Shown one piece after another: positions 1-63,701 of a stretch of DNA of 63,701 nt. The position numbers and the translations under genes were made by a program. The stretch covers positions 1 through 63,701 of the forward strand of contig JAZKRZ010000001.1 in the NCBI GenBank assembly GCA_036626395.1, written 5' to 3'. How positions within the stretch are numbered: position 1 is the stretch's first letter; each line of letters starts with the position of its first letter. The notes beneath the pieces were generated by a model. It ran no database searches. It was not told the origin of the DNA and worked only from the letters and a program-made list of their open reading frames with translations. Origin of the DNA: Haloarculaceae archaeon. GTDB taxonomy: Archaea > Halobacteriota > Halobacteria > Halobacteriales > Haloarculaceae.

Positions 1-41
1 GCGTTCGGGGCCGCCGTTTGAAAACGTCGCGGTCGGCGTCA

Positions 42-150
42 TACGGACCGTTGTACTTCGTTACCGCCGTCGCGAAACACGGTGAACGCATCGGGCCGTA
101 ACTCGCCCATCCGTCGGCGGTATCGCCCAAAATGGGTACAACGGTCCGTA
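42..150 (+). mobile_element. MITE-like element, family B, copy B1 (109 bp)
   Basis: 15-bp perfect terminal inverted repeats TACGGACCGTTGTAC / GTACAACGGTCCGTA. Near-identical to copies at 24716, 59113 and the fragment at 53154. Flanked by direct TCA (39-41 and 151-153). Confidence 0.8.
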
Positions 151-183
151 TCAGGCATCGCGCCGTGTCGGTCTGCCATCTAA

Positions 184-291
184 TACTGTCGGACACAAGT
201 ACGTGAACACGCTTGCCAGGAACACGCTATCGAAACGCCCGTTCCCGGTCGAACGAGCCACCGACGGTGGCCTCACTTGTGTCCGACAGTA
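184..291 (+). mobile_element. MITE-like element, family A, copy A1 (108 bp)
   Basis: 17-bp terminal inverted repeats TACTGTCGGACACAAGT / ACTTGTGTCCGACAGTA. Same 108-bp unit occurs at 14053, 37186, 54096 and 57836. Flanked by direct TAA (181-183 and 292-294). Confidence 0.85.
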
Positions 292-448
292 TAAGAGTGC
301 TACTACGAAGAGCGTGAAAGCCCCGAGTCGTTCGAGGGGTGCGACTCGCCCCTTTCACGCTGTCTGCGGTTGATCTAATGGAGTTCGACCTAGCCACCAT
401 TCCGTCGTCTCTCTAACTCACGAGACGAGAAAGCGAGCGAGCGGCCGA

Positions 449-610
449 TTACAGCCCGACCGCGCGCAAGACGAGGATGAGGAAACCGAAGAAGGCGCCG
501 AAGGCGATGATCGTCCGCGGGTCGACCCGTATCGCGTTGTTGTCTTCGGCGTCGAAGTACCGGACGAGACCGGCACTGGACATCAGTCCGCTGCCGTCGT
601 TACTGCTCAT
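449..610 (-). CDS. secG: Preprotein translocase subunit SecG (Sec61 beta), 53 aa; below the ORF-track length cutoff
   Basis: Hand translation gives [53 protein letters not shown]. It has the conserved SSAGLxRYF motif and a single C-terminal TM helix typical of archaeal Sec61beta. Confidence 0.8.
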
Positions 611-787
611 ATCCCCCAGTGTGCGCGCCGCCTGCCTAAGCCTTTCGCCCTGGGCTCGTCCCGGCCGCGAGACGCCCGTTCCGGACCCGTCGACCCCGCG
701 TTCGCGGCCGGGAGAGTCGTCGCCGATGCGCGGTCCGCGCGCGTAGTGAAAACGCTTATCGGGTCCGATCCACTACGAGCCACACGT

Positions 788-1054
788 ATGACTGTCACAC
801 TCAAGGACTTCTACGCCGACTGGTGTGGGCCGTGCAAGACCCAGGACCCGATCCTCGAGGACCTCTCCGAGGAGTGGACCGACGTGGAGTTCGAGAAGGT
901 CAACGTCGACGAACAGCAGGACGTCGCCAACGAGTACCAGGTGCGCTCGCTCCCGACGCTCGTCGTCGAGAACGAGGACGGCATCGTCGAACGGTTTATC
1001 GGCGTCACGCAGGCCGAGGACATCGAGGCCGCCTTCGAGAAAGCCGGCGCCTGA
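788..1054 (+). CDS. trxA: Thioredoxin
   Basis: WCGPC active-site motif and thioredoxin-length protein. Internal ATG at 788 chosen over the GTG at 746. Confidence 0.9.
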   Translation: MTVTLKDFYADWCGPCKTQDPILEDLSEEWTDVEFEKVNVDEQQDVANEYQVRSLPTLVVENEDGIVERFIGVTQAEDIEAAFEKAGA

Positions 1055-1058
1055 AGGT

Positions 1059-1071
1059 CCCCCTTTTCGCG
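1059..1071 (+). terminator. Possible oligo-T terminator after trxA (CCCCCTTTTCGCG)
   Basis: T4 run 5-10 nt after the stop codon. The same CCCTTTTCGCG string follows dpsA at 21858. Confidence 0.3.
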
Positions 1072-1202
1072 TCTCGCTCTCCCCGCCAGCCGCGGCTCTC
1101 GTCGCTGCGATCTCCCCGCTCGTCTCGGTCCCCGTTGAGGGACACGACATCACGTTTCTGTAAATCATATCGCTTTTCAAATGGCGGGTCGACGGGTCGA
1201 TT

Positions 1203-1613
1203 ATGCCGACGCTCGGGCTCGTCGTCGCGGAGTACTACCCGGAACTGGCAGCGGAGATGCTCGAACTGGCGCGCGAGCGCGTCGCGGCGCGTGACGGGAC
1301 GGTCGCGGAGGTGTGTCGCGTTCCCGGCGTGCTGGACGCGTCGCTCCCGGCGGACCGACTCGCGCGCCGCGATGACGTCGACGCGGTGGTCGTAATCGGT
1401 GCGGTGGTGGCCGGCGGCACCGACCACGACCAGGTGGTCGCCCACACCGCCGCCCGGACGCTCGACGAGGTGAGCCTCCGGCGGGACACCTCGGTCGCGT
1501 TCGGCGTCACCGGGCCGGACATGAGCGCCGCCGAGGCCCGCGAGCGCGTCGACGCGGGCGCCGAGGCCGTCGAAGCCGTCTTCGAGACGCTGGCCGCGCT
1601 CCCGGCGGCGTAA
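1203..1613 (+). CDS. ribH: 6,7-dimethyl-8-ribityllumazine synthase (archaeal type)
   Basis: LGLVVAEY...VPGVLD...GAVVAGGTDHDQVV...FGVTGPDMSAAEARER pattern typical of archaeal RibH; 136 aa. Confidence 0.75.
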   Translation: MPTLGLVVAEYYPELAAEMLELARERVAARDGTVAEVCRVPGVLDASLPADRLARRDDVDAVVVIGAVVAGGTDHDQVVAHTAARTLDEVSLRRDTSVAFGVTGPDMSAAEARERVDAGAEAVEAVFETLAALPAA

Positions 1614-1645
1614 CCGTTTTCGGCACGTCCCGCTTCCCTCGGAGT

Positions 1646-2440
1646 ATGGAGACGGTCCGCTCGGGCGACGGCGTCGCCATCGCCGTCGAGCGGTGGGGCG
1701 CGGGACCCCCTGTCGTCGCCGTGCACGGTTCGGACACGACGCGGCGGTCCTGGCGGGGGGTCGCCGCGCATCTCGACGGCTTCCAGGTGTGCGCGATGGA
1801 CCGGCGGGGCCGCGGGGCAAGTGGCGACGGCGACGGCTACACGATGGCACGCGAGGTGGCCGACGTCCGCGCGGTCGTCGAGGCCGTCGCGGCGGACGAG
1901 GGGTCGGCTGCGAGTCGAACCGGCGGCGTCGCGCTCGTCGGCCACTCCTTCGGGGCGCTCCCGGCCTTCGAGACCGCTCGACGGTCCGACGCTGTCTCAC
2001 GACTCGTCCTCTACGAACCGCCCGCACTGCGCGAGAGACACCGCGCCTGGCATCTGGAACTCGTGGCGGAGGTCGAGCGCCGCGTCAGCGAGGGTGACGT
2101 CCTCGGTGCGGTCCGGCACTTCGAGCGGGAGGCCGCCGGGGCTTGTGAGGCGACGCTGGACGGCGTCGACCCCGCGGACCACCTCGCGCTGGCCGACCAG
2201 ACCCGCCGGGAGATCGCCGCCGTCGGCGGCTATCGCGCCCCCGCCGGATCGGGGATCGCGGTGCCGACGCTCTGTCTCGTCGGCGAGGAGAGTCCCGTAT
2301 ACCTCCACGAGACGACGCGTGCGCTGGCCGACGGCATCCCGGACAGCCGCGTCGAGATGCTCGCGGGCGAGGGGCACCTCGCGACGCTGACCGGCCCGGC
2401 AGTGCTGGCTGAAGCCATCGACGCCTTCCTCCGTGAGTGA
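1646..2440 (+). CDS. Alpha/beta-fold hydrolase
   Basis: VGHSFG nucleophile elbow (GxSxG) and C-terminal GEGH motif; 264 aa; acidic composition. Confidence 0.75.
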   Translation: METVRSGDGVAIAVERWGAGPPVVAVHGSDTTRRSWRGVAAHLDGFQVCAMDRRGRGASGDGDGYTMAREVADVRAVVEAVAADEGSAASRTGGVALVGHSFGALPAFETARRSDAVSRLVLYEPPALRERHRAWHLELVAEVERRVSEGDVLGAVRHFEREAAGACEATLDGVDPADHLALADQTRREIAAVGGYRAPAGSGIAVPTLCLVGEESPVYLHETTRALADGIPDSRVEMLAGEGHLATLTGPAVLAEAIDAFLRE

Positions 2441-2503
2441 CCCCGATCCGGCCGCGCCCGCGAGTGGCCGGATCCACCCGCGACCGCCCGCGCCGGCGTG
2501 CGG

Positions 2504-3181
2504 TCAGCCGAACGAGATCCAGACGTCGTCGAGGTCGTCGTCGTACTCGCCGACGTTGATCAGGAGCGGTGCGAGCGCCTCGACCTCGGCGGCGTTGGCG
2601 AGGCCGCCGGCCCGACGGGCCTGCAATCCCTCCACGGCGTTCGTGAGGTCGACGACCCGCTCGACGGCCGTCTCGTCGTCGCCGACGACGGGCGTCTCCG
2701 CCTCGACGTCGGTGTCGAGGTCGGCCAGCGGCGCCGCGGGCAGGTTGTGGTAGGCGCCGACGACGGGCGTGTCCGCGGGCGCTGCGCGGTCGGCCAGCGC
2801 CGCGACGCTCCCCGCGGCCGGGCGGTTGTAGTGCGCGCCGTCCTCGTCGTGTTTCATCCCGACGGCCGGCGAGACGAGCACGGTGTCGGCGTCCAGCACG
2901 TCCGAGACGCTCTCGATGGTGTCGGTGAGGTGGTAGGGCGGGACAGTACAGACGACGACGTCGCCGCGGTCGGCGGCCTCGCGGTTGCCACAGCCGGTCA
3001 CGTCGCCGGCGGCGCCGCGGGCGGCCAGTTCGCGCTCGTAGTCGGCGGCACGCTCGCGGGCGCGCCCGGCGTCGCGCGAGCCCACGACGACCGTGTGGTC
3101 GGTGTCGCGCGCCCAGCGCAGCGCCAGCGCCGCGCCGATGTCTCCGGTCCCTCCGAGCAGTGAGACGTCCATACCGGTCAC
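2504..3181 (-). CDS. npdG: NADPH-dependent F420 reductase (NpdG-like)
   Basis: N-terminal LLGGTGDIGAALALRWA Rossmann motif and overall NpdG-like layout. The start may be the ATG at 3172. Confidence 0.7.
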   Translation of the reverse strand: MTGMDVSLLGGTGDIGAALALRWARDTDHTVVVGSRDAGRARERAADYERELAARGAAGDVTGCGNREAADRGDVVVCTVPPYHLTDTIESVSDVLDADTVLVSPAVGMKHDEDGAHYNRPAAGSVAALADRAAPADTPVVGAYHNLPAAPLADLDTDVEAETPVVGDDETAVERVVDLTNAVEGLQARRAGGLANAAEVEALAPLLINVGEYDDDLDDVWISFG

Positions 3182-3235
3182 ACGGCAGACCGCGAAAAAA
3201 CGCTGGTGGCTCCGCGGGACCCCGCGCTCGCGGGG

Positions 3236-4111
3236 TCATTCCCCGTCGAGCAACCCGGGGAGGTCGTTCACCGAGTCGAGGACAGCGGCGGCGCCGGCCC
3301 GCTCGAACTTCCGGCGGCCGGACTCGCCCTCCAGCCCGCCGGTGAGGACGCCGACGCCGTGATAGTCGCGGTTGGGGTCCGCCGCGGTCGCGTTCGCCGC
3401 GGTCTCGACGTCGTCGAGCGTGTCGCCGACGAAGACGACCGTATCGGCGTCGAAGCGCCCGGCCAGGCGCACGAGCGCGTCGGGGGCGGGTTTGCCCGCC
3501 TCCCAGTCGTCCATGGTAAAGCGGTGGTCGGCGGGCAGGTCCAGACCCACGCGGTCCAGCGCGATGTCGGCCTCGGCGGCGGGGCGACCGGTGAGCACGC
3601 CCACGTCGTATCGCTCCCGGAGCGTCTCGAGCGTCCCGGCGTCGACGATGACGGGCTCGTCGTGGATGTACCCGCCCGCGACGTCGGCGTCGGGCTCACC
3701 CCCTTCCAACTCGCGGTACAGGTCGGCGCCGAGGTAGAGCTGCTGGAAGACGTCACGCAGTCGCTCGGGGTCCCAGGCGCTCATGACGCGTTCGCGTTCG
3801 GCGGGTCCGAGACTGTCCAGTACGACGGTCTCGGCACCCGAGAGGCCGCCGCCGGTCGCGGCGACGTCGTCGGTGAACGCCTCGACCGAGCGGTCGAGTC
3901 CCTCGCCGCGAGCGAGGACGAAAAGCGCCGCCGCGTGGGTCAGTTCCCAGTCGTTGTTGAACCCGCTGGCGTCCTTGAACTGCTGGACGTCTCCTCTCTC
4001 GATGGTGTCTTCGTAACAGTGGGCGACCGATTCGACGATGGCCCGGCGGTAGGAGTCGGCGACGTCGACGAGCACGCCGTCGATGTCCAACACGACCGCG
4101 TCCGCGTTCAT
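3236..4111 (-). CDS. HAD-superfamily hydrolase (subfamily IA-like)
   Basis: DIDGVLVDV motif I and VGDTLDD motif IV. Confidence 0.75.
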
Positions 4112-4249
4112 TACTGGCCTCGAGGTAGCCGACCGAAAAACACCTTCCGAATCGGCTCGCGGCGGTCGCCGGTGTCGACGGGACCAGCGGCGCCGGCCGT
4201 GTCCGGGCCGCGTCGCCGGTCGGGATTTTTATGCTCCCGGGTCCGCTAA

Positions 4250-4780
4250 GTGACGTATATGCACGCCGACATCGTGCCGGTGGGCGACGTCCCCGCGCGG
4301 GTCAAGCGCGAGGCGTCCGCGAGCCTGCGTGCCGTCTACGACGCTGACGTCACGATGCACGACACACAGTCGATCCCCTCCGGCGCGTACGACCGCGGTC
4401 GCGACCAGTACAGCGCAGAGTCGTTCATCAAACTCGCCACGCGCGTCGGGTCGGGCGACAAGAACATCGCCGTCACCAGCGAGGACCTGTTCTATCACCG
4501 CCGCAACTACGTCTTCGGCCTCGCGTACCTCGACGGCAAGGGGTCGGTCATCTCCACTCACCGGCTGAACACCTCCTCGGACGGCGGCGTCACCCGCCGC
4601 CCCGACGAGGACGTCTTCGCCGACCGCGTCCGCAAGGAAGTCATCCACGAGATCGGCCACACGCTCGGCCTCGAACACTGTGACAACAAACGTTGCGTGA
4701 TGAGCTTCTCCCCCACCGTCCGCGAGGTCGACATCAAAGACGAGGCCCTCTGTGGCTCCTGCCAGCGCGACGTCCTGTGA
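4250..4780 (+). CDS. amzA: Archaemetzincin (zinc metalloprotease)
   Basis: HEIGHTLGLEHC zinc motif followed by the C-x2-C...C-x2-C cysteines characteristic of archaemetzincins. Confidence 0.85.
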   Translation: MTYMHADIVPVGDVPARVKREASASLRAVYDADVTMHDTQSIPSGAYDRGRDQYSAESFIKLATRVGSGDKNIAVTSEDLFYHRRNYVFGLAYLDGKGSVISTHRLNTSSDGGVTRRPDEDVFADRVRKEVIHEIGHTLGLEHCDNKRCVMSFSPTVREVDIKDEALCGSCQRDVL

Positions 4781-5093
4781 ACTACCCCGCCCTCCTCGCC
4801 CGCCGACACTCGCGTCCCGAGAACGGGTGTCCCGTGCCGGATTCACATCTCCGTCAGTCTCGAGCCCGCAGGCGGAACAGAGTGTTCGCGTACTCACAGC
4901 GGTCTGTCGGCTCCGGCGCCGCGGGATGCACACTCCTGTGCTCCGGATCCGACCGCCACGACGTGTCCCGTCACGCTCGCAGTCGCATTCGAGCAGCCGC
5001 CTGAACACGTACCGTGCTGGCGCCCCCGTGTTCGGGCTGTGTTTCGGGGATCCGACCCTCCGCTCTACGGGCGTCTGCGCCGTCGCCGTCAGT

Positions 5094-5516
5094 TCAGGTG
5101 GCGACCAGGACCGGTCTCCCCGCGTTCTGGACGACACGGTCGGTCACACTGCCGATCTGGTCCGTATCGGTGTGGGAGTGTCCGTGGTAGCCGAGCACGA
5201 TCAGGTCGGCGTCGATCTCGTCGGCATAGTTAACGATCTCCAGATACGGCTTCCCGTGACAACACAGAGTCGTAACCGCAACACCGAGTCCTTCGCCCCG
5301 GTCGGCGATCTTCGAGAGTTCCTGGTTGCCCCAGTCTTCGATCTCGTTGGTTTCCAGTTCCGTGCTACTCAGCGCTGGTTCGGCGTATCGGTCGGTGTCG
5401 ACCACGAACACTGCATGGAGTTCACCGTCGTGCTGTTCGGCCTGTTCGAGGGCGTGTGTCACCGCGCGGTTCGCGTCGGCGCTTCCATCGGTCGCGACCA
5501 GAATCGTCTCGTACAT
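5094..5516 (-). CDS. Universal stress protein (UspA family)
   Basis: MYETILVATDGS start and the GSVTDRVVQNAGRPVLV C-terminal ATP-binding motif. Confidence 0.85.
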   Translation of the reverse strand: MYETILVATDGSADANRAVTHALEQAEQHDGELHAVFVVDTDRYAEPALSSTELETNEIEDWGNQELSKIADRGEGLGVAVTTLCCHGKPYLEIVNYADEIDADLIVLGYHGHSHTDTDQIGSVTDRVVQNAGRPVLVAT

Positions 5517-5812
5517 ACTGTCCGAGACGTGGCGAGTCGCTTTGTAGTCGCTGGCAATTCCCAGGTACTGATAGAGTCGTCGTTCGTCCCGGAGCTCCCC
5601 TCATCCGCGTATTCGGGGAAAAGCCGCAGTCACAGACTCGATACCTCTGGTCGTCCCGCGTCCCGTTGTCGATCTCCTTGCTGTCACGATAGCATCGCGC
5701 CACGCTCCCGAGAACACAGACTGTCCCCTCGAACCCTCGAATAGACACCGACCGACCCCCAACGCAGTTAGGTATCACGGCTATACCTGCGGGGGGCTTA
5801 CCCGGAAGTACG

Positions 5813-6016
5813 ATGAGCCAGCACGAACGGCCGGACCGGACGAGCGAACTGGGAGAGCTGTTCGTCACCGTCACCGGTGACGACACCGTCACGGAAGACC
5901 AGGTCGAGGGGGCGTCGAAGGAACCGGCCGACGAGGAGGCCGACGAGGACATCGAATCGGCCGTCGACGACGGCCTCGAAGGCGCCGTCGGTGCGGACCT
6001 GGACGCCAAGGCCTGA
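5813..6016 (+). CDS. Small acidic hypothetical protein (67 aa)
   Basis: Haloarchaeal-type acidic composition and an isolated ORF in a 300-bp divergent gap. No recognisable domain. Confidence 0.5.
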   Translation: MSQHERPDRTSELGELFVTVTGDDTVTEDQVEGASKEPADEEADEDIESAVDDGLEGAVGADLDAKA

Positions 6017-6065
6017 ACTCCCGCGACGGCAGCCCTCGCTCTCTCCGCTCGCGCCCGGTGTATCG

Positions 6066-6860
6066 CTACACCGACAGTTCGACACTCTCGACGGGCGCGT
6101 CGGCCAGCCGGTCGCGGAGTCGCGGGACTCGCTCGTGGAGCGCCCCGGGCGAGTGGGCGTCAGACCCCAGCGTCACGCGGACGTCGTACTCGGCGAGGAC
6201 GGCGAGAAACGCCGGGTTCGGGTGGAACTCGCCGTACTCGCGGTCGACGCGACCGGCGTTGATCTCCGGGACGGTCGCGGAGTCGGCCAGCGCCTCGGCG
6301 ACTGCGCGGTAGTGGTCCTCGGTGGCGTAGCCACGCAGTGCGGGGTTGCGCTCGACGATGTCCGGGTGAGCGACGATATCGAACAGCCCGGATTCGACCA
6401 GCGCGACGAGGTGCTCGAAGTACTCCTCGACTGCACCGCGTCGCTCGCGTTCGTCGAGGTCGGCGAAGTAGTCCCAGTGGACGTTCGCCTCCCGTATCTC
6501 GTGGACGCTGCCGACGGCGTACTCGAAGTCGGCCTCGGCGAGGAACGCACTGATCTCGTCCTCGTCGGCGGGATGGTAGTCCATCTCGACGGCGTCGAAC
6601 ACGCGCAGGTCGTGGTCGGCCGCGTACTCGCGGATGCCCGCGCGACGGCGCTCGTAGGTCACGTCGAGGTTGAACCCGAAGCGGTTGCGGTACCGGCGCG
6701 GGTGTTCGCGCTCGGAGACGTTGCAGTGGTCGGCAAAGCCCACGCCGTCCAGCCCGGCGTCGGCGGCCGCCCGGACCATCCGTCCCATGAACTCCCCGTC
6801 GGAGTAGTTCGAGTGGACGTGATAATCGTACACGCCCTCCCGTCGGTGTGCCGGCGGCAT
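6066..6860 (-). CDS. PHP-domain phosphoesterase (histidinol-phosphatase HisJ-like)
   Basis: YDYHVHSNYSDG PHP motif near the N-terminus. Only the C-terminal 264 aa of the 659-aa track ORF look protein-like; ATG at 6858-6860. Confidence 0.8.
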   Translation of the reverse strand: MPPAHRREGVYDYHVHSNYSDGEFMGRMVRAAADAGLDGVGFADHCNVSEREHPRRYRNRFGFNLDVTYERRRAGIREYAADHDLRVFDAVEMDYHPADEDEISAFLAEADFEYAVGSVHEIREANVHWDYFADLDERERRGAVEEYFEHLVALVESGLFDIVAHPDIVERNPALRGYATEDHYRAVAEALADSATVPEINAGRVDREYGEFHPNPAFLAVLAEYDVRVTLGSDAHSPGALHERVPRLRDRLADAPVESVELSV

Positions 6861-6989
6861 GTGTGTTTCGCGCCCGGGTGAGCGGTTCACAGGCGGCCGC
6901 GGTCGGGGAGTCACGTCGCCGAACGGTCGGAACCGGCAACGAGCGGGGGGAAGCCAATACCGATTGTGCCCGATTCCTAACGGGGTCGT

Positions 6990-8357
<1,368 letters not shown>

Positions 8358-8360
8358 CGG

Positions 8361-8627
8361 TCAGTCCTCGATCGCGTCACCGGCGGCGATGAAGAACCCG
8401 ACGACGGCGGTGATGAAGGCGACGGTGCCGATGGCGACGAAGCCGACCTGGACGAGGTCGCCGCTGAGTCGGTTTGCCGTCAACAGGATAAACACCGCAG
8501 TGACGAAGCCGATGAGCGCGAGCGTCCGGCCCAGTCGTCCCACGTCGATGCCCGCGTCGGACTGGGTCTCGGCCTCCGTCTCGACAGCTGTCCCCGTCGG
8601 GACGCCGGATTCGGTTTCATCCGGCAC
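8361..8627 (-). CDS. Small membrane protein (2 TM), hypothetical
   Basis: Acidic N-terminus followed by two hydrophobic helices. Overlaps the upstream small gene by 11 nt. Confidence 0.55.
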   Translation of the reverse strand: MPDETESGVPTGTAVETEAETQSDAGIDVGRLGRTLALIGFVTAVFILLTANRLSGDLVQVGFVAIGTVAFITAVVGFFIAAGDAIED

Positions 8628-8883
8628 GTCTGAGGACCTCCATCAGGACGCCCTCGTAGTCGCTGTCCATGCCCGCGTTCCCCAGCGAGTGTATCGACTG
8701 ACAGATCCACATCCCGGCGGTGAAGTTGATGAACGCCACCATCGAGATGGTCCCGACCTCTCCCTCGACGAACAGGCCGGAGACGACGGCACCCGCGAAC
8801 CCCACTGCCATGATGGCGTGTGTGAGAAGTGACCGGGTCCCGAAGTCGACGAGCGATCCTGCCACGCGCGACGCAGTTGACAT
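8617..8883 (-). CDS. Small membrane protein, hypothetical
   Basis: Hydrophobic helices. Internal ATG at 8881-8883 chosen, with a TATATA box about 30 nt upstream on the minus strand. Confidence 0.5.
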   Translation of the reverse strand: MSTASRVAGSLVDFGTRSLLTHAIMAVGFAGAVVSGLFVEGEVGTISMVAFINFTAGMWICQSIHSLGNAGMDSDYEGVLMEVLRRAG

Positions 8884-9124
8884 ACCGGTCGTAGGGCCAG
8901 ACGCCGTATATATGCACCGAGCGTCGCCGCTGTCGAGACTGCGGCGTTGTTGCGGGGTCCCGACTCCCGGAGTGTCGTAGCGGACGACGTCCGGGGCCAC
9001 CACAGGCAGGTAGCGCCGGGCGAACGGTGTTCGCGTTCTCTCCGTCGACGTCGACTCGCTCCTGTCCCACCGCGACGCACCCGCCCGACTGTACGCTTAT
9101 GGGTGTCGGCTGCCAACTCGCTGC

Positions 9125-10114
9125 ATGGTCGACCGACAGCGCGACTACACCGTCGACGAAAGACTGAGCGACGCCGACGAGAACGTCCACAGCGCCTGGG
9201 ACAACTCCCTGGACCCGGCGCTGACGGTCGAACCCGGGTCGGTGGTGCGCTTCGAGTGCCGGGACGCCGTCGACCGGCAGATCGACGTCGAGTCGACGCC
9301 CGAGGACGTCCTCGACGTGAGTTTCGACCCGGTGCACCCGCTCACCGGGCCCGTCGCCGTCGAGGGTGCCGAACCCGGGGACGTCCTGGAAGTGGAACTG
9401 CTGGACCTGCAGCACAAGGGCTGGGGGTACAACCTGTTCATGCCCGGCGAGATGGGGTTGGGGTTGCTCCCCGAGGAGTTCCCGGACCCCGGGCTGTACG
9501 TCTGGGACCTCGAGGGCGACGTTGGACACTTCGTCGACGGTATCGAGGTACCGCTGGACCCGTTCCCCGGCGTCGCCGGCGTCGCGCCGGCCGCCGATGG
9601 CGAACACGACACGCTGCCGCCCCGGAGCGTCGGCGGGAACATGGACGTCAAGCACCTCACCGCGGGGTCGACGCTCTATCTCCCGGTCGAAGTCGAGGGC
9701 GCGCTGTTCTCGACTGGCGACTGTCACGCCGCCCAGGGCGACGGCGAGGTCTGTGTCACGGGTATCGAGGCGCCGATGTTCGTGACCGCACGCTTCGACG
9801 TCCGCTCGGACATGAACGTCGAACAGCCCCAGTTCGAGACGACGGGGCCGTTCACGCCGACGGGCGCCGACGAACCGATGTACGGCACTACTGGCATCGA
9901 CCCGGACCTGATGGAGGCGACCAAGAAAGCGGTCTCGCACATGATCACGCACCTCCACGAGGAACGCGGCCTCTCGCGGGCCCACGCGTACATCCTCAGT
10001 TCGGCGGCCGTCGACCTGAAGGTCAACGAGGTGGTCGACGCGCCCAACTGGACGGTGTCGGCGTACCTCCCCGAGAGCGTCTTCCCCACGAGCGTCGGTT
10101 ACCAGCCAGAGTGA
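9125..10114 (+). CDS. Acetamidase/formamidase family amidohydrolase
   Basis: Length and motifs (GPVAVEGAEPGDVLEV, GGNMDVKHL, STGDCHAAQGDGEVC) typical of the FmdA/AmdA family. Confidence 0.8.
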   Translation: MVDRQRDYTVDERLSDADENVHSAWDNSLDPALTVEPGSVVRFECRDAVDRQIDVESTPEDVLDVSFDPVHPLTGPVAVEGAEPGDVLEVELLDLQHKGWGYNLFMPGEMGLGLLPEEFPDPGLYVWDLEGDVGHFVDGIEVPLDPFPGVAGVAPAADGEHDTLPPRSVGGNMDVKHLTAGSTLYLPVEVEGALFSTGDCHAAQGDGEVCVTGIEAPMFVTARFDVRSDMNVEQPQFETTGPFTPTGADEPMYGTTGIDPDLMEATKKAVSHMITHLHEERGLSRAHAYILSSAAVDLKVNEVVDAPNWTVSAYLPESVFPTSVGYQPE

Positions 10115-10231
10115 ACCGCCGGACAGGACGCCACGCAGTGCCGGCGGCATCGCTGTCACGGCAGTCGTCGGCTCGTTTTCCGCGGTCTGTCACTGGTCTC
10201 GTCGGTCGCTCCGGTGGTGAGCCGCCCCCGA

Positions 10232-11008
10232 TCAGATGTGGCTGCCGCCGTCGACCCACAGCGTCTCGCCGGTGACGTAGTCGGCGCCGTCGCTCGCCAG
10301 ATAGCGGTAGGCGTCCGTGAGGTCCTCGGGGCGACCGGCCCGCGTCGGCGGTTCGCGGCCCTCGCCGACGGCGTCCTCGGCCCGCCGGGACCACCCTTCC
10401 GTGATCTCGGTGGCGATGGGGCCGGGCGCGACGGCGTTGACCCGGACCCCGTGTTCGGCGAGTTCCAGCGCCGCGCTCTGTGTGAGCATCTTGACCGCGC
10501 CCTTCGTCGTCGCGTAGTGGGAGTGCTCCCAGGCGGCGTGGGCCGACGTCGTCGAGGCGGTGTTGACGATGGCGCCCGGGACGCCGCGTTCTATCATGTC
10601 CCGCGCGGCGAGCTGGGTCCCGAAGAAGGCGCCCCGGGCGTTTATCGCGTGGAGGCGGTCGTACTCCTCGGGGTCGACGTCGAGGAACTCGCGGCTGACG
10701 TGGACGCCGGCGTTGTTGACCATCACGTCCACGCCGCCGAACTCGCGGGTGCCCTTGACGACCGAGTCGAGGTCACCGACGTCCGCGACGTCGGTCTCGA
10801 CGAACACCCCCCGACCCGGGGTCTCCTCGGCGATGTACTCGTCCGTCGGGACCGCGGCGTCGACGTCCTTCGGGTCGGCGCGCACGTCGGCGTTGACGAC
10901 GGTGGCGCCGGCCTCGCCGAAGCCGACGGCGACCGCGCGGCCGATGCCCGAACTCGCGCCCGTCACGACGACCGTCTCGTCGGCAAAGTCCGCTGTGATC
11001 GTTCCCAT
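10232..11008 (-). CDS. Short-chain dehydrogenase/reductase (SDR)
   Basis: TGASSGIG cofactor motif, NNAG, and the Y-x3-K catalytic motif (YATTK). Confidence 0.85.
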   Translation of the reverse strand: MGTITADFADETVVVTGASSGIGRAVAVGFGEAGATVVNADVRADPKDVDAAVPTDEYIAEETPGRGVFVETDVADVGDLDSVVKGTREFGGVDVMVNNAGVHVSREFLDVDPEEYDRLHAINARGAFFGTQLAARDMIERGVPGAIVNTASTTSAHAAWEHSHYATTKGAVKMLTQSAALELAEHGVRVNAVAPGPIATEITEGWSRRAEDAVGEGREPPTRAGRPEDLTDAYRYLASDGADYVTGETLWVDGGSHI

Positions 11009-11120
11009 GACCGGTGGTCGGGAGCCCCGCGCAACGGTCTTTCGATTGCGGTCCGGTTCGCTCCGTGGGAGGGGCGTCCGGCGGAACGTATTTCACCGGC
11101 GCGCGTGTCGTCGGGGTATC

Positions 11121-13256
11121 ATGACCGACGACACGCTGGCGTCGCTCGAACCGCTCGACCTGGAGGGCGACGTCCGCCGCGACGAGGGGGACAGCGACCC
11201 GCCGCTCGGCGACGGGACCCGGTACGTCGCCGACTCGCAGGGGGCGACGCTCGTCTACGACGTCCCCGACGGCGCGCTCGCCGACGCCGCGTATCTCGCG
11301 ACGGATTTCCTCGTGGAGGGGACGCACTCGCCGGTGTTCCGACTGGGACTGAGCGACGGCGACGACACGTTCACTCTCCTGTACGGGACGGTCCCCGAGT
11401 GCGAGGGACGGGTCCGCCTTCCGGTGGGCGCCCTCGACGGGAGTCGGGCCTCGCTGGACCGCGAGGGTGCCTGGTGCAAACCGGTGGTCCGTGGCGACCC
11501 AGTCGACCCCGCCGCGGTCGAGCGAATCGCGCTCGGACTCGTCTCCAGTCCGGCCGGTGAACTCCGCTGGTCACAGTCGCCGGTCCGCGTGACCGCCGAC
11601 GAACCGCCGCGCGTGACCGACCCCGCGCTTCCCGAGGGGCCGTTGCTCGACGAGTTCGGCCAGTTCACGCTCCGCGAGTGGACGGGACGCACCGTGGACG
11701 AATCCGAACTCGACGGTCGCTTCCGCGAGCAGCGCGCGGCGGCCGCGGACCGCTCGTCGGCTGGCGGCAACACGTCGTCCGAGGAACGCTCGCTGTCCGG
11801 CGACGCAAGGGCGTCCCCGGGCGCTGCGGACCGCGCCGGCGACGACGTCGACCGCTGGGGCGGCTGGACCGGACGAGAGTTCGCCGCGACGGGCTTTTTC
11901 CGCACGCACTACGACGGCGACCGGTGGTGGCTGGTGACGCCCGACGGGCACCCGTTCTGGTCGGCGGGCCTGGACGGCGTCAGTCCGCAACTCGCCACCC
12001 GCTACGACGGGCTCGACGACGCGCTCTCGTGGCTGCCCGACCCGGACGGGCGGTTCGCCGATGCCCTCGACCACCGGGACGAGGAGGGCGACTACGTCGA
12101 CTACCTCACCGCGAACCTGGTCCGGACCTTCGGCGACGACTGGCGGGAGGCCTGGACCGATATCGCGTTCGACCAGCTCCGCGAGCTGGGGTTCAACACC
12201 GTCGGCAACTGGTCGGACTGGGAGGCCGCCAGCGAGGCGGGTGTCCCGTACACTCGACCCCTCTACATCGAGTTCCCGGAGACGCCGCTCGTCTACCGCG
12301 ACTTCCCCGACGTGTACCACGACTCGTTCCCCGAGGACGCCGCCGATATCGCCGCCCCGCTGGAGGAGACTGCCGGCGACCCGGCGATGATAGGCTACTT
12401 CCTCGGGGACGAACCGGACTGGCGGGCCGGGACCGAGTCGGTCGCGGTCGCGATGCTCCGGACCGGCGAGGGGTCGGCCACTCGCCGAGAACTGGCCGAC
12501 TGGCTCGCCGACCGCTACGGTCTCGACGGGACCGGCGACGGGCAGGCGGAGACGCCGGACCGCGGCGCGGGAGGCGAGGGAGACGCCGACTCGCTCGCCG
12601 ACGCCTGGGACATGAACGTGACGCTCGCCGACGTCCGCGACGGGTCGTGGGACCACGAACTCACGGGGGTGGCGCGTTCGGACCTCGAACTGTTCAGTTC
12701 GCGGATGGTCGAGCGCCTCTATCGGGTGCTCGGCGAGGCCTGTCGCGAGGTCGACCCCGACCATCTCAACCTCGGGAATCGCCTCGTCGACGTCCCGGCC
12801 GACTGGGTACTGGAGGGGATGGTCGGCGTCGACGCGCTGACCTGCAACTGCTACCGGCGGCGCCTCCCCTCGGAGTACGCCGCGGTGAGCCGGACGGTCG
12901 GCGCGCCGATACTGGTCGGCGAGTTCCACTTCGGGGCGCCCGACGTCGGACTCCCCCATCCGGGGGTCCAGGCCGTCCCCGGCCAGGCCGCGCGCGGCGC
13001 CGCGTACCGCTACTACGTCGAACACGCGGCGGCCCGACCGTGGTGTGTCGGCGCCCACTACTTCGCGATGTACGACGAGTCGGCGCTCGGCCGCTTCGAC
13101 GGCGAGAACATGAACGTCGGTCTCTTCGACGTCTGTCACCGTCGCTACGGGCCACTGGCGGAGGCCGCCCGCGAGACGCACGAGCGTCTCTACGCGCTCG
13201 CGGACCGCGAGGTCGACCCGTACGGCGACGCGCCGACGTATCTGAGCAACCGGTAG
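11121..13256 (+). CDS. Large acidic protein, putative TIM-barrel glycoside hydrolase-like
   Basis: The real frame starts at ATG 11121; the track ORF from 10560 is antisense to the SDR gene. Motifs such as GFNTVGNW and FLGDEPDW resemble GH5/GH42-type hydrolases. The function is uncertain. Confidence 0.6.
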   Translation: MTDDTLASLEPLDLEGDVRRDEGDSDPPLGDGTRYVADSQGATLVYDVPDGALADAAYLATDFLVEGTHSPVFRLGLSDGDDTFTLLYGTVPECEGRVRLPVGALDGSRASLDREGAWCKPVVRGDPVDPAAVERIALGLVSSPAGELRWSQSPVRVTADEPPRVTDPALPEGPLLDEFGQFTLREWTGRTVDESELDGRFREQRAAAADRSSAGGNTSSEERSLSGDARASPGAADRAGDDVDRWGGWTGREFAATGFFRTHYDGDRWWLVTPDGHPFWSAGLDGVSPQLATRYDGLDDALSWLPDPDGRFADALDHRDEEGDYVDYLTANLVRTFGDDWREAWTDIAFDQLRELGFNTVGNWSDWEAASEAGVPYTRPLYIEFPETPLVYRDFPDVYHDSFPEDAADIAAPLEETAGDPAMIGYFLGDEPDWRAGTESVAVAMLRTGEGSATRRELADWLADRYGLDGTGDGQAETPDRGAGGEGDADSLADAWDMNVTLADVRDGSWDHELTGVARSDLELFSSRMVERLYRVLGEACREVDPDHLNLGNRLVDVPADWVLEGMVGVDALTCNCYRRRLPSEYAAVSRTVGAPILVGEFHFGAPDVGLPHPGVQAVPGQAARGAAYRYYVEHAAARPWCVGAHYFAMYDESALGRFDGENMNVGLFDVCHRRYGPLAEAARETHERLYALADREVDPYGDAPTYLSNR

Positions 13257-13322
13257 TCGGGACGGGCCGAACTCCCTGAACGGTCTCGCCGGCTTTTTGC
13301 CGACGGTCGGTCAACTGCGGGC

Positions 13323-13832
13323 ATGCCCTGTCTCGTCGTCGTCTGTGGCCTGCCGGGGGTCGGCAAGTCGACGGTCGCCGCCGAAGTCGTCGACCGCCTC
13401 GGCGGGCGACTCCGCCGGACGGACGCGGTCCGCAAGGAGATCCGCGCCGAACCGCGCTACGACCGCGCCGAGTCCCGTCGCGTCTACGCCCGCATCTTCG
13501 ACGAGGCCCGCGACGACCTCACCGCCGGCCGGAACGCCGTCCTCGACGGCACGTTCCAGCGCGCGCGCCACCGCGAGTGGGGCCGCACCCTCGCGGACGC
13601 GGTCGACTGCCGGTTCGAACTGGTCCGTGTCACCTGCGACGAGTCTGCGGCCGTCGAACGGGTCGCCGACCGCGACCTCGACGGCGAGTTGAGCGACGCC
13701 TCGCTCGATACCTACTACCAGATCATGAAGTCCTTCGAGGAGGTGTCGCTCCCCCACGTCCGCATCGACAACTCCCGGTCGATGGCGTCGACGGAACTGC
13801 AGGTCGAGCGCTGGTGTGACCAGCTCCGGTAG
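13323..13832 (+). CDS. P-loop NTPase / small kinase-like ATP-binding protein
   Basis: Walker A motif GLPGVGKST at the N-terminus; 169 aa. Confidence 0.7.
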   Translation: MPCLVVVCGLPGVGKSTVAAEVVDRLGGRLRRTDAVRKEIRAEPRYDRAESRRVYARIFDEARDDLTAGRNAVLDGTFQRARHREWGRTLADAVDCRFELVRVTCDESAAVERVADRDLDGELSDASLDTYYQIMKSFEEVSLPHVRIDNSRSMASTELQVERWCDQLR

Positions 13833-14052
13833 CGGTGGGTCGTGGTGCTGTCTCGGCCACCAGTCGTTCAGTACAGTGTGTGAACCGACCGCCGAGATCC
13901 CTCTCGGTTGCAGATGACACTGGAGACGAAATACGGGATGCAGCACGCGTATCTTGCAGAACGGGACACCCCCGTTATTGAGGGTCCATTTCGGAGTACC
14001 ACACACGACACGCTGTACCGGGACGTAGACGTTCCTCGGCGGATTCTCCTCA

Positions 14053-14160
14053 TACTGTCGGACACAAGTACGTGAACACGCTTGCCGGGAAAACGCTATC
14101 GAAAAGCCAGTTCCCGGTCGAACGAGCCTCCGACGGTGGCCTCACTTGTGTCCGACAGTA
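14053..14160 (+). mobile_element. MITE-like element, family A, copy A2 (108 bp)
   Basis: Same inverted repeats and interior as A1. Flanked by direct TCA (14050-52 and 14161-63). Confidence 0.85.
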
Positions 14161-14172
14161 TCACCTGTCGAC

Positions 14173-14913
14173 CTAGTTTTCGAGGATATCTTCGTCGATC
14201 GGGTCCTCGACGTCGCCCGTCACCGACTCCAGCAGGTCGGTCACGGTGACCATCCCGACAACTTGGCCGTCCTCGATGACGAGCGCGAGTTCCTGGCTCT
14301 CGGCCTGGAACTGGTCTATCGCGTCGCTGACGTCGACGTCGGGCGAGAGGGTCATCGGCGGTGCCGCGAGCGCCTCGAAGTCGACGTCCCCACTCTCCAG
14401 TTCCTCACGGTGGCGAGTCAGTATCGGCACGTAGACGATCCCCCGGAAGTCGGTCAGTTCCTCACCGACCAGCGGATACCGCGTGTGGGGGTTCTCGGCC
14501 ATCCACCGGAGGTTCTCTTCGGGATCGACTGCGGTCGAGAGCGCGACGATCCGCTCGTCGGACACCATCACCTCCCGGACGGGTTGCTCGCCGATCTGGA
14601 GGGCGTTCATCACCTCCTCGCGGCGCTCCTCGGGGAGGTCCCCCTCGTCGAGGACCGACCCCAGCCGGTTGCGCAGGTCGGCGCGCGACTCGATGACGTC
14701 CTCCTCTGTTTCGAGCCACGCCCCTGTCATCCCGATACCGAACAGCCTGAGCGTCGCTTTCGCGATCCCGTCGCCGAGCGTGATGAGAGGCGAGATGAGC
14801 CAGTGAAACCAGTACAGCGGTACGGCGCCGTACTTGCAGACGAACCGGGAGCGTTCGACGCCGAGGTACGTCGGCGTCTGTTCGCCGTGGGTCAGGTGGA
14901 CGAGGTTGATGAT
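14173..14913 (-). pseudogene. 5'-truncated DUF21-CBS (CorC/HlyC/CNNM-type) transporter gene; only the last DUF21 helix plus the CBS pair remain
   Basis: The reading frame is open from just after a stop at 14914-16. It translates IINLVHLTHGEQTPTYLGVERSRFVCKYGAVPLYWFHWLISPLITLG (end of the DUF21 domain), then a CBS pair. About 80-100 N-terminal residues with the first TM helices are absent, and the first ATG is at 14730. Confidence 0.6.
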
Positions 14914-15015
14914 ACGTCATTGCCGGACCGACCGCACGCGGTCGTGGGGCCCTCCGGGACACAGGGACGGCAATCCGTGTGAAAGGTTATATCGCTGGCT
15001 CCCACAGGCCCGCTC

Positions 15016-15669
15016 ATGGTTTCGACGGCCGTCCACCTCGCGTTCGCCGGTCTCCTCGCCGCCGCCCTCCTGGGTCCGTACTACGACAGACGGGGGGTCC
15101 TGATAGTTTTCGCCGCCACAGTGTTCCCGGACCTGGACTCGTTCATCGCCCCGTTTTTCGTCGTCGGCCACCGGACAGTGCTCCACACGTACCTCGTTCC
15201 CATCGCTATCGGTGTCGTCCTCCTGGCCGACACCCGACTGCGCGAGGAGTCGTTCGTCCGCGAGAACTGGGGCTCTTACGGCGTCGCCGTCGGCTGGGTG
15301 AGCCTCCTGGCGTGGGCTGTCGCAGGCATCGGCCTGGACTTCGTCGGCGCCGGTGTCAACCCGCTGTGGCCGCTCCACGACCAGTTCTACACCCTCAACG
15401 GGAAGGTTGAGCTCTCGGACCAGCGCGGTATCGTCCAGACGTTCGTCGACCTCTCGCCCGACGAGGGCGGGGTACCCGCGCCCGACAGCAGGGGGTCCTC
15501 CCAGGAGGTCAACGTGAGCACGGGGATCGACCCGGACCCGAGTAACACGAACCCCGACCCGAACCCCGAGCGGGTCTTCCCGGTCGTCAGAGCGGGCTGG
15601 CAACTGCTCGTCCTCGTCGTCGGGACCTCCGTGACCGCCGCGCGCTTTCGCCTGCCCTACCGGGAGTGA
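15016..15669 (+). CDS. Membrane-bound metal-dependent hydrolase-like protein (DUF457/YdjM-like)
   Basis: Several TM helices with conserved His/Asp (HLAFAG, FPDLDS, GHRTVLHT). Confidence 0.6.
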   Translation: MVSTAVHLAFAGLLAAALLGPYYDRRGVLIVFAATVFPDLDSFIAPFFVVGHRTVLHTYLVPIAIGVVLLADTRLREESFVRENWGSYGVAVGWVSLLAWAVAGIGLDFVGAGVNPLWPLHDQFYTLNGKVELSDQRGIVQTFVDLSPDEGGVPAPDSRGSSQEVNVSTGIDPDPSNTNPDPNPERVFPVVRAGWQLLVLVVGTSVTAARFRLPYRE

Positions 15670-15773
15670 ACGGTCGGCGTTCGTCGACTCCCCCACGGAA
15701 TCGGGTGACCCGACCGAACCGCCGCGCCTCGAGATCCCGGGGCTTCTTGTAGCCGTCCGGTGACAGGCGGGGT

Positions 15774-16484
15774 ATGGATAGTCTGCGGGTACGGGAGCGC
15801 CTGGGCCCTGCGGACGTCGTGACTCTCGCGAACGCGGCCGTGGGTCTCGTCGCGGGCATCGTCGCGTTCTCCGACCCCGAACTCGCCGCCCGCCTGGTCT
15901 TGCTCGCGGCCATCACGGACGCCCTCGACGGCATCACCGCCAGAAAACTCGGGGGATCGACAGTCGGTCCCCTGCTCGACTCTATCACGGACGTCGTCTC
16001 GTTCGGTGCGACGCCGGCGCTGTTCGTCTACGTCGTGACCGCCGACAGCTGGGGCTGGCGCGACGCAGGCCTGACCGCCGCGCCGCCCGCCGAGGTGGGC
16101 ATCGCGCTCGGGGTGGCCGCCTTCTTCGGCGTCATGTCCATCATCCGGACGGCCCTCTACACGGAGTTCGTCGGCGACGACCAGCTCCGGCCTGGCATCC
16201 AGAACACGCTGGCGGCGACCATCCTCGCGGCAGCCTACCTCGGCGGCTTCGCCTGGGTGCCCGGAATACTCGTCGGCACCGTCCTGCTGTCGGTCGCGAT
16301 GGTCGCGCCGGTCGCCTATCCGAAACTCGCACACCGGGACGCCGCCGTCATGGGCGTCGTCCAGTTCGGTGCCGTGGTCGCGCCGACGGTCCTGGACCGC
16401 GCACTCCCGCGTCTCCTCCTCGTCGCCGCGTTCGCCTACCTGTTTCTCGCCCCGAGGTTCTACTGGGGACGCCAGTCGTCGTGA
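15774..16484 (+). CDS. pssA: CDP-alcohol phosphatidyltransferase, archaetidylserine synthase-like
   Basis: D-x2-DG-x2-AR-x8-G-x3-D-x3-D motif (DALDGITARKLGGSTVGPLLDSITD) and a multi-TM protein. Confidence 0.75.
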   Translation: MDSLRVRERLGPADVVTLANAAVGLVAGIVAFSDPELAARLVLLAAITDALDGITARKLGGSTVGPLLDSITDVVSFGATPALFVYVVTADSWGWRDAGLTAAPPAEVGIALGVAAFFGVMSIIRTALYTEFVGDDQLRPGIQNTLAATILAAAYLGGFAWVPGILVGTVLLSVAMVAPVAYPKLAHRDAAVMGVVQFGAVVAPTVLDRALPRLLLVAAFAYLFLAPRFYWGRQSS

Positions 16485-16866
16485 CCCACGACCCGTCAGC
16501 CCTGTGGACCGCCGGAACCTTCGCGCGGTCGTCGCCCCCCGGTTTCTGAGCTACGGGGCAGGGGCTCGACGGGAGACGGGGCTGTGACACGGGCTCTCGC
16601 CGGCGAGCGCTTCGGGACCGGCGACTCGGCGTTCGGGTTCCGTCCGGACGGGCCACTGCACCGGAGGACAGCAAAGGGGTACCGGGACGTGCCACCGAAG
16701 AGAACGCGGGGCGGAGAGCCCCGGCGTGTGACACTACGGAGCCGGCTGGCTCCATCCGAAACGAGGGTCCCGACTAATATAAGTATGGATCATCGTTCAC
16801 CCCGCTACCACGGCGGATAGCGGTCCTGCGTGACGGGTCGAGATCGGGAACCCCGGTTTCGTCTGG

Positions 16867-17982
16867 TCAGTTCTCGGACGTATCGTCGCCCGCGGGATCA
16901 GCGGCGTCCTCCGGCGTGGGCCCGTCGTCGAGCAGTCCGTCCAGGTCGGCGTACTCGCCCAGCAGTTCGACCATCCGCTCGACGGTCTCGACGTTCCGGG
17001 TCCGCCCGGTGTCGAGGACGTCCTCGACGCGGTCGACGACGACTCTGGTCTCTGACTGGGCGAGGAGGGCCGGGACGCCCGCCTCGGTCGCCTTCCCGAG
17101 GATGGCCCCGGAGGGTCTGAGCCCGCCCGTGAGCACGAGACACTCGATCCCCGGCGCCTGGAGGGCAGCCGCCTGTATCTCCGAGCGGTCGCCCCCGGTG
17201 ATCATCGCGGCACTCCGGAGGCGCCGGAAGTGTCGCAACGCCGCGTCGCTGCCCATCGCCCCGACGGTAAAGCGCTCGACGAAGCCGTCGGTCGGGACGT
17301 CCGGTGTCAGGTTCTCGGCGCCGAGTTCGTCCGCGAGTTCGGCGACCGTGACGCCCGCGAGTTCCGTCACCCGGGGGACGATCCCCAGGACCGGGACGTC
17401 CCGCCCCTCCAGGAAGGGGACGACGTCGTTGGTCAGCGAGTCCCGGTCGGCGTCGCCGACGGCGTTGAAGACGACGCCAGCGAGCCTGTCGCCGAAGCGC
17501 CGGGCACCCGCCAGCACCTCGTCGACGTCGGCTGGCTGGGTGTACCGGGCGACGAGCACCACCCTGGCGTCGAGCAGTTCCGCGACGTCCGGGTCGGTTA
17601 GGTCGACGATACCGCCCGTCGTCGCGCGCCCGCCGCCCTCGACGACGACGAGGTCGCGCTCGGCCGCGACGGCGTCGTAACTGTCGCGGACCCGCGCCCG
17701 TATCTCGGCGGCCTCGACGCCGCCGCGGACAGCCTCCTCGATGAACGCCGGCGAGTAGACGACCGGTTCCAGGTCCGCCAGGTCCGCCTCGTTGCCCAGC
17801 ACCTCCATCGCGAGCAGCGGGTCCTCGTCGCGGGTCTTGCCCACGGGACTGCGCAGTCGCGTCCCCTTGGGCTTGAAGTAGCCGACGTCGCGGCCCGTCT
17901 CCTGTGCGAGCTTCGCGATGGCGACCGCGATAGCTGTCTTGCCTGTACCCTCGTCGGTCGACGTGACGAATATCGGGTTCAT
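16867..17982 (-). CDS. Phosphotransacetylase-family protein (BioD-like N-domain plus DRTGG domain)
   Basis: N-terminal TSTDEGTGKT P-loop-like motif and ITGGDRSE (DRTGG). 4-nt overlap with the upstream acd gene. Confidence 0.75.
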   Translation of the reverse strand: MNPIFVTSTDEGTGKTAIAVAIAKLAQETGRDVGYFKPKGTRLRSPVGKTRDEDPLLAMEVLGNEADLADLEPVVYSPAFIEEAVRGGVEAAEIRARVRDSYDAVAAERDLVVVEGGGRATTGGIVDLTDPDVAELLDARVVLVARYTQPADVDEVLAGARRFGDRLAGVVFNAVGDADRDSLTNDVVPFLEGRDVPVLGIVPRVTELAGVTVAELADELGAENLTPDVPTDGFVERFTVGAMGSDAALRHFRRLRSAAMITGGDRSEIQAAALQAPGIECLVLTGGLRPSGAILGKATEAGVPALLAQSETRVVVDRVEDVLDTGRTRNVETVERMVELLGEYADLDGLLDDGPTPEDAADPAGDDTSEN

Positions 17983-20084
17983 ACGTTCTCGGGGTCGATT
18001 GTGAGTCGCAGGTCCACCGCGGTGGCGCCCTCGCTCGTGGCGACCAGCGGGTTGACGTCCAGTTCGACGATGGCCGGAAAATCCGTCGCCAGTTGCGAGA
18101 GCCGCTGGATCACTTCGACGATCGCGTTCTCGTCGACGGGGTCGCGGCCCCGCGCCCCCCGCAACAGCGGCGCGGCCTCGATGTCGTCGAGCATCTCGCG
18201 GGCGTCGGGTTCGGTCACCGGGGCGACCCGGACCGTCGCGTCCTCCAGCACCTCGACGAAGATACCGCCCAGTCCGAACAGGACCAGTGGGCCGAAACTC
18301 GGGTCGCGGTTGAGGCCGACGATGGTCTCGACGCCCGCGTCCGTGTCGCGCAGTTCCTGGACCTGGACGCCCAGTATCGTCGCGTCGGGCTGGTAGTTCC
18401 GGGCCCGGGTGACCAGGTCCTCGTAGGTGTCAGCCGCCTCCCCGGGTCGGACGCCGACGGCCACGCCGCCGATGTCGGACTTGTGCAGGATGTCCGGGCT
18501 GACGATCTTCATGACGACCTCGTCGCCGTCGCCGACGCGGCGTGCGGCCGCCGCCGCCTCCGACCGGGCGGAGACGACCTCGCCCTCGGGCGTGGGGACC
18601 CCGTAGGCCTCCAGCAGTCCCATCCCCTCGACGCCGATGCGCGTCGCGCCCCTGCTCGCGGCGTCGTCGAGTATCTCGTGGGCCCGGTCGCGGTCGACGT
18701 CGAACTCCCGGGGTTCGACCGTCTCTCCGCCCTGTACCTCGCGGTACTCGCGCAGCGCGTCCAGGCTCTCGACGGCTCGCGCCGGGTCGAAGTACGTCGG
18801 GATACCCGCCGCTGCCAGGCGGTCTGCGGCGCCGCGGGTCGAGGAGCCGCCCATCAGCGTCACGGCAACCGGCTTGCCGTACTGGGCCTGCAGGTCGGCG
18901 ACCGTCTCCGCCAGGTCGGGGAACTCGAAGGTCGCGGTCGGGCAGGCGACGACGACCGTCGCGCCGACGTTCGGGTCGGCCAGCGCGAGGTCCAGCGCAG
19001 CCTCGAAGCGCTCGACCGGCGCGTCGCCGATGATGTCGACCGGGTTGAAGACGTTCGCGCCGTCGGGCAGCGCCTCCCGAAAGCCCGCGAGCGTCTCGTC
19101 TCCGAACGACGCGAGCGAGAGGCCGGCGTCGCCGACGGCGTCGGTCGTCATCACGCCGGGCCCGCCCGCGTTCGTCACGATGGCCACGCCGTCCGTCTCG
19201 GGAAGGGGCTGCCCGGCGAGGATGCTCGCGTAGTCGAACAGCTCCTGTACCGTGGCGACGCGGAGGACGCCGGCCTGCTCGAAGGCCGCCTCGTAGGCCT
19301 GCTCGCTGCCCGCCATCGCGCCCGTGTGGGAGGCCGCCGCCGAGGCCCCTGCCTCGGTGCGTCCGGACTTGACGACGACGATCGGCGTTTCGGCGGTCAC
19401 GTCGCGGGCGGCCGCCAGGAACGACCGCCCGTCGACGACGTCTTCGAGGTAGCCGAGAATGACGTCCGTGTCGGGGTCGTCGCCCCACTCGGCGACGAAG
19501 TCGCTCTCGTCGAGGACCGCCTTGTTACCGAGCGAGACGACGTCCTTGAACCCGAGGTCGCGGTCGTTGGCCCAGTCGACGACGGCCGTCACGAACGCTC
19601 CGGACTGGCTCATGAAAGAGATCGACCCCTGCTTGGGGCTCTCGGGGCCGAACGTGGCGTTGAGTCCGCGCGCGGTGTTCATGACCCCGAGGCTGTTGGG
19701 GCCGACGAGGTTCAGGTCGTACTCGGCGGCGATGTCGCGCAGTTCCTGCTCGCGCGCGGCGCCTTCGCTGCCGGTCTCGCCGAACCCAGCGGTGATGACG
19801 ACGACGTTCTCGATGCCCGATTCGCCGGCCTGACGGACCACGTCCAGGGCGACCGACGGCGGGACGACGACCACGGCGACGTCCACCCGGCCGTCGACGT
19901 CGGCGAGCGCGTCGTGACAGGGCAGTCCGAGGACCTCCTCGGTCGACGGGTTGACGGCGAGGACATCGCCGTCGAACTCGGCCAGCAGGTTCTCCGTCAC
20001 GGCACGCCCGACCGATCCTTCACTTTCGGTCGCCCCGACCACGGCGACCCGGTCGGGTCCGAACAGCGTCGCGAGTTCGCCCAT
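17979..20084 (-). CDS. acd: Acetate--CoA ligase (ADP-forming), fused alpha/beta
   Basis: 701 aa. It has a CoA-binding N-terminus (VAVVGATESEGSVG), a succinyl-CoA-synthetase-like flavodoxin domain and a C-terminal ATP-grasp. Confidence 0.85.
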   Translation of the reverse strand: MGELATLFGPDRVAVVGATESEGSVGRAVTENLLAEFDGDVLAVNPSTEEVLGLPCHDALADVDGRVDVAVVVVPPSVALDVVRQAGESGIENVVVITAGFGETGSEGAAREQELRDIAAEYDLNLVGPNSLGVMNTARGLNATFGPESPKQGSISFMSQSGAFVTAVVDWANDRDLGFKDVVSLGNKAVLDESDFVAEWGDDPDTDVILGYLEDVVDGRSFLAAARDVTAETPIVVVKSGRTEAGASAAASHTGAMAGSEQAYEAAFEQAGVLRVATVQELFDYASILAGQPLPETDGVAIVTNAGGPGVMTTDAVGDAGLSLASFGDETLAGFREALPDGANVFNPVDIIGDAPVERFEAALDLALADPNVGATVVVACPTATFEFPDLAETVADLQAQYGKPVAVTLMGGSSTRGAADRLAAAGIPTYFDPARAVESLDALREYREVQGGETVEPREFDVDRDRAHEILDDAASRGATRIGVEGMGLLEAYGVPTPEGEVVSARSEAAAAARRVGDGDEVVMKIVSPDILHKSDIGGVAVGVRPGEAADTYEDLVTRARNYQPDATILGVQVQELRDTDAGVETIVGLNRDPSFGPLVLFGLGGIFVEVLEDATVRVAPVTEPDAREMLDDIEAAPLLRGARGRDPVDENAIVEVIQRLSQLATDFPAIVELDVNPLVATSEGATAVDLRLTIDPENV

Positions 20085-20211
20085 CGCCTCGGGATTGGTC
20101 CGGCCGTGGCAAATAGGTGGGCGGTGTTCTCACCCGCCGGGAACCGCTTTCGATATGCGTCAGGCCCTCCCCGAACCTCGGTGTCGGTTCTGGGCCCCCC
20201 TTCCTGTGACC

Positions 20212-20614
20212 TCACTCGACAGCGACGTCGACCGGCGTCGCTTCCGACAGTTCGCGGATCCGCTCGGGGCCGACCGGGAACACCGCCTCGGGCGTGCCGG
20301 CGGCCGTCCAGACCGCCTCGAACTCCAGCAGCGTTTCGTCGATGTAGACGGGCACCGTCGTCTCGTGACAGAAGGGCGGGACGCCGCCGATAGACCAGCC
20401 GAGCGTCTCGTTGACCGCCGCCGGTTCGGCCGTGCGCACCTCGGACGGGGAGACGCCACGCAGGGAGGCGAGTTTCGCTTCGTCGACCCTGTTGGCGCCG
20501 CTGGTCACCACGACGACCAGTTCGTCGGCGAGGAACGCCAGAGAACTCGCGTACCTCGACGTCGACGCCCAGTGCGGCCGCCCGTTCGGCGAACGACTCC
20601 GCTCGCGGGTGCAT
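20212..20614 (-). pseudogene. YbaK/aminoacyl-tRNA deacylase-like gene with an internal deletion and frameshift
   Basis: The N-terminal 25 aa (MHPRAESFAERAAALGVDVEVREF) are in one frame. The C-terminal part (ASSLAFLADELVVVVTSGANRV...GGVPPFCH...) is in another. The span is 403 nt, not a multiple of 3, and is about 75 nt shorter than expected for the family. Confidence 0.65.
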
Positions 20615-20743
20615 GCGTCCACGGGCGTCCCGAAGTCACCTAAGCGTCCCGGACGTGTCTCCCACAGCGTGAGCCGCCGCTCTCGCGGGTCACTCACGCG
20701 GCGATGTGGATGCTTTTTGGGATGAGCGCTCCTACTCCGACCG

Positions 20744-21133
20744 ATGAGTCCACGAGACGAACTCGCCGCCTTCGACGCGGACCTGTTTGCCGACGTCGCC
20801 GCTGAACACGGCTTCGACGCCGACCGACTCCGCGAACTGGCGCGGACACACCAGTCCAGCGTCCGCGAGCTGCCGGGCGTCGAAGACATCGTCTACGAGT
20901 GGCGCAGTCAGTTCCACTGGGACCCGCTGCTCGCCCGCACGACCGGAGCGTACTACCTCGCCCTCCCCGACCACGTCTGGGACGAGTTCGCCGAGGACAT
21001 CGGCGCCACCGACGAGGAACGCGCCGCCCTCGTCGCGTTACACGACCGACAGATCCGCCGCGACGCTCCGGACGTCGGCGCCGACACCGGCCGACTCGAC
21101 GGGTCGGAGCCCCTCGTTCTGACGCGCGAGTGA
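20744..21133 (+). CDS. Conserved-looking acidic hypothetical protein (129 aa)
   Basis: Acidic haloarchaeal composition and a clean ORF. No domain recognised. Confidence 0.6.
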   Translation: MSPRDELAAFDADLFADVAAEHGFDADRLRELARTHQSSVRELPGVEDIVYEWRSQFHWDPLLARTTGAYYLALPDHVWDEFAEDIGATDEERAALVALHDRQIRRDAPDVGADTGRLDGSEPLVLTRE

Positions 21134-21302
21134 CCCGTCGAGCGCCCCCGTTTCGACGCCGCCTTCGAGTCGATTCGGCCCCCTCGGATACAGACAAAAA
21201 TCCAACTAGTATACCTCTTATACCAACACAGGTTTTCCAAAAGAAAAATAATCTTTACCGAAGACAATCCTTATGAGGGTAGCGACCGTGTATACAGACG
21301 CA

Positions 21303-21848
21303 ATGAGCACCCAGAAGACGGTCCGACAGGAGGCGGGGACAGTCGAGGAGAACGAACTTCGACTCGACCGCGGGAAGGCGGAACAGATAGTCGACGCGCT
21401 GAACACCGACCTGGCCGCGACGTACGTGCTGTACCACCAGCTGAAGAAACACCACTGGAACGTCGAGGGTGCGGAGTTCCGCGACCTTCACCTCTTCCTG
21501 GGCGAAGCGGCAGGCAACGCAGAGGAGGCGGCCGACGAACTCGCCGAGCGACTCCAGGCTATCGGTGGCGCACCCGTCGCCGGGCCCCGGGCTATCGCCG
21601 AGACGTCGCCGGTCGAGTCCGAGGACGAGGACGTCTACGACATCCGGACGTCACTGGAGAACGACCTCGACGTCTACGGCGACATCATCGAATCGCTGCG
21701 CGAACACGTCGAACTCGCGGCGGACCTGGGCGACCACGCGACCGCCGAGATCCTCCGGGGGATCCTCGTCCAGACGGAAGAAGACGCCCACCACATCGAC
21801 CACTACCTCGAAGACGACACGCTCGTGACGGAAGCCGCACAGGAGTAG
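21303..21848 (+). CDS. dpsA: DNA-protecting protein DpsA (ferritin-like)
   Basis: Very close to Halobacterium DpsA as I recall it (YVLYHQLKKHHWNVEGAEFRDLHLFLGEAA, HHIDHYLEDDTLVT). An AT-rich promoter lies upstream. Confidence 0.9.
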   Translation: MSTQKTVRQEAGTVEENELRLDRGKAEQIVDALNTDLAATYVLYHQLKKHHWNVEGAEFRDLHLFLGEAAGNAEEAADELAERLQAIGGAPVAGPRAIAETSPVESEDEDVYDIRTSLENDLDVYGDIIESLREHVELAADLGDHATAEILRGILVQTEEDAHHIDHYLEDDTLVTEAAQE

Positions 21849-21857
21849 ACCGGATCG

Positions 21858-21868
21858 CCCTTTTCGCG
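21858..21868 (+). terminator. Possible oligo-T terminator after dpsA (CCCTTTTCGCG)
   Basis: T4 run 10 nt after the stop codon. The same 11-mer follows trxA. Confidence 0.3.
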
Positions 21869-21874
21869 CGTTCG

Positions 21875-22039
21875 TTACCGGGTCGGTTCGACCGTCGTGT
21901 CGGTCGCGATCCAGCCGTCGCCGTTCCCGGATTCGGTAAACACCGTTCGTTCCTCGGACGTGGAGTGCGCCCTGACCAGCGGCCGCTCGTCCTCAACGGT
22001 CGGCGTCCGGTCGTTGGGCGGCCCGTCCGTCGTTTCCAT
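21875..22039 (-). CDS. Small acidic protein (54 aa), hypothetical; below the ORF-track cutoff
   Basis: Hand translation gives METTDGPPNDRTPTVEDERPLVRAHSTSEERTVFTESGNGDGWIATDTTVEPTR. It has haloarchaeal composition, and a TATA-like AATAAG lies about 27 nt upstream. Confidence 0.45.
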   Translation of the reverse strand: METTDGPPNDRTPTVEDERPLVRAHSTSEERTVFTESGNGDGWIATDTTVEPTR

Positions 22040-22046
22040 ATCTCGT

Positions 22047-22062
22047 TTTAGGCGGACCTAAT
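22047..22062. promoter_or_regulatory. Palindromic motif site s1, TTTAGG-CGGA-CCTAAT
   Basis: 15/16 match to TTTAGG-N4-CCTAAA. Lies in the 78-bp divergent gap between the small ORF (22039) and the oxidoreductase (22118). Confidence 0.55.
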
Positions 22063-22117
22063 CGAATAAGAGTTCCGGTTCCCACACACTCATGCCCGCG
22101 AGTCTACTTGAGCGGAC

Positions 22118-23215
22118 ATGGACCCGCTCACCGTCGGACTCGTCGGCTGTGGCAACATCAGCGAGCGCTACCTCACGCACGACGCACACCTCGACGCGTT
22201 CGAGATCGAGGTCTGTGCCGACCTGGATGCCGAACGCGCCGAACGGACCGCCGACGAGTTCGACGTCGAGGCCCGGGGCGTCGAGGAACTGATGGACAGC
22301 GACGACGTCGAGGCGGTACTCAACCTCACGCCACCGTTCGCTCACGCCGAGGTCTGCCTTCAGGCGCTCGAGGCCGGCAAACACGTCTACACTGAAAAAC
22401 CCCTGGCGACGGAGAGAGGGGACGCGGCCGAGATAGTCGAGACGGCCGCGGAGAGAGGCCTGTTCGTCGGCGCGGCCCCCGACACGTTCCTCGGGGCCGG
22501 CCTGCAGACCGCGCGTTCGGTCATCGACGAGGGGGGGATCGGCGAACCCCTCGGCGCGACGGCCGTCTGGAGTTCCCCGGGCCACGAGCACTGGCACCCG
22601 GACCCCGACCTGTTCTACGCGGAAGGCGGCGGTCCCGGCCTCGACATGGGACCGTACTACGTAACCGCGCTCGTTGCCCTCCTCGGTCCCGCCGAGCGCG
22701 TCGCCGGAACGGTCGGCCAGCCCCACGACGAACGCGAGATCACCAGCGGCTACCGCGAGGGCGAGTCAGTCGGCGTCGAGGTGCCCACGCACGAGTCGGC
22801 GACCCTCGACTTCGGCGACGGGGTTACCGCCAACCTCCTCTTCAGTTTCGACGTCGCGGCCTCGACGTTCCCGATGCCGGCCTTCGAGATATACGGCACC
22901 GAGGGGACGCTCGCGCTTCCCGACCCCAACCACTTCGAGGGGCCCGTCCGGGTTCGCGGGCGGACGGACGACGAGTGGGAGGAGGTACCGCTGACCCACG
23001 ACTACACGACCGGCCGCGGTGGGGGGCTCGTCGACCTCGCCTACGCCGTCCGTTCGGACTGGGAACAGCGCGCGAGCGGGCGCCTCGGGCGACACGTCCT
23101 CGACATCCTGCTGGGGATCCGCTCGTCGGCCGAGGCAGGCGTCTACGACGACCTGGAGACCGAACTGGAGCGACCGGCCGCTCTCCCCCCTGCGTTTCCT
23201 GACCGGTCGGCGTAA
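22118..23215 (+). CDS. Gfo/Idh/MocA-family NAD(P)-dependent oxidoreductase
   Basis: N-terminal VGLVGCGNIS Rossmann motif and the EKP motif (YTEKPLA). Confidence 0.85.
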   Translation: MDPLTVGLVGCGNISERYLTHDAHLDAFEIEVCADLDAERAERTADEFDVEARGVEELMDSDDVEAVLNLTPPFAHAEVCLQALEAGKHVYTEKPLATERGDAAEIVETAAERGLFVGAAPDTFLGAGLQTARSVIDEGGIGEPLGATAVWSSPGHEHWHPDPDLFYAEGGGPGLDMGPYYVTALVALLGPAERVAGTVGQPHDEREITSGYREGESVGVEVPTHESATLDFGDGVTANLLFSFDVAASTFPMPAFEIYGTEGTLALPDPNHFEGPVRVRGRTDDEWEEVPLTHDYTTGRGGGLVDLAYAVRSDWEQRASGRLGRHVLDILLGIRSSAEAGVYDDLETELERPAALPPAFPDRSA

Positions 23216-23292
23216 CCCCACTCCCGAGCGCCTGCCATCCTCGACGCGACGGCAGTGGGACATTTATCCCGTCGCCGCTCGAAGGGCGGGTA

Positions 23293-24162
23293 ATGTCCGA
23301 CCGCGACTCCGGCGAGGACCTCTCGAAACTCGTCGCCGAACTCGTGCGGGCCCTGGAGGACCTGGAAAACGAACTGGACCCTCCGGAGGACCGCCCGCTT
23401 CGCCCGCCCAGACCCAGCGAGTTGCGCCTGTTCGCCAGCGACGTGGCCATCCCCGGACTGATCCTCGTCTTGGAGTCGAACATCCGGGCGCTCCGACTCC
23501 TCCAGCGCGCGCTCCGACTCTCCGAGCGGACCGAACGCACCCGCCGCGAGAGCGCCGACCTCGGACGCCGGGCCCGCGACGTCAGCGAGACCACGCTGGA
23601 GCGACTCGACGACGCGCTGGTCGACCTCCAGGACGCCGTCGAGGGGCGACCGAACGACGAGGAAGCCGCCGACCTGCTGGCCGACGCGCGCGAGCTGCGT
23701 TCCGAGGTCCAGACCCGTCTCCGCGAGTACGCGGACGACGCCGCCCAGCGCGCCCGCGGGTCGGGTGACACCGGGGCCACGGACGACGGCGCTGTCGACA
23801 TCGCCGTCGGCGACCCCGGCGCGGATGACCCGGAGGCGGTCGACGACGGGAGCGACGGGACCGACGCCGGGGACCCCGACGACCAGGAAGCGTCGGAAAC
23901 CGGCGACAACGTCGCCGACGCGGACGGAGACGTCGCGGTCGACGTCGACGCGGAGCTCGAGTCGATAAAGCGCGAACTCGACGGTGACGGAGCGGACGCC
24001 GACGAGCAGACGGGTGCGGCGGAGGACGGCGCGGCCGACGGAGATGACGGCGACTCGGAACAGACCGGGGCAGACGCCGAACCGGCCGAGAGCGACGCCG
24101 ATACCGCGGACGATGACGACGGCACCGGGTCGGACCCGCCGGCCGACGAGAACCCGACCTAA
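23293..24162 (+). CDS. Acidic coiled-coil/low-complexity hypothetical protein (289 aa)
   Basis: Structured N-terminal half, and a C-terminal half that is extremely Asp/Glu/Ala/Gly rich. Confidence 0.6.
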   Translation: MSDRDSGEDLSKLVAELVRALEDLENELDPPEDRPLRPPRPSELRLFASDVAIPGLILVLESNIRALRLLQRALRLSERTERTRRESADLGRRARDVSETTLERLDDALVDLQDAVEGRPNDEEAADLLADARELRSEVQTRLREYADDAAQRARGSGDTGATDDGAVDIAVGDPGADDPEAVDDGSDGTDAGDPDDQEASETGDNVADADGDVAVDVDAELESIKRELDGDGADADEQTGAAEDGAADGDDGDSEQTGADAEPAESDADTADDDDGTGSDPPADENPT

Positions 24163-24220
24163 AAAGTAAAAAATTATTCATAATGATTTATTATCCCACA
24201 CCGCATTGGGGGTAACACGC

Positions 24221-24715
24221 ATGTCCCAGACAACCTGCGGGACGCGTGCACGGCTCCACGTCAGGAAAACGCTGCCGACACCGGTTCGCGGCCGTCGCGA
24301 ACGGGTCACGGACCGGCTCTCGGCGCTCGTAGCCGACGGTTCCCTCGCGGAGTTCGACGTCGTCCCCTGGGACAAACGGATCCCGTGTGACGGGTCGGGC
24401 GACCCGGAGACGAGGGACGCCTACCTGGCGTTTTCCGGGTGGGCCGACAGCGAGGACGTCAGCCTGTCCCCGTTCTTCGAGACGCGGGAGTGTTACTCCT
24501 GGGAGACCGGCGAGCGCGGAACGTGGGTCGTCCTGCCGGCGCTCTGCTTGTCGGTCTACGAGGGCGACGACCTCGCCGCGGTCTACCCGCACAGGGACGG
24601 CGACTCCTACGAGTCGGTCTGGACGGGCATCGAGTCGCTGGACGACGGGGAAAACCGGAACGACCGGGACCACGCCGCCGACCGCGACACGGTCGTGGTC
24701 GGACCGACACGCTGA
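24221..24715 (+). CDS. Conserved-looking hypothetical protein
   Basis: ATG at 24221 lies about 30 nt after an AT-rich TATA region (24165-24195). The stop TGA at 24713-15 abuts MITE B2. Confidence 0.6.
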   Translation: MSQTTCGTRARLHVRKTLPTPVRGRRERVTDRLSALVADGSLAEFDVVPWDKRIPCDGSGDPETRDAYLAFSGWADSEDVSLSPFFETRECYSWETGERGTWVVLPALCLSVYEGDDLAAVYPHRDGDSYESVWTGIESLDDGENRNDRDHAADRDTVVVGPTR

Positions 24716-24824
24716 TACGGACCGTTGTACCCATTTTCGGCGATGCCGCCGACGTATGGGCGAGTTACGGTCCGATGCGTTCACTGTGGTTCGCGACGGT
24801 GGTAACGAATTACAACGGTCCGTA
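24716..24824 (-). mobile_element. MITE-like element, family B, copy B2 (109 bp, inverted relative to B1)
   Basis: Same inverted repeats. Flanked by direct TGA (24713-15 and 24825-27). The left TGA is the stop codon of the upstream ORF. Confidence 0.85.
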
Positions 24825-24852
24825 TGAGTCACTCTCGGAACGAAATCGGAAC

Positions 24853-25233
24853 TCAGACCGGGTCGAACCGGTAGCCGTCCCAGTCGGTGCTCTCGGGGGT
24901 TTTCAGTCCAACGTCCGGGTCGCGCAGTTCCTCGACGTAGACCGGTTCGACGCCGTCGCCGGTCTCGACTCCGTCGGTCGTGACCTGTCCGATGGCCCGG
25001 ACGTGTTCGTCCCCCTCGACGGCGTCACTGACGTCGAACTCGACGATCGCGAGCGTGTTCGGTTCGCGAACACCCGGCGGCGTCGCCGTGCTCGTCGTCC
25101 AGGTGACGACCTCGCCGGTCCGCTCGCTCAGGTCCACCGTCGCCGACTGTTCCTCGCCACACTCCGGACACAGCGCGTGTCCGGGGTAACTCGCGTGCCC
25201 GTTCGGACAGACGTGGGCGTCGAAAGACGTCAT
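24853..25233 (-). CDS. Zn-ribbon/OB-fold protein (DUF35), thiolase partner
   Basis: C-x4-H...C-x2-C zinc ribbon (CPNGHASYPGHALCPEC) followed by an OB fold. 4-nt overlap with the thiolase gene. Confidence 0.8.
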   Translation of the reverse strand: MTSFDAHVCPNGHASYPGHALCPECGEEQSATVDLSERTGEVVTWTTSTATPPGVREPNTLAIVEFDVSDAVEGDEHVRAIGQVTTDGVETGDGVEPVYVEELRDPDVGLKTPESTDWDGYRFDPV

Positions 25234-26378
25234 CGTGCCTCCATGACGGTGGTGATGACGCAATTGCCGAACCCGCCGACGTTACACGCCAGGGCCGTGT
25301 CGGCCTCGACCTGTCGCGGGCCGGCCTCGCCGACGAGCTGTTTGTATATCTCGTACCCCTGCGCGACGCCACTCGCACCGAGCGGGTGCCCCTTCGATTT
25401 CAGCCCGCCCGAGGTGTTGACCGGCAGTTCGCCGTCCTTCTCGGTGCGGCCGTCCTCGACCTGTTTCCACGCTTCGCCCTGCTCGGCGAAGCCACAGCCC
25501 TCCATCTGCAGGAACTCGAGGATGGTGAACATGTCGTGGAGTTCGGCCACGTCGACGTCCCCGGGGCCGATACCGGCCATCTCGTAGGCCCCGCGGCTCG
25601 ACTCGACGACGCCCCCCATGACGGTGGGGTCGTCGCGCTCGTGGACGACGTGGGTGTCCGTCGCCCCGTCGATGCCCGTGATGACCGCGTAGTCGTCCGT
25701 GATCTCCCGGGCGCGCTCCTCCGTCGTGAACACCAGTCCCGCGCTCCCGTCCGTGATGGGACAGAAGTCATAGAGCCGCAGCGGATCGGCGACCATCGGG
25801 CTCTCCAGGGCAGTGTCGACGTCGATCTCCTTCCGGAACTGCGCGTGGGGGTTGTCGACGCCGTTACGGTGGTTCTTGACGGCGACTTTCGCGAGTGAAT
25901 CGCGGGGCGCGTCGAAGCGTTCGAGGTAGTGACGTGCGGTCAGTCCCGCGAAGGAGGGGAGCGTGAGGCCGTGTTTGTACTCGACGGGGTGGGTGATCGA
26001 GGCGATGACGTCCGTCGCCTCGGCGGTCGTCTTGTGCGTCATCTTCTCGCCGCCGACGAGCAGCGTCAGGTCGCTGGCACCCGAGGCGACCGACTGCCAG
26101 GCCTCGTAGATGCCCGCGCCGCCCGACGAGGAGGTCTGGTCGACCCGCTCGCTGTAGGCCGGGATGACGCCCAGGTCGTGGGCGAGCGCGTTCATCACCC
26201 CGGTCTGGCCCTGGAACTCGCCGCTGGCCATGTTCGAGACGTAGAGGTGCTCGACGTCGTCGGGTTCGATGCCCGCGTCGTCGAGCGCCGCCACGCCCGC
26301 CTCGGCCAGGAGCTCCTGTATCCAGGCGTCGCGGCGCCCGAACTGCGTCATCGAGGCACCGATCACTGCGACTGTCAT
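25230..26378 (-). CDS. Thiolase (archaeal acetyl-CoA acetyltransferase type)
   Basis: MTVAVIGASMTQFG start; thiolase motifs (CPITDGSAG, NTSGGLKSKGHPLGASG). Trimmed from the 432-aa track ORF. Confidence 0.85.
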   Translation of the reverse strand: MTVAVIGASMTQFGRRDAWIQELLAEAGVAALDDAGIEPDDVEHLYVSNMASGEFQGQTGVMNALAHDLGVIPAYSERVDQTSSSGGAGIYEAWQSVASGASDLTLLVGGEKMTHKTTAEATDVIASITHPVEYKHGLTLPSFAGLTARHYLERFDAPRDSLAKVAVKNHRNGVDNPHAQFRKEIDVDTALESPMVADPLRLYDFCPITDGSAGLVFTTEERAREITDDYAVITGIDGATDTHVVHERDDPTVMGGVVESSRGAYEMAGIGPGDVDVAELHDMFTILEFLQMEGCGFAEQGEAWKQVEDGRTEKDGELPVNTSGGLKSKGHPLGASGVAQGYEIYKQLVGEAGPRQVEADTALACNVGGFGNCVITTVMEAR

Positions 26379-26482
26379 GCCCGGAGCCTCGGAGGGCTCT
26401 GTTGTGGGTGTTACGGTCCCGCGAGTCCCGCTCCGAGCACACCTGCCGTCGTCGCGATGAACGTGCGTCGGTCCATACCTGG

Positions 26483-26498
26483 TTTTGGCTGGCCTAAA
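26483..26498. promoter_or_regulatory. Palindromic motif site s2, TTTTGG-CTGG-CCTAAA
   Basis: 15/16 match, 105 nt upstream of the thiolase ATG. Confidence 0.45.
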
Positions 26499-26517
26499 AG
26501 ATTCAAACCGTCCTATC

Positions 26518-26533
26518 TTCAGGTACACCTAAA
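26518..26533. promoter_or_regulatory. Palindromic motif site s3, TTCAGG-TACA-CCTAAA
   Basis: 15/16 match, centred 35 bp from s2. Confidence 0.45.
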
Positions 26534-26591
26534 TCAATGGGGGTCCGTGGCAGGCGCCGCGGGAGTCATCGGCGATAGAGACGGTGACGGG

Positions 26592-26942
26592 TCAGTAGAA
26601 CGACCGGGCGGCGGCCTTCCACTCCTCGCCGCGCTCGACGTCGTCGGGCCAGTGGCGCTTGCCGACCGATTTCATGCGGGCCGCCAGCGTCCACTCGTCG
26701 GCGCGGTCGGGCTTTCGCTGCCGTTCGCTCGCGGCCGCCGCGGCCGCCCGGACCCTGTCTGTCAGGTGGGCCCCGACCGCCGTGGCGATGGCCGCGGCCT
26801 CCTCGCTGTCGGCGTCGGCCGGCAGCGTCGTCGAGACCGTCTGACCGTCGACGGTCACGACCACTGTTTCGCCGTCCGGCGCATCTGCTCGTCGACCCCC
26901 GCCTTCGTTCGCCGTCTCCTCGCTCAGTTCGATGTCCATCAC
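26592..26942 (-). CDS. pccX: Small acc-operon protein (PccX-like subunit of propionyl-CoA carboxylase)
   Basis: Small protein immediately downstream of, and overlapping, the carboxyltransferase gene. This arrangement is described for Haloferax pccB-pccX. Confidence 0.6.
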
Positions 26943-28540
26943 AGGGGGATGTTGCCGTGGTCTTTCGGCGGGCTGTCCTCGCGTTTCCCCGCCAGCATCT
27001 CGAGGTCCCGGACCAGGCGCTTGCGGGTGTCCTTCGGTTCGATGACGTCGTCGAGATACCCGCGCCTCGCCGGGCCGTAGGGGTGGGCGAACTCCTCACG
27101 GAACTCGTCCATGAGTTCCTGTCGGCGGGCGTCGGTGTCCTCGGCCTGCTGGAGTTCCTTCCGGTAGAGGATGTTCACGGCCCCCCGCGGACCCAGCACC
27201 GCCATCTCCGAGCCCGGCCAGGCGTAGTTGACGTCCGAACCGAGGAACTTCGAGGACATGACGATGTACGCGCCGCCGTAGGCCTTGCGGACGACGACCG
27301 AGAGGAGGGGCACCGTCGCCTCGGCGTAGGCGTAGATGAGCTTCGCGCCGCGACGGATGATCCCGTTGTGTTCCTGCTCGGTGCCGGGCATAAACCCCGG
27401 GACGTCGACGAGCGTGAGGATCGGGACGTTGAATGAGTCACAGAAGCGAACGAACCGCGCGGCCTTCTCGGAGGCGTCGATGTCCAGCGTGCCCGCGCTC
27501 ACGCGGGGCTGGTTGGCGACGATGCCGACGACGCGCCCGTCCATGCGGGCGAAGCCGACGACGACGTTGCGCGCCCAGTTGCCGTGGGTCTCGAAAAACG
27601 AGTCCTCGTCGACCAGCCGGTCGATGACAGCCGTCATGTCGTAGGGCTTTCGCGGCGCTTCCGGGACGATCTCCGTTACGTCGGTCAACTCCCTGTCGGG
27701 GTCGTCCCACGAGGGTACCCGCGGCGGGTCCGCGAGATTGTTCGCGGGGAGATACGAGAGCAGTCGCCGGATGCGGTCGAGGGCCGCTTCCTCGCTCCGG
27801 CAGGCGAAGTGGGCGACGCCCGATTTCGAGGAGTGGGAACCGGCACCGCCGAGTTGCTCCTTGGAGACCTGCTCGCCGGTGACCGTCTCGATGACGTCCG
27901 GGCCGGTGATGAACATGTGCGACGTGTCCTCGACCATGAACGTGAAGTCGGTCAGTGCCGGCGAGTACGTCGCACCGCCGGCACACGGCCCCATGATCGC
28001 CGAGACCTGGGGGACGAGTCCGGAGGCCTTCGTGTTGCGCTCGAAGATCCGCGCGAACCCGGCGAGCGAGTCGACGCCCTCCTGGATGCGCGCGCCGCCC
28101 GAGTCGTTGATGCCGACGACGGGGACGCCGTTGTCGATGGCGCGGTCCATGACCTTGCAGACCTTGTCGGCGACGGCCTCCCCCACTGAACCGCCGAGCA
28201 CGGTGAAATCGTGAGCGAAGACGAATATCTTGCGGCCGTCGACCTCCCCGTAGCCGGTGACGACGGCGTCGCCGGGGAACTCCTTGTCGGCCATCCCGAA
28301 GTTCGTCGAGCGGTGCTCGACGAACGGGTCGACCTCCACGAAGGTGTCCTCGTCCAGCAGGTACTCGATGCGCTCGTGGGCGGTCATCTTCCCCTGGTCG
28401 TGCTGGCGCTCGATGCGGTCCTCGCCGCCGCCGCGACGGGACGCCCGGCGGCGCCGCCGGAGTTCCCCCAGCGGTGATTCCCCGTCCCGCCCGCTGGACC
28501 GACCCGCCGGATCGGCGTCTTCGGTACCCTCCTGGCTCAT
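26939..28540 (-). CDS. pccB: Acyl-CoA (propionyl-CoA) carboxylase carboxyltransferase subunit
   Basis: Typical carboxyltransferase sequence ([32 protein letters not shown]). ATG at 28538-40 chosen, 1 nt after the fabG stop. Confidence 0.85.
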
Positions 28541-28541
28541 C

Positions 28542-29309
28542 CTACCACTCCATGCCGCCGTTGACACCGAGCACCTGGCCGGTCATGTACGCCGACTCCT
28601 CGCTGGCGACGAACGAGACGATCCCGCAGATGTCCTGGACCGTCGCGAACCTGTCCAGGGGGATGTCCCGCAGTATCTTCTCCTGGACGCGCTGGGGCAC
28701 CTCCTCCAGCATGTCGGTCTGGACGAACCCCGGCGCGATGCAGTTGGCCGTCGACCCCGTCGAGGCCATCTCCAGGGCGAGCGTCCGGGTGAACCCGAAC
28801 AGGCCGGATTTCGTCGTCGCGTAGTTGGCCTGGCCGTAGTTGCCCTGCTGGCCGACGACCGACGAGATGTTTATCAGGCGCCCGTGTTCGCTCTCGCTGA
28901 TGTCGTCGAAGAACGCTTTCGTGCAGTTGAACACGCCCCCCAGGTTGACCTCCATGACGCGGTTCCAGTCCTCGCGGGTCATGTTCTCGAACTTCTTGTC
29001 GACCGTGATGCCCGCGTTGTTGACGAGGACGTCGATCGACCCGACGTCGTCGTGGACTTTCTCGCGCATGGCCTCGACCTGGGCGAGGTCCGAGACGTCC
29101 GCCTGTGCCACCATCGCCGTTCCGCCGTCCTCGCGGATCCCCTCGACGACGGCCTCGGCCTCGGCGGCCGAGGACCGGTAGTTGACCACGACCGTCGCGC
29201 CCCGTTCGGCGAGGTCCCTCGCGATCCCGCGACCGATCCCGCGGGAACTCCCGGTCACCAGGCAGGTCCGCCCGTCCAGTCTCACGGGCGCGTCACCTCC
29301 AGTACGCAT
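28542..29309 (-). CDS. fabG: 3-oxoacyl-ACP / acetoacetyl-CoA reductase (SDR; FabG/PhaB-like)
   Basis: TGSSRGIG, NNAG and YATTK motifs. Trimmed to the ATG at 29307-09. Confidence 0.85.
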   Translation of the reverse strand: MRTGGDAPVRLDGRTCLVTGSSRGIGRGIARDLAERGATVVVNYRSSAAEAEAVVEGIREDGGTAMVAQADVSDLAQVEAMREKVHDDVGSIDVLVNNAGITVDKKFENMTREDWNRVMEVNLGGVFNCTKAFFDDISESEHGRLINISSVVGQQGNYGQANYATTKSGLFGFTRTLALEMASTGSTANCIAPGFVQTDMLEEVPQRVQEKILRDIPLDRFATVQDICGIVSFVASEESAYMTGQVLGVNGGMEW

Positions 29310-29486
29310 CGATCGTTCATCGTGTACCCCTATTCGCCAGTGGAAGCGGGTTAAGCGTTCCCCTTGGACAGGTGTCAGGTACCCCGTCACTGACCCTCAT
29401 TGTTCCTACGTGGGCAACCACCCGGCGCGTGCTTGCCGGACCACACCGCCCGTCGTCGCCGTCGCATCGAACCGTCGTTCCCCTTC

Positions 29487-29502
29487 TTTAGGGGAGCCTA
29501 AA
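29487..29502. promoter_or_regulatory. Palindromic motif site s4, TTTAGG-GGAG-CCTAAA (perfect)
   Basis: Perfect 6+6 inverted repeat with a 4-nt spacer, in the divergent gap between fabG and the GT75-like gene. Confidence 0.6.
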
Positions 29503-29512
29503 CGGAAGCTTC

Positions 29513-29528
29513 TTTAGGGATACCTAAA
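29513..29528. promoter_or_regulatory. Palindromic motif site s5, TTTAGG-GATA-CCTAAA (perfect), overlapping the probable TATA box of the GT75-like gene
   Basis: Perfect palindrome centred 26 bp from s4. The CCTAAAAA half ends 22 nt before ATG 29550, the position of a TATA box for a leaderless transcript. Confidence 0.6.
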
Positions 29529-29549
29529 AACAGGGCAGGTAGCCAGGAC

Positions 29550-30710
29550 ATGACACGCGACATCTGCGTGGTCGTGCCGACCATACGCGAGTACGAGTGC
29601 GTGCGAGCCTACGCCGAGAACGCCCGCGAACACGGGTTCGACCTCGACAGGACGGAGTTCGTCCTCGTCACCGAAGACTTCTGTGAGACGGCAGCGATGG
29701 AGGAGATGCTCGACGAGGAGGACCTCTCTGGCGAAGTCTTCGACGGCACGGCTCGCGAGCGGTGGTACCGCGAGCAGGGCATCGCGGAGCACGAACACGT
29801 CGTGCCCGCCGCGAGTCACGCCGAGACGAGTTTCGGCCTGCTGTACCTGTGGGCCGACGACTTCGAGTACGGCGTGTTCGTCGACGACGACACGCTTCCC
29901 CACCCCGACTACGACTTCTTCGGGCGCCACCTGCGCAATCTGGCCTACGAGGGCGAGGTCACGAGCGTCCGTTCGGACGAGCAGTGGGTGAACGTCCTCT
30001 ACCAGAACGCCGACGACCACGGCCTCTACCCGCGGGGGTACCCCTACAGCGCGATGGACGAAACCGTCGAGACCGGCGCCGAGTACGTCGACGACGTCGT
30101 CGCTTCCCAGGGGCTGTGGACCAACGTCCCGGACCTGGACGCGGTCCGCATCCTGATGGACGGGGACCTGCGCGGCCAGGCCGAGACGCGCCTCGACGCC
30201 GACGACTACGACGGGGACTTCGTCGCCGCGGAAGGCCAGTATCTCACCGTCTGCTCGATGAACCTCGCCTTCCGGCGGGAGGTCGTGCCCGCGTTCTACC
30301 AGCTACCCATGGACGACAACCCCTGGGACGTGGGTCGCTTTGACGACATCTGGAGCGGCGTCTTCCTCAAGCGGGCCTGCGACCTGCTCGGCAAGCAGAT
30401 CCACAGCGGCGCGCCGCTCTGTGAGCACAACAAGGCGCCCCGCTCGACCTTCGGCGACCTCGTCAACGAGGTGCCCGCGCTGGAACTCAACGAGCACGTC
30501 TGGGAGATAACCGACGACGCCGGAAGCGGGGCCGACTCCTTTGGGGTCGCCTTCGAGGCGATGGCCGACGCCCTCGTCGACGCCGATGTCGACTACGAGA
30601 ACGCCGATTTCCTCGCGTACGTCGGCGAACACATGCACGACTGGTTGACCGCCCTGGAGACGCTCGAACCGGGGACCACGACCGTCGAGGCGGCGACGGC
30701 GGACGACTGA
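29550..30710 (+). CDS. GT75-like protein (reversibly glycosylated polypeptide / UDP-arabinopyranose mutase family homologue)
   Basis: N-terminal DICVVVPTIRE matches the RGP signature (IVIPTIRN). Also has a DDD motif (VFVDDDT) and RGP-like length. Confidence 0.6.
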   Translation: MTRDICVVVPTIREYECVRAYAENAREHGFDLDRTEFVLVTEDFCETAAMEEMLDEEDLSGEVFDGTARERWYREQGIAEHEHVVPAASHAETSFGLLYLWADDFEYGVFVDDDTLPHPDYDFFGRHLRNLAYEGEVTSVRSDEQWVNVLYQNADDHGLYPRGYPYSAMDETVETGAEYVDDVVASQGLWTNVPDLDAVRILMDGDLRGQAETRLDADDYDGDFVAAEGQYLTVCSMNLAFRREVVPAFYQLPMDDNPWDVGRFDDIWSGVFLKRACDLLGKQIHSGAPLCEHNKAPRSTFGDLVNEVPALELNEHVWEITDDAGSGADSFGVAFEAMADALVDADVDYENADFLAYVGEHMHDWLTALETLEPGTTTVEAATADD

Positions 30711-30747
30711 ACCGACAGAGATAACCGACGCAGGACGACCACACACA

Positions 30748-31977
30748 ATGACGGACGACGACTCAATGACCGACCGTATCGACGACAGAACGCGACGCCG
30801 GGTCCTCGCTGCAGGGTTCGCTGGCGCCACGGGCCTTCTCGCCGGCTGCCAGGGCGGCGGCGACTCGACGCCGACTGACAGCGGCGATTCGACCCCGCCG
30901 GACGACGGCGGCGACGGCAGTGACGGCTCTGACGGCGGCGACGTCGCACCGGTCTCGGGAGACCCGCCCTGGTACGGGTCCGGCCCCGGCGCGTTCGAGG
31001 CACGGCCGGTCCCCGGCGGCACCTCCATGGAGGAGATGCCCGACCTGTCGGGCTCGTTACGGGTCTTCTCCGGGCGTGGCGAGGGACTGGTCGGTGACCT
31101 CGTCTCCTATCTCGACGAGCGCTACGACGGTTTCGACCCTCGGGTCACGTACGACACGGCGTCGGCGCTGGCCCAGCGAATCGACACCGAGGGCGGGAAC
31201 ACGCCCGCCGACGTGTTCTACTCGGTCAACGCCGGCGCCCTGGGCTTTCTCGCCGAGAACGACCGGACCGAGGGTCTGCCGGACGCGACAACGTCACTGG
31301 TCGGCGAGGAGTTCCGCGATGCCGACGGCCAGTGGGTCGGCACCTCCGGGCGCGCCAGAACGGTCCCGTACAACACCGAGACCGTCTCGGAATCCGCGGT
31401 CCCCGACGACATCATGGCCTTCCCCGACCTCACCGAGTTCGAGGGGGAGATCGGCTGGGCACCCACCTACTCTTCGTTCCAGGGCTTCGTCACGGCGATG
31501 ATCGAACTCGAGGGCGAGGGGGCCACCCGGGAGTGGCTCAACGGAATGCAGGAGTTGAACGTCCAGGGGTACTCCGACGAGTTCGCCATCGCCCAGGCGG
31601 TCGCTGACGGCGACCTCGCACTCGGGTTCACGAACCACTACTACATCCAGCGCGTCCTCGCCGGTCGGCCCGAGGCGCCCCTCGCGACGGCGTTCACCGA
31701 GGGCGACGCCGGCAGCGTCTTCAACGTGGCCGGCGCCGCCCGGGTCGCCGCCAGCGACCGCCGCGAACAGGCCGACCTGTTCGTACGTCATCTCCTCGCT
31801 TCGGAGGCCCAGGAGTACTTCGCGGTCCGGACCTTCGAGTACCCCCTGGTCTCGGGCGTCGAACCCGTGGGTCGGCTCCCGAGCATCGAGGAACTGAACG
31901 TCCCCGACATCGACCTGTCGGCGCTGTCGAATCTGGACAGCACGGTTCGGCTGCTCCGCGACGAGAACGTCCTCTGA
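30748..31977 (+). CDS. ABC transporter substrate-binding lipoprotein, Fe(III)/FbpA-like, Tat-exported
   Basis: Twin-arginine motif TRRRVL followed by the lipobox LLAGC. Family-1 SBP sequence resembling iron(III)-binding proteins. Confidence 0.75.
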   Translation: MTDDDSMTDRIDDRTRRRVLAAGFAGATGLLAGCQGGGDSTPTDSGDSTPPDDGGDGSDGSDGGDVAPVSGDPPWYGSGPGAFEARPVPGGTSMEEMPDLSGSLRVFSGRGEGLVGDLVSYLDERYDGFDPRVTYDTASALAQRIDTEGGNTPADVFYSVNAGALGFLAENDRTEGLPDATTSLVGEEFRDADGQWVGTSGRARTVPYNTETVSESAVPDDIMAFPDLTEFEGEIGWAPTYSSFQGFVTAMIELEGEGATREWLNGMQELNVQGYSDEFAIAQAVADGDLALGFTNHYYIQRVLAGRPEAPLATAFTEGDAGSVFNVAGAARVAASDRREQADLFVRHLLASEAQEYFAVRTFEYPLVSGVEPVGRLPSIEELNVPDIDLSALSNLDSTVRLLRDENVL

Positions 31978-33599
31978 TGGCCGACACCGAGACCACGCCC
32001 GCGTCCGGACTGCGCGCCGCCAGGGAGGCACTCGCCTCCCGCGTGCTCGTCGTCCTCGCCGGGCTGGTCTCGGTCGTCGTCCTGCTCCCGCTGTCCTGGA
32101 TGGTCATCGCCGGCGGTCGGGTGCTACAGACCGGTGAAGTCGCCGCCATCCTCCTCCGTTCCCAGACGCTCGGTATCGTCGCCAACAGCCTCCTGCTGAC
32201 GGTCGTCGTGACCGGCGGGTCGATCCTGATCGGCGTCCCGCTGGCGTACCTCACGACCCGATGTAACCTCCCGTTCCGCCGGTCTGTCACCGTCGCCCTG
32301 GCGATGCCGCTGGTCATCCCCAGTTACATCGGCGCGTTCGCGTTCGCCTCGGCCTTCGCCCCCCGCGGCGAGGTCCAGTCGTTGCTCGAACCGTACGGCG
32401 TCGAGTCCATCCCCGGCATCTACGGGCTCCCCGGCGCGGCACTGGTCATCACTCTCTACACCTATCCCTACGTGTTCATCACCACCCGGGCCGCGCTCAA
32501 GTCGCTGGACACCAGGCTCGTCGACGCCGCGCGCACGCTCAGACACACGCCCTGGCAGGCGTTTCGCCGGGTGACACTGCCCCAGATACGCCCCGCCGTC
32601 TCGGCGGGGTCGTTGCTCGTCGCGCTGTACGCCATCTCCGATTTCGGGACGCCGGCCATCCTCCGGTACGACGTGTTCACCCGCGCCATCTACGTCGAGT
32701 TCAACGCCTTCGGCCGGGACACCGCGGCGATGCTCTCGGTCGTGCTCGTGCTCGTCACGTTCGGAATTTTGGCCCTGGAACGCCGCTACAGCGGCGGCGA
32801 CCACGTCGAGACGACCCGCGGACACGCCAGCGCGGCGCGCATCGACCTCGGTCGCTGGCGGTGGCCCGCTCTCGTCCCGTGTCTGGTCGTCGCGAGCCTC
32901 GCGCTCGTGGTGCCACTGGCCATCCTGGGACTCTGGCTCGTCCGCCCGAGCGGCGGGATGGCCATCGCCTTCGGCTTCGAACACGTCGCCAACTCCGTGG
33001 GCGTCGCCGCGGGAGCGGCCCTGGTCGCGGCCGTCGTCGGTCTCCCCATCGCCCACCTCTCGGCCCGCGGCGACTCCCGACTGGCGACGCTGTTCGAACG
33101 GGCCTCCTACGTCGGCTACGCCGTCCCCGGCATCATCGTCGGCATCGCGCTGGTCTTCCTGGGCGCGCGCTTCGGCGGTGACCTCTACCAGACCGGCGCG
33201 CTCGCGTTCCCGCTGCTCCTCTACGCCTACGTCGTCCGCTTTCTCCCCCAGGCCGTCGGCTCCACGCGCGCCTCGATCCTCCGTGTCAGCCCCGCGCTCC
33301 CGGAGGCCGCCCGGTCGCTCGGCCGGTCGCCCCTGGGCGCCTTTCGCTCGGTCACCCTGCCCCTCATAGCGCCGGGGCAGGTCGGCGGTGGCGCACTCGT
33401 CTTCCTCACGACGATGAAAGAACTCCCCGCGACGCTCATGCTCCGGCCCGCGGGGTTCGAGACGCTGGTCACGTTCGTCTGGCGGGCCGAGCGCTCGGCG
33501 GCCTACGGCTCCGCCGCGCTCCCCGCGCTGGTGCTCGTGCTCGTCTCCGCGTGCTCGATGCTCGTCATCCTGAGCATGGAAGGGTACAGCGTCGAGTGA
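31977..33599 (+). CDS. ABC transporter permease (duplicated FbpB-like, about 12 TM)
   Basis: 540 aa with two EAA-type permease repeats. Its start overlaps the SBP stop. Confidence 0.85.
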   Translation: MADTETTPASGLRAAREALASRVLVVLAGLVSVVVLLPLSWMVIAGGRVLQTGEVAAILLRSQTLGIVANSLLLTVVVTGGSILIGVPLAYLTTRCNLPFRRSVTVALAMPLVIPSYIGAFAFASAFAPRGEVQSLLEPYGVESIPGIYGLPGAALVITLYTYPYVFITTRAALKSLDTRLVDAARTLRHTPWQAFRRVTLPQIRPAVSAGSLLVALYAISDFGTPAILRYDVFTRAIYVEFNAFGRDTAAMLSVVLVLVTFGILALERRYSGGDHVETTRGHASAARIDLGRWRWPALVPCLVVASLALVVPLAILGLWLVRPSGGMAIAFGFEHVANSVGVAAGAALVAAVVGLPIAHLSARGDSRLATLFERASYVGYAVPGIIVGIALVFLGARFGGDLYQTGALAFPLLLYAYVVRFLPQAVGSTRASILRVSPALPEAARSLGRSPLGAFRSVTLPLIAPGQVGGGALVFLTTMKELPATLMLRPAGFETLVTFVWRAERSAAYGSAALPALVLVLVSACSMLVILSMEGYSVE

Positions 33600-33643
33600 G
33601 CCCACCTCGGCCCGTTTTCGGCTCTCGGGACGAACCCGATGGC

Positions 33644-33659
33644 TTTAGGGCACCCTAAA
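33644..33659. promoter_or_regulatory. Palindromic motif site s6, TTTAGG-GCAC-CCTAAA (perfect)
   Basis: Perfect palindrome in the 125-bp gap between the permease stop and the ATPase start. Confidence 0.6.
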
Positions 33660-33724
33660 TCGTATCGACACACAGATGGACGTTTCCGGACGGTCTCTGT
33701 GGCGGCGGGCACCGGGGTGGTCCC

Positions 33725-34930
33725 GTGTCCGATAGCCACGCCGGTTCGAAAGAGCGGGCGCGGGCGGGCCGGCCCGACGAGGACCCGGTCCTCGAACTCG
33801 ACGGCGTGACCAAGCGGTTCGGCGACGAACCCGTCGTCGAGGACATGGACCTGGCAGTCCGGGACGGGGAACTGCTCACTCTGTTGGGTCCGTCGGGGTG
33901 TGGCAAGACCACCACCCTCAGGCTCATCGCCGGTCTGGAGGAACCCGACGCCGGGGAGATCCGCCTCCGTGGCGAGCGCGTCGCCGGCGGCGACAGTTTC
34001 GTCGCGCCCGAGACTCGCGACGTCGGCATCGTCTTCCAGGAGTTCGCCCTGTTCCCGCACAAGACGGCCGCCGAGAACGTGGCCTTCGGTCTCCACGACC
34101 GCACCGAGACCGAACGCCGCGAGCGGGTCGACGAACTGCTGGACCTGGTTGGGCTGACCGAACACCGCGACAGCTATCCGGACGAACTCTCCGGGGGCCA
34201 GCAACAGCGGGTCGCGCTCGCGCGGTCGCTCGCGCCCGAACCGCAACTGCTCCTGCTCGACGAACCGTTCTCGAATCTCGACGTCGACCTCCGGGTACAG
34301 ATGCGCGAGGAGGTCCGCTCGATACTGAAGGCGGCGGGCGTCACCGCCATCTCCGTGACCCACGACCAGGAGGAGGCCATGTCGATAAGCGACCGGGTGG
34401 CCGTCGTCAGCAACGGCGCTATCGAACAGGTCGGCGACCCCGAGGAGGTGTTCCAGCACCCCGAGTCGCGCTTCGTCGCCTCGTTCCTCGGTCACGCGAG
34501 TTTCGTCTCCGGGGTCATCCGCGACGACTACGTCGACACCGGCCTCGGGAAGGTGCCCGTCGACCGCGTCCACGGCCTGACCGAGATTTACGACGGCGCG
34601 GAGGTCGACCTCCTCGTCCGTCCCGACGACGTCTCCGTCGAGAGCGTCCCGGACATCGAGGCCAACGGCGAAGTCGTCCACCGGCGGTTCCTGGGCCCGA
34701 GCGTCTTCTACCGGGTCGAACTCGACAGCGGCGATGTCGTCGGCTGTACCCACAACCACGAACACCGGGTCCCTCGCGACCGGCCGGTGCGCGTCGACCT
34801 CGACGCCGACCACGACCTCTCGTGGTTCCCCGACGACGTCGATACCGTGCCAGAGACCTTCGACAGTGGCCGCCACGCCGGAGAGACGCCCGACACCCGC
34901 GACCTGACCGTCGACCCCGTCGACGAGTAG
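33725..34930 (+). CDS. ABC transporter ATP-binding protein (FbpC/PotA-like with a C-terminal TOBE-type domain)
   Basis: Walker A GPSGCGKTT, signature LSGGQQQRV, Walker B LLLLDEP. GTG start. Confidence 0.85.
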   Translation: MSDSHAGSKERARAGRPDEDPVLELDGVTKRFGDEPVVEDMDLAVRDGELLTLLGPSGCGKTTTLRLIAGLEEPDAGEIRLRGERVAGGDSFVAPETRDVGIVFQEFALFPHKTAAENVAFGLHDRTETERRERVDELLDLVGLTEHRDSYPDELSGGQQQRVALARSLAPEPQLLLLDEPFSNLDVDLRVQMREEVRSILKAAGVTAISVTHDQEEAMSISDRVAVVSNGAIEQVGDPEEVFQHPESRFVASFLGHASFVSGVIRDDYVDTGLGKVPVDRVHGLTEIYDGAEVDLLVRPDDVSVESVPDIEANGEVVHRRFLGPSVFYRVELDSGDVVGCTHNHEHRVPRDRPVRVDLDADHDLSWFPDDVDTVPETFDSGRHAGETPDTRDLTVDPVDE

Positions 34931-34932
34931 CG

Positions 34933-37185
34933 ATGGGAGACGACCGCGGCGGAACCGTCGCCGGCCGCGTGACGACCGCGCTGGGCGGCCTCCGCCGGCG
35001 GGCCCGGCGTCGTCCCGCCACGGTCGCCATCGCCGTCCTCGCCGCGGCGGGCGCTGCGGTGGTCTTTTTCGTCGCTCACGACCTCTTTCCGTACCACTCG
35101 GTCAACCACGACGAGGGGGTCTACCTCCAGCAGGCCGCGATGTTCCTGGAGGGGAAACTCCTGCTCGAACCCCCCGTTCCCGAGGCGGTCCGTCCCTGGT
35201 TTTTCGTCGCCGACGACGGCCGACTCTACCCCAAGTACGGCCCCGGTACCGCGCTCGTGTTCGCGCCGGGCGTGGCGCTGGGCGTCCCCAGACTGGTCCT
35301 CGCCGCCGTCGCCGGAGTCTCGGCGGCCTGCGTCGGGCTCCTGGGACGGGCGGCCTTCGACGGTCGCGTCGGCGCCGTCGCGGCGGGCCTCCTCCTGACC
35401 GCACCGCTCTTCGTCGTCAATTCCGCCACCTTCCTCTCGTACGCTCCTACTACCGCTCTCAACCTCGTCTTCGCGCTGTCGTACGTCCGCGCGCTCCGCC
35501 GCCGGCGGCTCCGGTACGCTGCCCTCGCCGGCCTCGCGGTCGGGTTCGCCTTCCTGTCACGTCCCTACACCGCACTCCTGTTCGCGCTTCCGTTCGTCGT
35601 CCACGCGCTCGTCACGCTCGGGGGGGCGTGGTACCGTCACCGTCGCGTGACTGACGCGGAAAGCGACAGCGAGGGCCGTCACCCGCCGTGGGGCGTGACG
35701 CGACGGCTGGGCCTCGTCGCTGCGGTCGGCACCGCGTTCGTCGGCCTCACGCTCGGGTACAACTGGGTCCTGACCGGGGACCCGCTCGTCTTCCCCTACC
35801 AGGCGTTCGCCCCCGAGGACGGGGTCGGCTTCGGCCACCGTGAAATACTCGGCCACGAACGCGACTACACCGTCGAGGTCGCGCTCGACGCCAATCGCCG
35901 CGTTCTCCGGCAACTGGTCACGCGCTGGGGCCCGCTGGGCTGGCTCGGGTCCACGCTCGCGGCCGTCGGACTCGTCTCTTCCGTCGCCGGTCAGGTCGGG
36001 CGTCGACTCCTCGACCACCCGTCGGAACCCTCGAACGCGGGTGGCCGGCGCGCTGCCGGCGGGCCGCTGTCGGACCCCACCCTGCAGGCACTCCTCGCCG
36101 CGCTGTTCGTGACCGTCTCCCTCGGCAACCTGGCTTTCTGGGGCAACCTGAACGTCCTGGGTGCCGTCGAGGACCCGACGGACGGACTGGTCGCGTCCCT
36201 CGGCCCGTTCTACCACTTCGACCTCTTGCTCCCGCTCTCGGTGTTCGCCGGGGCGGGCGTCGTGACCGCCGGCGACCGTCTCCGTGCGCTCTCGCGGCGT
36301 CTGGACGGCCCCCTCGACCGGGCGGCAGTCAGAAACGGGGCGCTCGCTCTCGTCCTCGTAGCCGCACTCGCCGGCGGAGCGAGCGTGGGCGAGTCGGCGT
36401 TCGAAGACCCCGTGGACCGAAACGCGGAGTACCGGGATACCCTCGCGACAGTGTACGAGCCCTTCGAACGGACCGACCTCGAGAACGCGCTGGTGTTCGT
36501 CCCGACGCCGCTGGGGCCGTGGCTGAACCACCCGTTCCAGCGGCTCCGCAACGACCCCTCTTTCGACGGGGGGACGGTGTACGTCATGGACCGCGGTGCC
36601 GGGGGGGACGCCACCAGTCTCGCGGCGTTCCCCGACCGCACCCCCTACCGGTTCACGTACCGTGACGAGTGGTCGCCGTTCGAGACGGTGACACCGACCC
36701 TCGAGCGGCTCTCGGTACGCTCGGGGGACCGGCTCGACGTGTCGACGACCACCGGCGTGGTCGCCGGGGCCCAGACCGCTTCCGTCCGCGTCGCGGCCGG
36801 CGGCGAGACGCTCCACTACGGCGTCCAGCGCGTCGATGGACCCGCCGAGACGGTGAACTGGACCCTCTCTCCGGAGGGAGTCACGGTCGATTCGAGGGGG
36901 CTGCGGCGCTATAGCGGCGCGTCGTCGCTCGCACTGGACGGCCCGACGACGGTCACGCTCTCGGTCACGTACGTCCAGGCCGGGGGGGCGACGATCAGCT
37001 ACGTCCAGGAACTGACGGTACTCGGGACGGAGACGGGGGCGGGCGTGCGGGTCCTCTGGCCGCCGGAAGCGCGCGTCTGCCGACTCACGACCGACTGCGG
37101 GCGGGCTGGAACGTACCTCCCGGGGGGCGACTACGCGACCGGCGTCTCGCTGTCGACGAACCTGACCGGCACACAGGACGAGTGA
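34933..37185 (+). CDS. GT-C fold glycosyltransferase (PMT/ArnT, GT39/GT83-like), 750 aa
   Basis: The real frame begins at ATG 34933, 2 nt after the ATPase stop. The N-terminal half has about 10 or more TM helices, with a first-loop DE motif (NHDEGVY, codons at 35110-15). A large soluble C-terminal domain follows. No AglB WWDYG motif. Confidence 0.7.
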   Translation: MGDDRGGTVAGRVTTALGGLRRRARRRPATVAIAVLAAAGAAVVFFVAHDLFPYHSVNHDEGVYLQQAAMFLEGKLLLEPPVPEAVRPWFFVADDGRLYPKYGPGTALVFAPGVALGVPRLVLAAVAGVSAACVGLLGRAAFDGRVGAVAAGLLLTAPLFVVNSATFLSYAPTTALNLVFALSYVRALRRRRLRYAALAGLAVGFAFLSRPYTALLFALPFVVHALVTLGGAWYRHRRVTDAESDSEGRHPPWGVTRRLGLVAAVGTAFVGLTLGYNWVLTGDPLVFPYQAFAPEDGVGFGHREILGHERDYTVEVALDANRRVLRQLVTRWGPLGWLGSTLAAVGLVSSVAGQVGRRLLDHPSEPSNAGGRRAAGGPLSDPTLQALLAALFVTVSLGNLAFWGNLNVLGAVEDPTDGLVASLGPFYHFDLLLPLSVFAGAGVVTAGDRLRALSRRLDGPLDRAAVRNGALALVLVAALAGGASVGESAFEDPVDRNAEYRDTLATVYEPFERTDLENALVFVPTPLGPWLNHPFQRLRNDPSFDGGTVYVMDRGAGGDATSLAAFPDRTPYRFTYRDEWSPFETVTPTLERLSVRSGDRLDVSTTTGVVAGAQTASVRVAAGGETLHYGVQRVDGPAETVNWTLSPEGVTVDSRGLRRYSGASSLALDGPTTVTLSVTYVQAGGATISYVQELTVLGTETGAGVRVLWPPEARVCRLTTDCGRAGTYLPGGDYATGVSLSTNLTGTQDE

Positions 37186-37293
37186 TACTGTCGGACACAA
37201 GTACGTGAACACACTTGCTGGGAACACACTATCGAAACGCCCGTTCCGGGTCGAACGAGCCACCGACGGTGGCCTCACTTGTGTCCGACAGTA
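37186..37293 (+). mobile_element. MITE-like element, family A, copy A3 (108 bp)
   Basis: Flanked by direct TGA (37183-85 and 37294-96). The left TGA is the stop codon of the GT-C gene. Confidence 0.85.
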
Positions 37294-37406
37294 TGAGGAG
37301 GGGGCGGACAGCCGAGACGGCGTCAGCCTGCCTCCCCGGGAACCCCGTCGAGCCAGTCGGGCCGGACTATCGGCGCCGATACTGCGGAAAACCCGCGTCG
37401 CGGCGT

Positions 37407-38162
37407 TCAGCGGCGCCGCTCTTCGAAACCCACCCGCAGGATCGACTTCGCGATCGCGGCCCCGCCCACGAACGGGTCGAGTTTCGTCTCGCCCGTGCGC
37501 TCGTGATAGGGGATAGGGACCTCGCGAACGTCGTAGTCCCGCATGACCGGTCGCATGAGGAGTTCCGCCGAGAGGCCGGTGTTCTCGGTCCAGGCGATGG
37601 ACTCGACCACTTCGCGGCGGTAGGCTCGCATCCCGGTCGTCGTATCGCGGAGGCGCCGACCCACGAGCGCGCTCGCCAGCAGCGCGAAGGCGCGATTGCC
37701 TGCGCGGTTGAGCGCCGGCATCGAGTCCGCCCCCGGGGAGATCCGGTCGCCGCTGACGACGTCCGCGCCGTCGTTTATCGCCTTCAGGAAGCGGGGGAGT
37801 TCCTCCATCGGGTAGGTGTCGTCGCAGTCGGTGGTGACGACGACCGGTCTGTCGGCCGCCAGCAGCGCCGCCCGCACGGCCACGCCGTATCCCTGGGGGT
37901 CCTGTTCTATCACGCGCGCACCGTGGTCCCTCGCGACCTCCGGCGTCCGGTCGTCCGACCCGTCGACGCAGACGACCGACGCCCGCCCGTCGGTCACCGA
38001 ATCGATGTCCGACAGCACTGCCCCGACCGCAGCCTGTTCGTTGTACGTACCCATCACCACTGCGACGTCGTCGAACGTGAACTGACTCTCCCGCTCTCCG
38101 GTGTCGGGTCGCGCCCGTGGCTTTTCCCCGGGGTCGGCGCTCCGGCGCGTCGTGTCACTCAT
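37407..38162 (-). CDS. GT2 glycosyltransferase, dolichyl-phosphate hexose synthase-like (Dpm1/AglD/AglJ type)
   Basis: VVMGTYNE start of a GT-A fold, a DGSDD motif and a TDCDDTY (DxD) motif; 251 aa. Confidence 0.75.
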   Translation of the reverse strand: MSDTTRRSADPGEKPRARPDTGERESQFTFDDVAVVMGTYNEQAAVGAVLSDIDSVTDGRASVVCVDGSDDRTPEVARDHGARVIEQDPQGYGVAVRAALLAADRPVVVTTDCDDTYPMEELPRFLKAINDGADVVSGDRISPGADSMPALNRAGNRAFALLASALVGRRLRDTTTGMRAYRREVVESIAWTENTGLSAELLMRPVMRDYDVREVPIPYHERTGETKLDPFVGGAAIAKSILRVGFEERRR

Positions 38163-38195
38163 CGCTAGCCTATCACGACCCGACCCTCTTGAGTT

Positions 38196-38211
38196 TTTAG
38201 GTTCGCCAAAA
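38196..38211. promoter_or_regulatory. Palindromic motif site s7, TTTAGG-TTCG-CCAAAA
   Basis: 15/16 match, 34 nt upstream of the GT2 ATG and 27 nt downstream of the regulator gene stop. Confidence 0.5.
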
Positions 38212-38237
38212 AGATGGCGCTCGACCGGCCCACCCCC

Positions 38238-39080
38238 TCAGGGCTCGAACGATTCGAGGAACCGGTCGACGGGGGTCGCACGCTCCCAGTAGTACTCGTA
38301 GAGGTCCCGGCCCCAGGCGAGGGCGCGCTCGTCCGTGGCCAACACTTCGGTCCGCGAGTCGTACTGGCCGTCGATAGTGGGCAACGAGAACAGCAGGTGG
38401 TCCTCGGTGACGCCGACGCCGACGTCGACGTCAAGCAACCTGACCGTCGTCTCCTCGAAGACGCGCGCCTCTTCGAGCGAGCCGACTCGCTCCAGGGACT
38501 CCCTGAGAACGGTGGTGTCGATGACCAGGCGAGCCCCCTCGGTATCGGGCATGACGGTCTCGTACTCGGCCTGGTAGATCGGCGTCACGACGTCGACGCG
38601 CTCTTCGGCGGCCTCGATGCGGCGAGAGACCTCGCGAACCCCGGCGTGTGGGTCCGTGTCCGGAGCCCTGAACACCTCCGCCCCCGCGAGTTCCGTCAGT
38701 CGGAGTCTGAACCGTCGGGGCAGCGCTCCCACGTCGTGGGTCTCCCAGTAGTCGTCTTCGAGCAGGCGCGAGAGGTTCTCCTGCTGTTCGAGCAGGTCCG
38801 CCACCAGCTGTCCGCTCCCCGTGACCTCGTGACGAGCGTCGACCGTCCGGACGAGTCCACGCCGTTCCAGGTCACCTACCGCGTTGTAGATGGCGGACTC
38901 GCTCGCGTCTATCGTCTCGATGAGCCGTTCGGTCGCGCTCGCTTTCGACGCCACGCTGACCAGAACGTCGGTCCGCACCGACGAGCTGAGCACGCCCCGA
39001 AAGACGGAACTACCCGTCACGGAACCATCCCCTGTCGCGTCCCCCGGGCTCGAGTTCGACCCATCATTATCGGATTCCAT
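38238..39080 (-). CDS. Winged-helix transcriptional regulator with a DUF1724/FilR1-like C-terminal domain
   Basis: ArsR-like wHTH (ERLIETIDASESAIYNAVGDLERRGLV) plus a long C-terminal domain. ATG at 39078-80 preferred over the GTG at 39095. Confidence 0.7.
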   Translation of the reverse strand: MESDNDGSNSSPGDATGDGSVTGSSVFRGVLSSSVRTDVLVSVASKASATERLIETIDASESAIYNAVGDLERRGLVRTVDARHEVTGSGQLVADLLEQQENLSRLLEDDYWETHDVGALPRRFRLRLTELAGAEVFRAPDTDPHAGVREVSRRIEAAEERVDVVTPIYQAEYETVMPDTEGARLVIDTTVLRESLERVGSLEEARVFEETTVRLLDVDVGVGVTEDHLLFSLPTIDGQYDSRTEVLATDERALAWGRDLYEYYWERATPVDRFLESFEP

Positions 39081-39298
39081 ATGTAATGGATACACTTCGC
39101 TCTTCCGGAACGTTTCGGCGACCGTGGAATTACTGTGAGACTGAAAGTTCAGGTTTTATTTCGGTGAAGCACCGAGCATCCGGTGCGGTCCGAAACGGGA
39201 TGCCGAGGTTCCCCGCTGGCGACGTCGACCGGGCGACACGCGTCCCACCGGCGACACCAGCGACGACAGGTCCGACGGAGCGGGGCGAGTGGGCCCCG

Positions 39299-40354
39299 TT
39301 ACCGTTCCTCGGACCGGTTCGCGCGGTCGATACGGATGTCGAGCGCCTCGATGTCCTCGTAGGCTGCTACCTGTCCACCGACGGTCACGCGACTGGTCTC
39401 CGTCTCGACGACGAACGACGCCTCCTCGCGGGCCGGACTCTCGGTCACCTCGACCACCTGTCCCTCGATGGTTCGCCGCTCCCCGCTGACGACGTCACGT
39501 CCCTCGATGTGTGCGACGAACTCGCCGTCGATGTCGGCCAGGTCCGCGACCGCCCGCCGGATCGTCCCGTAGCGGCGAGGGAAGGTGAGCGACCCGTTCT
39601 CGGCCGTGATCGTGTCCGCCGTCGACCACAGTACCAGGTTCAGGTACATCGAGACCATGAATCCCAGTTCCGAGCGGTCGAAGATGACGCCGTAGCGGTC
39701 GTTGTCGTCGCGAAGGCTCTCGCGGGTGGCGTACAGCGAGTAGCGACCGTCGGCGACGGCCGCGACCGGCGTCGTCACGCCTCTGCGTCCCCGGACGCGG
39801 TTTGCCACCGCGCGGTAGTCGTACTCGTCGTCGGCGGGCGCTTCGGCGGCCGGCGAGATCAGTATCTCCGTCGCGACACCCTCCTCGCGTTTCTCGCGCA
39901 ACCGGTCCTCGTAGCGGGCCACGAGATCCGGCGTCAGCGAGAGCATGAGTTCGTACTCGGCGGTGTCGATAATGTCGGAGAGATACCTGAGGATCGTCGG
40001 GCGGGACTTGACGAGCGAGACCGTCTCGACGTTTCGAGCGGGCTGGGTGTAGGTCCGCGAGAGGTTCGTGACGAGGTCCTCGAGCGACGCCGTCAGGTCG
40101 CCGAACGCCTCCTCGGGGTCTATCGCCAGCACCTTCATCGGACGCGACTCCTGGAGCTCCACGAGGCCGATGTCGTTCAGACTCCGGACCGTGTCGTAGA
40201 CGCGTGGCTGTGGGATGTCCGTCCGCTCGGAGAGTTCCGAGGCCGTCAGCTCCCCGTGTTCGAGGATCGTCAGGTACGCCGTCGCCTCGTACTCCCCGAA
40301 ATCGAACTGCCGGGAGATCGACTCGAGCGAGTCCAGAAGGTCGTCGTCGGCCAT
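39299..40354 (-). CDS. TrmB-family transcriptional regulator (with sugar-binding-type C-domain)
   Basis: N-terminal FGEYEATAYLTILEHGELTASELSERTDIPQPRVYDTVRSL is the TrmB HTH signature; 351 aa. Confidence 0.85.
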   Translation of the reverse strand: MADDDLLDSLESISRQFDFGEYEATAYLTILEHGELTASELSERTDIPQPRVYDTVRSLNDIGLVELQESRPMKVLAIDPEEAFGDLTASLEDLVTNLSRTYTQPARNVETVSLVKSRPTILRYLSDIIDTAEYELMLSLTPDLVARYEDRLREKREEGVATEILISPAAEAPADDEYDYRAVANRVRGRRGVTTPVAAVADGRYSLYATRESLRDDNDRYGVIFDRSELGFMVSMYLNLVLWSTADTITAENGSLTFPRRYGTIRRAVADLADIDGEFVAHIEGRDVVSGERRTIEGQVVEVTESPAREEASFVVETETSRVTVGGQVAAYEDIEALDIRIDRANRSEER

Positions 40355-40533
40355 CTTATCCCCCTATTCCGGGACCGACCAAATCAGTCTGTCCTTTCCG
40401 GGCAACGTCGCCAGCGCCCTCGATCGACCGGTTTTCATCCGTTCCGGGCCGACTGCTCTCCCCGTTGTGCGGCTCCCGACCATGCCGTCCGTGCCGGCCT
40501 CATGCCCCGCATCCGCGAGGGCGTCCTCGACGG

Positions 40534-41601
40534 TCAGTCCTCGAGTGTCACAGCGCTCCCGGTCTCGTCGGCCTCGTAGATGGCCTCCAGCACCCGCTGG
40601 ACGGTCAGACCCTGCTCGACGGTGTTGCGCGCCGGTTCGGTCCCCCCGGCGACGTGTTCGACGAAGTACGCCTGTTCGGCGGCGTGAGCGTCGCGGTCCG
40701 CCGTCTCGATGGCCGCGTCGGACATGTGCCCGCCGCCTTTCGGGTCAGTCTCGTGAACGGTCAACTCGCCCGCACCCCGGTCGAACGTCGCGCCGGCCTC
40801 GGTCCCGCGGAGGACGTACTCCTGTTCGGGAGGGCGGTTCGCCGCCCACGCCACCTCCAGGGAGACGGTCTTGCCGTCCGCACACCGCAGGAACGCCGAT
40901 GCGGAGTCCTCGACGTCGAAACCCGCCGGGCCCTGGTCGTCGCCCCACATCTGGAGGTACGTGTAGTCCTCGCGGTCGCCGAACTGCGAGCGGGTCACGC
41001 CCGTCACTTCCTCGACGTCGGGGTACCCCAGCAGGTACAGCGAGAGGTCCACCGCGTGGACGCCGATGTCGATGAGCGCGCCGCCGCCGGCGACCTCCCT
41101 GCTCGTGAACCACGAGCCCCGCCCGGGGACGCCGCGCCGGCGGAGGAAATCCGCCTCGACGTGGCTCAACTCGCCGAACCGGCCCGCGTCGACGTAGTCG
41201 GTCACGACCTCGACGTCGCTCTCGAACCGGGTGTGAAACCCCACCATACAGAACCCATCGGCGTCGCTGGCGGCCGCCGCGATACGTGCGGCGGACGCCA
41301 CGTCGTTGGCCAGCGGTTTCTCGACGAGGACGTCCAGGCCCGCCTCGAGTGCGTCCACGACCGGTCCCTCGTGAAAGCGGTTGGGGGTCGTGACGATGAC
41401 CGCGTCGGCCACGTCGTACAGCCCCGCGTGGTCCTCGTACGTCGACACGCCGAACTCACTTGCGAAAGCCTCGCGTGCCGCCTGGGCGATGTCCGCGCCG
41501 CCCGCCAGCGGGACGTCCTGCTCGCGCAATAGCCGGGCGTGGCGACGCCCGATGTTTCCACAGCCGACGATACCGATCTCCGGTCGGGTCGCTGCACTCA
41601 T
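40534..41601 (-). CDS. Gfo/Idh/MocA-family oxidoreductase
   Basis: IGIVGCGNIGRRH Rossmann motif and the EKP motif (VEKPLA). Trimmed from the 742-aa track ORF. Confidence 0.85.
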   Translation of the reverse strand: MSAATRPEIGIVGCGNIGRRHARLLREQDVPLAGGADIAQAAREAFASEFGVSTYEDHAGLYDVADAVIVTTPNRFHEGPVVDALEAGLDVLVEKPLANDVASAARIAAAASDADGFCMVGFHTRFESDVEVVTDYVDAGRFGELSHVEADFLRRRGVPGRGSWFTSREVAGGGALIDIGVHAVDLSLYLLGYPDVEEVTGVTRSQFGDREDYTYLQMWGDDQGPAGFDVEDSASAFLRCADGKTVSLEVAWAANRPPEQEYVLRGTEAGATFDRGAGELTVHETDPKGGGHMSDAAIETADRDAHAAEQAYFVEHVAGGTEPARNTVEQGLTVQRVLEAIYEADETGSAVTLED

Positions 41602-41757
41602 GTCCTCTGATATCCGACTGCGCCCACAGATGCGTGTTTCGGATCCGCTCCGGGCCGGGCGGTCCCCGAAGCCGACCCCGTCTCCCTCGGGTGGTTGGGC
41701 GACTGGCAGACCGACCACTCCGATGGCATAATGATCCCCCGGGTCGAACAGGGGGGT

Positions 41758-42399
41758 ATGAAGAACATCGACGACCTGATCGACAGCGCGGCCGAACTGG
41801 CGGAGGGCGGCCTCTCGAAGGGGGAAATCGCCGACGAACTCAACGTCTCCAAGGAGACGGCCTCGTGGCTCGTCGAACGGGCGGGCGCCGAGGCAGTCGA
41901 GACCGGCGCGACCGGCGACGGCACGAGCGGTCTCGACGACATCCACGTCGACTGGTCGACCATCGGGCGCGACAGCGCTCGCCTCAACCACGTCAGCGCC
42001 GCCGTCGCGGACCTCCTCTCCAAACAGGGCGAGGACGTCGACCTCACTATCGGTATCGAGAAGGCCGGCGCGCCGCTGGCGACGTGCGTCGCCCGCGAAC
42101 TCGACACCGACCTCGGGACGTACGCGCCCAGCAAACACCAGTGGGACGACAGCGACGACGAGGAACTCTCGGGGTCGTTCTCCCGGAACTTCGCCGAGAT
42201 CCGCGGCCGCGACTGTTACGTCGTCGACGACACGATCACCAGCGGGACGACGATGTCGGAGTCTATCACTGCGGTCCGCGAGCGGGGCGGCAACCCCGTC
42301 GCGTGTGCCGTGTTGACCGACAAGCGCGGCGTCGAGAGTCTCGACGGCGTGCCGGTCTACTCGCTGGTGCAGGTGCTCCACGTCGGCCAGGACCAGTGA
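41758..42399 (+). CDS. gfcR: Orotate-phosphoribosyltransferase-like regulator (HTH plus PRTase domain; GfcR-like)
   Basis: N-terminal HTH (LSKGEIADELNVSKETASWLVER) fused to a PRTase domain (CYVVDDTITSGTTM). This is the architecture described for Haloferax GfcR. Confidence 0.7.
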   Translation: MKNIDDLIDSAAELAEGGLSKGEIADELNVSKETASWLVERAGAEAVETGATGDGTSGLDDIHVDWSTIGRDSARLNHVSAAVADLLSKQGEDVDLTIGIEKAGAPLATCVARELDTDLGTYAPSKHQWDDSDDEELSGSFSRNFAEIRGRDCYVVDDTITSGTTMSESITAVRERGGNPVACAVLTDKRGVESLDGVPVYSLVQVLHVGQDQ

Positions 42400-42451
42400 C
42401 GGCGAGGACGATGCCGTCGAAACGAGTGCACGCATTCGAGGAGCGCCACTC

Positions 42452-43405
42452 GTGACTCGCGAGGTCCTGGTCGCCGGGGAGACGCTGGTCGATTTCATTC
42501 CCGACAGCCCGACGCCGCTGACGGACGCGGAGGGTTTCGAGCGCCACCCGGGCGGTGCGCCGGCCAACGTCGCCGTCCGCCTGGCCCAGCTCGACGCCGA
42601 CCCGTGGTTCTGGACGCGTGTCGGCGAGGACCCGTTCGGGGAGTTCCTCGCCGGGACCCTCGCCGAGAGGGGCGTCCCCGACAGGTTCGTCGAGCGCGAC
42701 CCGGAGGCCAAGACGACGCTCGCGTTCGTCAGCGGCGACGACACGGCCGCCACCCGGTTCACGTTCTACCGGGACGGGACCGCCGACACCCGGCTCGAAC
42801 CGGGACGCGTCCCCGACGAGGTCATGGAGACCGTCGAGTGGGTCGTCGTCGGGGGCGTCCTCCTGGCGAGCGACCCGTCGCGGACGGCCGTGTTCGACCT
42901 CGTCGAGCGAGCCTGCGCACACGACTGTACGGTGGTTTTCGACCCGAACGCGCGCCCGGAACTCCGGCCCGACGCCGACTTCGAGACGCAGGTGCGACGG
43001 CTCCTCGCGGACGTCGACGTCGTCAAGACGACGCCCGAGGACCTCGCGCCGGCCGGGTTCTCCACTGACCCCGACACCCTCGCGGACGAACTCCACGGGC
43101 TGGGCGTCCACACGGTGTTCAGAACCGAGGGTGCCGCCGGGTCGACCGCCTCGGCCACCCTCGAGGCTCCCTGGGGACCGGCCCGCGCCTCTCACGGGGG
43201 GTACGAGGTCGACGTCGTCGACACGACCGGCGCGGGCGACGCGTTCACCGCGGGCGTCGTCGACGCGCTGGCCGACGGGGAACACGACCTGGGGGCAGTG
43301 CTGGCACACTCGAACGCCGTGGCAGCGGCCTCGACCACCCGGCCCGGCGGAATGTCGGAACTGCCCGACCCCGAAGCGCTACGAGAAGAGAGCACAGACC
43401 GGTAG
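42452..43405 (+). CDS. PfkB-family carbohydrate kinase (KDG kinase / fructokinase-like)
   Basis: GGAPANVA motif and C-terminal DTTGAGDAF motif. GTG start. Confidence 0.8.
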   Translation: MTREVLVAGETLVDFIPDSPTPLTDAEGFERHPGGAPANVAVRLAQLDADPWFWTRVGEDPFGEFLAGTLAERGVPDRFVERDPEAKTTLAFVSGDDTAATRFTFYRDGTADTRLEPGRVPDEVMETVEWVVVGGVLLASDPSRTAVFDLVERACAHDCTVVFDPNARPELRPDADFETQVRRLLADVDVVKTTPEDLAPAGFSTDPDTLADELHGLGVHTVFRTEGAAGSTASATLEAPWGPARASHGGYEVDVVDTTGAGDAFTAGVVDALADGEHDLGAVLAHSNAVAAASTTRPGGMSELPDPEALREESTDR

Positions 43406-43420
43406 CCCACCCACGTCGGG

Positions 43421-43855
43421 TCAGCGCTCGACGTCCGTCCAGGTGTCCGAAGAGATCGACGCGTCGGACGCGTCGGACTCCGAGAGGGTCAGCCCGCGGT
43501 CGTCCCAGCTAGCGACGAGGTCCGGACGGTCGACCGTTTCGCCGGAGTCTCGCGGGTCGTCCTCCGGGCCGTCGGCCCACGTCAGTGACCGCTCGGCGGA
43601 CCGCGCGTCGAGCGCCGTGGTGGAACTACCGTCGCCGTCCAGTTCCAGCGGGTCCCCGCTGCTGCGTCTGTCGCCCGTTTCGACCGTCGCTTCCCGGGAG
43701 TCCGCCCGTCCCGACAGCGCGGCGAAGACGCGCCCGATAGCTCCCCTGACTCGCCCGAGGAACCCCGTGTGCTCGTCGCTGCTGTCGCCGGTCGGCCTCC
43801 CGCCCTCTCGTGGCTCTCCCTCCGACTCGTCGAGCGGGGTGAGGCTCATACTCAA
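43421..43855 (-). CDS. Acidic hypothetical protein (144 aa)
   Basis: Acidic, Ser/Asp-rich ORF with no domain recognised. Confidence 0.5.
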   Translation of the reverse strand: MSMSLTPLDESEGEPREGGRPTGDSSDEHTGFLGRVRGAIGRVFAALSGRADSREATVETGDRRSSGDPLELDGDGSSTTALDARSAERSLTWADGPEDDPRDSGETVDRPDLVASWDDRGLTLSESDASDASISSDTWTDVER

Positions 43856-43967
43856 AGGTGAGGAACGGACGTACTAAACCATTGTGCCAAGCTATCTCAC
43901 AGTCGAGGTGCCCGGCCGTCTCGGAGAGAGTACTGCCGGCTGTGCCCGCGGCCGGCGGGTCTGCTCG

Positions 43968-44771
43968 CTACAGTTCGATGCGCTCGACGATGTTGTCCGT
44001 CTCGCCCTCGATGTTCACCGCGACGATGCGGACGTGGTCTTCCAGTCCCGAGCCTCTGAGTTTCGCCTGGAGCAGTTCGTCCACCTGGTAGACGCCGGCG
44101 GCGTTGCGCATGCAGATCTCGACCATGACGGCCTTCCCGTCGCCGGATTTCAGGTCCACGGATTCGATGGCCTGGCTCGACACCGTGTTGATCCCGCGCC
44201 GTCCCGTCTCGTAGGGGATCCGCGAGCGGCCACGCTCCATGTCGAGGCCGTCGGCCAGTCGGACGACGCCCGCTTCGGTCGTCAGTGGCTCTTCCTCGGT
44301 GTGGTGACAGAGGATGGCGTGGAGCGTCTCGGCCTTGACGCGGACCGCGCTTTCGGTGTCGTAGAACTCGGGGAGTACGCGGTCCATGATGTCGGCCGCG
44401 AGCGGGATCGAATAGTAGGGGTGGTCGTGGCGGTGGACGACGTGCCCGATGTCGTGGAGCGTCGCGGCCAGGCAGATCACGACGGCCTCGTCGGCCTCCT
44501 CGAGGCCCTGGTCGGCCGCACCCTCGAACGTCACGTCGTCGTCTTTGAGGAGTTCGTAGAGTCGCAGCGCCCGCTCGCGGACGATGCTGACGTGTTTGGC
44601 GCCGTGGTCGTTGTACCCCATGCGGTCGACGGGATTGACGTTCTGTGCCCGGAGGTAGGTCTGCACTTCGGCGTCGGACTGGAGGAACTCGAGCACGCGG
44701 TTGAGCCGCCTGTCGGGAAAGGCGTGGTCCGCCGCGGGGTCGTACCCCTCGGTCTCGCTCATATCCTGCAT
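43968..44771 (-). CDS. HD-domain phosphohydrolase
   Basis: H...HD motif (ATLHDIGHVVHRHDH). Confidence 0.8.
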   Translation of the reverse strand: MQDMSETEGYDPAADHAFPDRRLNRVLEFLQSDAEVQTYLRAQNVNPVDRMGYNDHGAKHVSIVRERALRLYELLKDDDVTFEGAADQGLEEADEAVVICLAATLHDIGHVVHRHDHPYYSIPLAADIMDRVLPEFYDTESAVRVKAETLHAILCHHTEEEPLTTEAGVVRLADGLDMERGRSRIPYETGRRGINTVSSQAIESVDLKSGDGKAVMVEICMRNAAGVYQVDELLQAKLRGSGLEDHVRIVAVNIEGETDNIVERIEL

Positions 44772-44829
44772 CGACGGGAAGCACCAGCAAAAACGTCCGG
44801 GTCGCTGGCGCCGTCTTCACACGGCCGGC

Positions 44830-45309
44830 TCAATCGGCCAGGTCCGCGACCGCGTCGAGCACCTCGTCGTAGTCGGGTTCGATCCCGGCGTCCTCGGTGA
44901 CCCAGGCGTAGCGGACGACCCGGTCGGCGTCGACGACGAGGACCGCCCGCTGTGCGAGGTCTTCCACCCCCATCGAGAGGAAGTCGGTCCGCAGGTCGTA
45001 TGCGTCGACGACCCGCCGGTTCGTGTCGCTGATCAGGCCGAACGAGAGCGCCCCCTGGGTACGGAACTCCTGGAGAGCCCACGGCAGGTCCACGCTGACG
45101 CCGTAGAGGGTCGCGCCCAGGTCCTCGAACTCGTCGATCCGGTCCTCGAAAGCCGCCATCTCGCTGGTGCAGGTACCCGAGAACGCACCCGGGAAGAAGG
45201 CGAGGACGAGCGGTGCCTCCTCTACGCGTTCGGAGAGCGTGAACTCGGAGATGTCCCCGAGCGCCAGCGGTGCAGTGAAATCGGGCGCGGTGTCGTCGAC
45301 TGAAACCAT
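44830..45309 (-). CDS. Peroxiredoxin (AhpC/TSA, Bcp-like)
   Basis: FFPGAFSGTCTSE peroxidatic-Cys motif. Trimmed to the ATG at 45307-09. Confidence 0.85.
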   Translation of the reverse strand: MVSVDDTAPDFTAPLALGDISEFTLSERVEEAPLVLAFFPGAFSGTCTSEMAAFEDRIDEFEDLGATLYGVSVDLPWALQEFRTQGALSFGLISDTNRRVVDAYDLRTDFLSMGVEDLAQRAVLVVDADRVVRYAWVTEDAGIEPDYDEVLDAVADLAD

Positions 45310-45516
45310 GTCAGTCGCTATCCTGTGTGGATGTAAGGGAGTTGTGCAACCGGCGAGGGCGGGAGTCTTTCGGGTCGCCCACGAGCGAGGGATGGACGGA
45401 TCCCGACTGGCGCAAAACCTATGACAGAGCCCGGAAATCGGGCGCAATGTTGCGATTCTCGGCTGACTACGGGAGCCAAAAAGGTTATAATTGGCACCGA
45501 GTAACCTCCGGTAGCG

Positions 45517-45831
45517 ATGTACCAGACACTTCCCGTGCTGTTCCCGGGCGGGATTCCGGGTGGACCCGAGCTGATCGTCATCCTGCTGATCGCCGTGTTG
45601 CTGTTCGGCGCGAACAAGATCCCCAAACTCGCCAGGTCGACCGGCCAGGCGATGGGCGAGTTCCAGAAGGGCCGCCAGCAGGTCGAACAGGAACTGGAGG
45701 AACTGCAGGAGGGCCAGTCGCTCAACGACGACGGCGACATCGTCGACGAGGACGGTAACGTCGTCGAGTCCAACGCGGTGGACACGAGCGAGACCAGCAC
45801 CGAGACGACCAGCAGCTCGACGAGCGAGTAA
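45517..45831 (+). CDS. tatA: Twin-arginine translocase subunit TatA/E
   Basis: GGPELIVILLIAVLLFGANKIPKLARSTGQAMGEFQKG is the TatA TM/hinge/amphipathic-helix signature. Confidence 0.85.
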   Translation: MYQTLPVLFPGGIPGGPELIVILLIAVLLFGANKIPKLARSTGQAMGEFQKGRQQVEQELEELQEGQSLNDDGDIVDEDGNVVESNAVDTSETSTETTSSSTSE

Positions 45832-45916
45832 CTCCGCTCCGGTTCTCCCGCTCTCTGTGTCCCCAGTTGCGGGTGTAGCGCAAGCGTTTTGCCCCACAGG
45901 TGATACGTTGCTGGCA

Positions 45917-45989
45917 GGGCGTGTGGCCTAGTGGACAGGGCGAGAGGTTCCTAACCTCTCGATCGCGGGTTCGAATCCCGCCACGCCCG
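45917..45989 (+). tRNA. tRNA-Arg (anticodon CCU), 73 nt, no encoded CCA
   Basis: Hand-folded cloverleaf. Acceptor stem GGGCGTG/CACGCCC; D arm GCCT-AGTGGACA-GGGC. Anticodon arm AGAGG-TTCCTAA-CCTCT; T arm GCGGG-TTCGAAT-CCCGC. Confidence 0.9.
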
Positions 45990-46153
45990 TTCTGCGCGGA
46001 GCGGACGCGACGAGCGAACGGGCACCGGAGATTCGAACCTCGCCACTCGGGGTATTCGTTGTCCCGGTTCCGGAGTGACTTGTCTGAATTCACTCGGTGG
46101 CAAAGCCCGGGTTCATCGATCCACACAAATGTGAACGAGACAAAACGACAGGT

Positions 46154-46366
46154 ATGGTCCGGGACAGGACGACCTACGAGTGTGCGCGCTGCGGGACGAC
46201 CTTTCGGGCGACGGCCAGCCACACCGAAATTGTCCGCCGGGATTTCGTGGAGATGCCCCGACCGTCGCGGATCGAACGGCTCTGTTCGGACTGCTGGGGC
46301 GACTACGTCGGCGAGTTCCTCGGCGAGGACTTCGAGGAGACGCTGTCGGGGTACGAATCGAGATGA
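46154..46366 (+). CDS. Small zinc-ribbon protein (70 aa)
   Basis: C-x2-C ... C-x2-C (CARC...CSDC). ATG at 46154 preferred over the GTG at 46097. Confidence 0.55.
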   Translation: MVRDRTTYECARCGTTFRATASHTEIVRRDFVEMPRPSRIERLCSDCWGDYVGEFLGEDFEETLSGYESR

Positions 46367-46720
46367 GGGGCGTCACGATCGAACCGGCCGACGAGACGTC
46401 TGTCGGGTACGTCGAACGACTGCTCGAGCGCACCGACCTCCCGACGGTCGGCGTGTCGAGCCACCCCGAGCGGTTCTACCTCGCCCGTCACGGCGACGCC
46501 CGGGTCGGGGTCGGCGGCCTGGAGTTATTCGCTGGAGCGGCGAGCGCGCGAGGCGGGGGTCGAGACGGTGTATCTCCTGACGACGACGGCCAGAGGGTTC
46601 TTCGAGAATCGCGACTACGAGACGGTCGGGCGCGAAACGGTGCCGGAAGCGGTCCACGAGACGACGGAGTTCGCGGGGGTCTGTCCGTCGACGGCGGTCG
46701 TGCTGGAAAAGTCCCTGTGA
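46363..46720 (+). pseudogene. GNAT-family N-acetyltransferase with an internal deletion and frameshift
   Basis: The N-terminal 50 aa or so (MRGVTIEPADETSVGYVERLL...VGVGGLEL) are in one frame. The C-terminal part (LERRAREAGVETVYLLTTTARGFFENRDYETVGRETVPEAVHETTEFAGVCPSTAVVLEKSL) is in another. The span is 358 nt, not a multiple of 3. The central acetyl-CoA-binding segment is missing. Confidence 0.6.
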
Positions 46721-46721
46721 C

Positions 46722-47000
46722 TCAGATCTTCTTCTCGGCGTCCTCGGCGAGTTCTTTCATGCGTTTGCCGACGCGGCCGGCGTCGGAGAACTCGTCTTCG
46801 CTCATCGCCGTCGCCAGCGCGTTACCGAGGACGAACACCGCGTGTTTGTGCTCGCTTTTGGACTTGTGGACGTCGTCGGGCGTGACGTCGAGCTCCTCGT
46901 AGGGGTCGAAAAGCGAGGAGTCGACGTCTTCGAGGTCGGCGAAATAGTCTTTTATTGTCACCATCTGCTGGTGGAGTTCGAGGAGTTCGTCCTTGTGCAT
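46722..47000 (-). CDS. UPF0058-family protein
   Basis: MHKDELLELHQQMVTIKDYF N-terminus typical of the UPF0058 family. Confidence 0.7.
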   Translation of the reverse strand: MHKDELLELHQQMVTIKDYFADLEDVDSSLFDPYEELDVTPDDVHKSKSEHKHAVFVLGNALATAMSEDEFSDAGRVGKRMKELAEDAEKKI

Positions 47001-47064
47001 GCGCGAGGCTATGCGAGACGCGTGTAAAAGAATTGTCCGTCAGAGCCTCACACGCGGGTGGACG

Positions 47065-47280
47065 TCAGAAGACGTACTCGTCGTCGTGACCCATCATGCC
47101 GTCGTCTTCGAACTCGGGCTCGTCGTCTTCCTCGACGTGGCCGCTCGTTTTGTAGGCTTTCAGCCCCGTGGAGAGCAGGTCTTCTATCGCCTCTTCCCGG
47201 TTGAGGAACTCCCCCTCCTCGACGAGTGTGGCGATCCGCATCTCGAGATGCTCCGGGACCGTTATCTCTACCTTTGGCAT
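47065..47280 (-). CDS. Ribbon-helix-helix (CopG-like) protein with an acidic tail
   Basis: MPKVEITVPEHLEMRIATLVEEGEFLNREEAIEDLL is an RHH fold signature. Confidence 0.7.
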   Translation of the reverse strand: MPKVEITVPEHLEMRIATLVEEGEFLNREEAIEDLLSTGLKAYKTSGHVEEDDEPEFEDDGMMGHDDEYVF

Positions 47281-47496
47281 CGGAACAGGCGTTCGTTCGG
47301 TGAGGGGGTATTTAACTCTGGCGGGGGGCCGTCTCGGCCTGCTGGCCCTGCTTCCGGCGGTTTGTGGACGTCGGGGCGCCGCTCGGTCGGTGCTCGTGAT
47401 TCGATACCTCCAGGGAGGGTGTGTCGTCGGTCGAGGCAGTCGTGCGCGCCGCGGAAGTAGTCAGGCTGAAAGGCACGGGGTCCCAAACCGCGAGAG

Positions 47497-48843
47497 ATGG
47501 AATCTCTGGGCGGCGACGACGCGGCGGTCGACCCGGGTTCCCCGACGGTCGCGACCGCCGGTCGCGAGGTCCCGGCAGTCGATACCGGGGCGGCGCTCGC
47601 CGAGTTGCCACGGCCGACGGTCGCGTGGTCGGAGAACGGTCGACAGGTCGTGGCCGGCGGATCCGCCGTGACGGTGACTGCCGACGGCGCCGACCGGTTC
47701 GAGACGGTCAAGCGGGCCGGGCAGGACCTCTTCGCCGAGGGTATCGTCCCGTCGTCGCTGCCGGAGTTCGCGCGGCCGGCGCTGTTCGGCGGCTTCGCCT
47801 TTCACGAGAGGGACAACGCCGACGGCGACTCGCCGTGGACGGGGTTCCCGGACGCACAGTTCGTCTTGCCCGCCGTGCTCGCGGTCACGCCCGAAGGCGG
47901 TCGGCCGTGGGTCGTCGCCTGTGCGACCGGGCCGAACGCGGAGGACCGCGCCGGATCACGGCTTGAGACCTGGGCGGAGCGACTCGCGGCCGCGACGTCG
48001 CCGGGGGTCGGGAGCCCGCCGGGGGTGAATTCGCGGACGTTCACGCCCGATGAGGCGGGCTGGCACGAGCAGGTCGAGGCGGCCGTCGACAGGATCCGCT
48101 CGGGCGCACTCCGGAAGGTCGTGCTCGCACAGGCACAGACGGTCGAACTCGAGCGGTCGGTGTCGGTACCGGTCGTCTACGGGCGGCTCCGCGAGACCTA
48201 CCCCGACTGTTTCAGGTTTCTGGTGGCCCCCGACGGCGGCGGACAGTTCTTCGGGGCGACGCCCGAGCGGCTGGTCTCGCGCGACGGTCGGACGGTGCGA
48301 ACGGACGCGCTCGCCGGGTCGACGGGGCGGGGTGACACGCCCGCCGAGGACGAGTGGCTCGCCCGCGAACTCCAGGAGAGCGAGAAGGACCGCCACGAAC
48401 ACGAGCTCGTCGTCGAGGCGATCAAAGACCAGCTGGAGCCGTACGCGACGTCGATCTCGACGGGCGACCGGACCGTCAGGCGGCTGGAGACGGTCCAGCA
48501 CCTCCGGACGCCCGTGACCGCGGACCTGGCGGAGGACAACCACGTCCTCACGCTGGTCGAGGCGCTCCACCCGACGCCGGCCGTCGGCGGCCTGCCGCCC
48601 GACGTCGCACTCCGAACGATAGAGGAAACCGAGGCCTTCGAGCGCGGGTGGTACGCCTCGCCCGTGGGCTGGTTCGACGCGGCGGGTAACGGGACCTTCG
48701 CGGTCGCCATCCGCTCGGCCGTCGCGACGGACCGCCGTGCGACGCTGTTCGCGGGCAACGGCATCGTCGCCGACAGCGACCCCGACCGCGAGTGGGACGA
48801 GGTACAATTGAAGTACCGTCCGGTCCTCGACGCACTCGAGTGA
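47497..48843 (+). CDS. menF: Isochorismate synthase
   Basis: Chorismate-binding enzyme motifs (GATPERLV, HPTPAVGG, GWYASPVGW) in men-cluster context. Confidence 0.85.
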   Translation: MESLGGDDAAVDPGSPTVATAGREVPAVDTGAALAELPRPTVAWSENGRQVVAGGSAVTVTADGADRFETVKRAGQDLFAEGIVPSSLPEFARPALFGGFAFHERDNADGDSPWTGFPDAQFVLPAVLAVTPEGGRPWVVACATGPNAEDRAGSRLETWAERLAAATSPGVGSPPGVNSRTFTPDEAGWHEQVEAAVDRIRSGALRKVVLAQAQTVELERSVSVPVVYGRLRETYPDCFRFLVAPDGGGQFFGATPERLVSRDGRTVRTDALAGSTGRGDTPAEDEWLARELQESEKDRHEHELVVEAIKDQLEPYATSISTGDRTVRRLETVQHLRTPVTADLAEDNHVLTLVEALHPTPAVGGLPPDVALRTIEETEAFERGWYASPVGWFDAAGNGTFAVAIRSAVATDRRATLFAGNGIVADSDPDREWDEVQLKYRPVLDALE

Positions 48844-48865
48844 TGGCGACGGAGGGACCGAACTC

Positions 48866-50695
48866 GTGACCGCGCCGAACCGGGCGACGCTCTGGGGCGA
48901 ACTCATCGTCGACGAACTCGTCGCCGCCGGCGTCGAGGCCGCCTGTCTCGCACCCGGAAGCCGGTCGACGCCGCTGACTGTCGCGTTCGCGAACCACCCC
49001 GATGTGGAGACGTTCTCGGTCCTCGACGAGCGGTCGGCGGCCTTCTTCGCGCTCGGTCGGGGCCGCCGGACCGGGACGCCGACTGCCGTCGTCTGCACGT
49101 CCGGGACGGCCGCGGCGAACTTCCACGCCGCAGTGGTCGAGGCCAGCCAGTCGGGTGTTCCGATGGTCGTGCTGACGGCGGACCGGCCGGCCGAACTCCA
49201 CGACAGCGGGGCGAACCAGACCGTCGACCAGTCGGACCTGTACGGCGACGCCCCGCGATACCACCGGACGCTCCCCGAACCGGCGCCCGAGCCGCGCCGG
49301 CTCCGGTCGGTGCGCGTGACCGTCGCGCGGGCCGCCGCGAAGGCGGTCGGCGCCGACTCCGGCCCGGTCCACCTGAACGTCCCCGTCGCGAAACCGCTGG
49401 AGCCCGCGGAGGTGCCGGGCGACGTTCCCGATTCGCTCGCCGACGCGGACCCGGAAGCCGTCGAGGGGCGCGATGGCCCGTTCGTCCGGACGAGCGAGGG
49501 CGTCGCGACCCCGGGCGACGCCGTCGTGGCCGACGTCGCTGGGGCGCTCGCGGACGCCGACCGGGGACTGCTCGTGGCGGGACCGCTTGCCCCCGGTAGG
49601 GTCGACGCCGACGCGGTTGGGGGTTTCCTCGACGCCACCGGCGTCCCGTTGCTCGCGGACCCCCTCTCGGGCCTCCGGTTCGGGTCGCTGGTCGCGGACG
49701 GCGACGGCAACGCGACCGGCCCGGAGGGTCGACTCGTCTGTGGCGGCTACGACGCGTACGTCAGCAGCGAGGGGCTGTCCGACCCCGACGTCGTGGTGCG
49801 GGTCGGCGCCTCGCCGACGTCGAAACCCCTCAGGAAACAGCTCGCCAGTGCCGACGCGCGACAGTTCGTGGTCGACCCTTCCGGCGAGTGGCCCGAAGCG
49901 GAGTTCACCGCCACCGACTACGTGCGGGCGGACCCATCGCGGGTACTGGAGGCGGTCGCGGACCGGCTGGTCGACCGGTACGGCGCGAACCCGCGGGGCG
50001 ACACCGCGGACGTGACCGGCGCCCTTGCCGCGAGCACGACCTGGCGCGAGCGCTTTCGTCGCGCCGAACGCGCTCACTGGGAACTCGTCGAGGAGGCGAG
50101 GGCGGAGCGGCTGTTCGAGGGCGGCCTCCTCGCGAGCGCGGTCGAATCGGCGCCCGACCCGGCGACGCTGTTCGTCTCCAACAGCATGCCCGTCCGGGAC
50201 TGCGACCGCTTCGGTGCGCCCCGGGCCGCCGACCTCACGGTGCTCGGCAACCGGGGCGCCAGCGGCATCGACGGTATCGTGAGCAGCGCGCTCGGTGCGG
50301 GCAGCGCCACCGACGACCCGCTGGTGCTCGTGACCGGCGACCTGGCGTACTACCACGACATGAACGGGCTGCTGTCGGTGGCGCGGTGTGGCCTCGACGC
50401 GACGGTCGTCGTCGTGAACAACGACGGCGGCGGCATCTTCCACATGCTGCCCATCGAGGAGTTCGACCCGCCCTTTACCGACCAGTTCAAGACCCCCCAC
50501 GGTCTCGATTTCGAACCGACCGGCGACCTCTACGGGCTGGACTACGAACGCGTCTCGACCACCGCCGGGTTCGAGCGCGCCTACGCAGAGTCCCTCGCGA
50601 GCGAGGGGGCCCATGTCGTCGACGTCACCGTCGACGCAGAGGAGAGCCACCGCTTTCGCGAGACCCTCCAGGAACGCCTCCACGACCGCCTCTGA
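48866..50695 (+). CDS. menD: SEPHCHC synthase (2-succinyl-5-enolpyruvyl-6-hydroxy-3-cyclohexene-1-carboxylate synthase)
   Basis: ThDP enzyme (GSRSTPL; GNRGASGIDG; VVNNDGGGIF). GTG start, following menF. Confidence 0.85.
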   Translation: MTAPNRATLWGELIVDELVAAGVEAACLAPGSRSTPLTVAFANHPDVETFSVLDERSAAFFALGRGRRTGTPTAVVCTSGTAAANFHAAVVEASQSGVPMVVLTADRPAELHDSGANQTVDQSDLYGDAPRYHRTLPEPAPEPRRLRSVRVTVARAAAKAVGADSGPVHLNVPVAKPLEPAEVPGDVPDSLADADPEAVEGRDGPFVRTSEGVATPGDAVVADVAGALADADRGLLVAGPLAPGRVDADAVGGFLDATGVPLLADPLSGLRFGSLVADGDGNATGPEGRLVCGGYDAYVSSEGLSDPDVVVRVGASPTSKPLRKQLASADARQFVVDPSGEWPEAEFTATDYVRADPSRVLEAVADRLVDRYGANPRGDTADVTGALAASTTWRERFRRAERAHWELVEEARAERLFEGGLLASAVESAPDPATLFVSNSMPVRDCDRFGAPRAADLTVLGNRGASGIDGIVSSALGAGSATDDPLVLVTGDLAYYHDMNGLLSVARCGLDATVVVVNNDGGGIFHMLPIEEFDPPFTDQFKTPHGLDFEPTGDLYGLDYERVSTTAGFERAYAESLASEGAHVVDVTVDAEESHRFRETLQERLHDRL

Positions 50696-50780
50696 TACGG
50701 GCTGTGGTAACTCGCCACCGGTCCGGGGCACCACCGGTAACCAGTCCCGACAATTTCGACGAGCCGTCCGCTCGGTTCGC

Positions 50781-51824
50781 TCAGGCCTCCAGCATCGAGA
50801 GCGTGAGCACGGAGAGCGCGCAGGGGACCCACGTGACAGAGAGCGTCACGACGCCGACGACGGAGACCAGACCGACGCCCGGCAGTGCCACGAGTGCGAG
50901 CGGTGCGAGGACGCTCCAGAGGCCGAAAACGGTAACGGCGACCTCCGGGACCGAGAGGAGGTAGGCGAACATCACCAGCGTACAGGTGGCGACCAGGAGT
51001 CTGACGACCATCGGGAACGCGGGAGAGAGCGCGCTCGCGACGAAAAACGGATAGAGGAAGAACATCGAGACGAACAGGAGTGCCGACTGCTGGGTCGGCA
51101 CGAATCGCTCGGGGTCGAGACTCGGACTGTCCGACCCCCCCCGTCGAACGGCCCACGACCGGGTCTGTTCCCAGGCGTTCCACGACCAGTCGGCGTTGGG
51201 GCCACTCGTCGTTCCGGCGGCCGCCTGTCGCCTGGCGGACGGGCCGTCGGCACTGCTGGCAGGGCCGGCCGTCGCCTGTGCCCCCGAGGACTGCCAGCGC
51301 GACTCCGTCGGCCCGGTCTTTCGTCCCTGGCCGCTACTCCGCCGTCCGTCCCGGCCTGTCCGGGGACCGTCCGAGTTCGAGACTGACCCCGACCCGCGGG
51401 CGTTCCCTGTGGACGACCCGGGGCCCGGCCGGTTCGCCCGACCCGCCGTCGCATTCCCTGCCCGGCCTCGTCGCTGACGGCGGTACCTGTCACCTCTCGA
51501 CCCGCCGGTGTCGTCGCGTTCACCTCCCACCCCGGTTTCCCCGTCCGGCGAGTCGGTGGCACTTTCGGCTTCGTTTCCGGCGTTACTGGTCGTGGGCCCG
51601 CTGGAGGTGTACGCCTCGTGGCCCTGGCGGTCGTAGCGGGCCCGCTCGCGCTCGTCGGTCAGCACTCGCCTCGCCTTGTTGAGTCGTTTGGTCCGCTCGC
51701 CGGCGTCGACGTCGTCGCTGACGTCCGGATGGACCTGCTTTATCTCGTCGCGGTAGGCCTCCTCGATAGCCGCCGTGGAGGCGTCCTCGGCCACGCCGAG
51801 CAGGTCGTAGAACGTCTCAGTCAT
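50781..51824 (-). CDS. J-domain (DnaJ-like) membrane protein
   Basis: N-terminal J domain (FYDLLGV...HPD). It is followed by a long Gly/Arg/Ser-rich linker and about 4 C-terminal TM helices. Confidence 0.75.
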   Translation of the reverse strand: MTETFYDLLGVAEDASTAAIEEAYRDEIKQVHPDVSDDVDAGERTKRLNKARRVLTDERERARYDRQGHEAYTSSGPTTSNAGNEAESATDSPDGETGVGGERDDTGGSRGDRYRRQRRGRAGNATAGRANRPGPGSSTGNARGSGSVSNSDGPRTGRDGRRSSGQGRKTGPTESRWQSSGAQATAGPASSADGPSARRQAAAGTTSGPNADWSWNAWEQTRSWAVRRGGSDSPSLDPERFVPTQQSALLFVSMFFLYPFFVASALSPAFPMVVRLLVATCTLVMFAYLLSVPEVAVTVFGLWSVLAPLALVALPGVGLVSVVGVVTLSVTWVPCALSVLTLSMLEA

Positions 51825-52199
51825 GCCAACGAGTGCTCCGGTATCGTCACTCGATAGGAGCGTGTCCTACATTAACGCAGGGGTCTGTGGTATCGAGGTC
51901 GATACTCCCCGGCTGGTCCCGTGCACGGACAGGCGACGGTTTCGAACGGCCAGTTCCGACTCGACCGTGGTTCGAATGCGCCGAAGCCGCTGTACCCGCC
52001 GGGGCCGGGGCCCGCGTGCGGAGCGCCGGCCCAGTCTCGAGCGGGACGGCGTGGGAGCCAGACGTGGATTCACGCAGGTCGTCCGCGCGGGTAACCGGGC
52101 CACATCTCGGTACGGCGGTCGCCGGGGAGCGAGCGAACCCGGCAGTGACTGGACGCCGTCCACGGAATCTTTTTGCGCGGGCCGGCCCCAGCGACTGGC

Positions 52200-53153
52200 A
52201 TGGTTTCCGAGACCTTCAACCCGGAGCGGTGGGAGTCGGTCGACGAATTCGACTTCCGCGACCTGACCTACCACCGGGCGACCGGCGTCGGGGCGGTCCG
52301 TATCGCCTTCGACCGCCCGGCGGTCCGCAACGCCTTCAGACCGGGGACCGTCGACGAACTCTACACCGCCCTGGACCACGCCAGGCGCCAGACCGGCGTC
52401 GGCTGTGTCCTGCTGACCGGCAACGGCCCCTCACCGAAAGACGGGGGCTGGGCGTTCTGTTCGGGCGGCGACCAGTCCGTGCGCGGCGAGTCGGGCTACG
52501 AGTACCGGGGCGAGGACGGCGAACGGCCGGACGTCCCGGAACGGTCGAGCGGTGAACCCGACGAATCACGAGACGACGACCGCGAGTCCGCCGCGAGCCC
52601 GGGTCGCCTCCACATCCTCGAGGTCCAGCGTCTCATCAGGCACGTCCCGAAGCCCGTGGTCTGCGTCGTGCCCGGCTGGGCCGTCGGCGGTGGCCACTCG
52701 CTGCACGTCGTCTGTGACCTGACCATCGCCAGCGAAGAACACGCGAAGTTCCTCCAGACCGACCCCGACGTCGCGTCCTTCGACGCCGGGTTCGGGTCGG
52801 CGTACCTCGCCCGCCAGATCGGTCAGAAGAAGGCGCGCGAGGTCTTCTTCCTCGGGAAGACCTACGACGCTACGGAGGCTGCGGACATGGGTATGGTCAA
52901 CGAAGTCGTCCCACACGAGGACCTGGAGGACGTCGCGCTGGAGTGGGCCGAGCGGATCCTGAGCAAGTCGCCGATGGCGATCCGCATGCTCAAGTACGCG
53001 TTCAACATGGCCGACGACGGGATGGTCGGCCAGCAGGTGTTCGCCGGCGAGGCCACCCGACTCGGGTACATGACCGACGAGGCCGCCGAGGGTCGGGACG
53101 CGTTCAACGAGGGTCGCGAGCCCGACTTCGACGAGTTCGACTGGCACTACTGA
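52200..53153 (+). CDS. menB: 1,4-dihydroxy-2-naphthoyl-CoA synthase
   Basis: Crotonase fold with MenB motifs (FCSGGDQ, GWAVGGGHSLHVVCDLTIAS, PDFDEFDW). The stop TGA at 53151-53 abuts a MITE B fragment. Confidence 0.9.
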   Translation: MVSETFNPERWESVDEFDFRDLTYHRATGVGAVRIAFDRPAVRNAFRPGTVDELYTALDHARRQTGVGCVLLTGNGPSPKDGGWAFCSGGDQSVRGESGYEYRGEDGERPDVPERSSGEPDESRDDDRESAASPGRLHILEVQRLIRHVPKPVVCVVPGWAVGGGHSLHVVCDLTIASEEHAKFLQTDPDVASFDAGFGSAYLARQIGQKKAREVFFLGKTYDATEAADMGMVNEVVPHEDLEDVALEWAERILSKSPMAIRMLKYAFNMADDGMVGQQVFAGEATRLGYMTDEAAEGRDAFNEGREPDFDEFDWHY

Positions 53154-53192
53154 TACGGACCGTTGTACCCATTTTCGGCGATGCCGCCGACG
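53154..53192 (-). mobile_element. Truncated family B element (B3, about 39 bp of one end)
   Basis: TACGGACCGTTGTACCCATTTTCGGCGATGCCGCCGACG is identical to the first 39 nt of B2. Similarity then stops. Confidence 0.7.
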
Positions 53193-53435
53193 ATACCCGA
53201 GACCCTCCCCGGACGCGTGGTCATAAACGTTCGTCCGGTGACACCAATTCGATACATTCGGAGGGACCTCGCCGACCGACCGGCGAAGGTCACCCCGGTT
53301 CGACGCTGTGTCCGAGGCCCCACGACGTACCGAAGCGGTCCGCTCGGCCGGGAGAAGGTAGTGCCTCGGGCTTCGAGGTTCCAGCGCGGGCGGGTCGACT
53401 GAAACACTTATACGAGCGACGAGCGAAGTGGGGTT

Positions 53436-54095
53436 ATGACCTACGATACCGTCGTTTTCGACAACGACGGTGTCCTCGTCGGACGGACGAGTTTCGACGT
53501 CCTCGAGGACGCGACCCGCGAAACGTTCGACCGGTTCGGCGTCGAGGACCCGGACCCCGACCACGTCGAGGACATGACCATCGGTGCGACGCCCGAAACC
53601 GTCGACGCGGTCTGTGAGACCTACGACTTCGCCCCGCTGGAGTTCTGGCGCGCCCGTGACCGTATTGTCTCCGAGGCGCAGCAGGCAGAGGCCCGCGCGG
53701 GCCGCAAGACGCCCTACGACGACGTCGACACGCTCGCCGACCTGGACGTGTCGATGGGCGTCGTCAGCTCCAACCAACAGGCAACGGTCGATTTCCTGCT
53801 GGACCACTTCGAACTCCGACACATGTTCGGGACCGCCTACGGTCGCGAGGCCACCATCGGCAGTCTCACGTTGCGAAAGCCCGACCCGCACTACGTCGAC
53901 ATGGCGCTTTCGGACCTGAAAGCCGAGACGGCGCTGTTCGTCGGTGACAACGAGTCCGACATCCGGGCGGCCGAGAACGCCGGCATCGACTCGGCGTTCA
54001 TCCGCCGACCCCACCGCCGCGACTGGGAACTGAACGTCTGGCCGACCTGGGACATCGACTCGCTCGACGACCTCCACGACATCGTCTACGCCTGA
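53436..54095 (+). CDS. HAD-superfamily hydrolase
   Basis: FDNDGVLV motif I and VGDNESD motif IV. The stop TGA at 54093-95 abuts MITE A4. Confidence 0.8.
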   Translation: MTYDTVVFDNDGVLVGRTSFDVLEDATRETFDRFGVEDPDPDHVEDMTIGATPETVDAVCETYDFAPLEFWRARDRIVSEAQQAEARAGRKTPYDDVDTLADLDVSMGVVSSNQQATVDFLLDHFELRHMFGTAYGREATIGSLTLRKPDPHYVDMALSDLKAETALFVGDNESDIRAAENAGIDSAFIRRPHRRDWELNVWPTWDIDSLDDLHDIVYA

Positions 54096-54203
54096 TACTG
54101 TCGGACACACGTGAGGCCACCGTGGATGGCTCGTTCGACCGGGAACGGGCGTTTCGATAGCGTGTTCCCGGCGAGCGTGTTCACGTACTTGTGTCCGACA
54201 GTA
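54096..54203 (-). mobile_element. MITE-like element, family A, copy A4 (108 bp, inverted)
   Basis: Flanked by direct TGA (54093-95 and 54204-06). The left TGA is the stop codon of the HAD gene. Confidence 0.85.
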
Positions 54204-54279
54204 TGAGCGTCTGCGCGTCGCCACGAGCGGCCGTCGCGGATGCGAACTTTGACACTCGCTCCGTCCCGAGTGCCCGGTA

Positions 54280-55251
54280 ATGTCGACCGCGGACGCCCAG
54301 GTGTCGAAACGGCGAGCGTGGGTGATGGCCGCGCGGCCACAGACGTTACCGGCAGGCGCTTCGCCGGTGGTCGTCGGCGCGGGACTCGCGCTCCACGCCG
54401 GCGTCTTCGCGGCGGTCCCGTGGCTGGCGGCGCTCGTCGGCGCCCTGCTCATCCAGGTCGGAACGAACTTCGCCAACGACTACTACGACGCCGTCAAGGG
54501 CGCCGACACGGACGACCGCGAGGGGTTCACACGCGTCACGGCGGGGGGGCTCATCCCGCCCCGACAGGTCAAATTCGCGATGGTCGCTACCTACGGCCTC
54601 GCCGTCCTCGTCGGGGTCTACCTCGTCGCCATAGGCGGTATCCCGATCCTCGCCGTCGGTCTCTCCAGCATCGCCGCCGGGATACTCTACACCGGGGGCC
54701 CCTACCCCTACGGCTACCGGGGGCTCGGGGACCTCTTCGTGTTCGTCTACTTCGGCGTCGTCGCCGTCACTGGCACGTTCTACGTCCAGGCAGTCGCCAG
54801 CGGTGAGGTCGGCCTCTTCCCGCTGTGGGTCCCCGAGGGGACCGTTCCGCTCGCCGCCGTCCTCGCCAGTCTCCCCGCCGCGGGGCTCTCGACGGCGATT
54901 CTCGTCGTCAACAACGTCCGCGACAGGGAGACCGACGCCGCGGCGGGCAAGCGGACCCTCGCGGTCGTGCTCGGCTACCGGTGGAGTCGCGTCGAGTTTC
55001 TCCTCCTCGTCGGGATGGCCTACGTCGTCCCGGTCGTTTTCGCGCTCGACCCGGCGTACGGCCTCCCGGCGCTGACGCCGCTGCTCTCGCTCCCGCTCGC
55101 CGCCTCGGTCTCCCTGACGGTCCTGGAACGGGCGGACGGCGGCGCGTTGAATCCAGCTCTCGAGCGCGTGGGCCAGACGCTGTTCGCTCACTCGCTGCTG
55201 TTCGCCGCCGGACTGGCCGCGCCCGCTCTCGTCCCCGCACTGTCGCTATGA
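54280..55251 (+). CDS. menA: 1,4-dihydroxy-2-naphthoate polyprenyltransferase
   Basis: UbiA-family multi-TM protein with an NDYYD motif, in men context. Confidence 0.85.
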   Translation: MSTADAQVSKRRAWVMAARPQTLPAGASPVVVGAGLALHAGVFAAVPWLAALVGALLIQVGTNFANDYYDAVKGADTDDREGFTRVTAGGLIPPRQVKFAMVATYGLAVLVGVYLVAIGGIPILAVGLSSIAAGILYTGGPYPYGYRGLGDLFVFVYFGVVAVTGTFYVQAVASGEVGLFPLWVPEGTVPLAAVLASLPAAGLSTAILVVNNVRDRETDAAAGKRTLAVVLGYRWSRVEFLLLVGMAYVVPVVFALDPAYGLPALTPLLSLPLAASVSLTVLERADGGALNPALERVGQTLFAHSLLFAAGLAAPALVPALSL

Positions 55252-56291
55252 TCGAACCGTTCTCGCTCCCGCTGTCGTCGCCGCTCGACACTGCGTCGGG
55301 GGCGGTCGACCGCCGCGAGGGGTTCCTCGTGATGTACGACCACCGTGGCGTCACGGGGGTGGGCGAGTCGACGGTCCTTCCGGGGTGGACCGAGTCCCTC
55401 GACGAGTGCCGGGAGGCGCTCGACCGCGCGCTGGCAGTCGGCACGGACGACCGACACAGCGAGGCGCTGCTGACGATGGACGCCGACGAAGTGCCGGCGG
55501 CGAGGCACGGCTTCGCCACCGCGCTGGTCGACGCCGACGCGCGGGCCGACGGCGTCCCGCTGTACCGGTGGTTCGACGGGGACAGTCGCGTCCGGCGGGT
55601 TCCGGTCAACGCCACCGTCGGGGACGACGATGTCGAAGGAACGGTGACGGCCGCCGAGACGGCCGTCACGGCGGGGTTCGACTGTCTGAAGCTGAAGGTC
55701 GGCGCCCGCGAGTTGGACGCCGACGTGGCGCGACTGCGGGCCATCCGCGAGGCGGTCGGTCCGGACGTGACCCTCCGTGCCGACGCCAACGGCGTCTGGG
55801 ACCGCGAGACCGCCCGCCTGGCTGTAGAGAAGTTCGCAGCGCTCGACGTGGCCTACGTCGAACAGCCCCTCGCGGCCGAGGACCTGTCGGGACTCGCCGA
55901 CCTCCGCGGCGGTCCGGTCGACGTCGCCGTCGACGAGTCGCTGGTCGAACACCGCGTCGCGGACGTCCTCGACGCAGACGCCGCGGACGTGCTGATATGC
56001 AAGCCGATGGTCCTCGGCGGGCCGGGTAACGCCCACACGCTGGCGATGCGGGCTCGCGACCTGGGCGTCGAGCCGGTCGTGACGACCACCATCGACGCCG
56101 TCGTCGCCCGGACCGCGGCGGTCCACGTGGCGGGGGCCATCCCGGACGTCCGTCCCTGCGGGCTCGCGACGGCCGACCTGCTCGCGGCGGACCTCGGCCC
56201 CGACCCCGCGCCCGTCGCGGACGGCTCTGTCGCCGTGCCACAGGACCCGGGACTCGGGGTCACGTTCGAGGACCTGGAGGGACCACGGTGA
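55248..56291 (+). CDS. menC: o-Succinylbenzoate synthase (enolase superfamily)
   Basis: ATG at 55248 overlaps the menA stop (ATGA). Enolase-superfamily motifs (LKLKVG, DANG, EQP). Confidence 0.8.
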   Translation: MIEPFSLPLSSPLDTASGAVDRREGFLVMYDHRGVTGVGESTVLPGWTESLDECREALDRALAVGTDDRHSEALLTMDADEVPAARHGFATALVDADARADGVPLYRWFDGDSRVRRVPVNATVGDDDVEGTVTAAETAVTAGFDCLKLKVGARELDADVARLRAIREAVGPDVTLRADANGVWDRETARLAVEKFAALDVAYVEQPLAAEDLSGLADLRGGPVDVAVDESLVEHRVADVLDADAADVLICKPMVLGGPGNAHTLAMRARDLGVEPVVTTTIDAVVARTAAVHVAGAIPDVRPCGLATADLLAADLGPDPAPVADGSVAVPQDPGLGVTFEDLEGPR

Positions 56292-57835
56292 CGCTCCCCC
56301 CACCGGAGGACTGGCCAGTCGACGACCCGGTCGCCGACAGGTCGGTCGACCTGCTCCGCGAGCGAACCCGAGCCACCCCCGACGCGACGGCGGTCGTCGA
56401 CGCCGACACCGGCGAGGCGTGGACCTTCGACGAGTTCGGCGGCCGCGTCTCGCGGCGGGCCCGCTGGCTCGCCGACCTGGGTGCTGACGCCGGACGCACC
56501 GGGGTGGCACTCGATACGGGGCCCGCGTTCGCCGGCGTCTACTTCGCGGTCGGACGCCGGGGTGGAGCGGTCGTCCCCCTGAACCTCGATTTGCCCGCCG
56601 AGGCGCTCCGACGACAGGCCGAGCGGGCGGGCGTCGACTGCATAGTCTGTGGACGTGACACCGAGGAACTGGCGGTCTCCGCCGCACCGTCCGACGTTCC
56701 CGTCGCGTCGGTCGAGACGCCCGATTGGGACGGTCCGACGGAACCGAGTCGCGGGGCGGAGCCGCCGGTCCCGGACGACCGGCCACTGGACGCCGAGCGC
56801 GCCGTTCTGTTCACGTCCGGGACGACTGGCGACCCGAAGGGCGTGCGACTCACTCGGGGGAACCTCGTCGCGAGCGCCGTCGGGTCGGCCTACCGACTCG
56901 GCGTCGAACCGGACGACCGCTGGCTGGGCTGTCTCCCGATGTACCACATGGGGGGGCTCGCGCCGCTCGTCCGCTCGACGCTCTACGGGACGACAACCGT
57001 GATACATCGGTCGTTCGACGCCGCGGGGACGGCAGACGCGATGGCCGAGTACGACGTCACGGGCGTCTCGCTGGTGCCGACGATGCTCCACCGACTGCTC
57101 GAAGCGGGCTGGCATCCCCCCGACTCCTTGCGGTTCGTCCTCCTGGGAGGTGGGGCCGCTTCCGAGGACCTGCTCGGCCGGGCGCTCGGCCGCGGCGTCC
57201 CGGTCTATCCGACCTACGGCGCGACCGAGACGGCCTCGCAGGTGGCGACAGCGACGCCCGGGGAGGTCCGCGAACACCCGGGGACCGTCGGTCGCCCGCT
57301 CCGCGGCACCGCTGTCTCGGTCCGCGCCGGGTCGGGAGAGAACTGCGACGTCGGCGAACGGGGCGAGGTCGTCGTGTCGGGCCCGACAGTCACGCCCGGC
57401 TATCTCGACGGCGCCCGGTCGTCCGACGCTTTCGACGAACACGGGTTTCACACCGGCGACCTGGGCTATCGCGACGAAGCGGGTCGGCTCTGGGTGGTCG
57501 GCCGACTCGACGACCGCATCGTGACCGGCGGCGAGAACGTCCACCCGGGCACCGTCGCCGACGCGCTGGCGACCCTTTCGACGGTCAGCGACGCCGCGGT
57601 CGTCGGCCTCCCGGACGACGAGTGGGGCGAGCGCGTCGCCGCGCTGGTCGTCCCCACAGACCCCGCCGACCCGCCGACCCCGACGGACGTCCGCGAGGCG
57701 CTCCGCGGCCGGGTGGCCGACTACGCTCTCCCGAAGACCGTCGGCGTCGCGGATACACTTCCGCGGACGCCCTCGGGCACGGTCGACCGCGGGGCCGTCA
57801 GAGACCGACTCGAAGACGCGGCCGACGGCGACTGA
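56288..57835 (+). CDS. menE: o-Succinylbenzoate--CoA ligase
   Basis: AMP-binding motif LFTSGTTGDPKGV. GTG overlaps the menC stop. The stop TGA at 57833-35 abuts MITE A5. Confidence 0.85.
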   Translation: MTLPPPEDWPVDDPVADRSVDLLRERTRATPDATAVVDADTGEAWTFDEFGGRVSRRARWLADLGADAGRTGVALDTGPAFAGVYFAVGRRGGAVVPLNLDLPAEALRRQAERAGVDCIVCGRDTEELAVSAAPSDVPVASVETPDWDGPTEPSRGAEPPVPDDRPLDAERAVLFTSGTTGDPKGVRLTRGNLVASAVGSAYRLGVEPDDRWLGCLPMYHMGGLAPLVRSTLYGTTTVIHRSFDAAGTADAMAEYDVTGVSLVPTMLHRLLEAGWHPPDSLRFVLLGGGAASEDLLGRALGRGVPVYPTYGATETASQVATATPGEVREHPGTVGRPLRGTAVSVRAGSGENCDVGERGEVVVSGPTVTPGYLDGARSSDAFDEHGFHTGDLGYRDEAGRLWVVGRLDDRIVTGGENVHPGTVADALATLSTVSDAAVVGLPDDEWGERVAALVVPTDPADPPTPTDVREALRGRVADYALPKTVGVADTLPRTPSGTVDRGAVRDRLEDAADGD

Positions 57836-57943
57836 TACTGTCGGACACAAGTGGGGCCACCGTCGGTGGCTCGTTCGACCCGGAACGGGCGTTTCGATAG
57901 CGTGTTCCCGGCGAGTGTGTTCGCGTACTTGTGTCCGACAGTA
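57836..57943 (-). mobile_element. MITE-like element, family A, copy A5 (108 bp, inverted)
   Basis: Flanked by direct TGA (57833-35 and 57944-46). The left TGA is the stop codon of menE. Confidence 0.85.
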
Positions 57944-58000
57944 TGACCGCGGCCCCGGACTGGCGCGGGCTTTAATCGGTCTCGCTTCCTACGGGGGTTC

Positions 58001-58741
58001 GTGTGCACGCTCGTCTTCGCCTGGCAGGTGTTCACTGACGCACCGGTGGTCGCCGCGGCCAACCGCGACGAACGGCTGGACCGCCCCGCGGAACCGCCCG
58101 ACGTCGTCGACGACCGACCGCGCGTGGTCGCGCCCCGTGACGCCGAGGCCGGCGGTACCTGGATCGGCTACAACGAACAGGACGTCCTGGTCGCAGTCAC
58201 GAACCGCTGGACCGACCGCGACGTGACGGGCGACCGCTCGCGCGGGTTGCTCGTCCGCGACGCGCTCCGGGAGCGCTCCGCGGAAGACGCCGTCCGCCTC
58301 GTCGAGCGCGAACTCGACGACCGCGAGTACGAGGGGTTCAATCTCGTCGTCGCCGACCCGACCGCGGCGCTGTACGTCGAGTACGACGGGGCCGTCCGCG
58401 TCCGCAATTTCGAACCCGGCGTCCACGTCGTCGTCAACGTCGGTGCGGACGGCGAGTACGTGGTCCCGGCCACGAGGCCCGAAGCGGGCGAACGGCAGGC
58501 CGAAAACGCCGACCGACTGGCGGCCGAACTGGCGGTCGAACCCGGCGAGACCTCGACGGCGTGGCTCGACCGCGCGGCCGAGTGCATCGCCGACCACGAC
58601 TACGGCGTCTGCGTCCACCGCGACAGCTTCGGCACCCGTTCCTCGTCGCTCATCACTCTCGGTACCGATGGCGCGACCTACCGGTACGCCGACGGACCGC
58701 CCTGCGAGACGGACTACCGGCACGTGGAAGGGCAGGTTTAA
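58001..58741 (+). CDS. NRDE-family protein (DUF833 / TANGO2-like)
   Basis: MCTLVF N-terminus and the AANRDE motif. GTG start. Confidence 0.75.
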   Translation: MCTLVFAWQVFTDAPVVAAANRDERLDRPAEPPDVVDDRPRVVAPRDAEAGGTWIGYNEQDVLVAVTNRWTDRDVTGDRSRGLLVRDALRERSAEDAVRLVERELDDREYEGFNLVVADPTAALYVEYDGAVRVRNFEPGVHVVVNVGADGEYVVPATRPEAGERQAENADRLAAELAVEPGETSTAWLDRAAECIADHDYGVCVHRDSFGTRSSSLITLGTDGATYRYADGPPCETDYRHVEGQV

Positions 58742-58767
58742 ACGGTCCAGAGGACGTACCGGTAGGT

Positions 58768-59112
58768 ATGTCTGCTGCCGAAGAGGACCTCAACGAGGAC
58801 GAGCGCGCGGGACTCGAACTCATCAGGGAGACGGGGGGGATCCACCAGAGCGACTTCTGGAAGGAGCTGGACGTCAGTTCCCGCAAGGGCAGCCGCATCG
58901 CCGAATCGCTGGCCGAGGAAGACCTCATTCAGCGCGAGGAGACCGTCTACAAGGGTCACAACACCTACTACCTGACGCCGGCGCTCCGTGACCTGGATTT
59001 CTCGTTGCTGATGGCCGGCGACCAACTCTCGCCGTTTATCGGCGACGAGGAAGTCGACGCCCACTCCGACACGTTCTCGCAGTGGGTGATGAACCTCGCA
59101 TACGAGGACTGA
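58768..59112 (+). CDS. Small winged-helix DNA-binding protein (114 aa)
   Basis: wHTH-like core (IHQSDFWKELDVSSRKGSRIAESLAEEDLIQRE). The stop TGA at 59110-12 abuts MITE B4. Confidence 0.6.
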   Translation: MSAAEEDLNEDERAGLELIRETGGIHQSDFWKELDVSSRKGSRIAESLAEEDLIQREETVYKGHNTYYLTPALRDLDFSLLMAGDQLSPFIGDEEVDAHSDTFSQWVMNLAYED

Positions 59113-59221
59113 TACGGACCGTTGTACTTCGTTACCGCCGTCGCGAACCACGGTGAACGCATCGGGCCGTAACTCGCCCATACGTCGACGGCATCGCCGA
59201 AAATGGGTACAACGGTCCGTA
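59113..59221 (+). mobile_element. MITE-like element, family B, copy B4 (109 bp)
   Basis: Flanked by direct TGA (59110-12 and 59222-24). The left TGA is the stop codon of the wHTH gene. Confidence 0.85.
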
Positions 59222-59339
59222 TGATACGGACTGCTGTCACTGTTTCCCACGACGACCGCCCGATTGCGCGCGGTCGATGGAGAAATGACTGCCAGCAATC
59301 CGTACGAGAGACGGGCTGGTCACCGAAAGAGGACGGGTC

Positions 59340-59813
59340 TCAGTCTTCCAGCGCCTCGGCGATCCGGTCGAGGGTCCGGCGCACGTCGTGGACCTCGTCG
59401 CGGAGTTTGCGGACCTCGCGGACGAGTTCCTCGTCGTCCCCGCTCTCCTCCTCGCGGCCGCGCTGGCCGCCGGGGCCGCCGCCCATGCCGGGCGGACCGC
59501 CGCCACCGCCCATCATGCCGCCCATCATCTGTGCGAAGGGGTTGCCGCCCATGCCGCCGGGGCCACCGCCACCGCCCATCATCTCCTCCATGCGCTCCTC
59601 GCGACTCGGGGCGTCGCCCTCGCCCTCGCCTTCGCCTTCTTCGGCACGCTGCTGGCGGATCTCCTCGACGCGCTCGCGGAAGGACTTGGACTCGTCGTCG
59701 CTCTCGTCTCCGCCCTCGACACCGTCGTCAGCCGGCGCGTCGGTGTCGGCGGTCGATTCCTCGGTCTCGCTGTCTGCCGGCGCTCCGGCGTCGTCTGAAT
59801 CCTCGTCTGCCAT
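59340..59813 (-). CDS. Acidic protein with a central Gly/Met-rich (GGM-type) low-complexity block, hypothetical
   Basis: ATG at 59811-13. The sequence contains MMGGGGGPGGMGGNPFAQMMGGMMGGGGGPPGMGGGPGG between acidic and coiled segments. Confidence 0.6.
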   Translation of the reverse strand: MADEDSDDAGAPADSETEESTADTDAPADDGVEGGDESDDESKSFRERVEEIRQQRAEEGEGEGEGDAPSREERMEEMMGGGGGPGGMGGNPFAQMMGGMMGGGGGPPGMGGGPGGQRGREEESGDDEELVREVRKLRDEVHDVRRTLDRIAEALED

Positions 59814-59893
59814 ACCCGCGATTACCGCGGACGTCTCAAAAGGGTTGTCACCCAGGGACGCCCGCACTCGACCCCCGTCGGTCCGAACCCCGC

Positions 59894-60319
59894 TCACCGC
59901 AGTCGCCGGACGAGCACCGAAACCCCGTACGCACAGGCGACGAGGACCAGGAGGTTGAACGCCGCCTGGAACACCGAGACGAAGTCGTCGGCGATCCACA
60001 CGCGGATCGCCTCCGAGGCCGCGAAGTAGAAGCGAAACGTCGCGACCAGCGCCACCAGACACAGGATGACGAGCGCGCCGACCTGGACGAGCCACGCGAG
60101 GCGCTCCCCCGCCGTGGGACTCCCCGTGGATTCTTCCGCCACCGTCCCGTCGGTCGGTCCACGCTCGGTGGCGCCGGTCTCGGCAGCCGCCGGGCCGGTC
60201 GCCCGCTCGCCGTCAGCCGCGGACTCGGCCGGTCTGGTCGCGACGGCGTTCTCGTCGGTGTCGCCCGTTCCGGGTGCTCGTTCGCCTGTCGTGTCGTCGC
60301 TCTCGGTGTGTTCGGTCAT
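59894..60319 (-). CDS. Membrane protein (2 TM) with an acidic N-terminal tail, hypothetical
   Basis: Two C-terminal hydrophobic helices. 4-nt overlap with the upstream PGF-CTERM gene. Confidence 0.6.
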   Translation of the reverse strand: MTEHTESDDTTGERAPGTGDTDENAVATRPAESAADGERATGPAAAETGATERGPTDGTVAEESTGSPTAGERLAWLVQVGALVILCLVALVATFRFYFAASEAIRVWIADDFVSVFQAAFNLLVLVACAYGVSVLVRRLR

Positions 60320-61332
60320 GGTCGCCTCCTGTGTGCGAGTACCGCGACGGTCAGCAGCGCGAGCACGGTCACACCGACGCCGAACCCGGGGCCGGTCGTG
60401 ACGGTCGTCGGGGTGGGGGTGTTCGCCCCCCGGCGCGGCGTCGGCGTCTCGGACGTGAAATCCCCGGCGTCGAACTCGACTTCCTCGCGGGTCGCGTTCT
60501 CGGGGACCGGGCGAGTCGGGTCGAGCATCGCCGGAGACGTGGCCGTCCCCACGATGACGCCGTCGCGATAGAGGATCGCGTCGAGGTAGTAGTTGTAGTT
60601 CGAGGGGACCTCGAGGTCGACCATCGGTGTCGCGGTCTGGCCGGGACCGACGTCGCCGACCTCGACCGTCGTCCGGTCGGCGATCAGATTGGATTCGACC
60701 TGCCGGGCGCGCACGACAAGTTCGAGCCCGCCCGCCGGTTCGTCGCCCCTGTTTGTCAGCCAGGTCTGGGTCTCCAGCGTCGTGCGGTTGTCGCCCGTGC
60801 TGGTCGGGCTGTAACTGATGACCGGCAGGTCGGCGCCGCCGGATTCGAAGCGGTGGAACTCGACCGAGGTCCGCGCGTAATCCGGCGTCAGCGATCCGAC
60901 CCCCCGGACCTGCGTCCGGCCGGTAGCTATCCGGTCACCGTCCTCGTAGACGCGGACGTCGAGTCGGTATCCCCCCTGGCGCTCGACGGTGACGTTCACG
61001 CGCGTTCTGACCTCGCGGTCGCCGGAGACGTTCCCCAGGCGCTTCCTGACGGTCGTCGCGACGAGTCCGGTGTCCGCATCCATGGCCTGCACCTCCACGG
61101 TGACGTTGCGCGCCGTCCCGCCGCGGTGGGCCATGCGGACGTCCAGCGAGAGTTCGGCCGTCTCGCCGCCGACCGCGCCCGTCGAGACGCGGGGGTCCTG
61201 GAGCGAGAGGTAGCTCTCCCGGACCGACTCCTCTGAGCGGTCCGCGAGCGCGCCCGGCGCGAGGAGGGCCAGCCCCACTGACGCCACGACGATGACGGCT
61301 GCGATCACCCCGAGCGTCCGTTCTGCGTTCAC
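60316..61332 (-). CDS. Secreted/surface protein with a PGF-CTERM archaeal sorting signal
   Basis: The C-terminus TTGPGFGVGVTVLALLTVAVLAHRRRP is PGF-CTERM, preceded by a Thr/Pro-rich linker. An N-terminal signal/TM helix follows the proposed GTG start at 61330-32, which is uncertain. Confidence 0.7.
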   Translation of the reverse strand: MNAERTLGVIAAVIVVASVGLALLAPGALADRSEESVRESYLSLQDPRVSTGAVGGETAELSLDVRMAHRGGTARNVTVEVQAMDADTGLVATTVRKRLGNVSGDREVRTRVNVTVERQGGYRLDVRVYEDGDRIATGRTQVRGVGSLTPDYARTSVEFHRFESGGADLPVISYSPTSTGDNRTTLETQTWLTNRGDEPAGGLELVVRARQVESNLIADRTTVEVGDVGPGQTATPMVDLEVPSNYNYYLDAILYRDGVIVGTATSPAMLDPTRPVPENATREEVEFDAGDFTSETPTPRRGANTPTPTTVTTGPGFGVGVTVLALLTVAVLAHRRRP

Positions 61333-61415
61333 ACCTCTTGGCGCGACGCCCGCCTGTAAATGTCTTGTGTCCAACACGCCCGGCCCGGCGTCCGACCCGC
61401 CCGAGGCTCGTCCGG

Positions 61416-62171
61416 TCACCCGAAGGCGCCGAGACTCGACTGCAACTCGCGCTCCGTGGTCCCCGACCGGACCTCGTGGCCGACCAGTTCGCGCATGTCG
61501 ACGGCGTAGGTCGTCCCGCCGTTCTCCAGGACGAGCACGCGGCCCTGGGTCCCGCGCACAGTCCCCGAAAGGAGCGTCTCGGCGACCGGTCGCTCGGCGA
61601 GGTCGAACCCGTAGTCGAAGGTGTACGTCTCGATGGGGTCGAATCCGGCGAGCAGGGACGCCCAGGCGTCCTCCTCGACGCTCCGGTGGAGGCCGCGCAC
61701 TTTCGTCGGGACCCGGACGCGGTCGCCGACGTCGCGCGCGATGTCCGCCTCGACCTGCCGGGCGATCCGGCCGTTCTCGACGGTCCTGAGGTGTGCCGCG
61801 CGGTCGGCGCCCTGCTCGCGGAGCCGCCGGTTCAGCCGCCACGACCGGGTCACGCCCACCTTGAACGTCGCCGGCGCGAACGCCGCGAGGTAGACGGCGT
61901 GTTCCTCGCGACAGGACTCCAGGGGGAGCGAGCACTCGCCGGTACAGCGGGCACAGGGCCAGCGGTCGGTGTGGCGGTCGCAGTAGGGTGCAGCCGGGCG
62001 GTCACAGGGGGTGTGCCCCCCGTTTTCCCGCACTCCTGCACAGTGGCGGTCGCCGAGACTGTAGACCAGTTCCCGGCCGGAGTCGAGCGACTCGCGCTCG
62101 ACGGCGCCGTCCGTGGCGAGTACCAGGGCGGCGGATTCCTCGACGGCCGCGTCGTACCCCACTATCTGCAC
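61416..62171 (-). CDS. DUF2797-like Cys-rich protein
   Basis: Cys cluster (CDRPAAPYCDRH...CARCTGEC) followed by AVYLAAFAPATFKVGVT. GTG start, with a CCTAAAT TATA-like box about 27 nt upstream. Confidence 0.6.
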   Translation of the reverse strand: MQIVGYDAAVEESAALVLATDGAVERESLDSGRELVYSLGDRHCAGVRENGGHTPCDRPAAPYCDRHTDRWPCARCTGECSLPLESCREEHAVYLAAFAPATFKVGVTRSWRLNRRLREQGADRAAHLRTVENGRIARQVEADIARDVGDRVRVPTKVRGLHRSVEEDAWASLLAGFDPIETYTFDYGFDLAERPVAETLLSGTVRGTQGRVLVLENGGTTYAVDMRELVGHEVRSGTTERELQSSLGAFG

Positions 62172-62335
62172 GACGTGGTCTTGGAACGGGCCCGATTTAG
62201 GGATAGCGTTCGACCTCCAGTGTGAACGACGCGGGTCAGCGCGACGTCACCGGTAGCCCGCCCGTATCTGTGGGACGTAAACGGGGGACTGGGTTTATGG
62301 TTCGGGCACGTGACAGTCGCCGGTGAGACACGACA

Positions 62336-62797
62336 ATGGCCGACCTGACACTCACGAGCCCGGCGTTCGAGGACGGGGGAACGATCCCGGACAGATACGG
62401 CTACACTGCGGCCAACGTCAACCCGCCACTGGAGATATCGGGCGTGCCCGAGAGCGCGAGGTCGCTGCTCCTGGTCGTCGACGACCCCGACGCCCGCGAA
62501 CCGGCGGGCAAGATCTGGGACCACTGGGTCGTCTGGGACATCCCCGGCGACGTCGGCTCCATCCCGGAAGACTGGGACGCCGCGGCGACCGGCGCCACCG
62601 AGGGGGAAAACGACTACGGCGAGACCGGCTGGGGCGGTCCGAACCCGCCCGACCGCGAACACACCTACCGGTTCCTGCTGTACGCGCTCGATACGACCCT
62701 CGGCCTCGGTCCCGGCGCGAGCAAAGACGACGCCTACGACGCCGCCGAGGGCAACGTCGTCGACAAGGCCCACCTCGAGGGTCGGTTCGCGCCCTGA
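62336..62797 (+). CDS. YbhB/YbcL-family (PEBP / Raf-kinase-inhibitor-like) protein
   Basis: DDPDA, WDHWVVWDIP and GPNPPDREHTYRF motifs. Confidence 0.85.
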   Translation: MADLTLTSPAFEDGGTIPDRYGYTAANVNPPLEISGVPESARSLLLVVDDPDAREPAGKIWDHWVVWDIPGDVGSIPEDWDAAATGATEGENDYGETGWGGPNPPDREHTYRFLLYALDTTLGLGPGASKDDAYDAAEGNVVDKAHLEGRFAP

Positions 62798-62869
62798 ATC
62801 CCGGGACTGGGGGACCGGGTGTCCCCCCGAACGACCCGGCCGTCGGTCCGCCGTGGCGGTGACGCGCTC

Positions 62870-63697
62870 TCACTCCGGGGGCAGTTCGATCGTGGTGCCG
62901 ACGCCGACGTGACGGAACGCGTCGGGGAGGCGGTCCGCGAGGATCGCCTGTGCCCGGAACCCCGTGCAGTGGGTGCCGGCGAACAGGTCGAGTTTCCCGT
63001 CGAGCCAGTCTGCGAGTTCGTGGACGGACTCGTCGTCCATGGCGATGAGGTGGGTCCCGCCGATCACGTGGCGAACCTCCGCACCGGTCACCGCTTCGGC
63101 GTACTCGACCGAGTTCCGGAGACCGGAGTGACAGCACCCGAGGACGAGGGCCGTCCCGTCGTCAGTCCGCACAGCGAGGGCCTGGTCGTCGACGACCCGG
63201 TCCTCGACGAGGTCGCCGTCTTCCACGACCGCTCCCACAGTCGTCTCGACGTGTTTCCGGGGGATCTCACCGAGGGCGACCACACCGGGGGCGACTTCGA
63301 CGGGGCCCCGATGTTCGACGAGGTCGGCGCCGCTCTCGACTGCGGCCTTCGAGTACGGGATGCCGATGTGCACGGGTTCCTCGAGGGGTTCACCGCCGGA
63401 CCCCTCTGTTCTGTATCGGTCGGTCCAGACCTCCGGGTGGAGGTACAGCGTCGGTTTCTCCGCCGGGTCGAGAAACTGGTCGACCCCGGCGGTGTGGTCG
63501 TAGTGGCTGTGGCTCAAGACGACGGTGTCGAACCTCGTGGGAACGTCCAGGAGCCGGGCGTTGTGCGTGACGACTTCGGACTGGCCGGTATCGAACAGGA
63601 CTCCGTCCACGGCCGCCGCGAACCCCCACTCTGCGCGCAGTCCCTTCGGGTCCGACGTCGAAACCGTGTTGTCTGCGAGGATAGTGATTCGAGGCAC
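62870..63697 (-). CDS. MBL-fold metallo-hydrolase
   Basis: HSHYDH metal-binding motif. Confidence 0.8.
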   Translation of the reverse strand: MPRITILADNTVSTSDPKGLRAEWGFAAAVDGVLFDTGQSEVVTHNARLLDVPTRFDTVVLSHSHYDHTAGVDQFLDPAEKPTLYLHPEVWTDRYRTEGSGGEPLEEPVHIGIPYSKAAVESGADLVEHRGPVEVAPGVVALGEIPRKHVETTVGAVVEDGDLVEDRVVDDQALAVRTDDGTALVLGCCHSGLRNSVEYAEAVTGAEVRHVIGGTHLIAMDDESVHELADWLDGKLDLFAGTHCTGFRAQAILADRLPDAFRHVGVGTTIELPPE

Positions 63698-63701
63698 GGA
63701 C

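What the first reader, a model, noticed from the sequence alone, without database searches (positions are those of the whole stretch)
39..59224. Two unrelated MITE families both make T-N-A duplications, and six of nine copies sit exactly on the TGA stop codon of a gene
Every full-length copy of both repeat families is bracketed by an identical 3-bp direct repeat of the form T-N-A.
- A1 has TAA/TAA.
- A2 has TCA/TCA.
- A3, A4 and A5 have TGA/TGA.
- B1 has TCA/TCA.
- B2 and B4 have TGA/TGA.

The middle base always matches between the two sides, so this is a target-site duplication and not part of the element.

In six cases the left TGA is the in-frame stop codon of the upstream + strand gene:
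- the GT-C gene at 37183-85
- the HAD gene at 54093-95
- menE at 57833-35
- the 24221..24715 ORF at 24713-15
- menB at 53151-53 (fragment B3)
- the wHTH gene at 59110-12

Both element orientations occur at these sites, which argues against a strand-specific RNA function.

A simple model explains this. The transposase targets TNA, and integration into a TGA or TAA stop regenerates the stop, so it is about the only genic position that is selectively neutral. The alternative is active targeting of gene 3' ends. Either way, each of these genes gains a 108/109-nt 3' extension capable of forming a hairpin.
Basis: partly seen in the sequence, partly recalled or inferred. Interest (0 to 1): 0.8.

Follow-up and report, generated by a model that had tools for sequence, protein, structure and literature searches.

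The report
Haloarchaeal mini-transposons parked on stop codons
Small non-coding mobile elements in this salt-loving archaeon, most likely moved by an IS630-type transposase, duplicate a T-N-A triplet when they insert, so landing on a TGA stop codon leaves the gene intact, and that mostly explains why about 40% of copies sit exactly on stop codons.

Summary
Six abut the TGA stop of a Pfam-supported gene. A tenth element (80 nt, 59225-59304) sits in tandem after B4.

A census of about 590 kb from other Halobacteriales found 117 elements of at least 7 families with the same layout, TNA|TA[C/G]…|TNA.
- 87 have perfect TNA duplications, and 82 of those are TGA or TCA.
- 45-50 have a flank that is a gene's stop codon.

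Two orthologous loci carry a single TGA, which are empty sites.

The two families are not unrelated. Their inverted-repeat ends form a continuum. The family A arm matches (21-22 of 27 bases) the ends of a 1070-bp IS630-family insertion sequence, and 9 of 10 copies of that sequence on finished plasmids are themselves flanked by TNA.

The preferred target is C-T-(G/C)-A-G. Coding sites are used about 40 times less often than stops. Once flank preference and the scarcity of intergenic DNA are modelled, the expected share at stops is 0.44-0.50 against 0.62 observed.

These are a new variant of a known kind, probably the same kind as the unexplained "small mobile repeats" of Haloquadratum.

The parts
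42..150 (+). MITE B1 (109 nt). Inverted-repeat ends TACGGACCGTTGTAC. Flanked by TCA at 39-41 and 151-153.
   Evidence: Not at a recognisable gene end. The contig begins 38 nt upstream.
184..291 (+). MITE A1 (108 nt). Inverted-repeat ends TACTGTCGGACACAAGT. Flanked by TAA at 181-183 and 292-294.
   Evidence: Intergenic, about 155 nt downstream of the Sec61-beta gene at 449-610.
14053..14160 (+). MITE A2 (108 nt). Flanked by TCA at 14050-52 and 14161-63. It lies 9 nt beyond the TAG stop of the minus-strand CBS-domain gene (14173-14730).
24716..24824 (-). MITE B2 (109 nt). Flanked by TGA at 24713-15, which is the stop of the HTH_63 gene 24206-24715, and by TGA at 24825-27.
37186..37293 (+). MITE A3 (108 nt). 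Flanked by TGA at 37183-85, which is the stop of the PMT_2/DUF7846 glycosyltransferase 33898-37185, and by TGA at 37294-96.
   Evidence: RNA fold -50 kcal/mol, z = -5.4.
53154..53192 (-). B3, a truncated family B copy (39 nt, one arm only). It abuts TGA 53151-53, the stop of menB.
   Evidence: Truncated copies elsewhere also keep the stop-side end.
54096..54203 (-). MITE A4 (108 nt). Flanked by TGA at 54093-95, which is the stop of the HAD hydrolase 53436-54095, and by TGA at 54204-06.
57836..57943 (-). MITE A5 (108 nt). Flanked by TGA at 57833-35, which is the stop of menE 56288-57835, and by TGA at 57944-46.
   Evidence: Empty orthologous site with a single TGA in L076 at 8573-8575.
59113..59221 (+). 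MITE B4 (109 nt). Flanked by TGA at 59110-12, which is the stop of the conserved 114-aa gene 58768-59112, and by TGA at 59222-24.
   Evidence: Empty site in L076 at 9749-9751. L078 has a truncated related element at the same stop.
59225..59304 (+). Previously unlisted 80-nt MITE of the short size class. Inverted-repeat ends TACGGACTGCTGTCAC / TACGGATTGCTGGCAG. It lies in tandem with B4. Left flank TGA 59222-24, right flank CGA 59305-07.
   Evidence: (fold -37.7 kcal/mol, z = -6.0). Its central hairpin CGACCGCnCGAnTGnGnGCGGTCGAT is shared with family D of another genome.

Best explanation
**What they are.** The repeats are non-autonomous miniature transposons (MITEs) of one superfamily that is widespread in Halobacteriales. 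It comes in two size classes, about 78-80 nt and about 107-109 nt.

**How they move (inferred).** They are mobilised in trans by a clade of IS630-family (Tc1/mariner-type DDE) transposases carried on 1070-bp insertion sequences. This clade does not make the canonical TA duplication. It attacks a palindromic target, C-T-(G/C)-A-G, with cuts that leave the triplet T-N-A on both sides of the element.

**Why stop codons.**
- The element begins right after the triplet. Insertion into a TGA stop, or more rarely a TAA stop, therefore recreates the stop and leaves the protein unchanged.
- Insertions into the far more numerous in-gene TGA/TCA triplets destroy genes and are purged.
- The genome is compact, so few neutral sites remain.
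- The last sense codon is usually NNC in these GC3-rich genomes, for example GAC. That supplies the preferred C before TGA.
- Stops thus become the commonest tolerated landing sites. Repeat landings at the same stop give tandem or replaced copies.

**Shown and inferred.**
- Shown: the anatomy, the duplication, the empty sites, the target motif, the site-usage rates, the similarity of ends to the IS630-family element, and that element's own TNA flanks.
- Inferred: mobilisation in trans by that transposase, and purifying selection as the cause of the depletion in coding sequence.
For: **Duplication**
- 87 of 117 elements from at least 7 families have identical TNA flanks: TCA 45, TGA 37, TTA 3, TAA 2.
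- Imperfect pairs often keep the stop-side copy, for example TGA…CGA.
- L076 has a single TGA at the orthologous stop of menE and of the 114-aa gene. The proteins end at the same residue and the downstream TTTAAT box is conserved.

**Stops**
- 45 (strict) to 50 (loose) of 117 elements have a flank that is the stop of an ORF supported by third-position GC content.
- In the families that were not used to fetch the loci, the figure is 18 of 39.
- 9 of 10 randomly chosen such ORFs have Pfam domains, and eRF1_3 ends at residue 376 of 377.

**Target and usage**
- C is enriched at -1, G at +1 and G at -3. Sites reading CTSAG (S = G or C) are used at 22% when they are stops, 10% when intergenic and 1.5% when coding.
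- Overall usage is 8.8% at stops, 3.1% in short intergenic gaps and 0.2% in coding sequence.
- The expected share at stops, using a flank weight matrix and short gaps only, is 0.44-0.50 against 0.62 observed.
- Convergent, tandem and divergent gaps are used alike, at 4.0%, 2.9% and 2.6%.

**Transposase**
- A plasmid BLAST with A3 hit the end of an IS630-family element in Halorubrum ezzemoulense.
- That element's ends are TACTGTCAGC… and TACTCACGGACATAAATACGTGAACAC. The second end matches the A arm TACTGTCGGACACAAGTACGTGAACAC at 22 of 27 positions.
- The left end of related copies, TACTGTCGGC, shares its first 9 nt with the A arm.
- The protein has DDE_3 plus HTH_33/HTH_32 domains. It scores 148 bits on NCBIfam IS630 model NF033545, against a cutoff of 100.
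- 9 of 10 copies on finished plasmids are flanked by identical TNA.
- Sister clades (about 50% and about 42% identical) show the classical TA duplication.

**Against an RNA role**
- There is no orientation bias at stops, 14 versus 11.
Against: - No IS630 transposase is present in the window or in about 590 kb of MITE-bearing loci. Mobilisation in trans is therefore inferred only.
- Similarity of ends to the insertion sequence was shown directly only for family A. B and the others are linked through graded similarity of their ends and a shared layout.
- TNA is not the textbook IS630 duplication, which is TA.
- In metagenome assemblies the autonomous copies always have TNA flanks, but the middle base matches in only 3 of 10. 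I attribute this to chimeric assembly or recombination between copies, which was not tested.
- Sequence alone cannot separate a 3-bp duplication of TNA from a 1-bp duplication of N with the element read as ATAC…GTAT.
- A residual excess at stops remains after modelling (P = 0.003-0.04).
- The two sharply conserved size classes and the conserved hairpin architecture across families are not explained by a purely parasitic model.
Confidence: 0.75

Rival explanations
1. Active targeting of gene 3' ends. The transposase, or a host factor it uses, recognises something specific to stop codons or termination zones, such as DNA structure, terminating transcription complexes or replication-transcription conflicts. 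Stops would then be hit more often than their sequence predicts.
For: - Stops remain over-used after conditioning on flanks: 0.62 observed against 0.44-0.50 expected, P = 0.003-0.04.
- Stops are used about 2.2-fold more per site than promoter-free convergent gaps, 8.8% against 4.0%.
- The same stop is hit repeatedly: B4 plus the 80-nt element in the window, and a related truncated element at the orthologous stop in L078.
- 10 of 12 truncated copies keep the end that abuts TGA or TAA.
Against: - Most of the raw enrichment disappears once the C-TSA-G preference and the true amount of intergenic DNA are modelled.
- About half of all copies are intergenic, in all three types of gap.
- There is no frame relation to nearby stops.
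- Autonomous copies on plasmids are not noticeably at stops.
- The weight matrix was trained on only 37 sites and my gene caller is crude. A 1.3-fold residual is within the model's error.
- Repeat hits are expected anyway, because an insertion recreates two TGA targets.
Confidence: 0.12
2. The elements are retained because they do something useful for the host at gene 3' ends. A structured 3'-UTR module could stabilise mRNA, terminate or insulate transcription, or act as a regulatory RNA or protein-binding site. Stop-adjacent copies would then be positively selected.
For: - All families fold into long, stable hairpins, -38 to -56 kcal/mol with z = -3.9 to -8.
- Two sharply conserved lengths, about 78-80 and about 107-109 nt, recur in families whose sequences are unrelated.
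- The short class keeps a common architecture: terminal stem, CCGG-type mid stem, AT-rich bulge and GC-rich apical hairpin.
- Comparable roles are documented for bacterial REP, ERIC and Correia repeats. This rests on general knowledge and was not tested here.
Against: - There is no orientation bias at stops, 14 versus 11.
- Copies occur equally in divergent promoter regions.
- Truncated and decayed copies are common.
- There is no T-run terminator in either orientation (from the sequences).
- Orthologous genes do without the element.
- The conserved hairpin and length can equally reflect what the transposase needs for binding and synapsis.
Confidence: 0.08
3. These are Tourist-like MITEs of the IS5 / PIF-Harbinger superfamily. 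That is the textbook source of TNA (TWA) 3-bp duplications and of extended palindromic targets.
For: The duplication is TNA and the extended target G-N-C-TSA-G-N-C is palindromic. This resembles the IS1031-group and PIF targets, as recalled from the literature and not tested.
Against: - The only insertion sequence whose ends match is of the IS630 family.
- That insertion sequence itself carries TNA flanks in 9 of 10 finished copies.
- No IS5-type element with TAC… ends was found.
Confidence: 0.03

Closest known systems
IS630-family insertion sequences and their MITEs (Tc1/mariner superfamily; Stowaway-like MITEs; IS630's preference for CTAG)
   Same: - The A arm matches the ends of a 1070-bp IS630-family element.
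- The transposase has the DDE_3 and HTH domain set, is encoded in two reading frames, and passes the NCBIfam IS630 model.
- The target has the C-T…A-G flavour of IS630's classical CTAG site.
- A minority of MITE copies, and the sister clades of the insertion sequence, show the classical TA duplication, for example CTA|…|TAG.
   Different: - The dominant duplication is T-N-A (3 bp, with the middle base mostly G or C), not TA.
- No paper in the searched library describes this for IS630 elements. The ISfinder database could not be consulted.
Small mobile repeats (SMR) of Haloquadratum walsbyi: HqIRS41, 42, 43 and 55 (Dyall-Smith et al. 2011, PMC3119063)
   Same: - The two size classes are the same: 79-80 bp and 103-122 bp, mostly 107-111.
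- Both have prominent inverted-repeat ends and several families with unrelated sequence.
- Strain-specific HqIRS55 insertions measure 108+3 or 110+1 = 111 nt.
- One HqIRS55 insertion is listed as in a gene with the protein sequence not affected.
- That genome holds one intact 1070-bp 'ISSod10-type' element, ISHwa16. This is the same length as the IS630-clade element found here.
   Different: - They are described as making no target duplication and as having ends unrelated to any transposon.
- They are described as preferring palindromes in IS605-type elements, not stop codons.
- I could not obtain their sequences, so relatedness is untested. Plasmid PL47 carries none.
Tourist-like MITEs, PIF/Harbinger and the IS5 family (IS1031 group)
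   Same: 3-bp TNA-type duplication and an extended palindromic target.
   Different: The ends match an IS630-family element, not an IS5-family one. The middle base is G or C rather than A or T.
Bacterial intergenic hairpin repeats that sit next to stop codons (Correia, ERIC, RUP and similar)
   Same: Small size, hairpin-forming, TA-type target, and often found at gene ends.
   Different: Different hosts and different sequences. Here the duplication itself equals the stop codon, so the ORF is restored exactly. This comparison comes from general knowledge only and was not tested.

Membership tests
MITE (generic) | Short, non-coding, multi-copy element | tested here: met
   Elements are 74-109 nt. 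There are 10 copies in the window and 117 in about 590 kb of related genomes.
MITE (generic) | Terminal inverted repeats | tested here: met
   Arms of 15-18 nt with 0-3 mismatches in every family.
MITE (generic) | Target-site duplication, confirmed by empty sites | tested here: met
   87 of 117 elements have identical TNA flanks. A single TGA is found at two orthologous loci in L076.
MITE (generic) | Ends related to those of an autonomous transposon | tested here: met
   The A arm matches the right end of an IS630-family element at 21-22 of 27 positions. Its first 9 nt are identical to the left end.
IS630-family-derived MITE | The cognate element encodes an IS630-type DDE transposase | tested here: met
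   Pfam DDE_3 (1.4e-31) plus HTH_33/HTH_32. NCBIfam NF033545 scores 148.5 bits against a cutoff of 100.
IS630-family-derived MITE | TA dinucleotide target duplication | tested here: not met
   Most copies have TNA. Only about 9 family A copies show xTA|…|TAy. The matching IS630 clade also has TNA flanks, in 9 of 10 finished copies.
IS630-family-derived MITE | Mobilised in trans by that transposase | not testable with these tools
   No transposase gene is present in the window or in the MITE-bearing loci. A transposition assay is needed.
Tourist-like / IS5-PIF-Harbinger MITE | 3-bp TNA/TWA duplication | tested here: met
Tourist-like / IS5-PIF-Harbinger MITE | Ends matching an IS5-superfamily transposon | tested here: not met
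   The only insertion-sequence match in the plasmid collection was to the IS630 family. No long element with these ends is present in the loci.
Haloquadratum small mobile repeats (SMR) | About 80 or about 110 bp, with prominent inverted-repeat ends and no coding capacity | tested here: met
   The size classes here are 74-80 and 107-109 nt. The published classes are 79-80 and 103-122 bp.
Haloquadratum small mobile repeats (SMR) | No target duplication, and ends unrelated to any transposon | tested here: not met
   Here there is a TNA duplication and a match to IS630 ends. The published tables themselves list 108+3 = 111-nt insertions.
Haloquadratum small mobile repeats (SMR) | Sequence similarity to HqIRS41, 42, 43 or 55 | not testable with these tools
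   The SMR sequences could not be obtained. Plasmid PL47 contains none.
Intrinsic terminator / functional 3'-UTR RNA | Strand-specific placement, a T-run, and a known RNA family | tested here: not met
   Rfam found only one tRNA in the window. Orientation at stops is 14 versus 11. No run of five or more T is present in the elements.

The most novel reading that the evidence does not exclude
One clade of archaeal IS630-family transposases (1070-bp elements, of the ISHwa16 type) has shifted from the canonical TA target to C-T-(G/C)-A-G with a T-N-A duplication.

- This shift makes the TGA stop codons of GC-rich haloarchaeal genes self-restoring safe havens.
- It has spawned a large superfamily of 80-nt and 108-nt MITEs across the Halobacteriales.
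- That superfamily would include the 'small mobile repeats' of Haloquadratum, whose mode of movement has been called enigmatic since 2011.
- The strictly conserved lengths and hairpin architecture would reflect a structural requirement of this transposase.
- The residual excess at stops could reflect a real preference for gene ends.
Probability: 0.4. Interest if true: 0.55.

Novelty: new variant of a known kind. Interest (0 to 1): 0.45.

Why it matters
- **A safe-landing rule.** A transposon whose duplication equals a stop codon can insert inside a gene's boundary without altering the protein. Here this accounts for about 40% of more than 100 copies in several genera.
- **Non-canonical target.** The work points to an IS630-family clade with a T-N-A target, which bears on how target choice evolves in the Tc1/mariner superfamily.
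- **A testable answer to an open question.** It offers a specific candidate for what moves the Haloquadratum small mobile repeats.
- **Practical consequences.**
  - These elements break haloarchaeal assemblies. Both assemblies of this organism end contigs at them.
  - They lengthen 3' UTRs by 111 nt.
  - They can mislead gene-end and terminator annotation.

Tried and rejected
- **In-frame tandem stops.** Several intergenic copies have a stop a few codons upstream in frame. Across all non-stop copies, however, the frame relative to the nearest gene end is unbiased.
- **Tourist/IS5 origin.** This was my first guess from the TNA duplication and the CTNAG-like target. I dropped it when the plasmid BLAST hit IS630 ends.
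- **Long elements with the same ends.** I searched the loci for such elements with spacing up to 3.5 kb and found only pairs of separate MITEs.
- **Transposase in the MITE-bearing DNA.** tblastn of the IS630 transposase against the window and L002-L078 gave nothing.
- **Left flank of the window.** The other assembly's contig ends at the same base, so B1 and A1 could not be placed in context.
- **Haloquadratum plasmid PL47.** I scanned it for elements of this type to test the SMR link and found none.
- **Viral contigs.** Scans with the family A and B ends gave only chance 15-17-mer matches.
- **Rfam.** There is no RNA family on the elements.
- **Literature.** Searches for stop-codon MITEs in haloarchaea, for IS630 with TNA and for follow-ups on the SMRs found nothing beyond PMC3119063.
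- **Family B census.** Family B was found only in this organism, so its statistics rest on 4 copies.

Full report
**Setting**

The window has 69% GC. It is a whole contig of an uncultured or little-studied member of the Haloarculaceae. The same DNA occurs in NCBI assembly GCA_036625515.1. The closest menE proteins are only about 72% identical, and the closest named relatives are Halosimplex species at about 62-66%.

**Check of the observation**

Repeat finding recovers five copies of a 108-nt element and four copies, one truncated, of a 109-nt element.
- Family A has the inverted-repeat ends TACTGTCGGACACAAGT.
- Family B has the ends TACGGACCGTTGTAC.
- The fragment B3 abuts the TGA of menB.

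The six ORFs that end on the left TGA are genes.
- They are a PMT_2/DUF7846 glycosyltransferase, a HAD hydrolase, an AMP-binding menE, an HTH_63 protein, an enoyl-CoA hydratase-type menB, and a conserved 114-aa protein.
- The independent assembly also calls that last gene.
- Its orthologues end at the same residue.

Within the window alone, six or more of nine copies on stops has P = 0.007 against non-coding TNA triplets.

It is 80 nt long, lies at 59225-59304 directly after B4, and shares B4's right-hand TGA.

**Wider census**

- Most come from Halobacteriales metagenome-assembled genomes (QH_10_67_22, QS_5_68_33, Halococcoides, Haloglomus).
- Halobellus marinus is also represented.

A scan that required only "TA[C/G]…" inverted-repeat ends 60-130 nt apart found at least seven families in these loci.
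- Their ends are graded variants of one theme, for example TACTGTCGG…, TACGGTCGGTTGTAAC, TACGGACCGTTGTAC, TACGGTCGTGCGTAAC, TACTGCCGGCTGTAAG and TAGTGATTATTGTAGC.
- Their lengths fall into two classes, about 74-80 nt and about 107-109 nt.

Counts for the 117 elements:

| Measure | Count |
|---|---|
| Identical TNA flanks | 87 (TCA 45, TGA 37, TTA 3, TAA 2) |
| Flank is the stop of an ORF with a coding GC3 signature, strict to loose criteria | 45 to 50 |
| Same, in families not used to fetch the loci | 18 of 39 |

- Nine of ten randomly chosen stop-sited ORFs have Pfam domains. These include an eRF1 whose last domain ends at residue 376 of 377.
- Imperfect flank pairs often keep the stop-side copy, as in TGA…CGA.
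- Of 12 truncated copies, 10 keep the end that abuts TGA or TAA.
- About nine family A copies have flanks of the form xTA|…|TAy, for example CTA…TAG. These look like a TA duplication.

**Empty sites**

In metagenome contig L076 (menE 71% identical) the gene order menA-menC-menE-TANGO2-114-aa gene is kept.
- menE ends …GAC TGA and runs straight into the conserved TTTAAT box of the next gene.
- The 114-aa gene ends …GAG TGA and no element follows.

These are single-TGA empty sites at the same codon. The TGA is therefore the native stop, and it is duplicated where the element is present.

In L078 the same 114-aa stop carries a truncated element with the end TACGGACCGTCGTAAC. With the tandem pair in the window, this shows repeated use of one stop.

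**Is the stop association more than availability?**

I excised all elements and called genes by codon-position GC. Usage per available T-(G/C)-A site:

| Site class | Used / available | Rate |
|---|---|---|
| Stop codons | 43 / 489 | 8.8% |
| Intergenic gaps of 400 nt or less | 27 / 859 | 3.1% |
| Longer non-coding stretches (partly uncalled genes) | 11 / 1268 | 0.9% |
| Coding sequence | 16 / 7718 | 0.2% |

- T-(A/T)-A sites are used 3-10 times less often than T-(G/C)-A sites.
- Convergent, tandem and divergent gaps are used alike, at 4.0%, 2.9% and 2.6%.
- The flanks matter. C at -1, G at +1 and G at -3 are enriched, giving the palindrome G-N-C-TSA-G-N-C.
- CTSAG sites are used at 22% when stops, 10% when intergenic and 1.5% when coding.

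I trained a flank weight matrix on intergenic insertions only.
- With short gaps as the only alternative sites, the expected share at stops is 0.44-0.50 against 0.62 observed (P = 0.003-0.04).
- Against all non-coding sites the expected share is 0.19-0.30 (P below 1e-5).

Most of the effect thus comes from three things: the target motif, the exclusion from coding sequence, and the small amount of spacer DNA. The last sense codon, typically NNC and often GAC, supplies the preferred C. A residual of about 1.3-fold remains. It is within the error of my crude model.

There is no frame relation to nearby stops. There is also no orientation bias at stops, 14 versus 11.

**The transposase**

No long element with these ends lies in the loci, and no IS630 transposase is found there.

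BLAST of A3 against annotated plasmids hit the end of an "IS630 family transposase" gene on the Halorubrum ezzemoulense megaplasmid.
- The element is 1070 bp.
- Its ends are TACTGTCAGCTAAATATTC and TACTCACGGACATAAATACGTGAACAC.
- The second end matches the A arm TACTGTCGGACACAAGTACGTGAACAC at 22 of 27 positions.
- Related copies start with TACTGTCGGC.
- It encodes two overlapping frames, with HTH_33/HTH_32 and DDE_3 domains.
- It passes the NCBIfam IS630 model.

Flanks of the autonomous copies:
- On finished plasmids, nine of ten copies of this clade are flanked by identical TNA: TCA four times, TGA twice and TTA three times. The tenth has TAA and TTA.
- Ten further copies from metagenomes all have T-N-A on both sides, but the middle base matches in only three. 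I attribute this to chimeric assembly or to recombination between copies.
- Sister clades show the classical pattern xTA|TA…TA|TAy. They are about 50% and about 42% identical and include elements of the ISNpe3 and ISNamo16 types.

TNA is therefore a property of one IS630 clade, and the MITEs carry that clade's ends.

**Structure**

All families fold into long hairpins, -38 to -56 kcal/mol with z = -3.9 to -8. The short class keeps a common architecture across families whose sequences differ. I read this as a requirement of the transposase. A host function is not excluded.

**Comparison with what is known**

The closest published description is the "small mobile repeats" of Haloquadratum walsbyi (PMC3119063).
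- There are several unrelated families of 79-80 and 103-122 bp with prominent inverted-repeat ends.
- They were reported to have no target duplication and no known transposase, and their mobilisation was called enigmatic.
- The paper's own tables list HqIRS55 insertions of 108+3 = 111 nt. One lies in a gene with the protein sequence not affected.
- The tables also list a single intact 1070-bp "ISSod10-type" element, ISHwa16.

This fits the present elements well. I could not obtain the SMR sequences, so the link remains a lead.

I found no paper describing a T-N-A duplication for IS630 elements, or stop-codon parking of haloarchaeal MITEs. The ISfinder database could not be consulted.

**Verdict**

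- "Unrelated families" is wrong, and "any TNA" is too broad.
- The elements are MITEs derived from the IS630 family with a non-canonical T-N-A duplication biased towards TGA and TCA. They are a new variant of a known kind.
- Interest is moderate.

Noticed in passing
window 59225-59304: An extra 80-nt MITE lies in tandem with B4 at the stop of the 114-aa gene (flanks TGA/CGA). Its central hairpin CGACCGCnCGAnTGnGnGCGGTCGAT is nearly the same as in family D elements of a different genome, although the inverted-repeat ends differ.
   Followed up: partly
window 1 and 59237; L001, L090: Both assemblies of this organism break contigs at these repeats. The window starts 38 nt before B1, the other assembly's contig starts at the same base, and its men-cluster contig ends just after B4. 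The MITEs limit assembly.
   Followed up: partly
L053 1482-1561, L056 3446-3522, L072 74-150, L019 3227-3297, L069 5136-5244; also L084, L100, L115: Some elements have complementary rather than identical middle bases in their flanks (TGA…TCA, TAA…TTA). Inversion by recombination between oppositely oriented copies would produce exactly this. It was not tested.
   Followed up: no
L028 378-567; L060 5106-5299; L027 1096-1456: MITEs of different families sit back to back and share one TCA or TGA, or sit at both ends of a short gap between convergent genes. Filled sites are hit again.
   Followed up: partly
L079 2504-3573 and 3745-4812: Two IS630-family elements of different clades lie side by side on the Halorubrum ezzemoulense megaplasmid. 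One has TCA/TCA flanks and the other CTA…TAG (TA duplication). The difference in target therefore follows the transposase clade, not the host.
   Followed up: yes
window 47497-57835: A menaquinone cluster runs menF, menD, a minus-strand DnaJ-domain gene, menB, HAD, menA, menC and menE. Three MITE copies sit inside it, after menB, HAD and menE. The related contig L076 has a different gene upstream of menA and no MITEs.
   Followed up: partly
window 59463-59591: An imperfect 63-nt direct repeat with 66-nt spacing has a minus-strand reading that is rich in Gly, Pro and Met (…MGGGGGG…), inside the minus-strand ORF 59340-60095. This is probably a low-complexity protein.
   Followed up: no
window 45917-45989: tRNA-Arg (CCT) is the only Rfam or ARAGORN hit in the window.
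   Followed up: no
L027, L042, L052 (Halobellus): Halobellus genomes carry 77-78-nt elements with the family A ends, where other genomes have 108-109-nt ones. One type of end thus occurs on both size classes.
   Followed up: no

Follow-up and report, generated by a model that had tools for sequence, protein, structure and literature searches.

The seven copies of a 16-bp palindrome, TTTAGG-N4-CCTAAA, that occur in the 63,701-nt stretch of Haloarculaceae archaeon DNA analyzed here (the window) are very probably operators ("iron boxes") of TroR, the haloarchaeal DtxR-family iron regulator, as predicted from the nucleotide sequence. Elements of this kind are already known, and the seven boxes belong to an iron-starvation regulon that extends across the genome and do not constitute a new local regulatory system. 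The original prediction, which had described the palindrome as the operator of a local regulon, was supported in reading it as an operator to which a transcription factor, a dimeric winged-helix protein, binds, and in placing the sites over or beside core promoter elements in a manner suited to promoter occlusion, while the local character of the regulon was not borne out, as the motif is the published TroR motif and stands at the same promoters in many genera.

We confirmed all seven sites, three of them perfect and four with one mismatch over the 12 arm positions, with a spacer of 4 nt in every case (Table 1). Searching the whole window with at most one mismatch returned exactly these seven matches, and shuffling the window 100 times with dinucleotides preserved gave no match; a three-mismatch search added just two matches, at 36137 and 44545, compared with 2.0 expected, which is chance level. 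All seven sites were also intergenic on a gene map rebuilt from GC3 and Pfam, in which 14.7% of the window is non-coding. Chance enrichment in AT-richer intergenic DNA was ruled out, since a null model of the intergenic sequence alone (64.8% GC) expected 0.0045 sites. The absence of any further full copy, previously noted by eye, held when we applied a weight matrix trained on 349 sites from related genomes, on which s1–s7 reached 20.2–28.7 bits and the best of all other positions in the window reached 3.9. A CCTAAAT near 62196 that had been mentioned as a lone half-site was rejected, as it had no site-level score on the weight matrix.

Table 1. Predicted iron boxes in the window and the genes associated with them (bits for boxes are weight-matrix scores).
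Feature	Coordinates	Strand	Remarks
s1, predicted TroR-type iron box TTTAGGCGGACCTAAT	22047..22062		22.1 bits; 7 nt upstream of DUF7331 ATG (22039, minus), 55 nt upstream of Gfo/Idh/MocA ATG (22118, plus)
s2, proximal box of tandem pair	26483..26498		25.0 bits
s3, distal box of tandem pair	26518..26533		20.2 bits; 35 bp from s2
s4, distal RGP-promoter box, perfect palindrome	29487..29502		23.1 bits
s5, proximal RGP-promoter box, perfect palindrome	29513..29528		28.7 bits
s6, perfect box	33644..33659		23.9 bits
s7, box TTTAGGTTCGCCAAAA	38196..38211		27.5 bits
Possible eighth, degenerate box CACAGGTTTTCCAAAA	21227..21242		Upstream of dpsA; weak, -0.4 bits
Relic of FhuD-like (Peripla_BP_2) substrate-binding protein gene	26411..26476	-	21 codons MDRRTFIATTAGVLGAGLAGP and stop remain
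RGP/GT75-like gene	29550-30710	+	First of target gene string 29550..37185
ABC binding protein	30748-31977	+	Target gene string
Fused permease	31977-33599	+	Target gene string
ABC ATPase	33725-34930	+	Target gene string
GT-C/PMT-like gene with DUF7846	about 34933-37185	+	Target gene string
GT2, dolichyl-phosphate hexose transferase	37407..38162	-	NCBIfam NF041391 equivalog, 393 bits (cut-off 375)

The identity of the motif rests on comparison with Haloferax volcanii, where the TroR motif obtained by ChIP-seq and MEME is TTTAGGC-NNN-CCTAAAANAN, with the form TTTAGGCHDRCCTAAAANAW in the supplement (Martinez Pastor et al., Nucleic Acids Res 2024; PMC10783522), and was defined there by combining ChIP-seq with RNA-seq and the mutagenesis of promoters. 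The window palindrome has this same 6-4-6 form over 16 bp, TTTAGG(C)-N-(G)CCTAAA(A), and the logo that we built from 304 sites in related genomes reads TTTAGG(C/T)NN(G)CCTAAA. According to the TroR paper, the H. volcanii sites are likewise intergenic and often arranged in tandem ~30 bp apart, and the target families agree: the dpsA region, FhuD-like binding proteins, the RGP protein HVO_1704, the iron ABC protein HVO_1705 and the GT2 protein HVO_1613. At the HVO_B0047 siderophore promoter of pHV3, mutation of both motifs abolished TroR- and iron-dependent control in the reporter assays reported (PMC10783522). These two validated boxes, TTTAGGCCTCCCTAAA and TTTAGGCGAGCCTAAC, deviate from the 6-4-6 pattern by one mismatch at most; they are spaced 36 bp apart, with 4 nt left before the ATG, and s2 and s3 (35 bp apart, 6 nt from an ATG) share their layout.

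The ChIP-peak and regulon tables in the bioRxiv supplement of the TroR paper, in which peaks 12, 22, 23 and 24 are the relevant ones, place peaks at HVO_1613, HVO_1704, the HVO_1704/1705 intergenic region and HVO_0535/dpsA. They list HVO_1704 as an RGP family member, HVO_1708 as GT39 (compare the GT-C gene of the window) and HVO_1705 as the binding protein of an iron ABC system. In the same source, HVO_1613 and HVO_1704 rise by 1.21 and 1.57 log2-fold upon troR deletion, each with a matched motif, and both belong to the published high-confidence TroR regulon; dpsA, by the account of the paper, is activated by TroR (PMC10783522). We found the HVO_1613 promoter box to be TTTAGGTTTACCAAAA. TroR binding and repression have been observed at the H. 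volcanii counterparts, and motif identity and promoter conservation are also established; for the window organism, we infer that a TroR orthologue binds the boxes, and we extend to it the sign of regulation and the transcription start sites. An earlier prediction of a DtxR-family iron motif upstream of homologous iron-uptake genes across haloarchaea (Leyn and Rodionov, 2015) appears to be the same element, an equivalence that we take from two citing papers.

The two systems also differ. The window derives from a Halosimplex-like organism not in culture, in which binding of the boxes is a prediction; one of its tandem-box promoters has lost its gene; and the internal box of its ABC gene string (s6) lies at permease/ATPase and not, as in H. 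volcanii and most other genomes, between the RGP gene and the binding protein gene. A point against the assignment is that the TroR paper places the motif ~100 nt upstream of start codons (PMC10783522), whereas several window sites are just 6–35 nt upstream of starts. In addition, TroR of Halobacterium salinarum is reported to bind the idr promoters solely under iron starvation, so the sign and metal dependence of the regulation may vary among species.

To examine conservation, we collected 80 related loci (1.53 Mb) from many haloarchaeal genera, which contained 160 perfect and 144 one-mismatch sites, 301 of these 304 outside called genes. Conservation at orthologous promoters, which had been proposed as a check on the motif, was found in 77 of the 80 loci. 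The recurrent positions were upstream of the RGP-like gene, the iron ABC transporter, GT2 and FhuD-like binding proteins, and beside dpsA. The GG/CC positions and the 4-nt spacer length were essentially invariant across the 304 sites; spacer sequence varied at most promoters, and the s7-type 16-mer was invariant, being identical across many genera. Tandem spacings were quantised, with 31 cases of 26–27 bp (the class of s4/s5, 26 bp apart) and 14 of 35–36 bp (the class of s2/s3, to which the validated pHV3 promoter also belongs). The RGP-proximal orthologous site ended 11–22 nt before the ATG in 72 cases, with a conserved CGACAG-like element just upstream. The conservation across many genera of the TroR box and its promoter architectures, with two fixed tandem spacings and a box on or around the TATA element, supports regulon-based prediction of gene function in Halobacteria.

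The counterpart of s1 recurs between DUF7331 and Gfo/DUF7547 genes, beside dpsA, in Halosimplex, Halorientalis and other loci. The proximal RGP-promoter box, s5, spans -37 to -22, with 21 nt between its end and the RGP-like ATG (29550), and s4 lies ~97 nt upstream of the divergent SDR/fabG-like ORF. The placement of s6 needed correction, as it lies inside the ABC transporter gene string, flanked by the permease stop (33599) and the ATPase start (33725). The transporter is of the Fbp/Pot type, and an orthologue of its permease is named iron ABC transporter permease by PGAP in Halobaculum. Family annotation, length and gene order suggest that the string 29550..37185 is the counterpart of H. volcanii HVO_1704-1708; likewise, a shared annotation and a shared promoter box make HVO_1613 the putative orthologue of the GT2 gene, whose ATG (38162, minus) has s7 33 nt upstream of it.

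The assignment of s2 and s3 to the thiolase-DUF35 pair was likewise corrected, as the boxes lie 105–155 nt upstream of the thiolase ATG (26378) and do not directly precede that gene; s3 is also ~60 nt downstream of the pccX stop. From the sequence we instead assign both boxes to the promoter of a decayed FhuD-like gene, of which only a 21-codon Tat signal remains, with its ATG at 26476 (minus) and the thiolase ATG next. On the minus strand, s2 lies 6 nt upstream of the relic ATG, between the TATA-like hexamer TTTGAA (26502-26507) and the start codon, and s3 lies just upstream of TTTGAA. The same architecture was found in Haloarcula, in Halorientalis and at H. volcanii HVO_B0047, and the intact orthologues behind promoters of this type are Peripla_BP_2 proteins. 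Together with the DpsA equivalog (the window ferritin) and the iron ABC permease orthologue, this relic associates the boxes with iron genes, as do the Peripla_BP_2 and multicopper oxidase genes that, along with an ABC ATPase gene, adjoin sites in the related loci.

We next weighed which regulator might read the boxes. A Pfam scan of ~70 ORFs of the window revealed no member of the DtxR family, so the regulator must be encoded elsewhere. A paralogue from this family, such as an Idr-like protein, might read the boxes in place of the TroR orthologue, in which case the type of element and its iron logic would stay unchanged. Haloarchaeal genomes are reported to carry 1–6 DtxR paralogues (across 304 genomes), and the network is described as wired differently in Halobacterium and Haloferax. 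In H. volcanii, however, deletion of idr or sirR is reported to spare the regulation of siderophore genes, while deletion of troR abolishes it (PMC10783522). Moreover, the reported box of SirR, the manganese branch of the family, TTTwGAnnnnTCwAAA, shares the 6-4-6 architecture and T/A-rich outer bases of the window sites but has GA/TC at positions 5-6 and 11-12, where all seven window sites have the TroR-type GG/CC; no SirR-type box (TTTwGA-N4-TCwAAA) was found in the window. By analogy with H. volcanii, we thus consider a different paralogue improbable. In bacteria, the DtxR/IdeR iron box is of the 19-bp TTAGG-N9-CCTAA type, is bound by two dimers per operator and acts on bacterial promoters; it resembles the window sites in its TTAGG/CCTAA arms, protein family and metal-dependent repression of iron uptake, but its arms are 9 bp apart, compared with 4 in the window sites.

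The regulators originally suggested as binders, a DUF1724/FilR1-type protein (38238-39080) and a TrmB protein (39299-40354), would imply a local glycosylation and lipid regulon. Both have winged-helix domains, both genes adjoin s7, and the order GT2, site, FilR1-like, TrmB is kept in Halosimplex and Haloarcula loci. Nevertheless, s7 lies downstream of the FilR1-like gene and outside its promoter, and the motif recurs at the same promoters in Natrinema, Halopiger, Natronomonas, Halogranum, Halobaculum and others, where the fetched loci had no FilR1 or TrmB homologue. The Halobacterium TrmB box is TACT-N7-8-GAGTA, from which the palindrome differs in arms and spacing and which had no match in the window. 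With the regulon counterparts in H. volcanii bound by TroR, and repression through the motif reported to be TroR-dependent (PMC10783522), we regard binding by either adjacent protein as very unlikely. The HTH_63, FilR1-like, TrmB and PRT-domain (GfcR-like) proteins were the only regulators nearby, and comparative data linked none of them to the motif.

The position of the boxes also raises the question of whether they are merely back-to-back TATA-like boxes of divergent promoters, read by no dedicated regulator. Sites s1 and s4/s5 are flanked by divergent genes, TTTAGG does resemble the T/A-rich TATA box of archaea, and one half-site falls at the expected TATA place of the RGP promoter. The original proposal that the downstream half-site occupies the TATA position held there to the extent that the whole site covers that position, but in orthologues it is mostly the upstream half that does so, and at s2/s3 the proposal failed, with the TATA-like hexamer located between the two boxes, as in other FhuD-type promoters. 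In contrast to what divergent TATA boxes would predict, s2/s3, s6 and s7 lie between same-strand genes, and a TATA box needs neither the GG/CC nor the 4-nt spacer that were essentially invariant in 304 sites. Given also the reported loss of TroR and iron control on motif mutation in H. volcanii (PMC10783522), this explanation is scarcely credible. Weaker still, to the point of being negligible, is an RNA hairpin acting as a terminator or processing signal: although the palindrome could fold into a stem of 6 bp closed by a 4-nt loop, three sites (s3, s6 and s7) follow genes and some copies have T-runs beside them, the s4/s5, s6 and s2/s3 regions fold no more stably than shuffled sequence (z -0.8 to -1.3), the s7 region (z -3.2) pairs otherwise and leaves the palindrome arms unused, one-sided mismatches that break the stem are common (TTTTGG..CCTAAA, TTTAGG..CCAAAA), and most copies are upstream of transcription start regions.

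Under TroR control, a metal-loaded dimer would sit on each 16-bp site, with one winged-helix domain per TTTAGG half-site. The boxes would overlap or bracket the BRE/TATA-to-start region of promoters that are probably mostly leaderless, so that binding in iron sufficiency would block TBP, TFB and RNA polymerase. Iron starvation would then release TroR and induce the targets, namely the RGP-like gene and, in the same string, the genes of the ferric-type ABC transporter and GT-C; the GT2 gene; the DUF7331/Gfo pair; and the promoter that once served the FhuD-like gene and today points toward the thiolase-DUF35 pair. The boxes thereby mark the ABC transporter at 30748-34930 as a predicted iron-starvation system, and they link iron status to the RGP-like, GT-C and GT2 genes, to the DUF7331/Gfo pair and probably also to the thiolase-DUF35 pair.

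This raises the puzzle of why a DolP-dependent glycosylation module should be a conserved member of an iron regulon. One possible but tentative answer is that the core part of the TroR regulon conserved throughout Halobacteria goes beyond transporters and holds a complete module of this kind, and that iron starvation induces a dedicated surface glycosylation needed for iron acquisition. Its members would be the RGP/GT75-like enzyme, the HVO_1613-type DolP-hexose transferase and the PMT/GT39-like GT-C protein with DUF7846, in a module physically embedded in the gene string of the ferric-type ABC transporter; if so, candidate glycosylation targets would include, for example, the Thr/Ser-rich linkers of induced binding lipoproteins. 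The co-regulation of glycosylation genes with the TroR regulon can already be read from the tables that supplement the TroR paper; we found no discussion of its function in the accessible portions of the TroR literature, and a literature search on RGP proteins in haloarchaea gave no match.

Finally, the possible eighth box upstream of dpsA occupies an activator-type position, ~25 nt upstream of the TATA-like CCTTATG, and aligns with TTTTGG-N4-CC(A/G)AAA, an element conserved ahead of dpsA in most of the 19 related loci compared.

A pattern search of the window recovered the same seven TTTAGG-N4-CCTAAA palindromes (s1–s7) that the original prediction had listed, and no others. Three are perfect and four carry one mismatch, with a 4-nt spacer in all seven, and no match arose in 100 dinucleotide-preserving shuffles of the window. 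Allowing three mismatches added only two matches, at 36137 and 44545, which is the level expected by chance. On a gene map based on GC content at third codon positions and on Pfam/NCBIfam scans, the non-coding 14.7% of the window holds 7/7 sites, and a null drawn from intergenic sequence alone predicts 0.0045. Because the sites score 20–29 bits with a weight matrix trained on related genomes, versus 3.9 bits for the next best position in the window, the set is sharply bounded.

Genes and boxes in the window
Feature	Position	Strand	Remark
Degenerate box	21227-21242		upstream of dpsA
dpsA	21273-21848	+	DpsA equivalog (NCBIfam)
Small DUF7331 gene	21875-22039	-
s1	22047
Gfo/Idh/MocA oxidoreductase	22118-23215	+
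DUF7547 gene	23293-24162	+
HTH_63 gene	24206-24715	+
DUF35 gene	24853-25263	-
Thiolase	25230-26378	-
21-codon ORF	26411-26476	-	context 26379-26591
s2, s3	26483, 26518
pccX	26592-26942	-
pccB	26939-28567	-
SDR/fabG-like gene	28542-29390	-
s4, s5	29487, 29513
RGP/GT75-like gene	29550-30710	+
ABC binding protein	30748-31977	+
Fused ABC permease	31977-33599	+
s6	33644
ABC ATPase	33725-34930	+
PMT-like GT-C with DUF7846	about 34933-37185	+
GT2	37407-38162	-	above NCBIfam equivalog cut-off, dolichyl-phosphate hexose transferase
s7	38196
FilR1/DUF1724-type regulator	38238-39080	-
TrmB	39299-40354	-
PRT-domain GfcR-like regulator	41695-42399
PfkB kinase	42452-43405

A literature search on the half-site led us to the Haloferax volcanii study of TroR, the DtxR-family iron regulator of haloarchaea (PMC10783522). 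With sufficient iron, TroR represses iron-uptake genes and activates dpsA in that species, and mutation of both motifs in the HVO_B0047 promoter abolished iron- and TroR-dependent repression (PMC10783522). We located these motifs on pHV3 as TTTAGGCCTCCCTAAA and TTTAGGCGAGCCTAAC, 36 bp apart, the first lying 4 nt from the start codon. Two further perfect copies stand ahead of the siderophore operon, between HVO_B0046 and HVO_B0047. The H. volcanii box for the manganese regulator SirR, TTTwGAnnnnTCwAAA, differs from the TroR box at exactly the GG/CC positions; all seven sites are of the TroR type there, and no SirR-type match was found in the window. Motif, regulator and orthologous targets have all been published before; what the window contributes is more instances of the box, in an uncultured Halosimplex-like organism.

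To sample orthologous loci, we aligned the RGP-like protein, which is unusually conserved (72–88% identity between haloarchaeal families), and retrieved 80 with up to 10 kb per side, as contigs allowed, from Halosimplex, Haloarcula, Halorientalis, Halorussus, Natrinema, Halopiger, Natronomonas, Halogranum, Halopenitus and other genera. The palindrome occurs in 77 of the 80, as 160 perfect and 144 one-mismatch copies in 1.53 Mb. All but three of these 304 copies (301) lie outside called genes, the three being GT2-upstream sites under an ORF over-extended by the crude gene caller. Copies keep their position relative to homologous genes: just upstream of RGP, in the RGP/binding-protein gap, beside the dpsA/DUF7331 pair and in the thiolase-pccX interval. 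Upstream of GT2 the entire 16-mer TTTAGGTTCGCCAAAA is unchanged in many genera, and in Natrialbaceae the permease and a membrane protein of UPF0104 type have boxes upstream as well. Across these loci, the arms are near-invariant, the spacer showing only a Y-NN-R preference. Conservation at orthologous promoters, which had been proposed as a check on the motif, was thus decisively confirmed.

The original prediction was right in seeing the palindrome as an operator that works at the core promoter and is bound by a dimeric winged-helix protein. Its "local regulon" is contradicted by the presence of the motif across the sampled genera, as is the choice of the FilR1-like or TrmB protein as regulator, since both genes neighbour s7 in Haloarculaceae only. 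A Pfam scan of about 70 window ORFs found no DtxR-family gene, and the window has no match to the TrmB box, TACT-N7-8-GAGTA. The sugar-metabolism neighbourhood at 39299-43405 (TrmB, a Gfo/Idh/MocA gene, the GfcR-like regulator and PfkB kinase) is without a TroR box or a canonical TrmB box. Readings of the sites as back-to-back TATA boxes or as an RNA hairpin fail on context, GG/CC invariance and folding controls.

The RGP/GT75-like gene, the PMT/GT39-like GT-C with DUF7846 and the dolichyl-phosphate hexose transferase GT2 co-travel with a ferric-type ABC transporter in many haloarchaeal genera. These glycosylation and transporter genes all carry TroR boxes (window 29550-38162; related loci L001–L080 and L082). 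Membership of the three glycosylation enzymes in the iron regulon is conserved.

Target data for H. volcanii came from the bioRxiv supplement of the TroR paper. There, HVO_1613 (GT2) has ChIP peak 22, belongs to the high-confidence regulon, rises by +1.21 log2-fold in the troR deletion and carries the motif TTTAGGTTTACCAAAA; peak 24 falls in the HVO_1704/HVO_1705 interval, HVO_1705 being an iron ABC binding protein, and peak 12 in the HVO_0535/dpsA interval, while HVO_1708 is listed by annotation and position only, as glycosyltransferase family 39. From annotation, length and gene order, we infer that HVO_1704-1708 and HVO_1613 are the counterparts of the window's RGP, binding protein, permease, ATPase, GT-C and GT2. 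The gene string recurs on a Halobaculum plasmid annotated by PGAP, where the permease carries the name "iron ABC transporter permease" and the GT2 that of "dolichyl-phosphate hexose transferase". On this plasmid a tandem pair of boxes 27 bp apart precedes RGP, and boxes also precede GT2 and a gluconate-2-dehydrogenase-subunit-3/GMC oxidoreductase operon.

Beyond the window's gene set, boxes also adjoin other conserved genes, which encode a membrane protein of the UPF0104/LPG_synthase_TM type and a multicopper oxidase exported by Tat, and an operon of gluconate-2-dehydrogenase subunit 3 and a GMC oxidoreductase (locus:position L020:8808, L064:8774, L057:14356-14445, L069:19232 and L082:8436). 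A UPF0104 protein, HVO_1859, rose 11.6-fold in the iron-starvation proteome of H. volcanii.

Ahead of dpsA, the degenerate box CACAGGTTTTCCAAAA is separated by about 25 nt from a TATA-like CCTTATG downstream of it, a position that fits TroR as dpsA activator. It aligns with an element, TTTTGG-N4-CC(A/G)AAA, that is conserved before dpsA in most of 19 related loci. In the stretch 21268-21305, the conserved dpsA start is probably the ATG at 21303 (MSTQ...), not 21273.

Haloarchaeal mRNAs are mostly leaderless, with the TATA box centred near -27. On this general basis, the RGP-proximal box, whose end lies 11–22 nt from the conserved ATG in 72 cases, would cover the TATA position; s5 of the window occupies -37 to -22. 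A CGACAG-like element is conserved 5–6 nt upstream of the RGP box. It persists with a TTT-rich hexamer in a few species that keep RGP and have lost the palindrome (L008, L033 and L060, and at the RGP promoter also L038, L046 and L057), where CGACAG...TTT remains, as in TTTGGGTGATCCTAGA of Halocatena marina; in these species the iron regulon seems to have lost the RGP gene.

Tandem boxes fall into two start-to-start spacing classes across loci, 26–27 bp (31 cases), with a BRE-like CGGAAG/CGACAG between the boxes, and 35–36 bp (14 cases), with a TATA-like hexamer between them; the window's pairs, s4/s5 and s2/s3, represent one class each. On the minus strand, s2/s3 reads box, AGATAGGAC, TATA-like TTTGAA (-31 to -26), box, six bases, ATG GAC CGA CGC. 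This is the layout of the HVO_B0047 promoter, and it aligns almost base for base with Haloarcula and Halorientalis promoters of Peripla_BP_2 (FhuD-like) genes. The ATG opens a 21-codon ORF, MDRRTFIATTAGVLGAGLAGP, followed by a stop: the Tat signal left over from a FhuD-like binding-protein gene. Since the promoter and both boxes are intact, the gene body is missing and the thiolase begins at an ATG 95 nt further on, the thiolase-DUF35 pair may have been captured by the iron-regulated promoter. In H. volcanii, the DUF35 protein HVO_0834 is up 14-fold in the iron-starvation proteome, and the thiolase HVO_0835 has a log2-fold change of +1.14 in a sheet that we take to compare low-iron with iron-replete RNA-seq of the parent strain (bioRxiv supplement).

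Because the boxes lie on or around the core promoter, a regulator bound there would occlude or bracket it. By analogy with H. volcanii, where the direction has been shown, the metal-loaded regulator would repress and iron starvation would induce. In Halobacterium, TroR occupies idr promoters under iron starvation only, so the regulatory sign could differ between species.

Unlike other spacers, that of s7 (38196-38211), TTCG or, on the GT2 strand, CGAA, stays the same in many genera. On that strand the site reads TTTTGG-CGAA-CCTAAAA, and the GT2 promoter may use its spacer and proximal half-site as BRE and TATA box as well.

Follow-up and report, generated by a model that had tools for sequence, protein, structure and literature searches.

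The window, a 63,701-nt stretch of a contig from a Haloarculaceae archaeon, holds a block of glycosyltransferase and ABC transporter genes. An initial annotation, made from the sequence alone, had described four components of this block: a GT75-like protein, an Fe(III)-type ABC importer, a GT-C enzyme, and a GT2 enzyme. All four are present. On the plus strand, the GT75-like gene (29550-30710, 386 aa) is followed by the importer genes, which encode a substrate-binding protein (SBP; 30748-31977), a fused permease (31977-33599, 540 aa), and an ATPase (33725-34930, 401 aa), and then by the GT-C gene (34933-37185, 750 aa), whose ATG lies 2 nt downstream of the ATPase stop codon. The GT2 gene (37407-38162, minus strand, 251 aa) is convergent with the GT-C gene. 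HMM searches, which the annotation had proposed as a check on its family calls, returned RGP, PMT_2, and NF041391 assignments that are all above cut-off.

The GT75 call had been based on the motifs VVVPTIRE and DDD, which occupy residues 7-14 and 112-114, and it agrees with a match to the Pfam family RGP (56.6 bits, cut-off 23.8, residues 106-321). Among solved structures, MtdL (7xpr/7yua, E = 5e-24) is the closest relative, and the match to plant UAM (8cid, E = 2.9e-5) is weaker. Residues DDD112-114, R162 (within PRGYPY), D195, S236, and H293 align to MtdL D109-111, R159, D195, S228, and H287, and the Arg and second Asp of an RFDD motif align to MtdL R257 and D260. In MtdL, R159 (R158 in OsUAM1) is the nucleophilic, autoglycosylated Arg, D260 is the Asp base, and H287 is an Mn2+ ligand (PMC9937993). 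By this alignment the full set of catalytic residues is intact, and the protein is 70-88% identical among genera. It is a homologue of cytoplasmic NDP-sugar pyranose-furanose mutases, with that activity predicted. The base-selectivity positions are mixed: P10 is like that of RGPs, which use UDP, and S89 is like that of MtdL, which uses GDP. At the position of MtdL Q229 the protein has Met, as plant RGPs do. The closest GT75 systems are the bacterial GDP-L-galactose/GDP-L-fucose pyranose mutases MtdL and Hyg20 (7XPR, 7YUA) and the plant RGP/UAM proteins. With MtdL, the protein shares the DXD motif, the nucleophilic Arg, the Asp base, the Mn2+-binding His, and the phosphate-binding Arg (PMC9937993); unlike MtdL, Hyg20, and RGPs, which belong to antibiotic or cell-wall synthesis, it is found in an iron-regulon setting.

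The importer is of the true FbpABC type, as its earlier assignment to Fe(III) had anticipated. The SBP matches 28 solved iron-binding proteins, including 7w3w (E = 1.4e-54) and Thermus FbpA (4elo, E = 2.5e-47). Its residues Y241 and N296-H297-Y298-Y299, which include the iron-liganding twin tyrosines, are invariant in 31 orthologues, and its N-terminal region carries a Tat signal (RRRVL), a lipobox Cys34, and an acidic Ser/Thr/Gly-rich linker. By these features it is a predicted FbpA-type ferric-iron-binding lipoprotein. The permease has two BPD_transp_1 stretches in Pfam and NCBIfam matches to fused PhnU2/ThiP-type permeases, and is a predicted fused double permease of a ferric ABC importer (FbpB/SfuB type); it is syntenic in most related loci. 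The ATPase is of FbpC type (ABC_tran, 123 bits; TOBE_2, 38.6 bits), and its score of 289 bits against the ferric ABC ATPase model NF008513 is under that model's cut-off. The FbpABC/HitABC/SfuABC importers of Neisseria, Haemophilus, Serratia, and Thermus are similar in their SBPs (E = 1e-54 to 1e-30, with the twin Tyr kept), in the fused 2x6-TM permease, and in the TOBE-bearing ATPase. Unlike in those systems, the SBP here is a Tat lipoprotein on a single-membrane cell, and the operon includes a gene for a GT-C glycosyltransferase with an extracellular domain that, by prediction, docks on the SBP.

The 750-aa protein had been described as a PMT/ArnT-like GT-C enzyme, and the description is borne out by sequence and fold. 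The core (residues 1 to about 515) matches PMT_2 (36.9 bits, cut-off 26.1, residues 120-228), and D60-E61 (NHDEGVY), located in the first extracellular loop right after TM1, is invariant in 30 homologues. In the AF2 model (pLDDT 84, pTM 0.86), the best 36 Foldseek matches are all GT-C enzymes, and VIA Z values are 18-23.5 over 370-460 residues against STT3, AglB, Pmt1/2/4, ALG9/12, ArnT, PglB, and DPY19 (20-23.5 against STT3/AglB, Pmt1-Pmt2, Pmt4, ALG12, and ArnT). The protein thus has both the multi-span fold and the first-loop acidic motif of the GT-C superfamily. The core is followed by an extracellular DUF7846 domain (158.6 bits, residues 519-693), and the beta-sandwich domain continues past DUF7846 towards the C-terminus, where C716 and C722 are conserved. 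Two narrower identities were rejected. Because no WWDYG, WWD, or WxD motif occurs anywhere in the 750-aa protein, it is not an AglB/STT3 oligosaccharyltransferase, as the initial annotation had argued from WWDYG. A MIR domain gave no Pfam match at E up to 0.01, with only PMT_2 and DUF7846 found, and the protein is therefore not a GT39 PMT proper.

The GT2 enzyme, previously read as a synthase of the dolichyl-phosphate-hexose type, matches the full length of the NCBIfam equivalog NF041391 (dolichyl-phosphate hexose transferase; 393.1 bits, cut-off 375, positions 1-213 of 213). Its score against the AglJ model is 135 bits (cut-off 325). The closest solved enzyme is the Pyrococcus Dol-P-Man synthase 5mlz (E = 1.3e-13), and ArnC is also among the solved relatives. 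Given the equivalog-level match, we regard it as an HVO_1613-type dolichyl-phosphate hexose transferase, with hexose transfer predicted. The combination of a dolichyl-phosphate hexose donor with a PMT_2-type GT-C enzyme bearing a first-loop Asp-Glu resembles AglD/AglS of Haloferax volcanii and DPM1/PMT of eukaryotes, in which a Dol-P-mannose synthase is paired with a GT-C that depends on Dol-P-Man. In contrast to these pairs, the GT2 here falls in a separate equivalog family, the GT-C lacks a MIR domain, and the module is linked to an importer and predicted to be iron regulated.

That prediction comes from the promoters. The initial annotation had reported a TTTAGG-N4-CCTAAA palindrome before the GT75, ATPase/GT-C, and GT2 genes; the copies before GT75 and ATPase/GT-C are exact, whereas the GT2 copy has one mismatch. 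Two exact boxes (29487-29502 and 29513-29528) lie in the divergent promoter region upstream of GT75, and the second ends 22 nt upstream of the ATG and overlaps a TATA-like sequence, CCTAAAAAC. A third exact box (33644-33659) is within the 125-nt gap between the permease and ATPase genes. The box in the GT2 promoter (38196-38211, TTTAGGTTCGCCAAAA), 34-49 nt upstream of the GT2 ATG, has CCAAAA in place of CCTAAA. In the window there are seven sites with at most one mismatch (three exact and four with one mismatch), and none of 100 dinucleotide-preserving shuffles of the window yielded any site (7 observed versus 0 expected). The whole 3.09-Mb draft genome has only nine such sites, seven of them in the window, which is too few for an element of promoters in general. 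The two sites outside are upstream of a ZIP metal transporter and upstream of a Tat-exported sugar dehydrogenase pair (Gluconate_2-dh3 and GMC) on contig C94. Within the window, boxes also precede thiolase/DUF35, SDR-PccB, and Gfo/Idh/MocA oxidoreductase genes.

By its letters, the palindrome is the published operator of TroR, a DtxR-family iron repressor of Haloferax volcanii, described in PMC10783522 as TTTAGGC-NNN-CCTAAAANAN and validated there by ChIP-seq and reporter assays. The promoters of the module carry matches to TTTAGGC-NNN-CCTAAA, which would place the module in the TroR regulon, and DtxR-family regulators are encoded in this genome. Reportedly, Leyn and Rodionov (2015) named the same regulon the FerR regulon. 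The best reading of the regulator class, judged from the operator, is therefore the TroR/FerR, DtxR-family haloarchaeal iron regulon. As in the TroR regulon covered by the main text of PMC10783522, tandem boxes about 26-30 bp apart occur here and the targets include iron uptake genes; the published targets comprise siderophore synthesis, Fe-hydroxamate transporters, dpsA, and idr, whereas glycosyltransferase genes are not discussed in that main text. TroR binding and iron-dependent expression of the module are predicted, and the motif by itself is no proof of binding, as 206 genomic instances in Haloferax volcanii compare with 36 detected ChIP-seq peaks (PMC10783522).

Both the block and its boxes are conserved throughout Halobacteria. 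The 68 related loci, drawn from many haloarchaeal genera, preserve the order GT75, SBP, permease/ATPase, GT-C, and convergent GT2 or depart from it only by local rearrangement. Upstream of GT75, 51 of 56 loci have a box 19-62 nt from the gene start; a box precedes GT2 in 50 of 59 (often as the same CCAAAA or a CCGAAA variant) and the SBP gene in 35 of 60. The GT-C gene never has a box of its own across related loci. Because none of 42 other loci has a box upstream of the ATPase, the box at 33644-33659 is particular to this lineage, where it would serve the ATPase and GT-C genes as an internal promoter/operator. An importer gene always stands immediately before the GT-C gene, even in rearranged blocks, and in 12 loci it is the SBP gene. 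As a separate observation, a Tat-exported FAD sugar dehydrogenase pair (Gluconate_2-dh3 and GMC) occurs in the block in 41 of the 68 loci, often with a box of its own upstream.

A co-occurrence analysis of the glycosyltransferase genes, also proposed by the initial annotation, revealed one phyletic pattern for the GT75 and GT-C domains. PF03214 and PF25230 are each found in 155 of 201 sampled Halobacteria genomes, and neither was found in the other 46, which include whole genera; family by family and in each listed genus the two tallies agree exactly, and the same 20 listed genomes lack a match to either. In a check of 10 genomes, NF041391 scored above cut-off, next to DUF7846, in all five with the module and in none of the five without it. 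This strict co-location and co-occurrence backs the earlier notion that GT2 loads dolichyl phosphate and GT-C uses the product outside the cell. The shared phyletic pattern and the conservation of block and boxes in 68 loci also show that the importer belongs to the module and is inherited with it, and is not a bystander. The initial interpretation thus stands in its family calls and in its GT2/GT-C logic, but it missed the iron operator and the membership of the importer. That these genes are neighbours without shared function, and the palindromes ordinary promoter elements, would fit the overlap with a TATA-like sequence and the boxes before unrelated-looking genes; given a motif identical to a tested operator, its scarcity in the genome, the identical pattern of GT75 and DUF7846, and synteny across families, we regard this explanation as extremely improbable and close to excluded.

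To evaluate a physical link between the GT-C enzyme and the importer, the DUF7846 domain was modeled with SBP residues 35-409. In this fold-based complex test the pair scored 0.76, and the best of three controls scored 0.01. Among solved complexes, 58 of 80 attained that mark, as did 2 of 110 mismatched pairs; the calibration is only rough because author-made alignments were used. The runs agreed in at least 90% of contacts, with a partner pLDDT of 84. As no solved structure is related to DUF7846 (best Z 5.8), the pass is unlikely to reflect recall of a known complex. The predicted interface covers the mouth of the SBP iron cleft (Y241, N296, Y298, and R302), and its columns show no higher conservation than other positions (0.52 versus 0.59 in DUF7846; 0.70 versus 0.67 in the SBP). 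The model supports docking of the extracellular GT-C domain on the ferric-binding protein, though as a prediction it is no proof of binding.

The initial annotation had suggested archaeal O-glycosylation, for instance of the S-layer glycoprotein, or another surface-glycan modification, a reading in which the importer would be an unrelated neighbor of a housekeeping pathway. The fold is indeed similar to Pmt1-Pmt2 (Z 22.7, rmsd 4.6, 392 aligned residues), a dedicated Dol-P-hexose synthase gene adjoins, and the annotation's remark that the archaeal O-glycosylation enzymes are not identified fits PMC8241124, where they are still termed elusive. Use of Dol-P-Glc/Gal for extracellular N- and O-glycans in Haloarcula, as PMC11182771 relates from Lu 2020, would also fit. 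The sole progress on such enzymes that we found, as cited in the same source, concerns Agl22 and Agl23 of Haloarcula hispanica, a Dol-P-hexose synthase and a flippase. Nevertheless, a housekeeping S-layer role is unsupported, because the module lies in an iron regulon, was not found in 46 of 201 sampled genomes, and encodes a GT-C predicted to dock on a ferric-binding protein. With the operator at all module promoters, an importer that is co-inherited and syntenic, and a GT-C without a PMT-type MIR domain, we consider general O-glycosylation very unlikely.

Envelope remodeling in response to iron stress, along the lines of bacterial ArnC/ArnT, is another candidate: the dolichol-borne sugar would go to a lipid or glycolipid of the membrane or to a surface glycan, rather than to the ferric-binding protein, and the importer would merely be co-regulated. 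ArnC and ArnT, an undecaprenyl-phosphate L-Ara4N transferase and a GT-C lipid A transferase, similarly divide the work between cytoplasmic loading by a GT2 and transfer by a GT-C at the outer face. ArnT is among the closest folds to the GT-C (Z 20.5, rmsd 4.6 over 403 residues), the database name of the family is "ArnT family glycosyltransferase," and the Tat-exported dehydrogenase pair would suit a surface sugar as substrate. ArnC/ArnT expression is likewise tied to iron, since the bacterial arn genes respond to Fe3+ via PmrAB. However, PmrAB acts at high Fe3+, whereas a DtxR-type box would imply induction at low iron. The module also differs in its dolichol carrier, its hexose, the lack of lipid A, the extra DUF7846 domain, and the fusion of its genes into a ferric importer operon. 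The invariable position of GT-C after an importer gene and the passed DUF7846-SBP docking test speak against remodeling, for which no candidate lipid acceptor is known, and we deem it unlikely.

The location of the block behind an iron-repressor site suggests that iron starvation and cell-surface glycosylation are linked in a way that has yet to be described. We propose that the module probably couples an FbpABC ferric importer to a lipid-linked sugar pathway, induced by starvation and serving ferric uptake. When iron is scarce, the repressor would leave the boxes at the promoters of GT75, the importer genes, and GT2, as the box positions suggest, and the block would be switched on. In the cytoplasm, GT75, with its intact MtdL-type catalytic residues, would turn an NDP-pyranose into an NDP-furanose, and the HVO_1613-type GT2, as its equivalog match predicts, would place a hexose on dolichyl phosphate. 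The lipid-linked sugar would then be flipped and transferred by the GT-C at the external face of the membrane, with DUF7846 docked on the FbpA-like ferric-binding lipoprotein. That lipoprotein, for example its Ser/Thr-rich linker, would be the most likely acceptor and, failing that, an adjoining surface glycan; with either acceptor, glycosylation would serve the capture or delivery of ferric iron. The direction of regulation, the sugar identity, the feeding of GT2 by the mutase, and the acceptor are the points that we infer. To our knowledge, there are no dolichyl-phosphate furanoses described in archaea. The GT-C could be an O-glycosyltransferase dedicated to iron uptake.

A more elaborate version, glycan-assisted capture, strikes us as distinctly unlikely. 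Here, in iron-starved cells, the docked GT-C would decorate the lipoprotein or the nearby surface with a dolichol-borne, maybe furanose, sugar, which the co-regulated, Tat-exported FAD/3Fe-4S dehydrogenase would oxidize; the resulting keto-sugar/enediol ligand, or electrons passed to Fe(III), would solubilize iron for FbpA or the co-regulated ZIP transporter. If this version held, the module would represent siderophore-independent iron acquisition via protein or surface glycosylation, and its GT-C would be the first in archaea with a defined protein partner.

We found no published description of this module in the literature. Its orthologues are absent among the 19 most iron-regulated Haloferax volcanii proteins, a set in which membrane proteins may be under-sampled (PMC11349517). 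HVO_1613 is reportedly no part of N-glycosylation (PMC9943897), and a module-related protein was conditionally up-regulated in a stress proteome (PMC12949519).

The window is haloarchaeal and has a G+C of about 69%; reading frames were picked via third-position G+C. Five co-directional genes on the forward strand begin with a GT75-like gene (29550-30710; Pfam RGP, 56.6 bits). It is followed by the genes of an FbpABC-type importer: a substrate-binding lipoprotein (SBP; 30748-31977; SBP_bac_6), a fused permease (31977-33599; two BPD_transp_1 stretches), and an ATPase (33725-34930; ABC_tran with TOBE_2). The fifth gene, with its ATG located 2 nt past the stop codon of the ATPase gene, encodes a 750-aa GT-C membrane enzyme (34933-37185; PMT_2, 36.9 bits; DUF7846, 158.6 bits). 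Convergently, the reverse strand encodes a 251-aa GT2 enzyme (37407-38162; Glycos_transf_2), which belongs to the NCBIfam equivalog NF041391, “dolichyl-phosphate hexose transferase” (393 bits versus a cut-off of 375). Profile searches therefore confirmed every family name that the initial annotation had assigned here (GT75, importer, GT-C, and GT2). The space separating the GT-C and GT2 stop codons is taken up by a 108-bp palindromic, MITE-like element (37186-37293) with copies of 93 to 95% identity at 184, 14053, 54096, and 57836 (the last two as reverse complements); across the draft genome, its terminal 20-mer is present 131 times.

The block is widely retained. With the GT-C protein as query, a pattern scan retrieved 68 loci from many genera, including Halobacterium, Haloarcula, Natronomonas, Halolamina, Halobaculum, Halovivax, Halobiforma, and Haloquadratum, and most of them keep the order GT75, SBP, permease, ATPase, GT-C, and convergent GT2. 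In 12 loci, SBP is immediately followed by the GT-C gene, with the permease a few kilobases off; in all 68, the GT-C gene lies 3′ of an importer gene and is co-directional with it. The initial annotation had grouped the three transferase genes, and their distribution bears this out. DUF7846 (PF25230) and RGP (PF03214) were each matched in 155 of 201 sampled Halobacteria genomes, with identical patterns: the tallies agree per family and per listed genus, the 20 listed non-matching genomes are the same for both, and a few kilobases separate the two matches. NF041391 scored above its cut-off, 1 to 3 kb from DUF7846, in all five module-bearing genomes (from five families) and in none of five module-less genomes, which have only paralogues at 100 to 112 bits. 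Therefore, the GT2 enzyme, an HVO_1613-type transferase, is predicted to be the module's own donor synthase.

The genes share a putative regulatory signal. Exact copies of the palindrome TTTAGG-N4-CCTAAA (the iron box) begin at 29487, 29513, and 33644, and copies with one mismatch begin at 38196, 22047, 26483, and 26518, giving seven boxes with at most one mismatch in the window versus 0.00 expected. The palindromes noted initially at the GT75 and ATPase/GT-C promoters are thus exact, and the one at the GT2 promoter carries one mismatch. The 3.09-Mb draft genome (84% complete) has only nine boxes with at most one mismatch, seven of them inside the window, and it encodes DtxR-family regulators. 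In Haloferax volcanii, the main iron regulator of the DtxR family, TroR, is described as recognizing TTTAGGC-NNN-CCTAAAANAN, a motif assigned via ChIP-seq, motif discovery, and promoter-reporter mutagenesis (PMC10783522). By its sequence, the window palindrome is a predicted TroR-type iron operator. The GT75-proximal box ends 22 nt 5′ of the start codon and overlaps a TATA-like CCTAAAAAC; the box in the GT2 promoter is arranged likewise. Given this position and that haloarchaeal transcripts are mostly leaderless, the arrangement suggests repression by bound iron-loaded TroR, that is, induction at low iron. Across loci, a box lies 5′ of GT75 in 51/56, of GT2 in 50/59, and of SBP in 35/60, and none lies directly 5′ of the GT-C gene; the box preceding the ATPase is peculiar to the present lineage (0/42 elsewhere). 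Just upstream of the GT2 promoter lies the end of a winged-helix regulator gene (38238-39095, reverse strand; HVO_A0261_N plus FilR1_middle). The regulator probably does not bind the boxes: its gene adjoins the module in only 3 of the 68 loci, all from Haloarculaceae, whereas the boxes are class-wide.

The importer's binding protein is also tied to iron. Among solved structures, the SBP matches 7w3w (E = 1.4e−54), Thermus FbpA (2.5e−47), and Neisseria and Haemophilus FbpA/HitA (about 1e−30), and 31 orthologues all share its Y241 and its twin tyrosines (N296-H297-Y298-Y299). These features mark the SBP as a genuine ferric-binding protein. Weak NCBIfam matches had pointed to thiamine or phosphonate as the importer substrate; the structure matches of the SBP and the iron boxes speak against both.

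Assignment of the GT75-like protein to the plant RGP/UDP-arabinopyranose mutase family stands (Pfam RGP), but its closest solved relative is MtdL (7xpr/7yua, E = 5e−24) and not the plant mutase (8cid, E = 2.9e−5). MtdL is an Mn2+-dependent GDP-L-galactose/fucose pyranose-to-furanose mutase (PMC9937993), and all residues called essential in that study are kept in the GT75 protein. Conserved positions comprise D112-114 (DXD), R162 (the MtdL nucleophile R159), D195, S236 (MtdL S228), R and D of the RFDD motif (MtdL R257 and D260), and H293 (MtdL H287). The protein is also far more constrained than the GT-C enzyme (identity across genera of 70 to 88% versus 40 to 50%). Most likely, it is an active NDP-sugar ring mutase. 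Our literature search on RGP in haloarchaea returned nothing relevant. In another haloarchaeal genome (G013), a second gene of the RGP family (contig C1, 1525556-1526527) reaches 452 bits on Pfam RGP, versus about 55 to 70 for the module's GT75, which makes it a nearly canonical RGP of the plant type.

An AlphaFold model of the GT-C enzyme, built from 30 homologues (pLDDT 84, pTM 0.86), has GT-C enzymes as all of its best 36 Foldseek matches. VIA-align gave Z scores of 20 to 23.5 against STT3/AglB, Pmt1-Pmt2, Pmt4, ALG12, and ArnT, with Pmt1-Pmt2 at Z = 22.7 (rmsd 4.6 over 392 residues). D60-E61, immediately after the first transmembrane helix, is invariant in the 30 homologues. Because the 750-aa protein has no WWD motif, it is not an AglB, as the initial annotation had held; because a Pfam search found no MIR domain in it, it does not count as a PMT sensu stricto either. 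At its C-terminus, DUF7846 forms a beta-sandwich bearing two conserved cysteines. Modelled by itself (pLDDT 87) and compared with 48,161 solved chains, this domain gave generic beta-sandwich matches only (best Z = 5.8), with no recognizable relative among them and no hint as to function. Literature searches on DUF7846 and on “dolichyl-phosphate hexose transferase” returned nothing relevant.

Because the SBP and GT-C genes remain linked even where the block is rearranged, we chose their products for a complex test, in which the DUF7846 domain was paired with the mature SBP (residues 35-409), each with its own alignment. The pair scored 0.76, versus 0.01 for the best of three controls, and runs agreed in at least 90% of contacts (partner pLDDT 84). 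The score mark is attained by 58/80 solved complexes and 2/110 mismatched pairs, a calibration that is only rough for this test because author-supplied alignments were used. The model supports binding of DUF7846 to the SBP but falls short of demonstrating it. On the SBP, the predicted interface comprises the helix at 273-289 and the entrance to the iron cleft (G109-L114, Y241, N296, Y298, and R302); on DUF7846, it comprises strands around full-length positions 614-631 and 679-687 plus the C716-C722 loop. Conservation at the interface does not exceed the average for the rest of each protein and therefore lends the docking no independent support.

We propose that the block is an iron-starvation module, in which the GT75 mutase and the Dol-P-hexose synthase would provide a lipid-linked sugar. 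The GT-C enzyme, docked on the ferric-binding lipoprotein, would move this sugar outside the cell, serving Fe(III) uptake. Candidate acceptors are the Ser/Thr-rich linker of the lipoprotein and a neighboring glycan or lipid; the nature of the sugar and the mutase's part in the pathway are likewise inferred. An ArnC/ArnT-like system, with a lipid or surface glycan as its acceptor, would fit the match of the GT-C model to ArnT; set beside the predicted docking on a binding protein, we regard it as rather unlikely. Less probable still is general S-layer O-glycosylation, raised as one candidate role in the initial annotation, for which the structural likeness to Pmt1-Pmt2 may be cited, as may the archaeal O-glycosylation pathway still being termed elusive (PMC8241124); next to these stand the constant company of importer genes and the iron boxes.

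All parts of the proposed module come from known families, and the logic of a donor synthase plus a GT-C enzyme is classical. In the literature, we found no description of their union with a ferric importer under an iron repressor, although an earlier mention in a regulon table is possible, nor of a GT-C domain apparently docking on a binding protein. To our knowledge, neither the GT-C enzymes that draw on dolichyl-phosphate sugars at the outside of the archaeal cell nor their acceptors are known, and siderophore-independent ferric uptake in haloarchaea is poorly understood. The module offers one concrete target for both questions, which is genetically tractable, as Haloferax volcanii and Halobacterium salinarum both have orthologues. 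The module also points to a condition for study (iron starvation or troR deletion), names a candidate acceptor (the FbpA-like lipoprotein), and gives a physiological context to three families previously without one: DUF7846, the HVO_1613-type transferase, and archaeal GT75 proteins.

Other genes in the window carry iron boxes as well (box regions 22047-22062, 26483-26533, and 29487-29528). Three further gene sets are preceded by them: a Gfo/Idh/MocA oxidoreductase gene (22118-23215), just after a Dps/ferritin gene (21273-21848); a thiolase/DUF35 pair (24853-26528), in which the true thiolase start is probably near 26378; and the divergent SDR-PccB-PccX operon (26592-29390). We rejected the thiolase/DUF35, SDR-PccB, and Gfo/Idh/MocA genes as module core: they are box-bearing here but neighbor the module in a minority of loci. 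According to PMC11349517, the DUF35 protein HVO_0834 is up 14-fold in iron-starved Haloferax volcanii.

The remaining two boxes lie on other contigs of the draft genome. The eighth (C94, position 2235) is directly 5′ of a gene pair (region 50-2250, L070) encoding a Gluconate_2-dh3 Tat-signal small subunit and a GMC FAD dehydrogenase. This pair resembles Burkholderia FAD-glucose dehydrogenase (E = 2e−87) and fructose dehydrogenase; it contains the Cys motif CVGYGTCKPVC, which is of 3Fe-4S type. A dehydrogenase small-subunit gene lies within the block in 41 of the 68 loci, mostly with a GMC partner and frequently with a box about 18 nt 5′ of its start. In three Haloarcula and Halorientalis loci (L023, 12013-12546; L025, 11953-12504; L034, 11957-12520), a Gluconate_2-dh3-like gene without an adjoining GMC gene sits between GT-C and GT2, and the one in L025 has its own box. 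The ninth box (C88, position 3436; region 3436-5504, L069) is 5′ of a ZIP metal transporter gene followed by an NDP-sugar epimerase/dehydratase gene; in iron-starved Haloferax volcanii, the GalE-family epimerase HVO_0655 is reported to be up 12.7-fold (PMC11349517).
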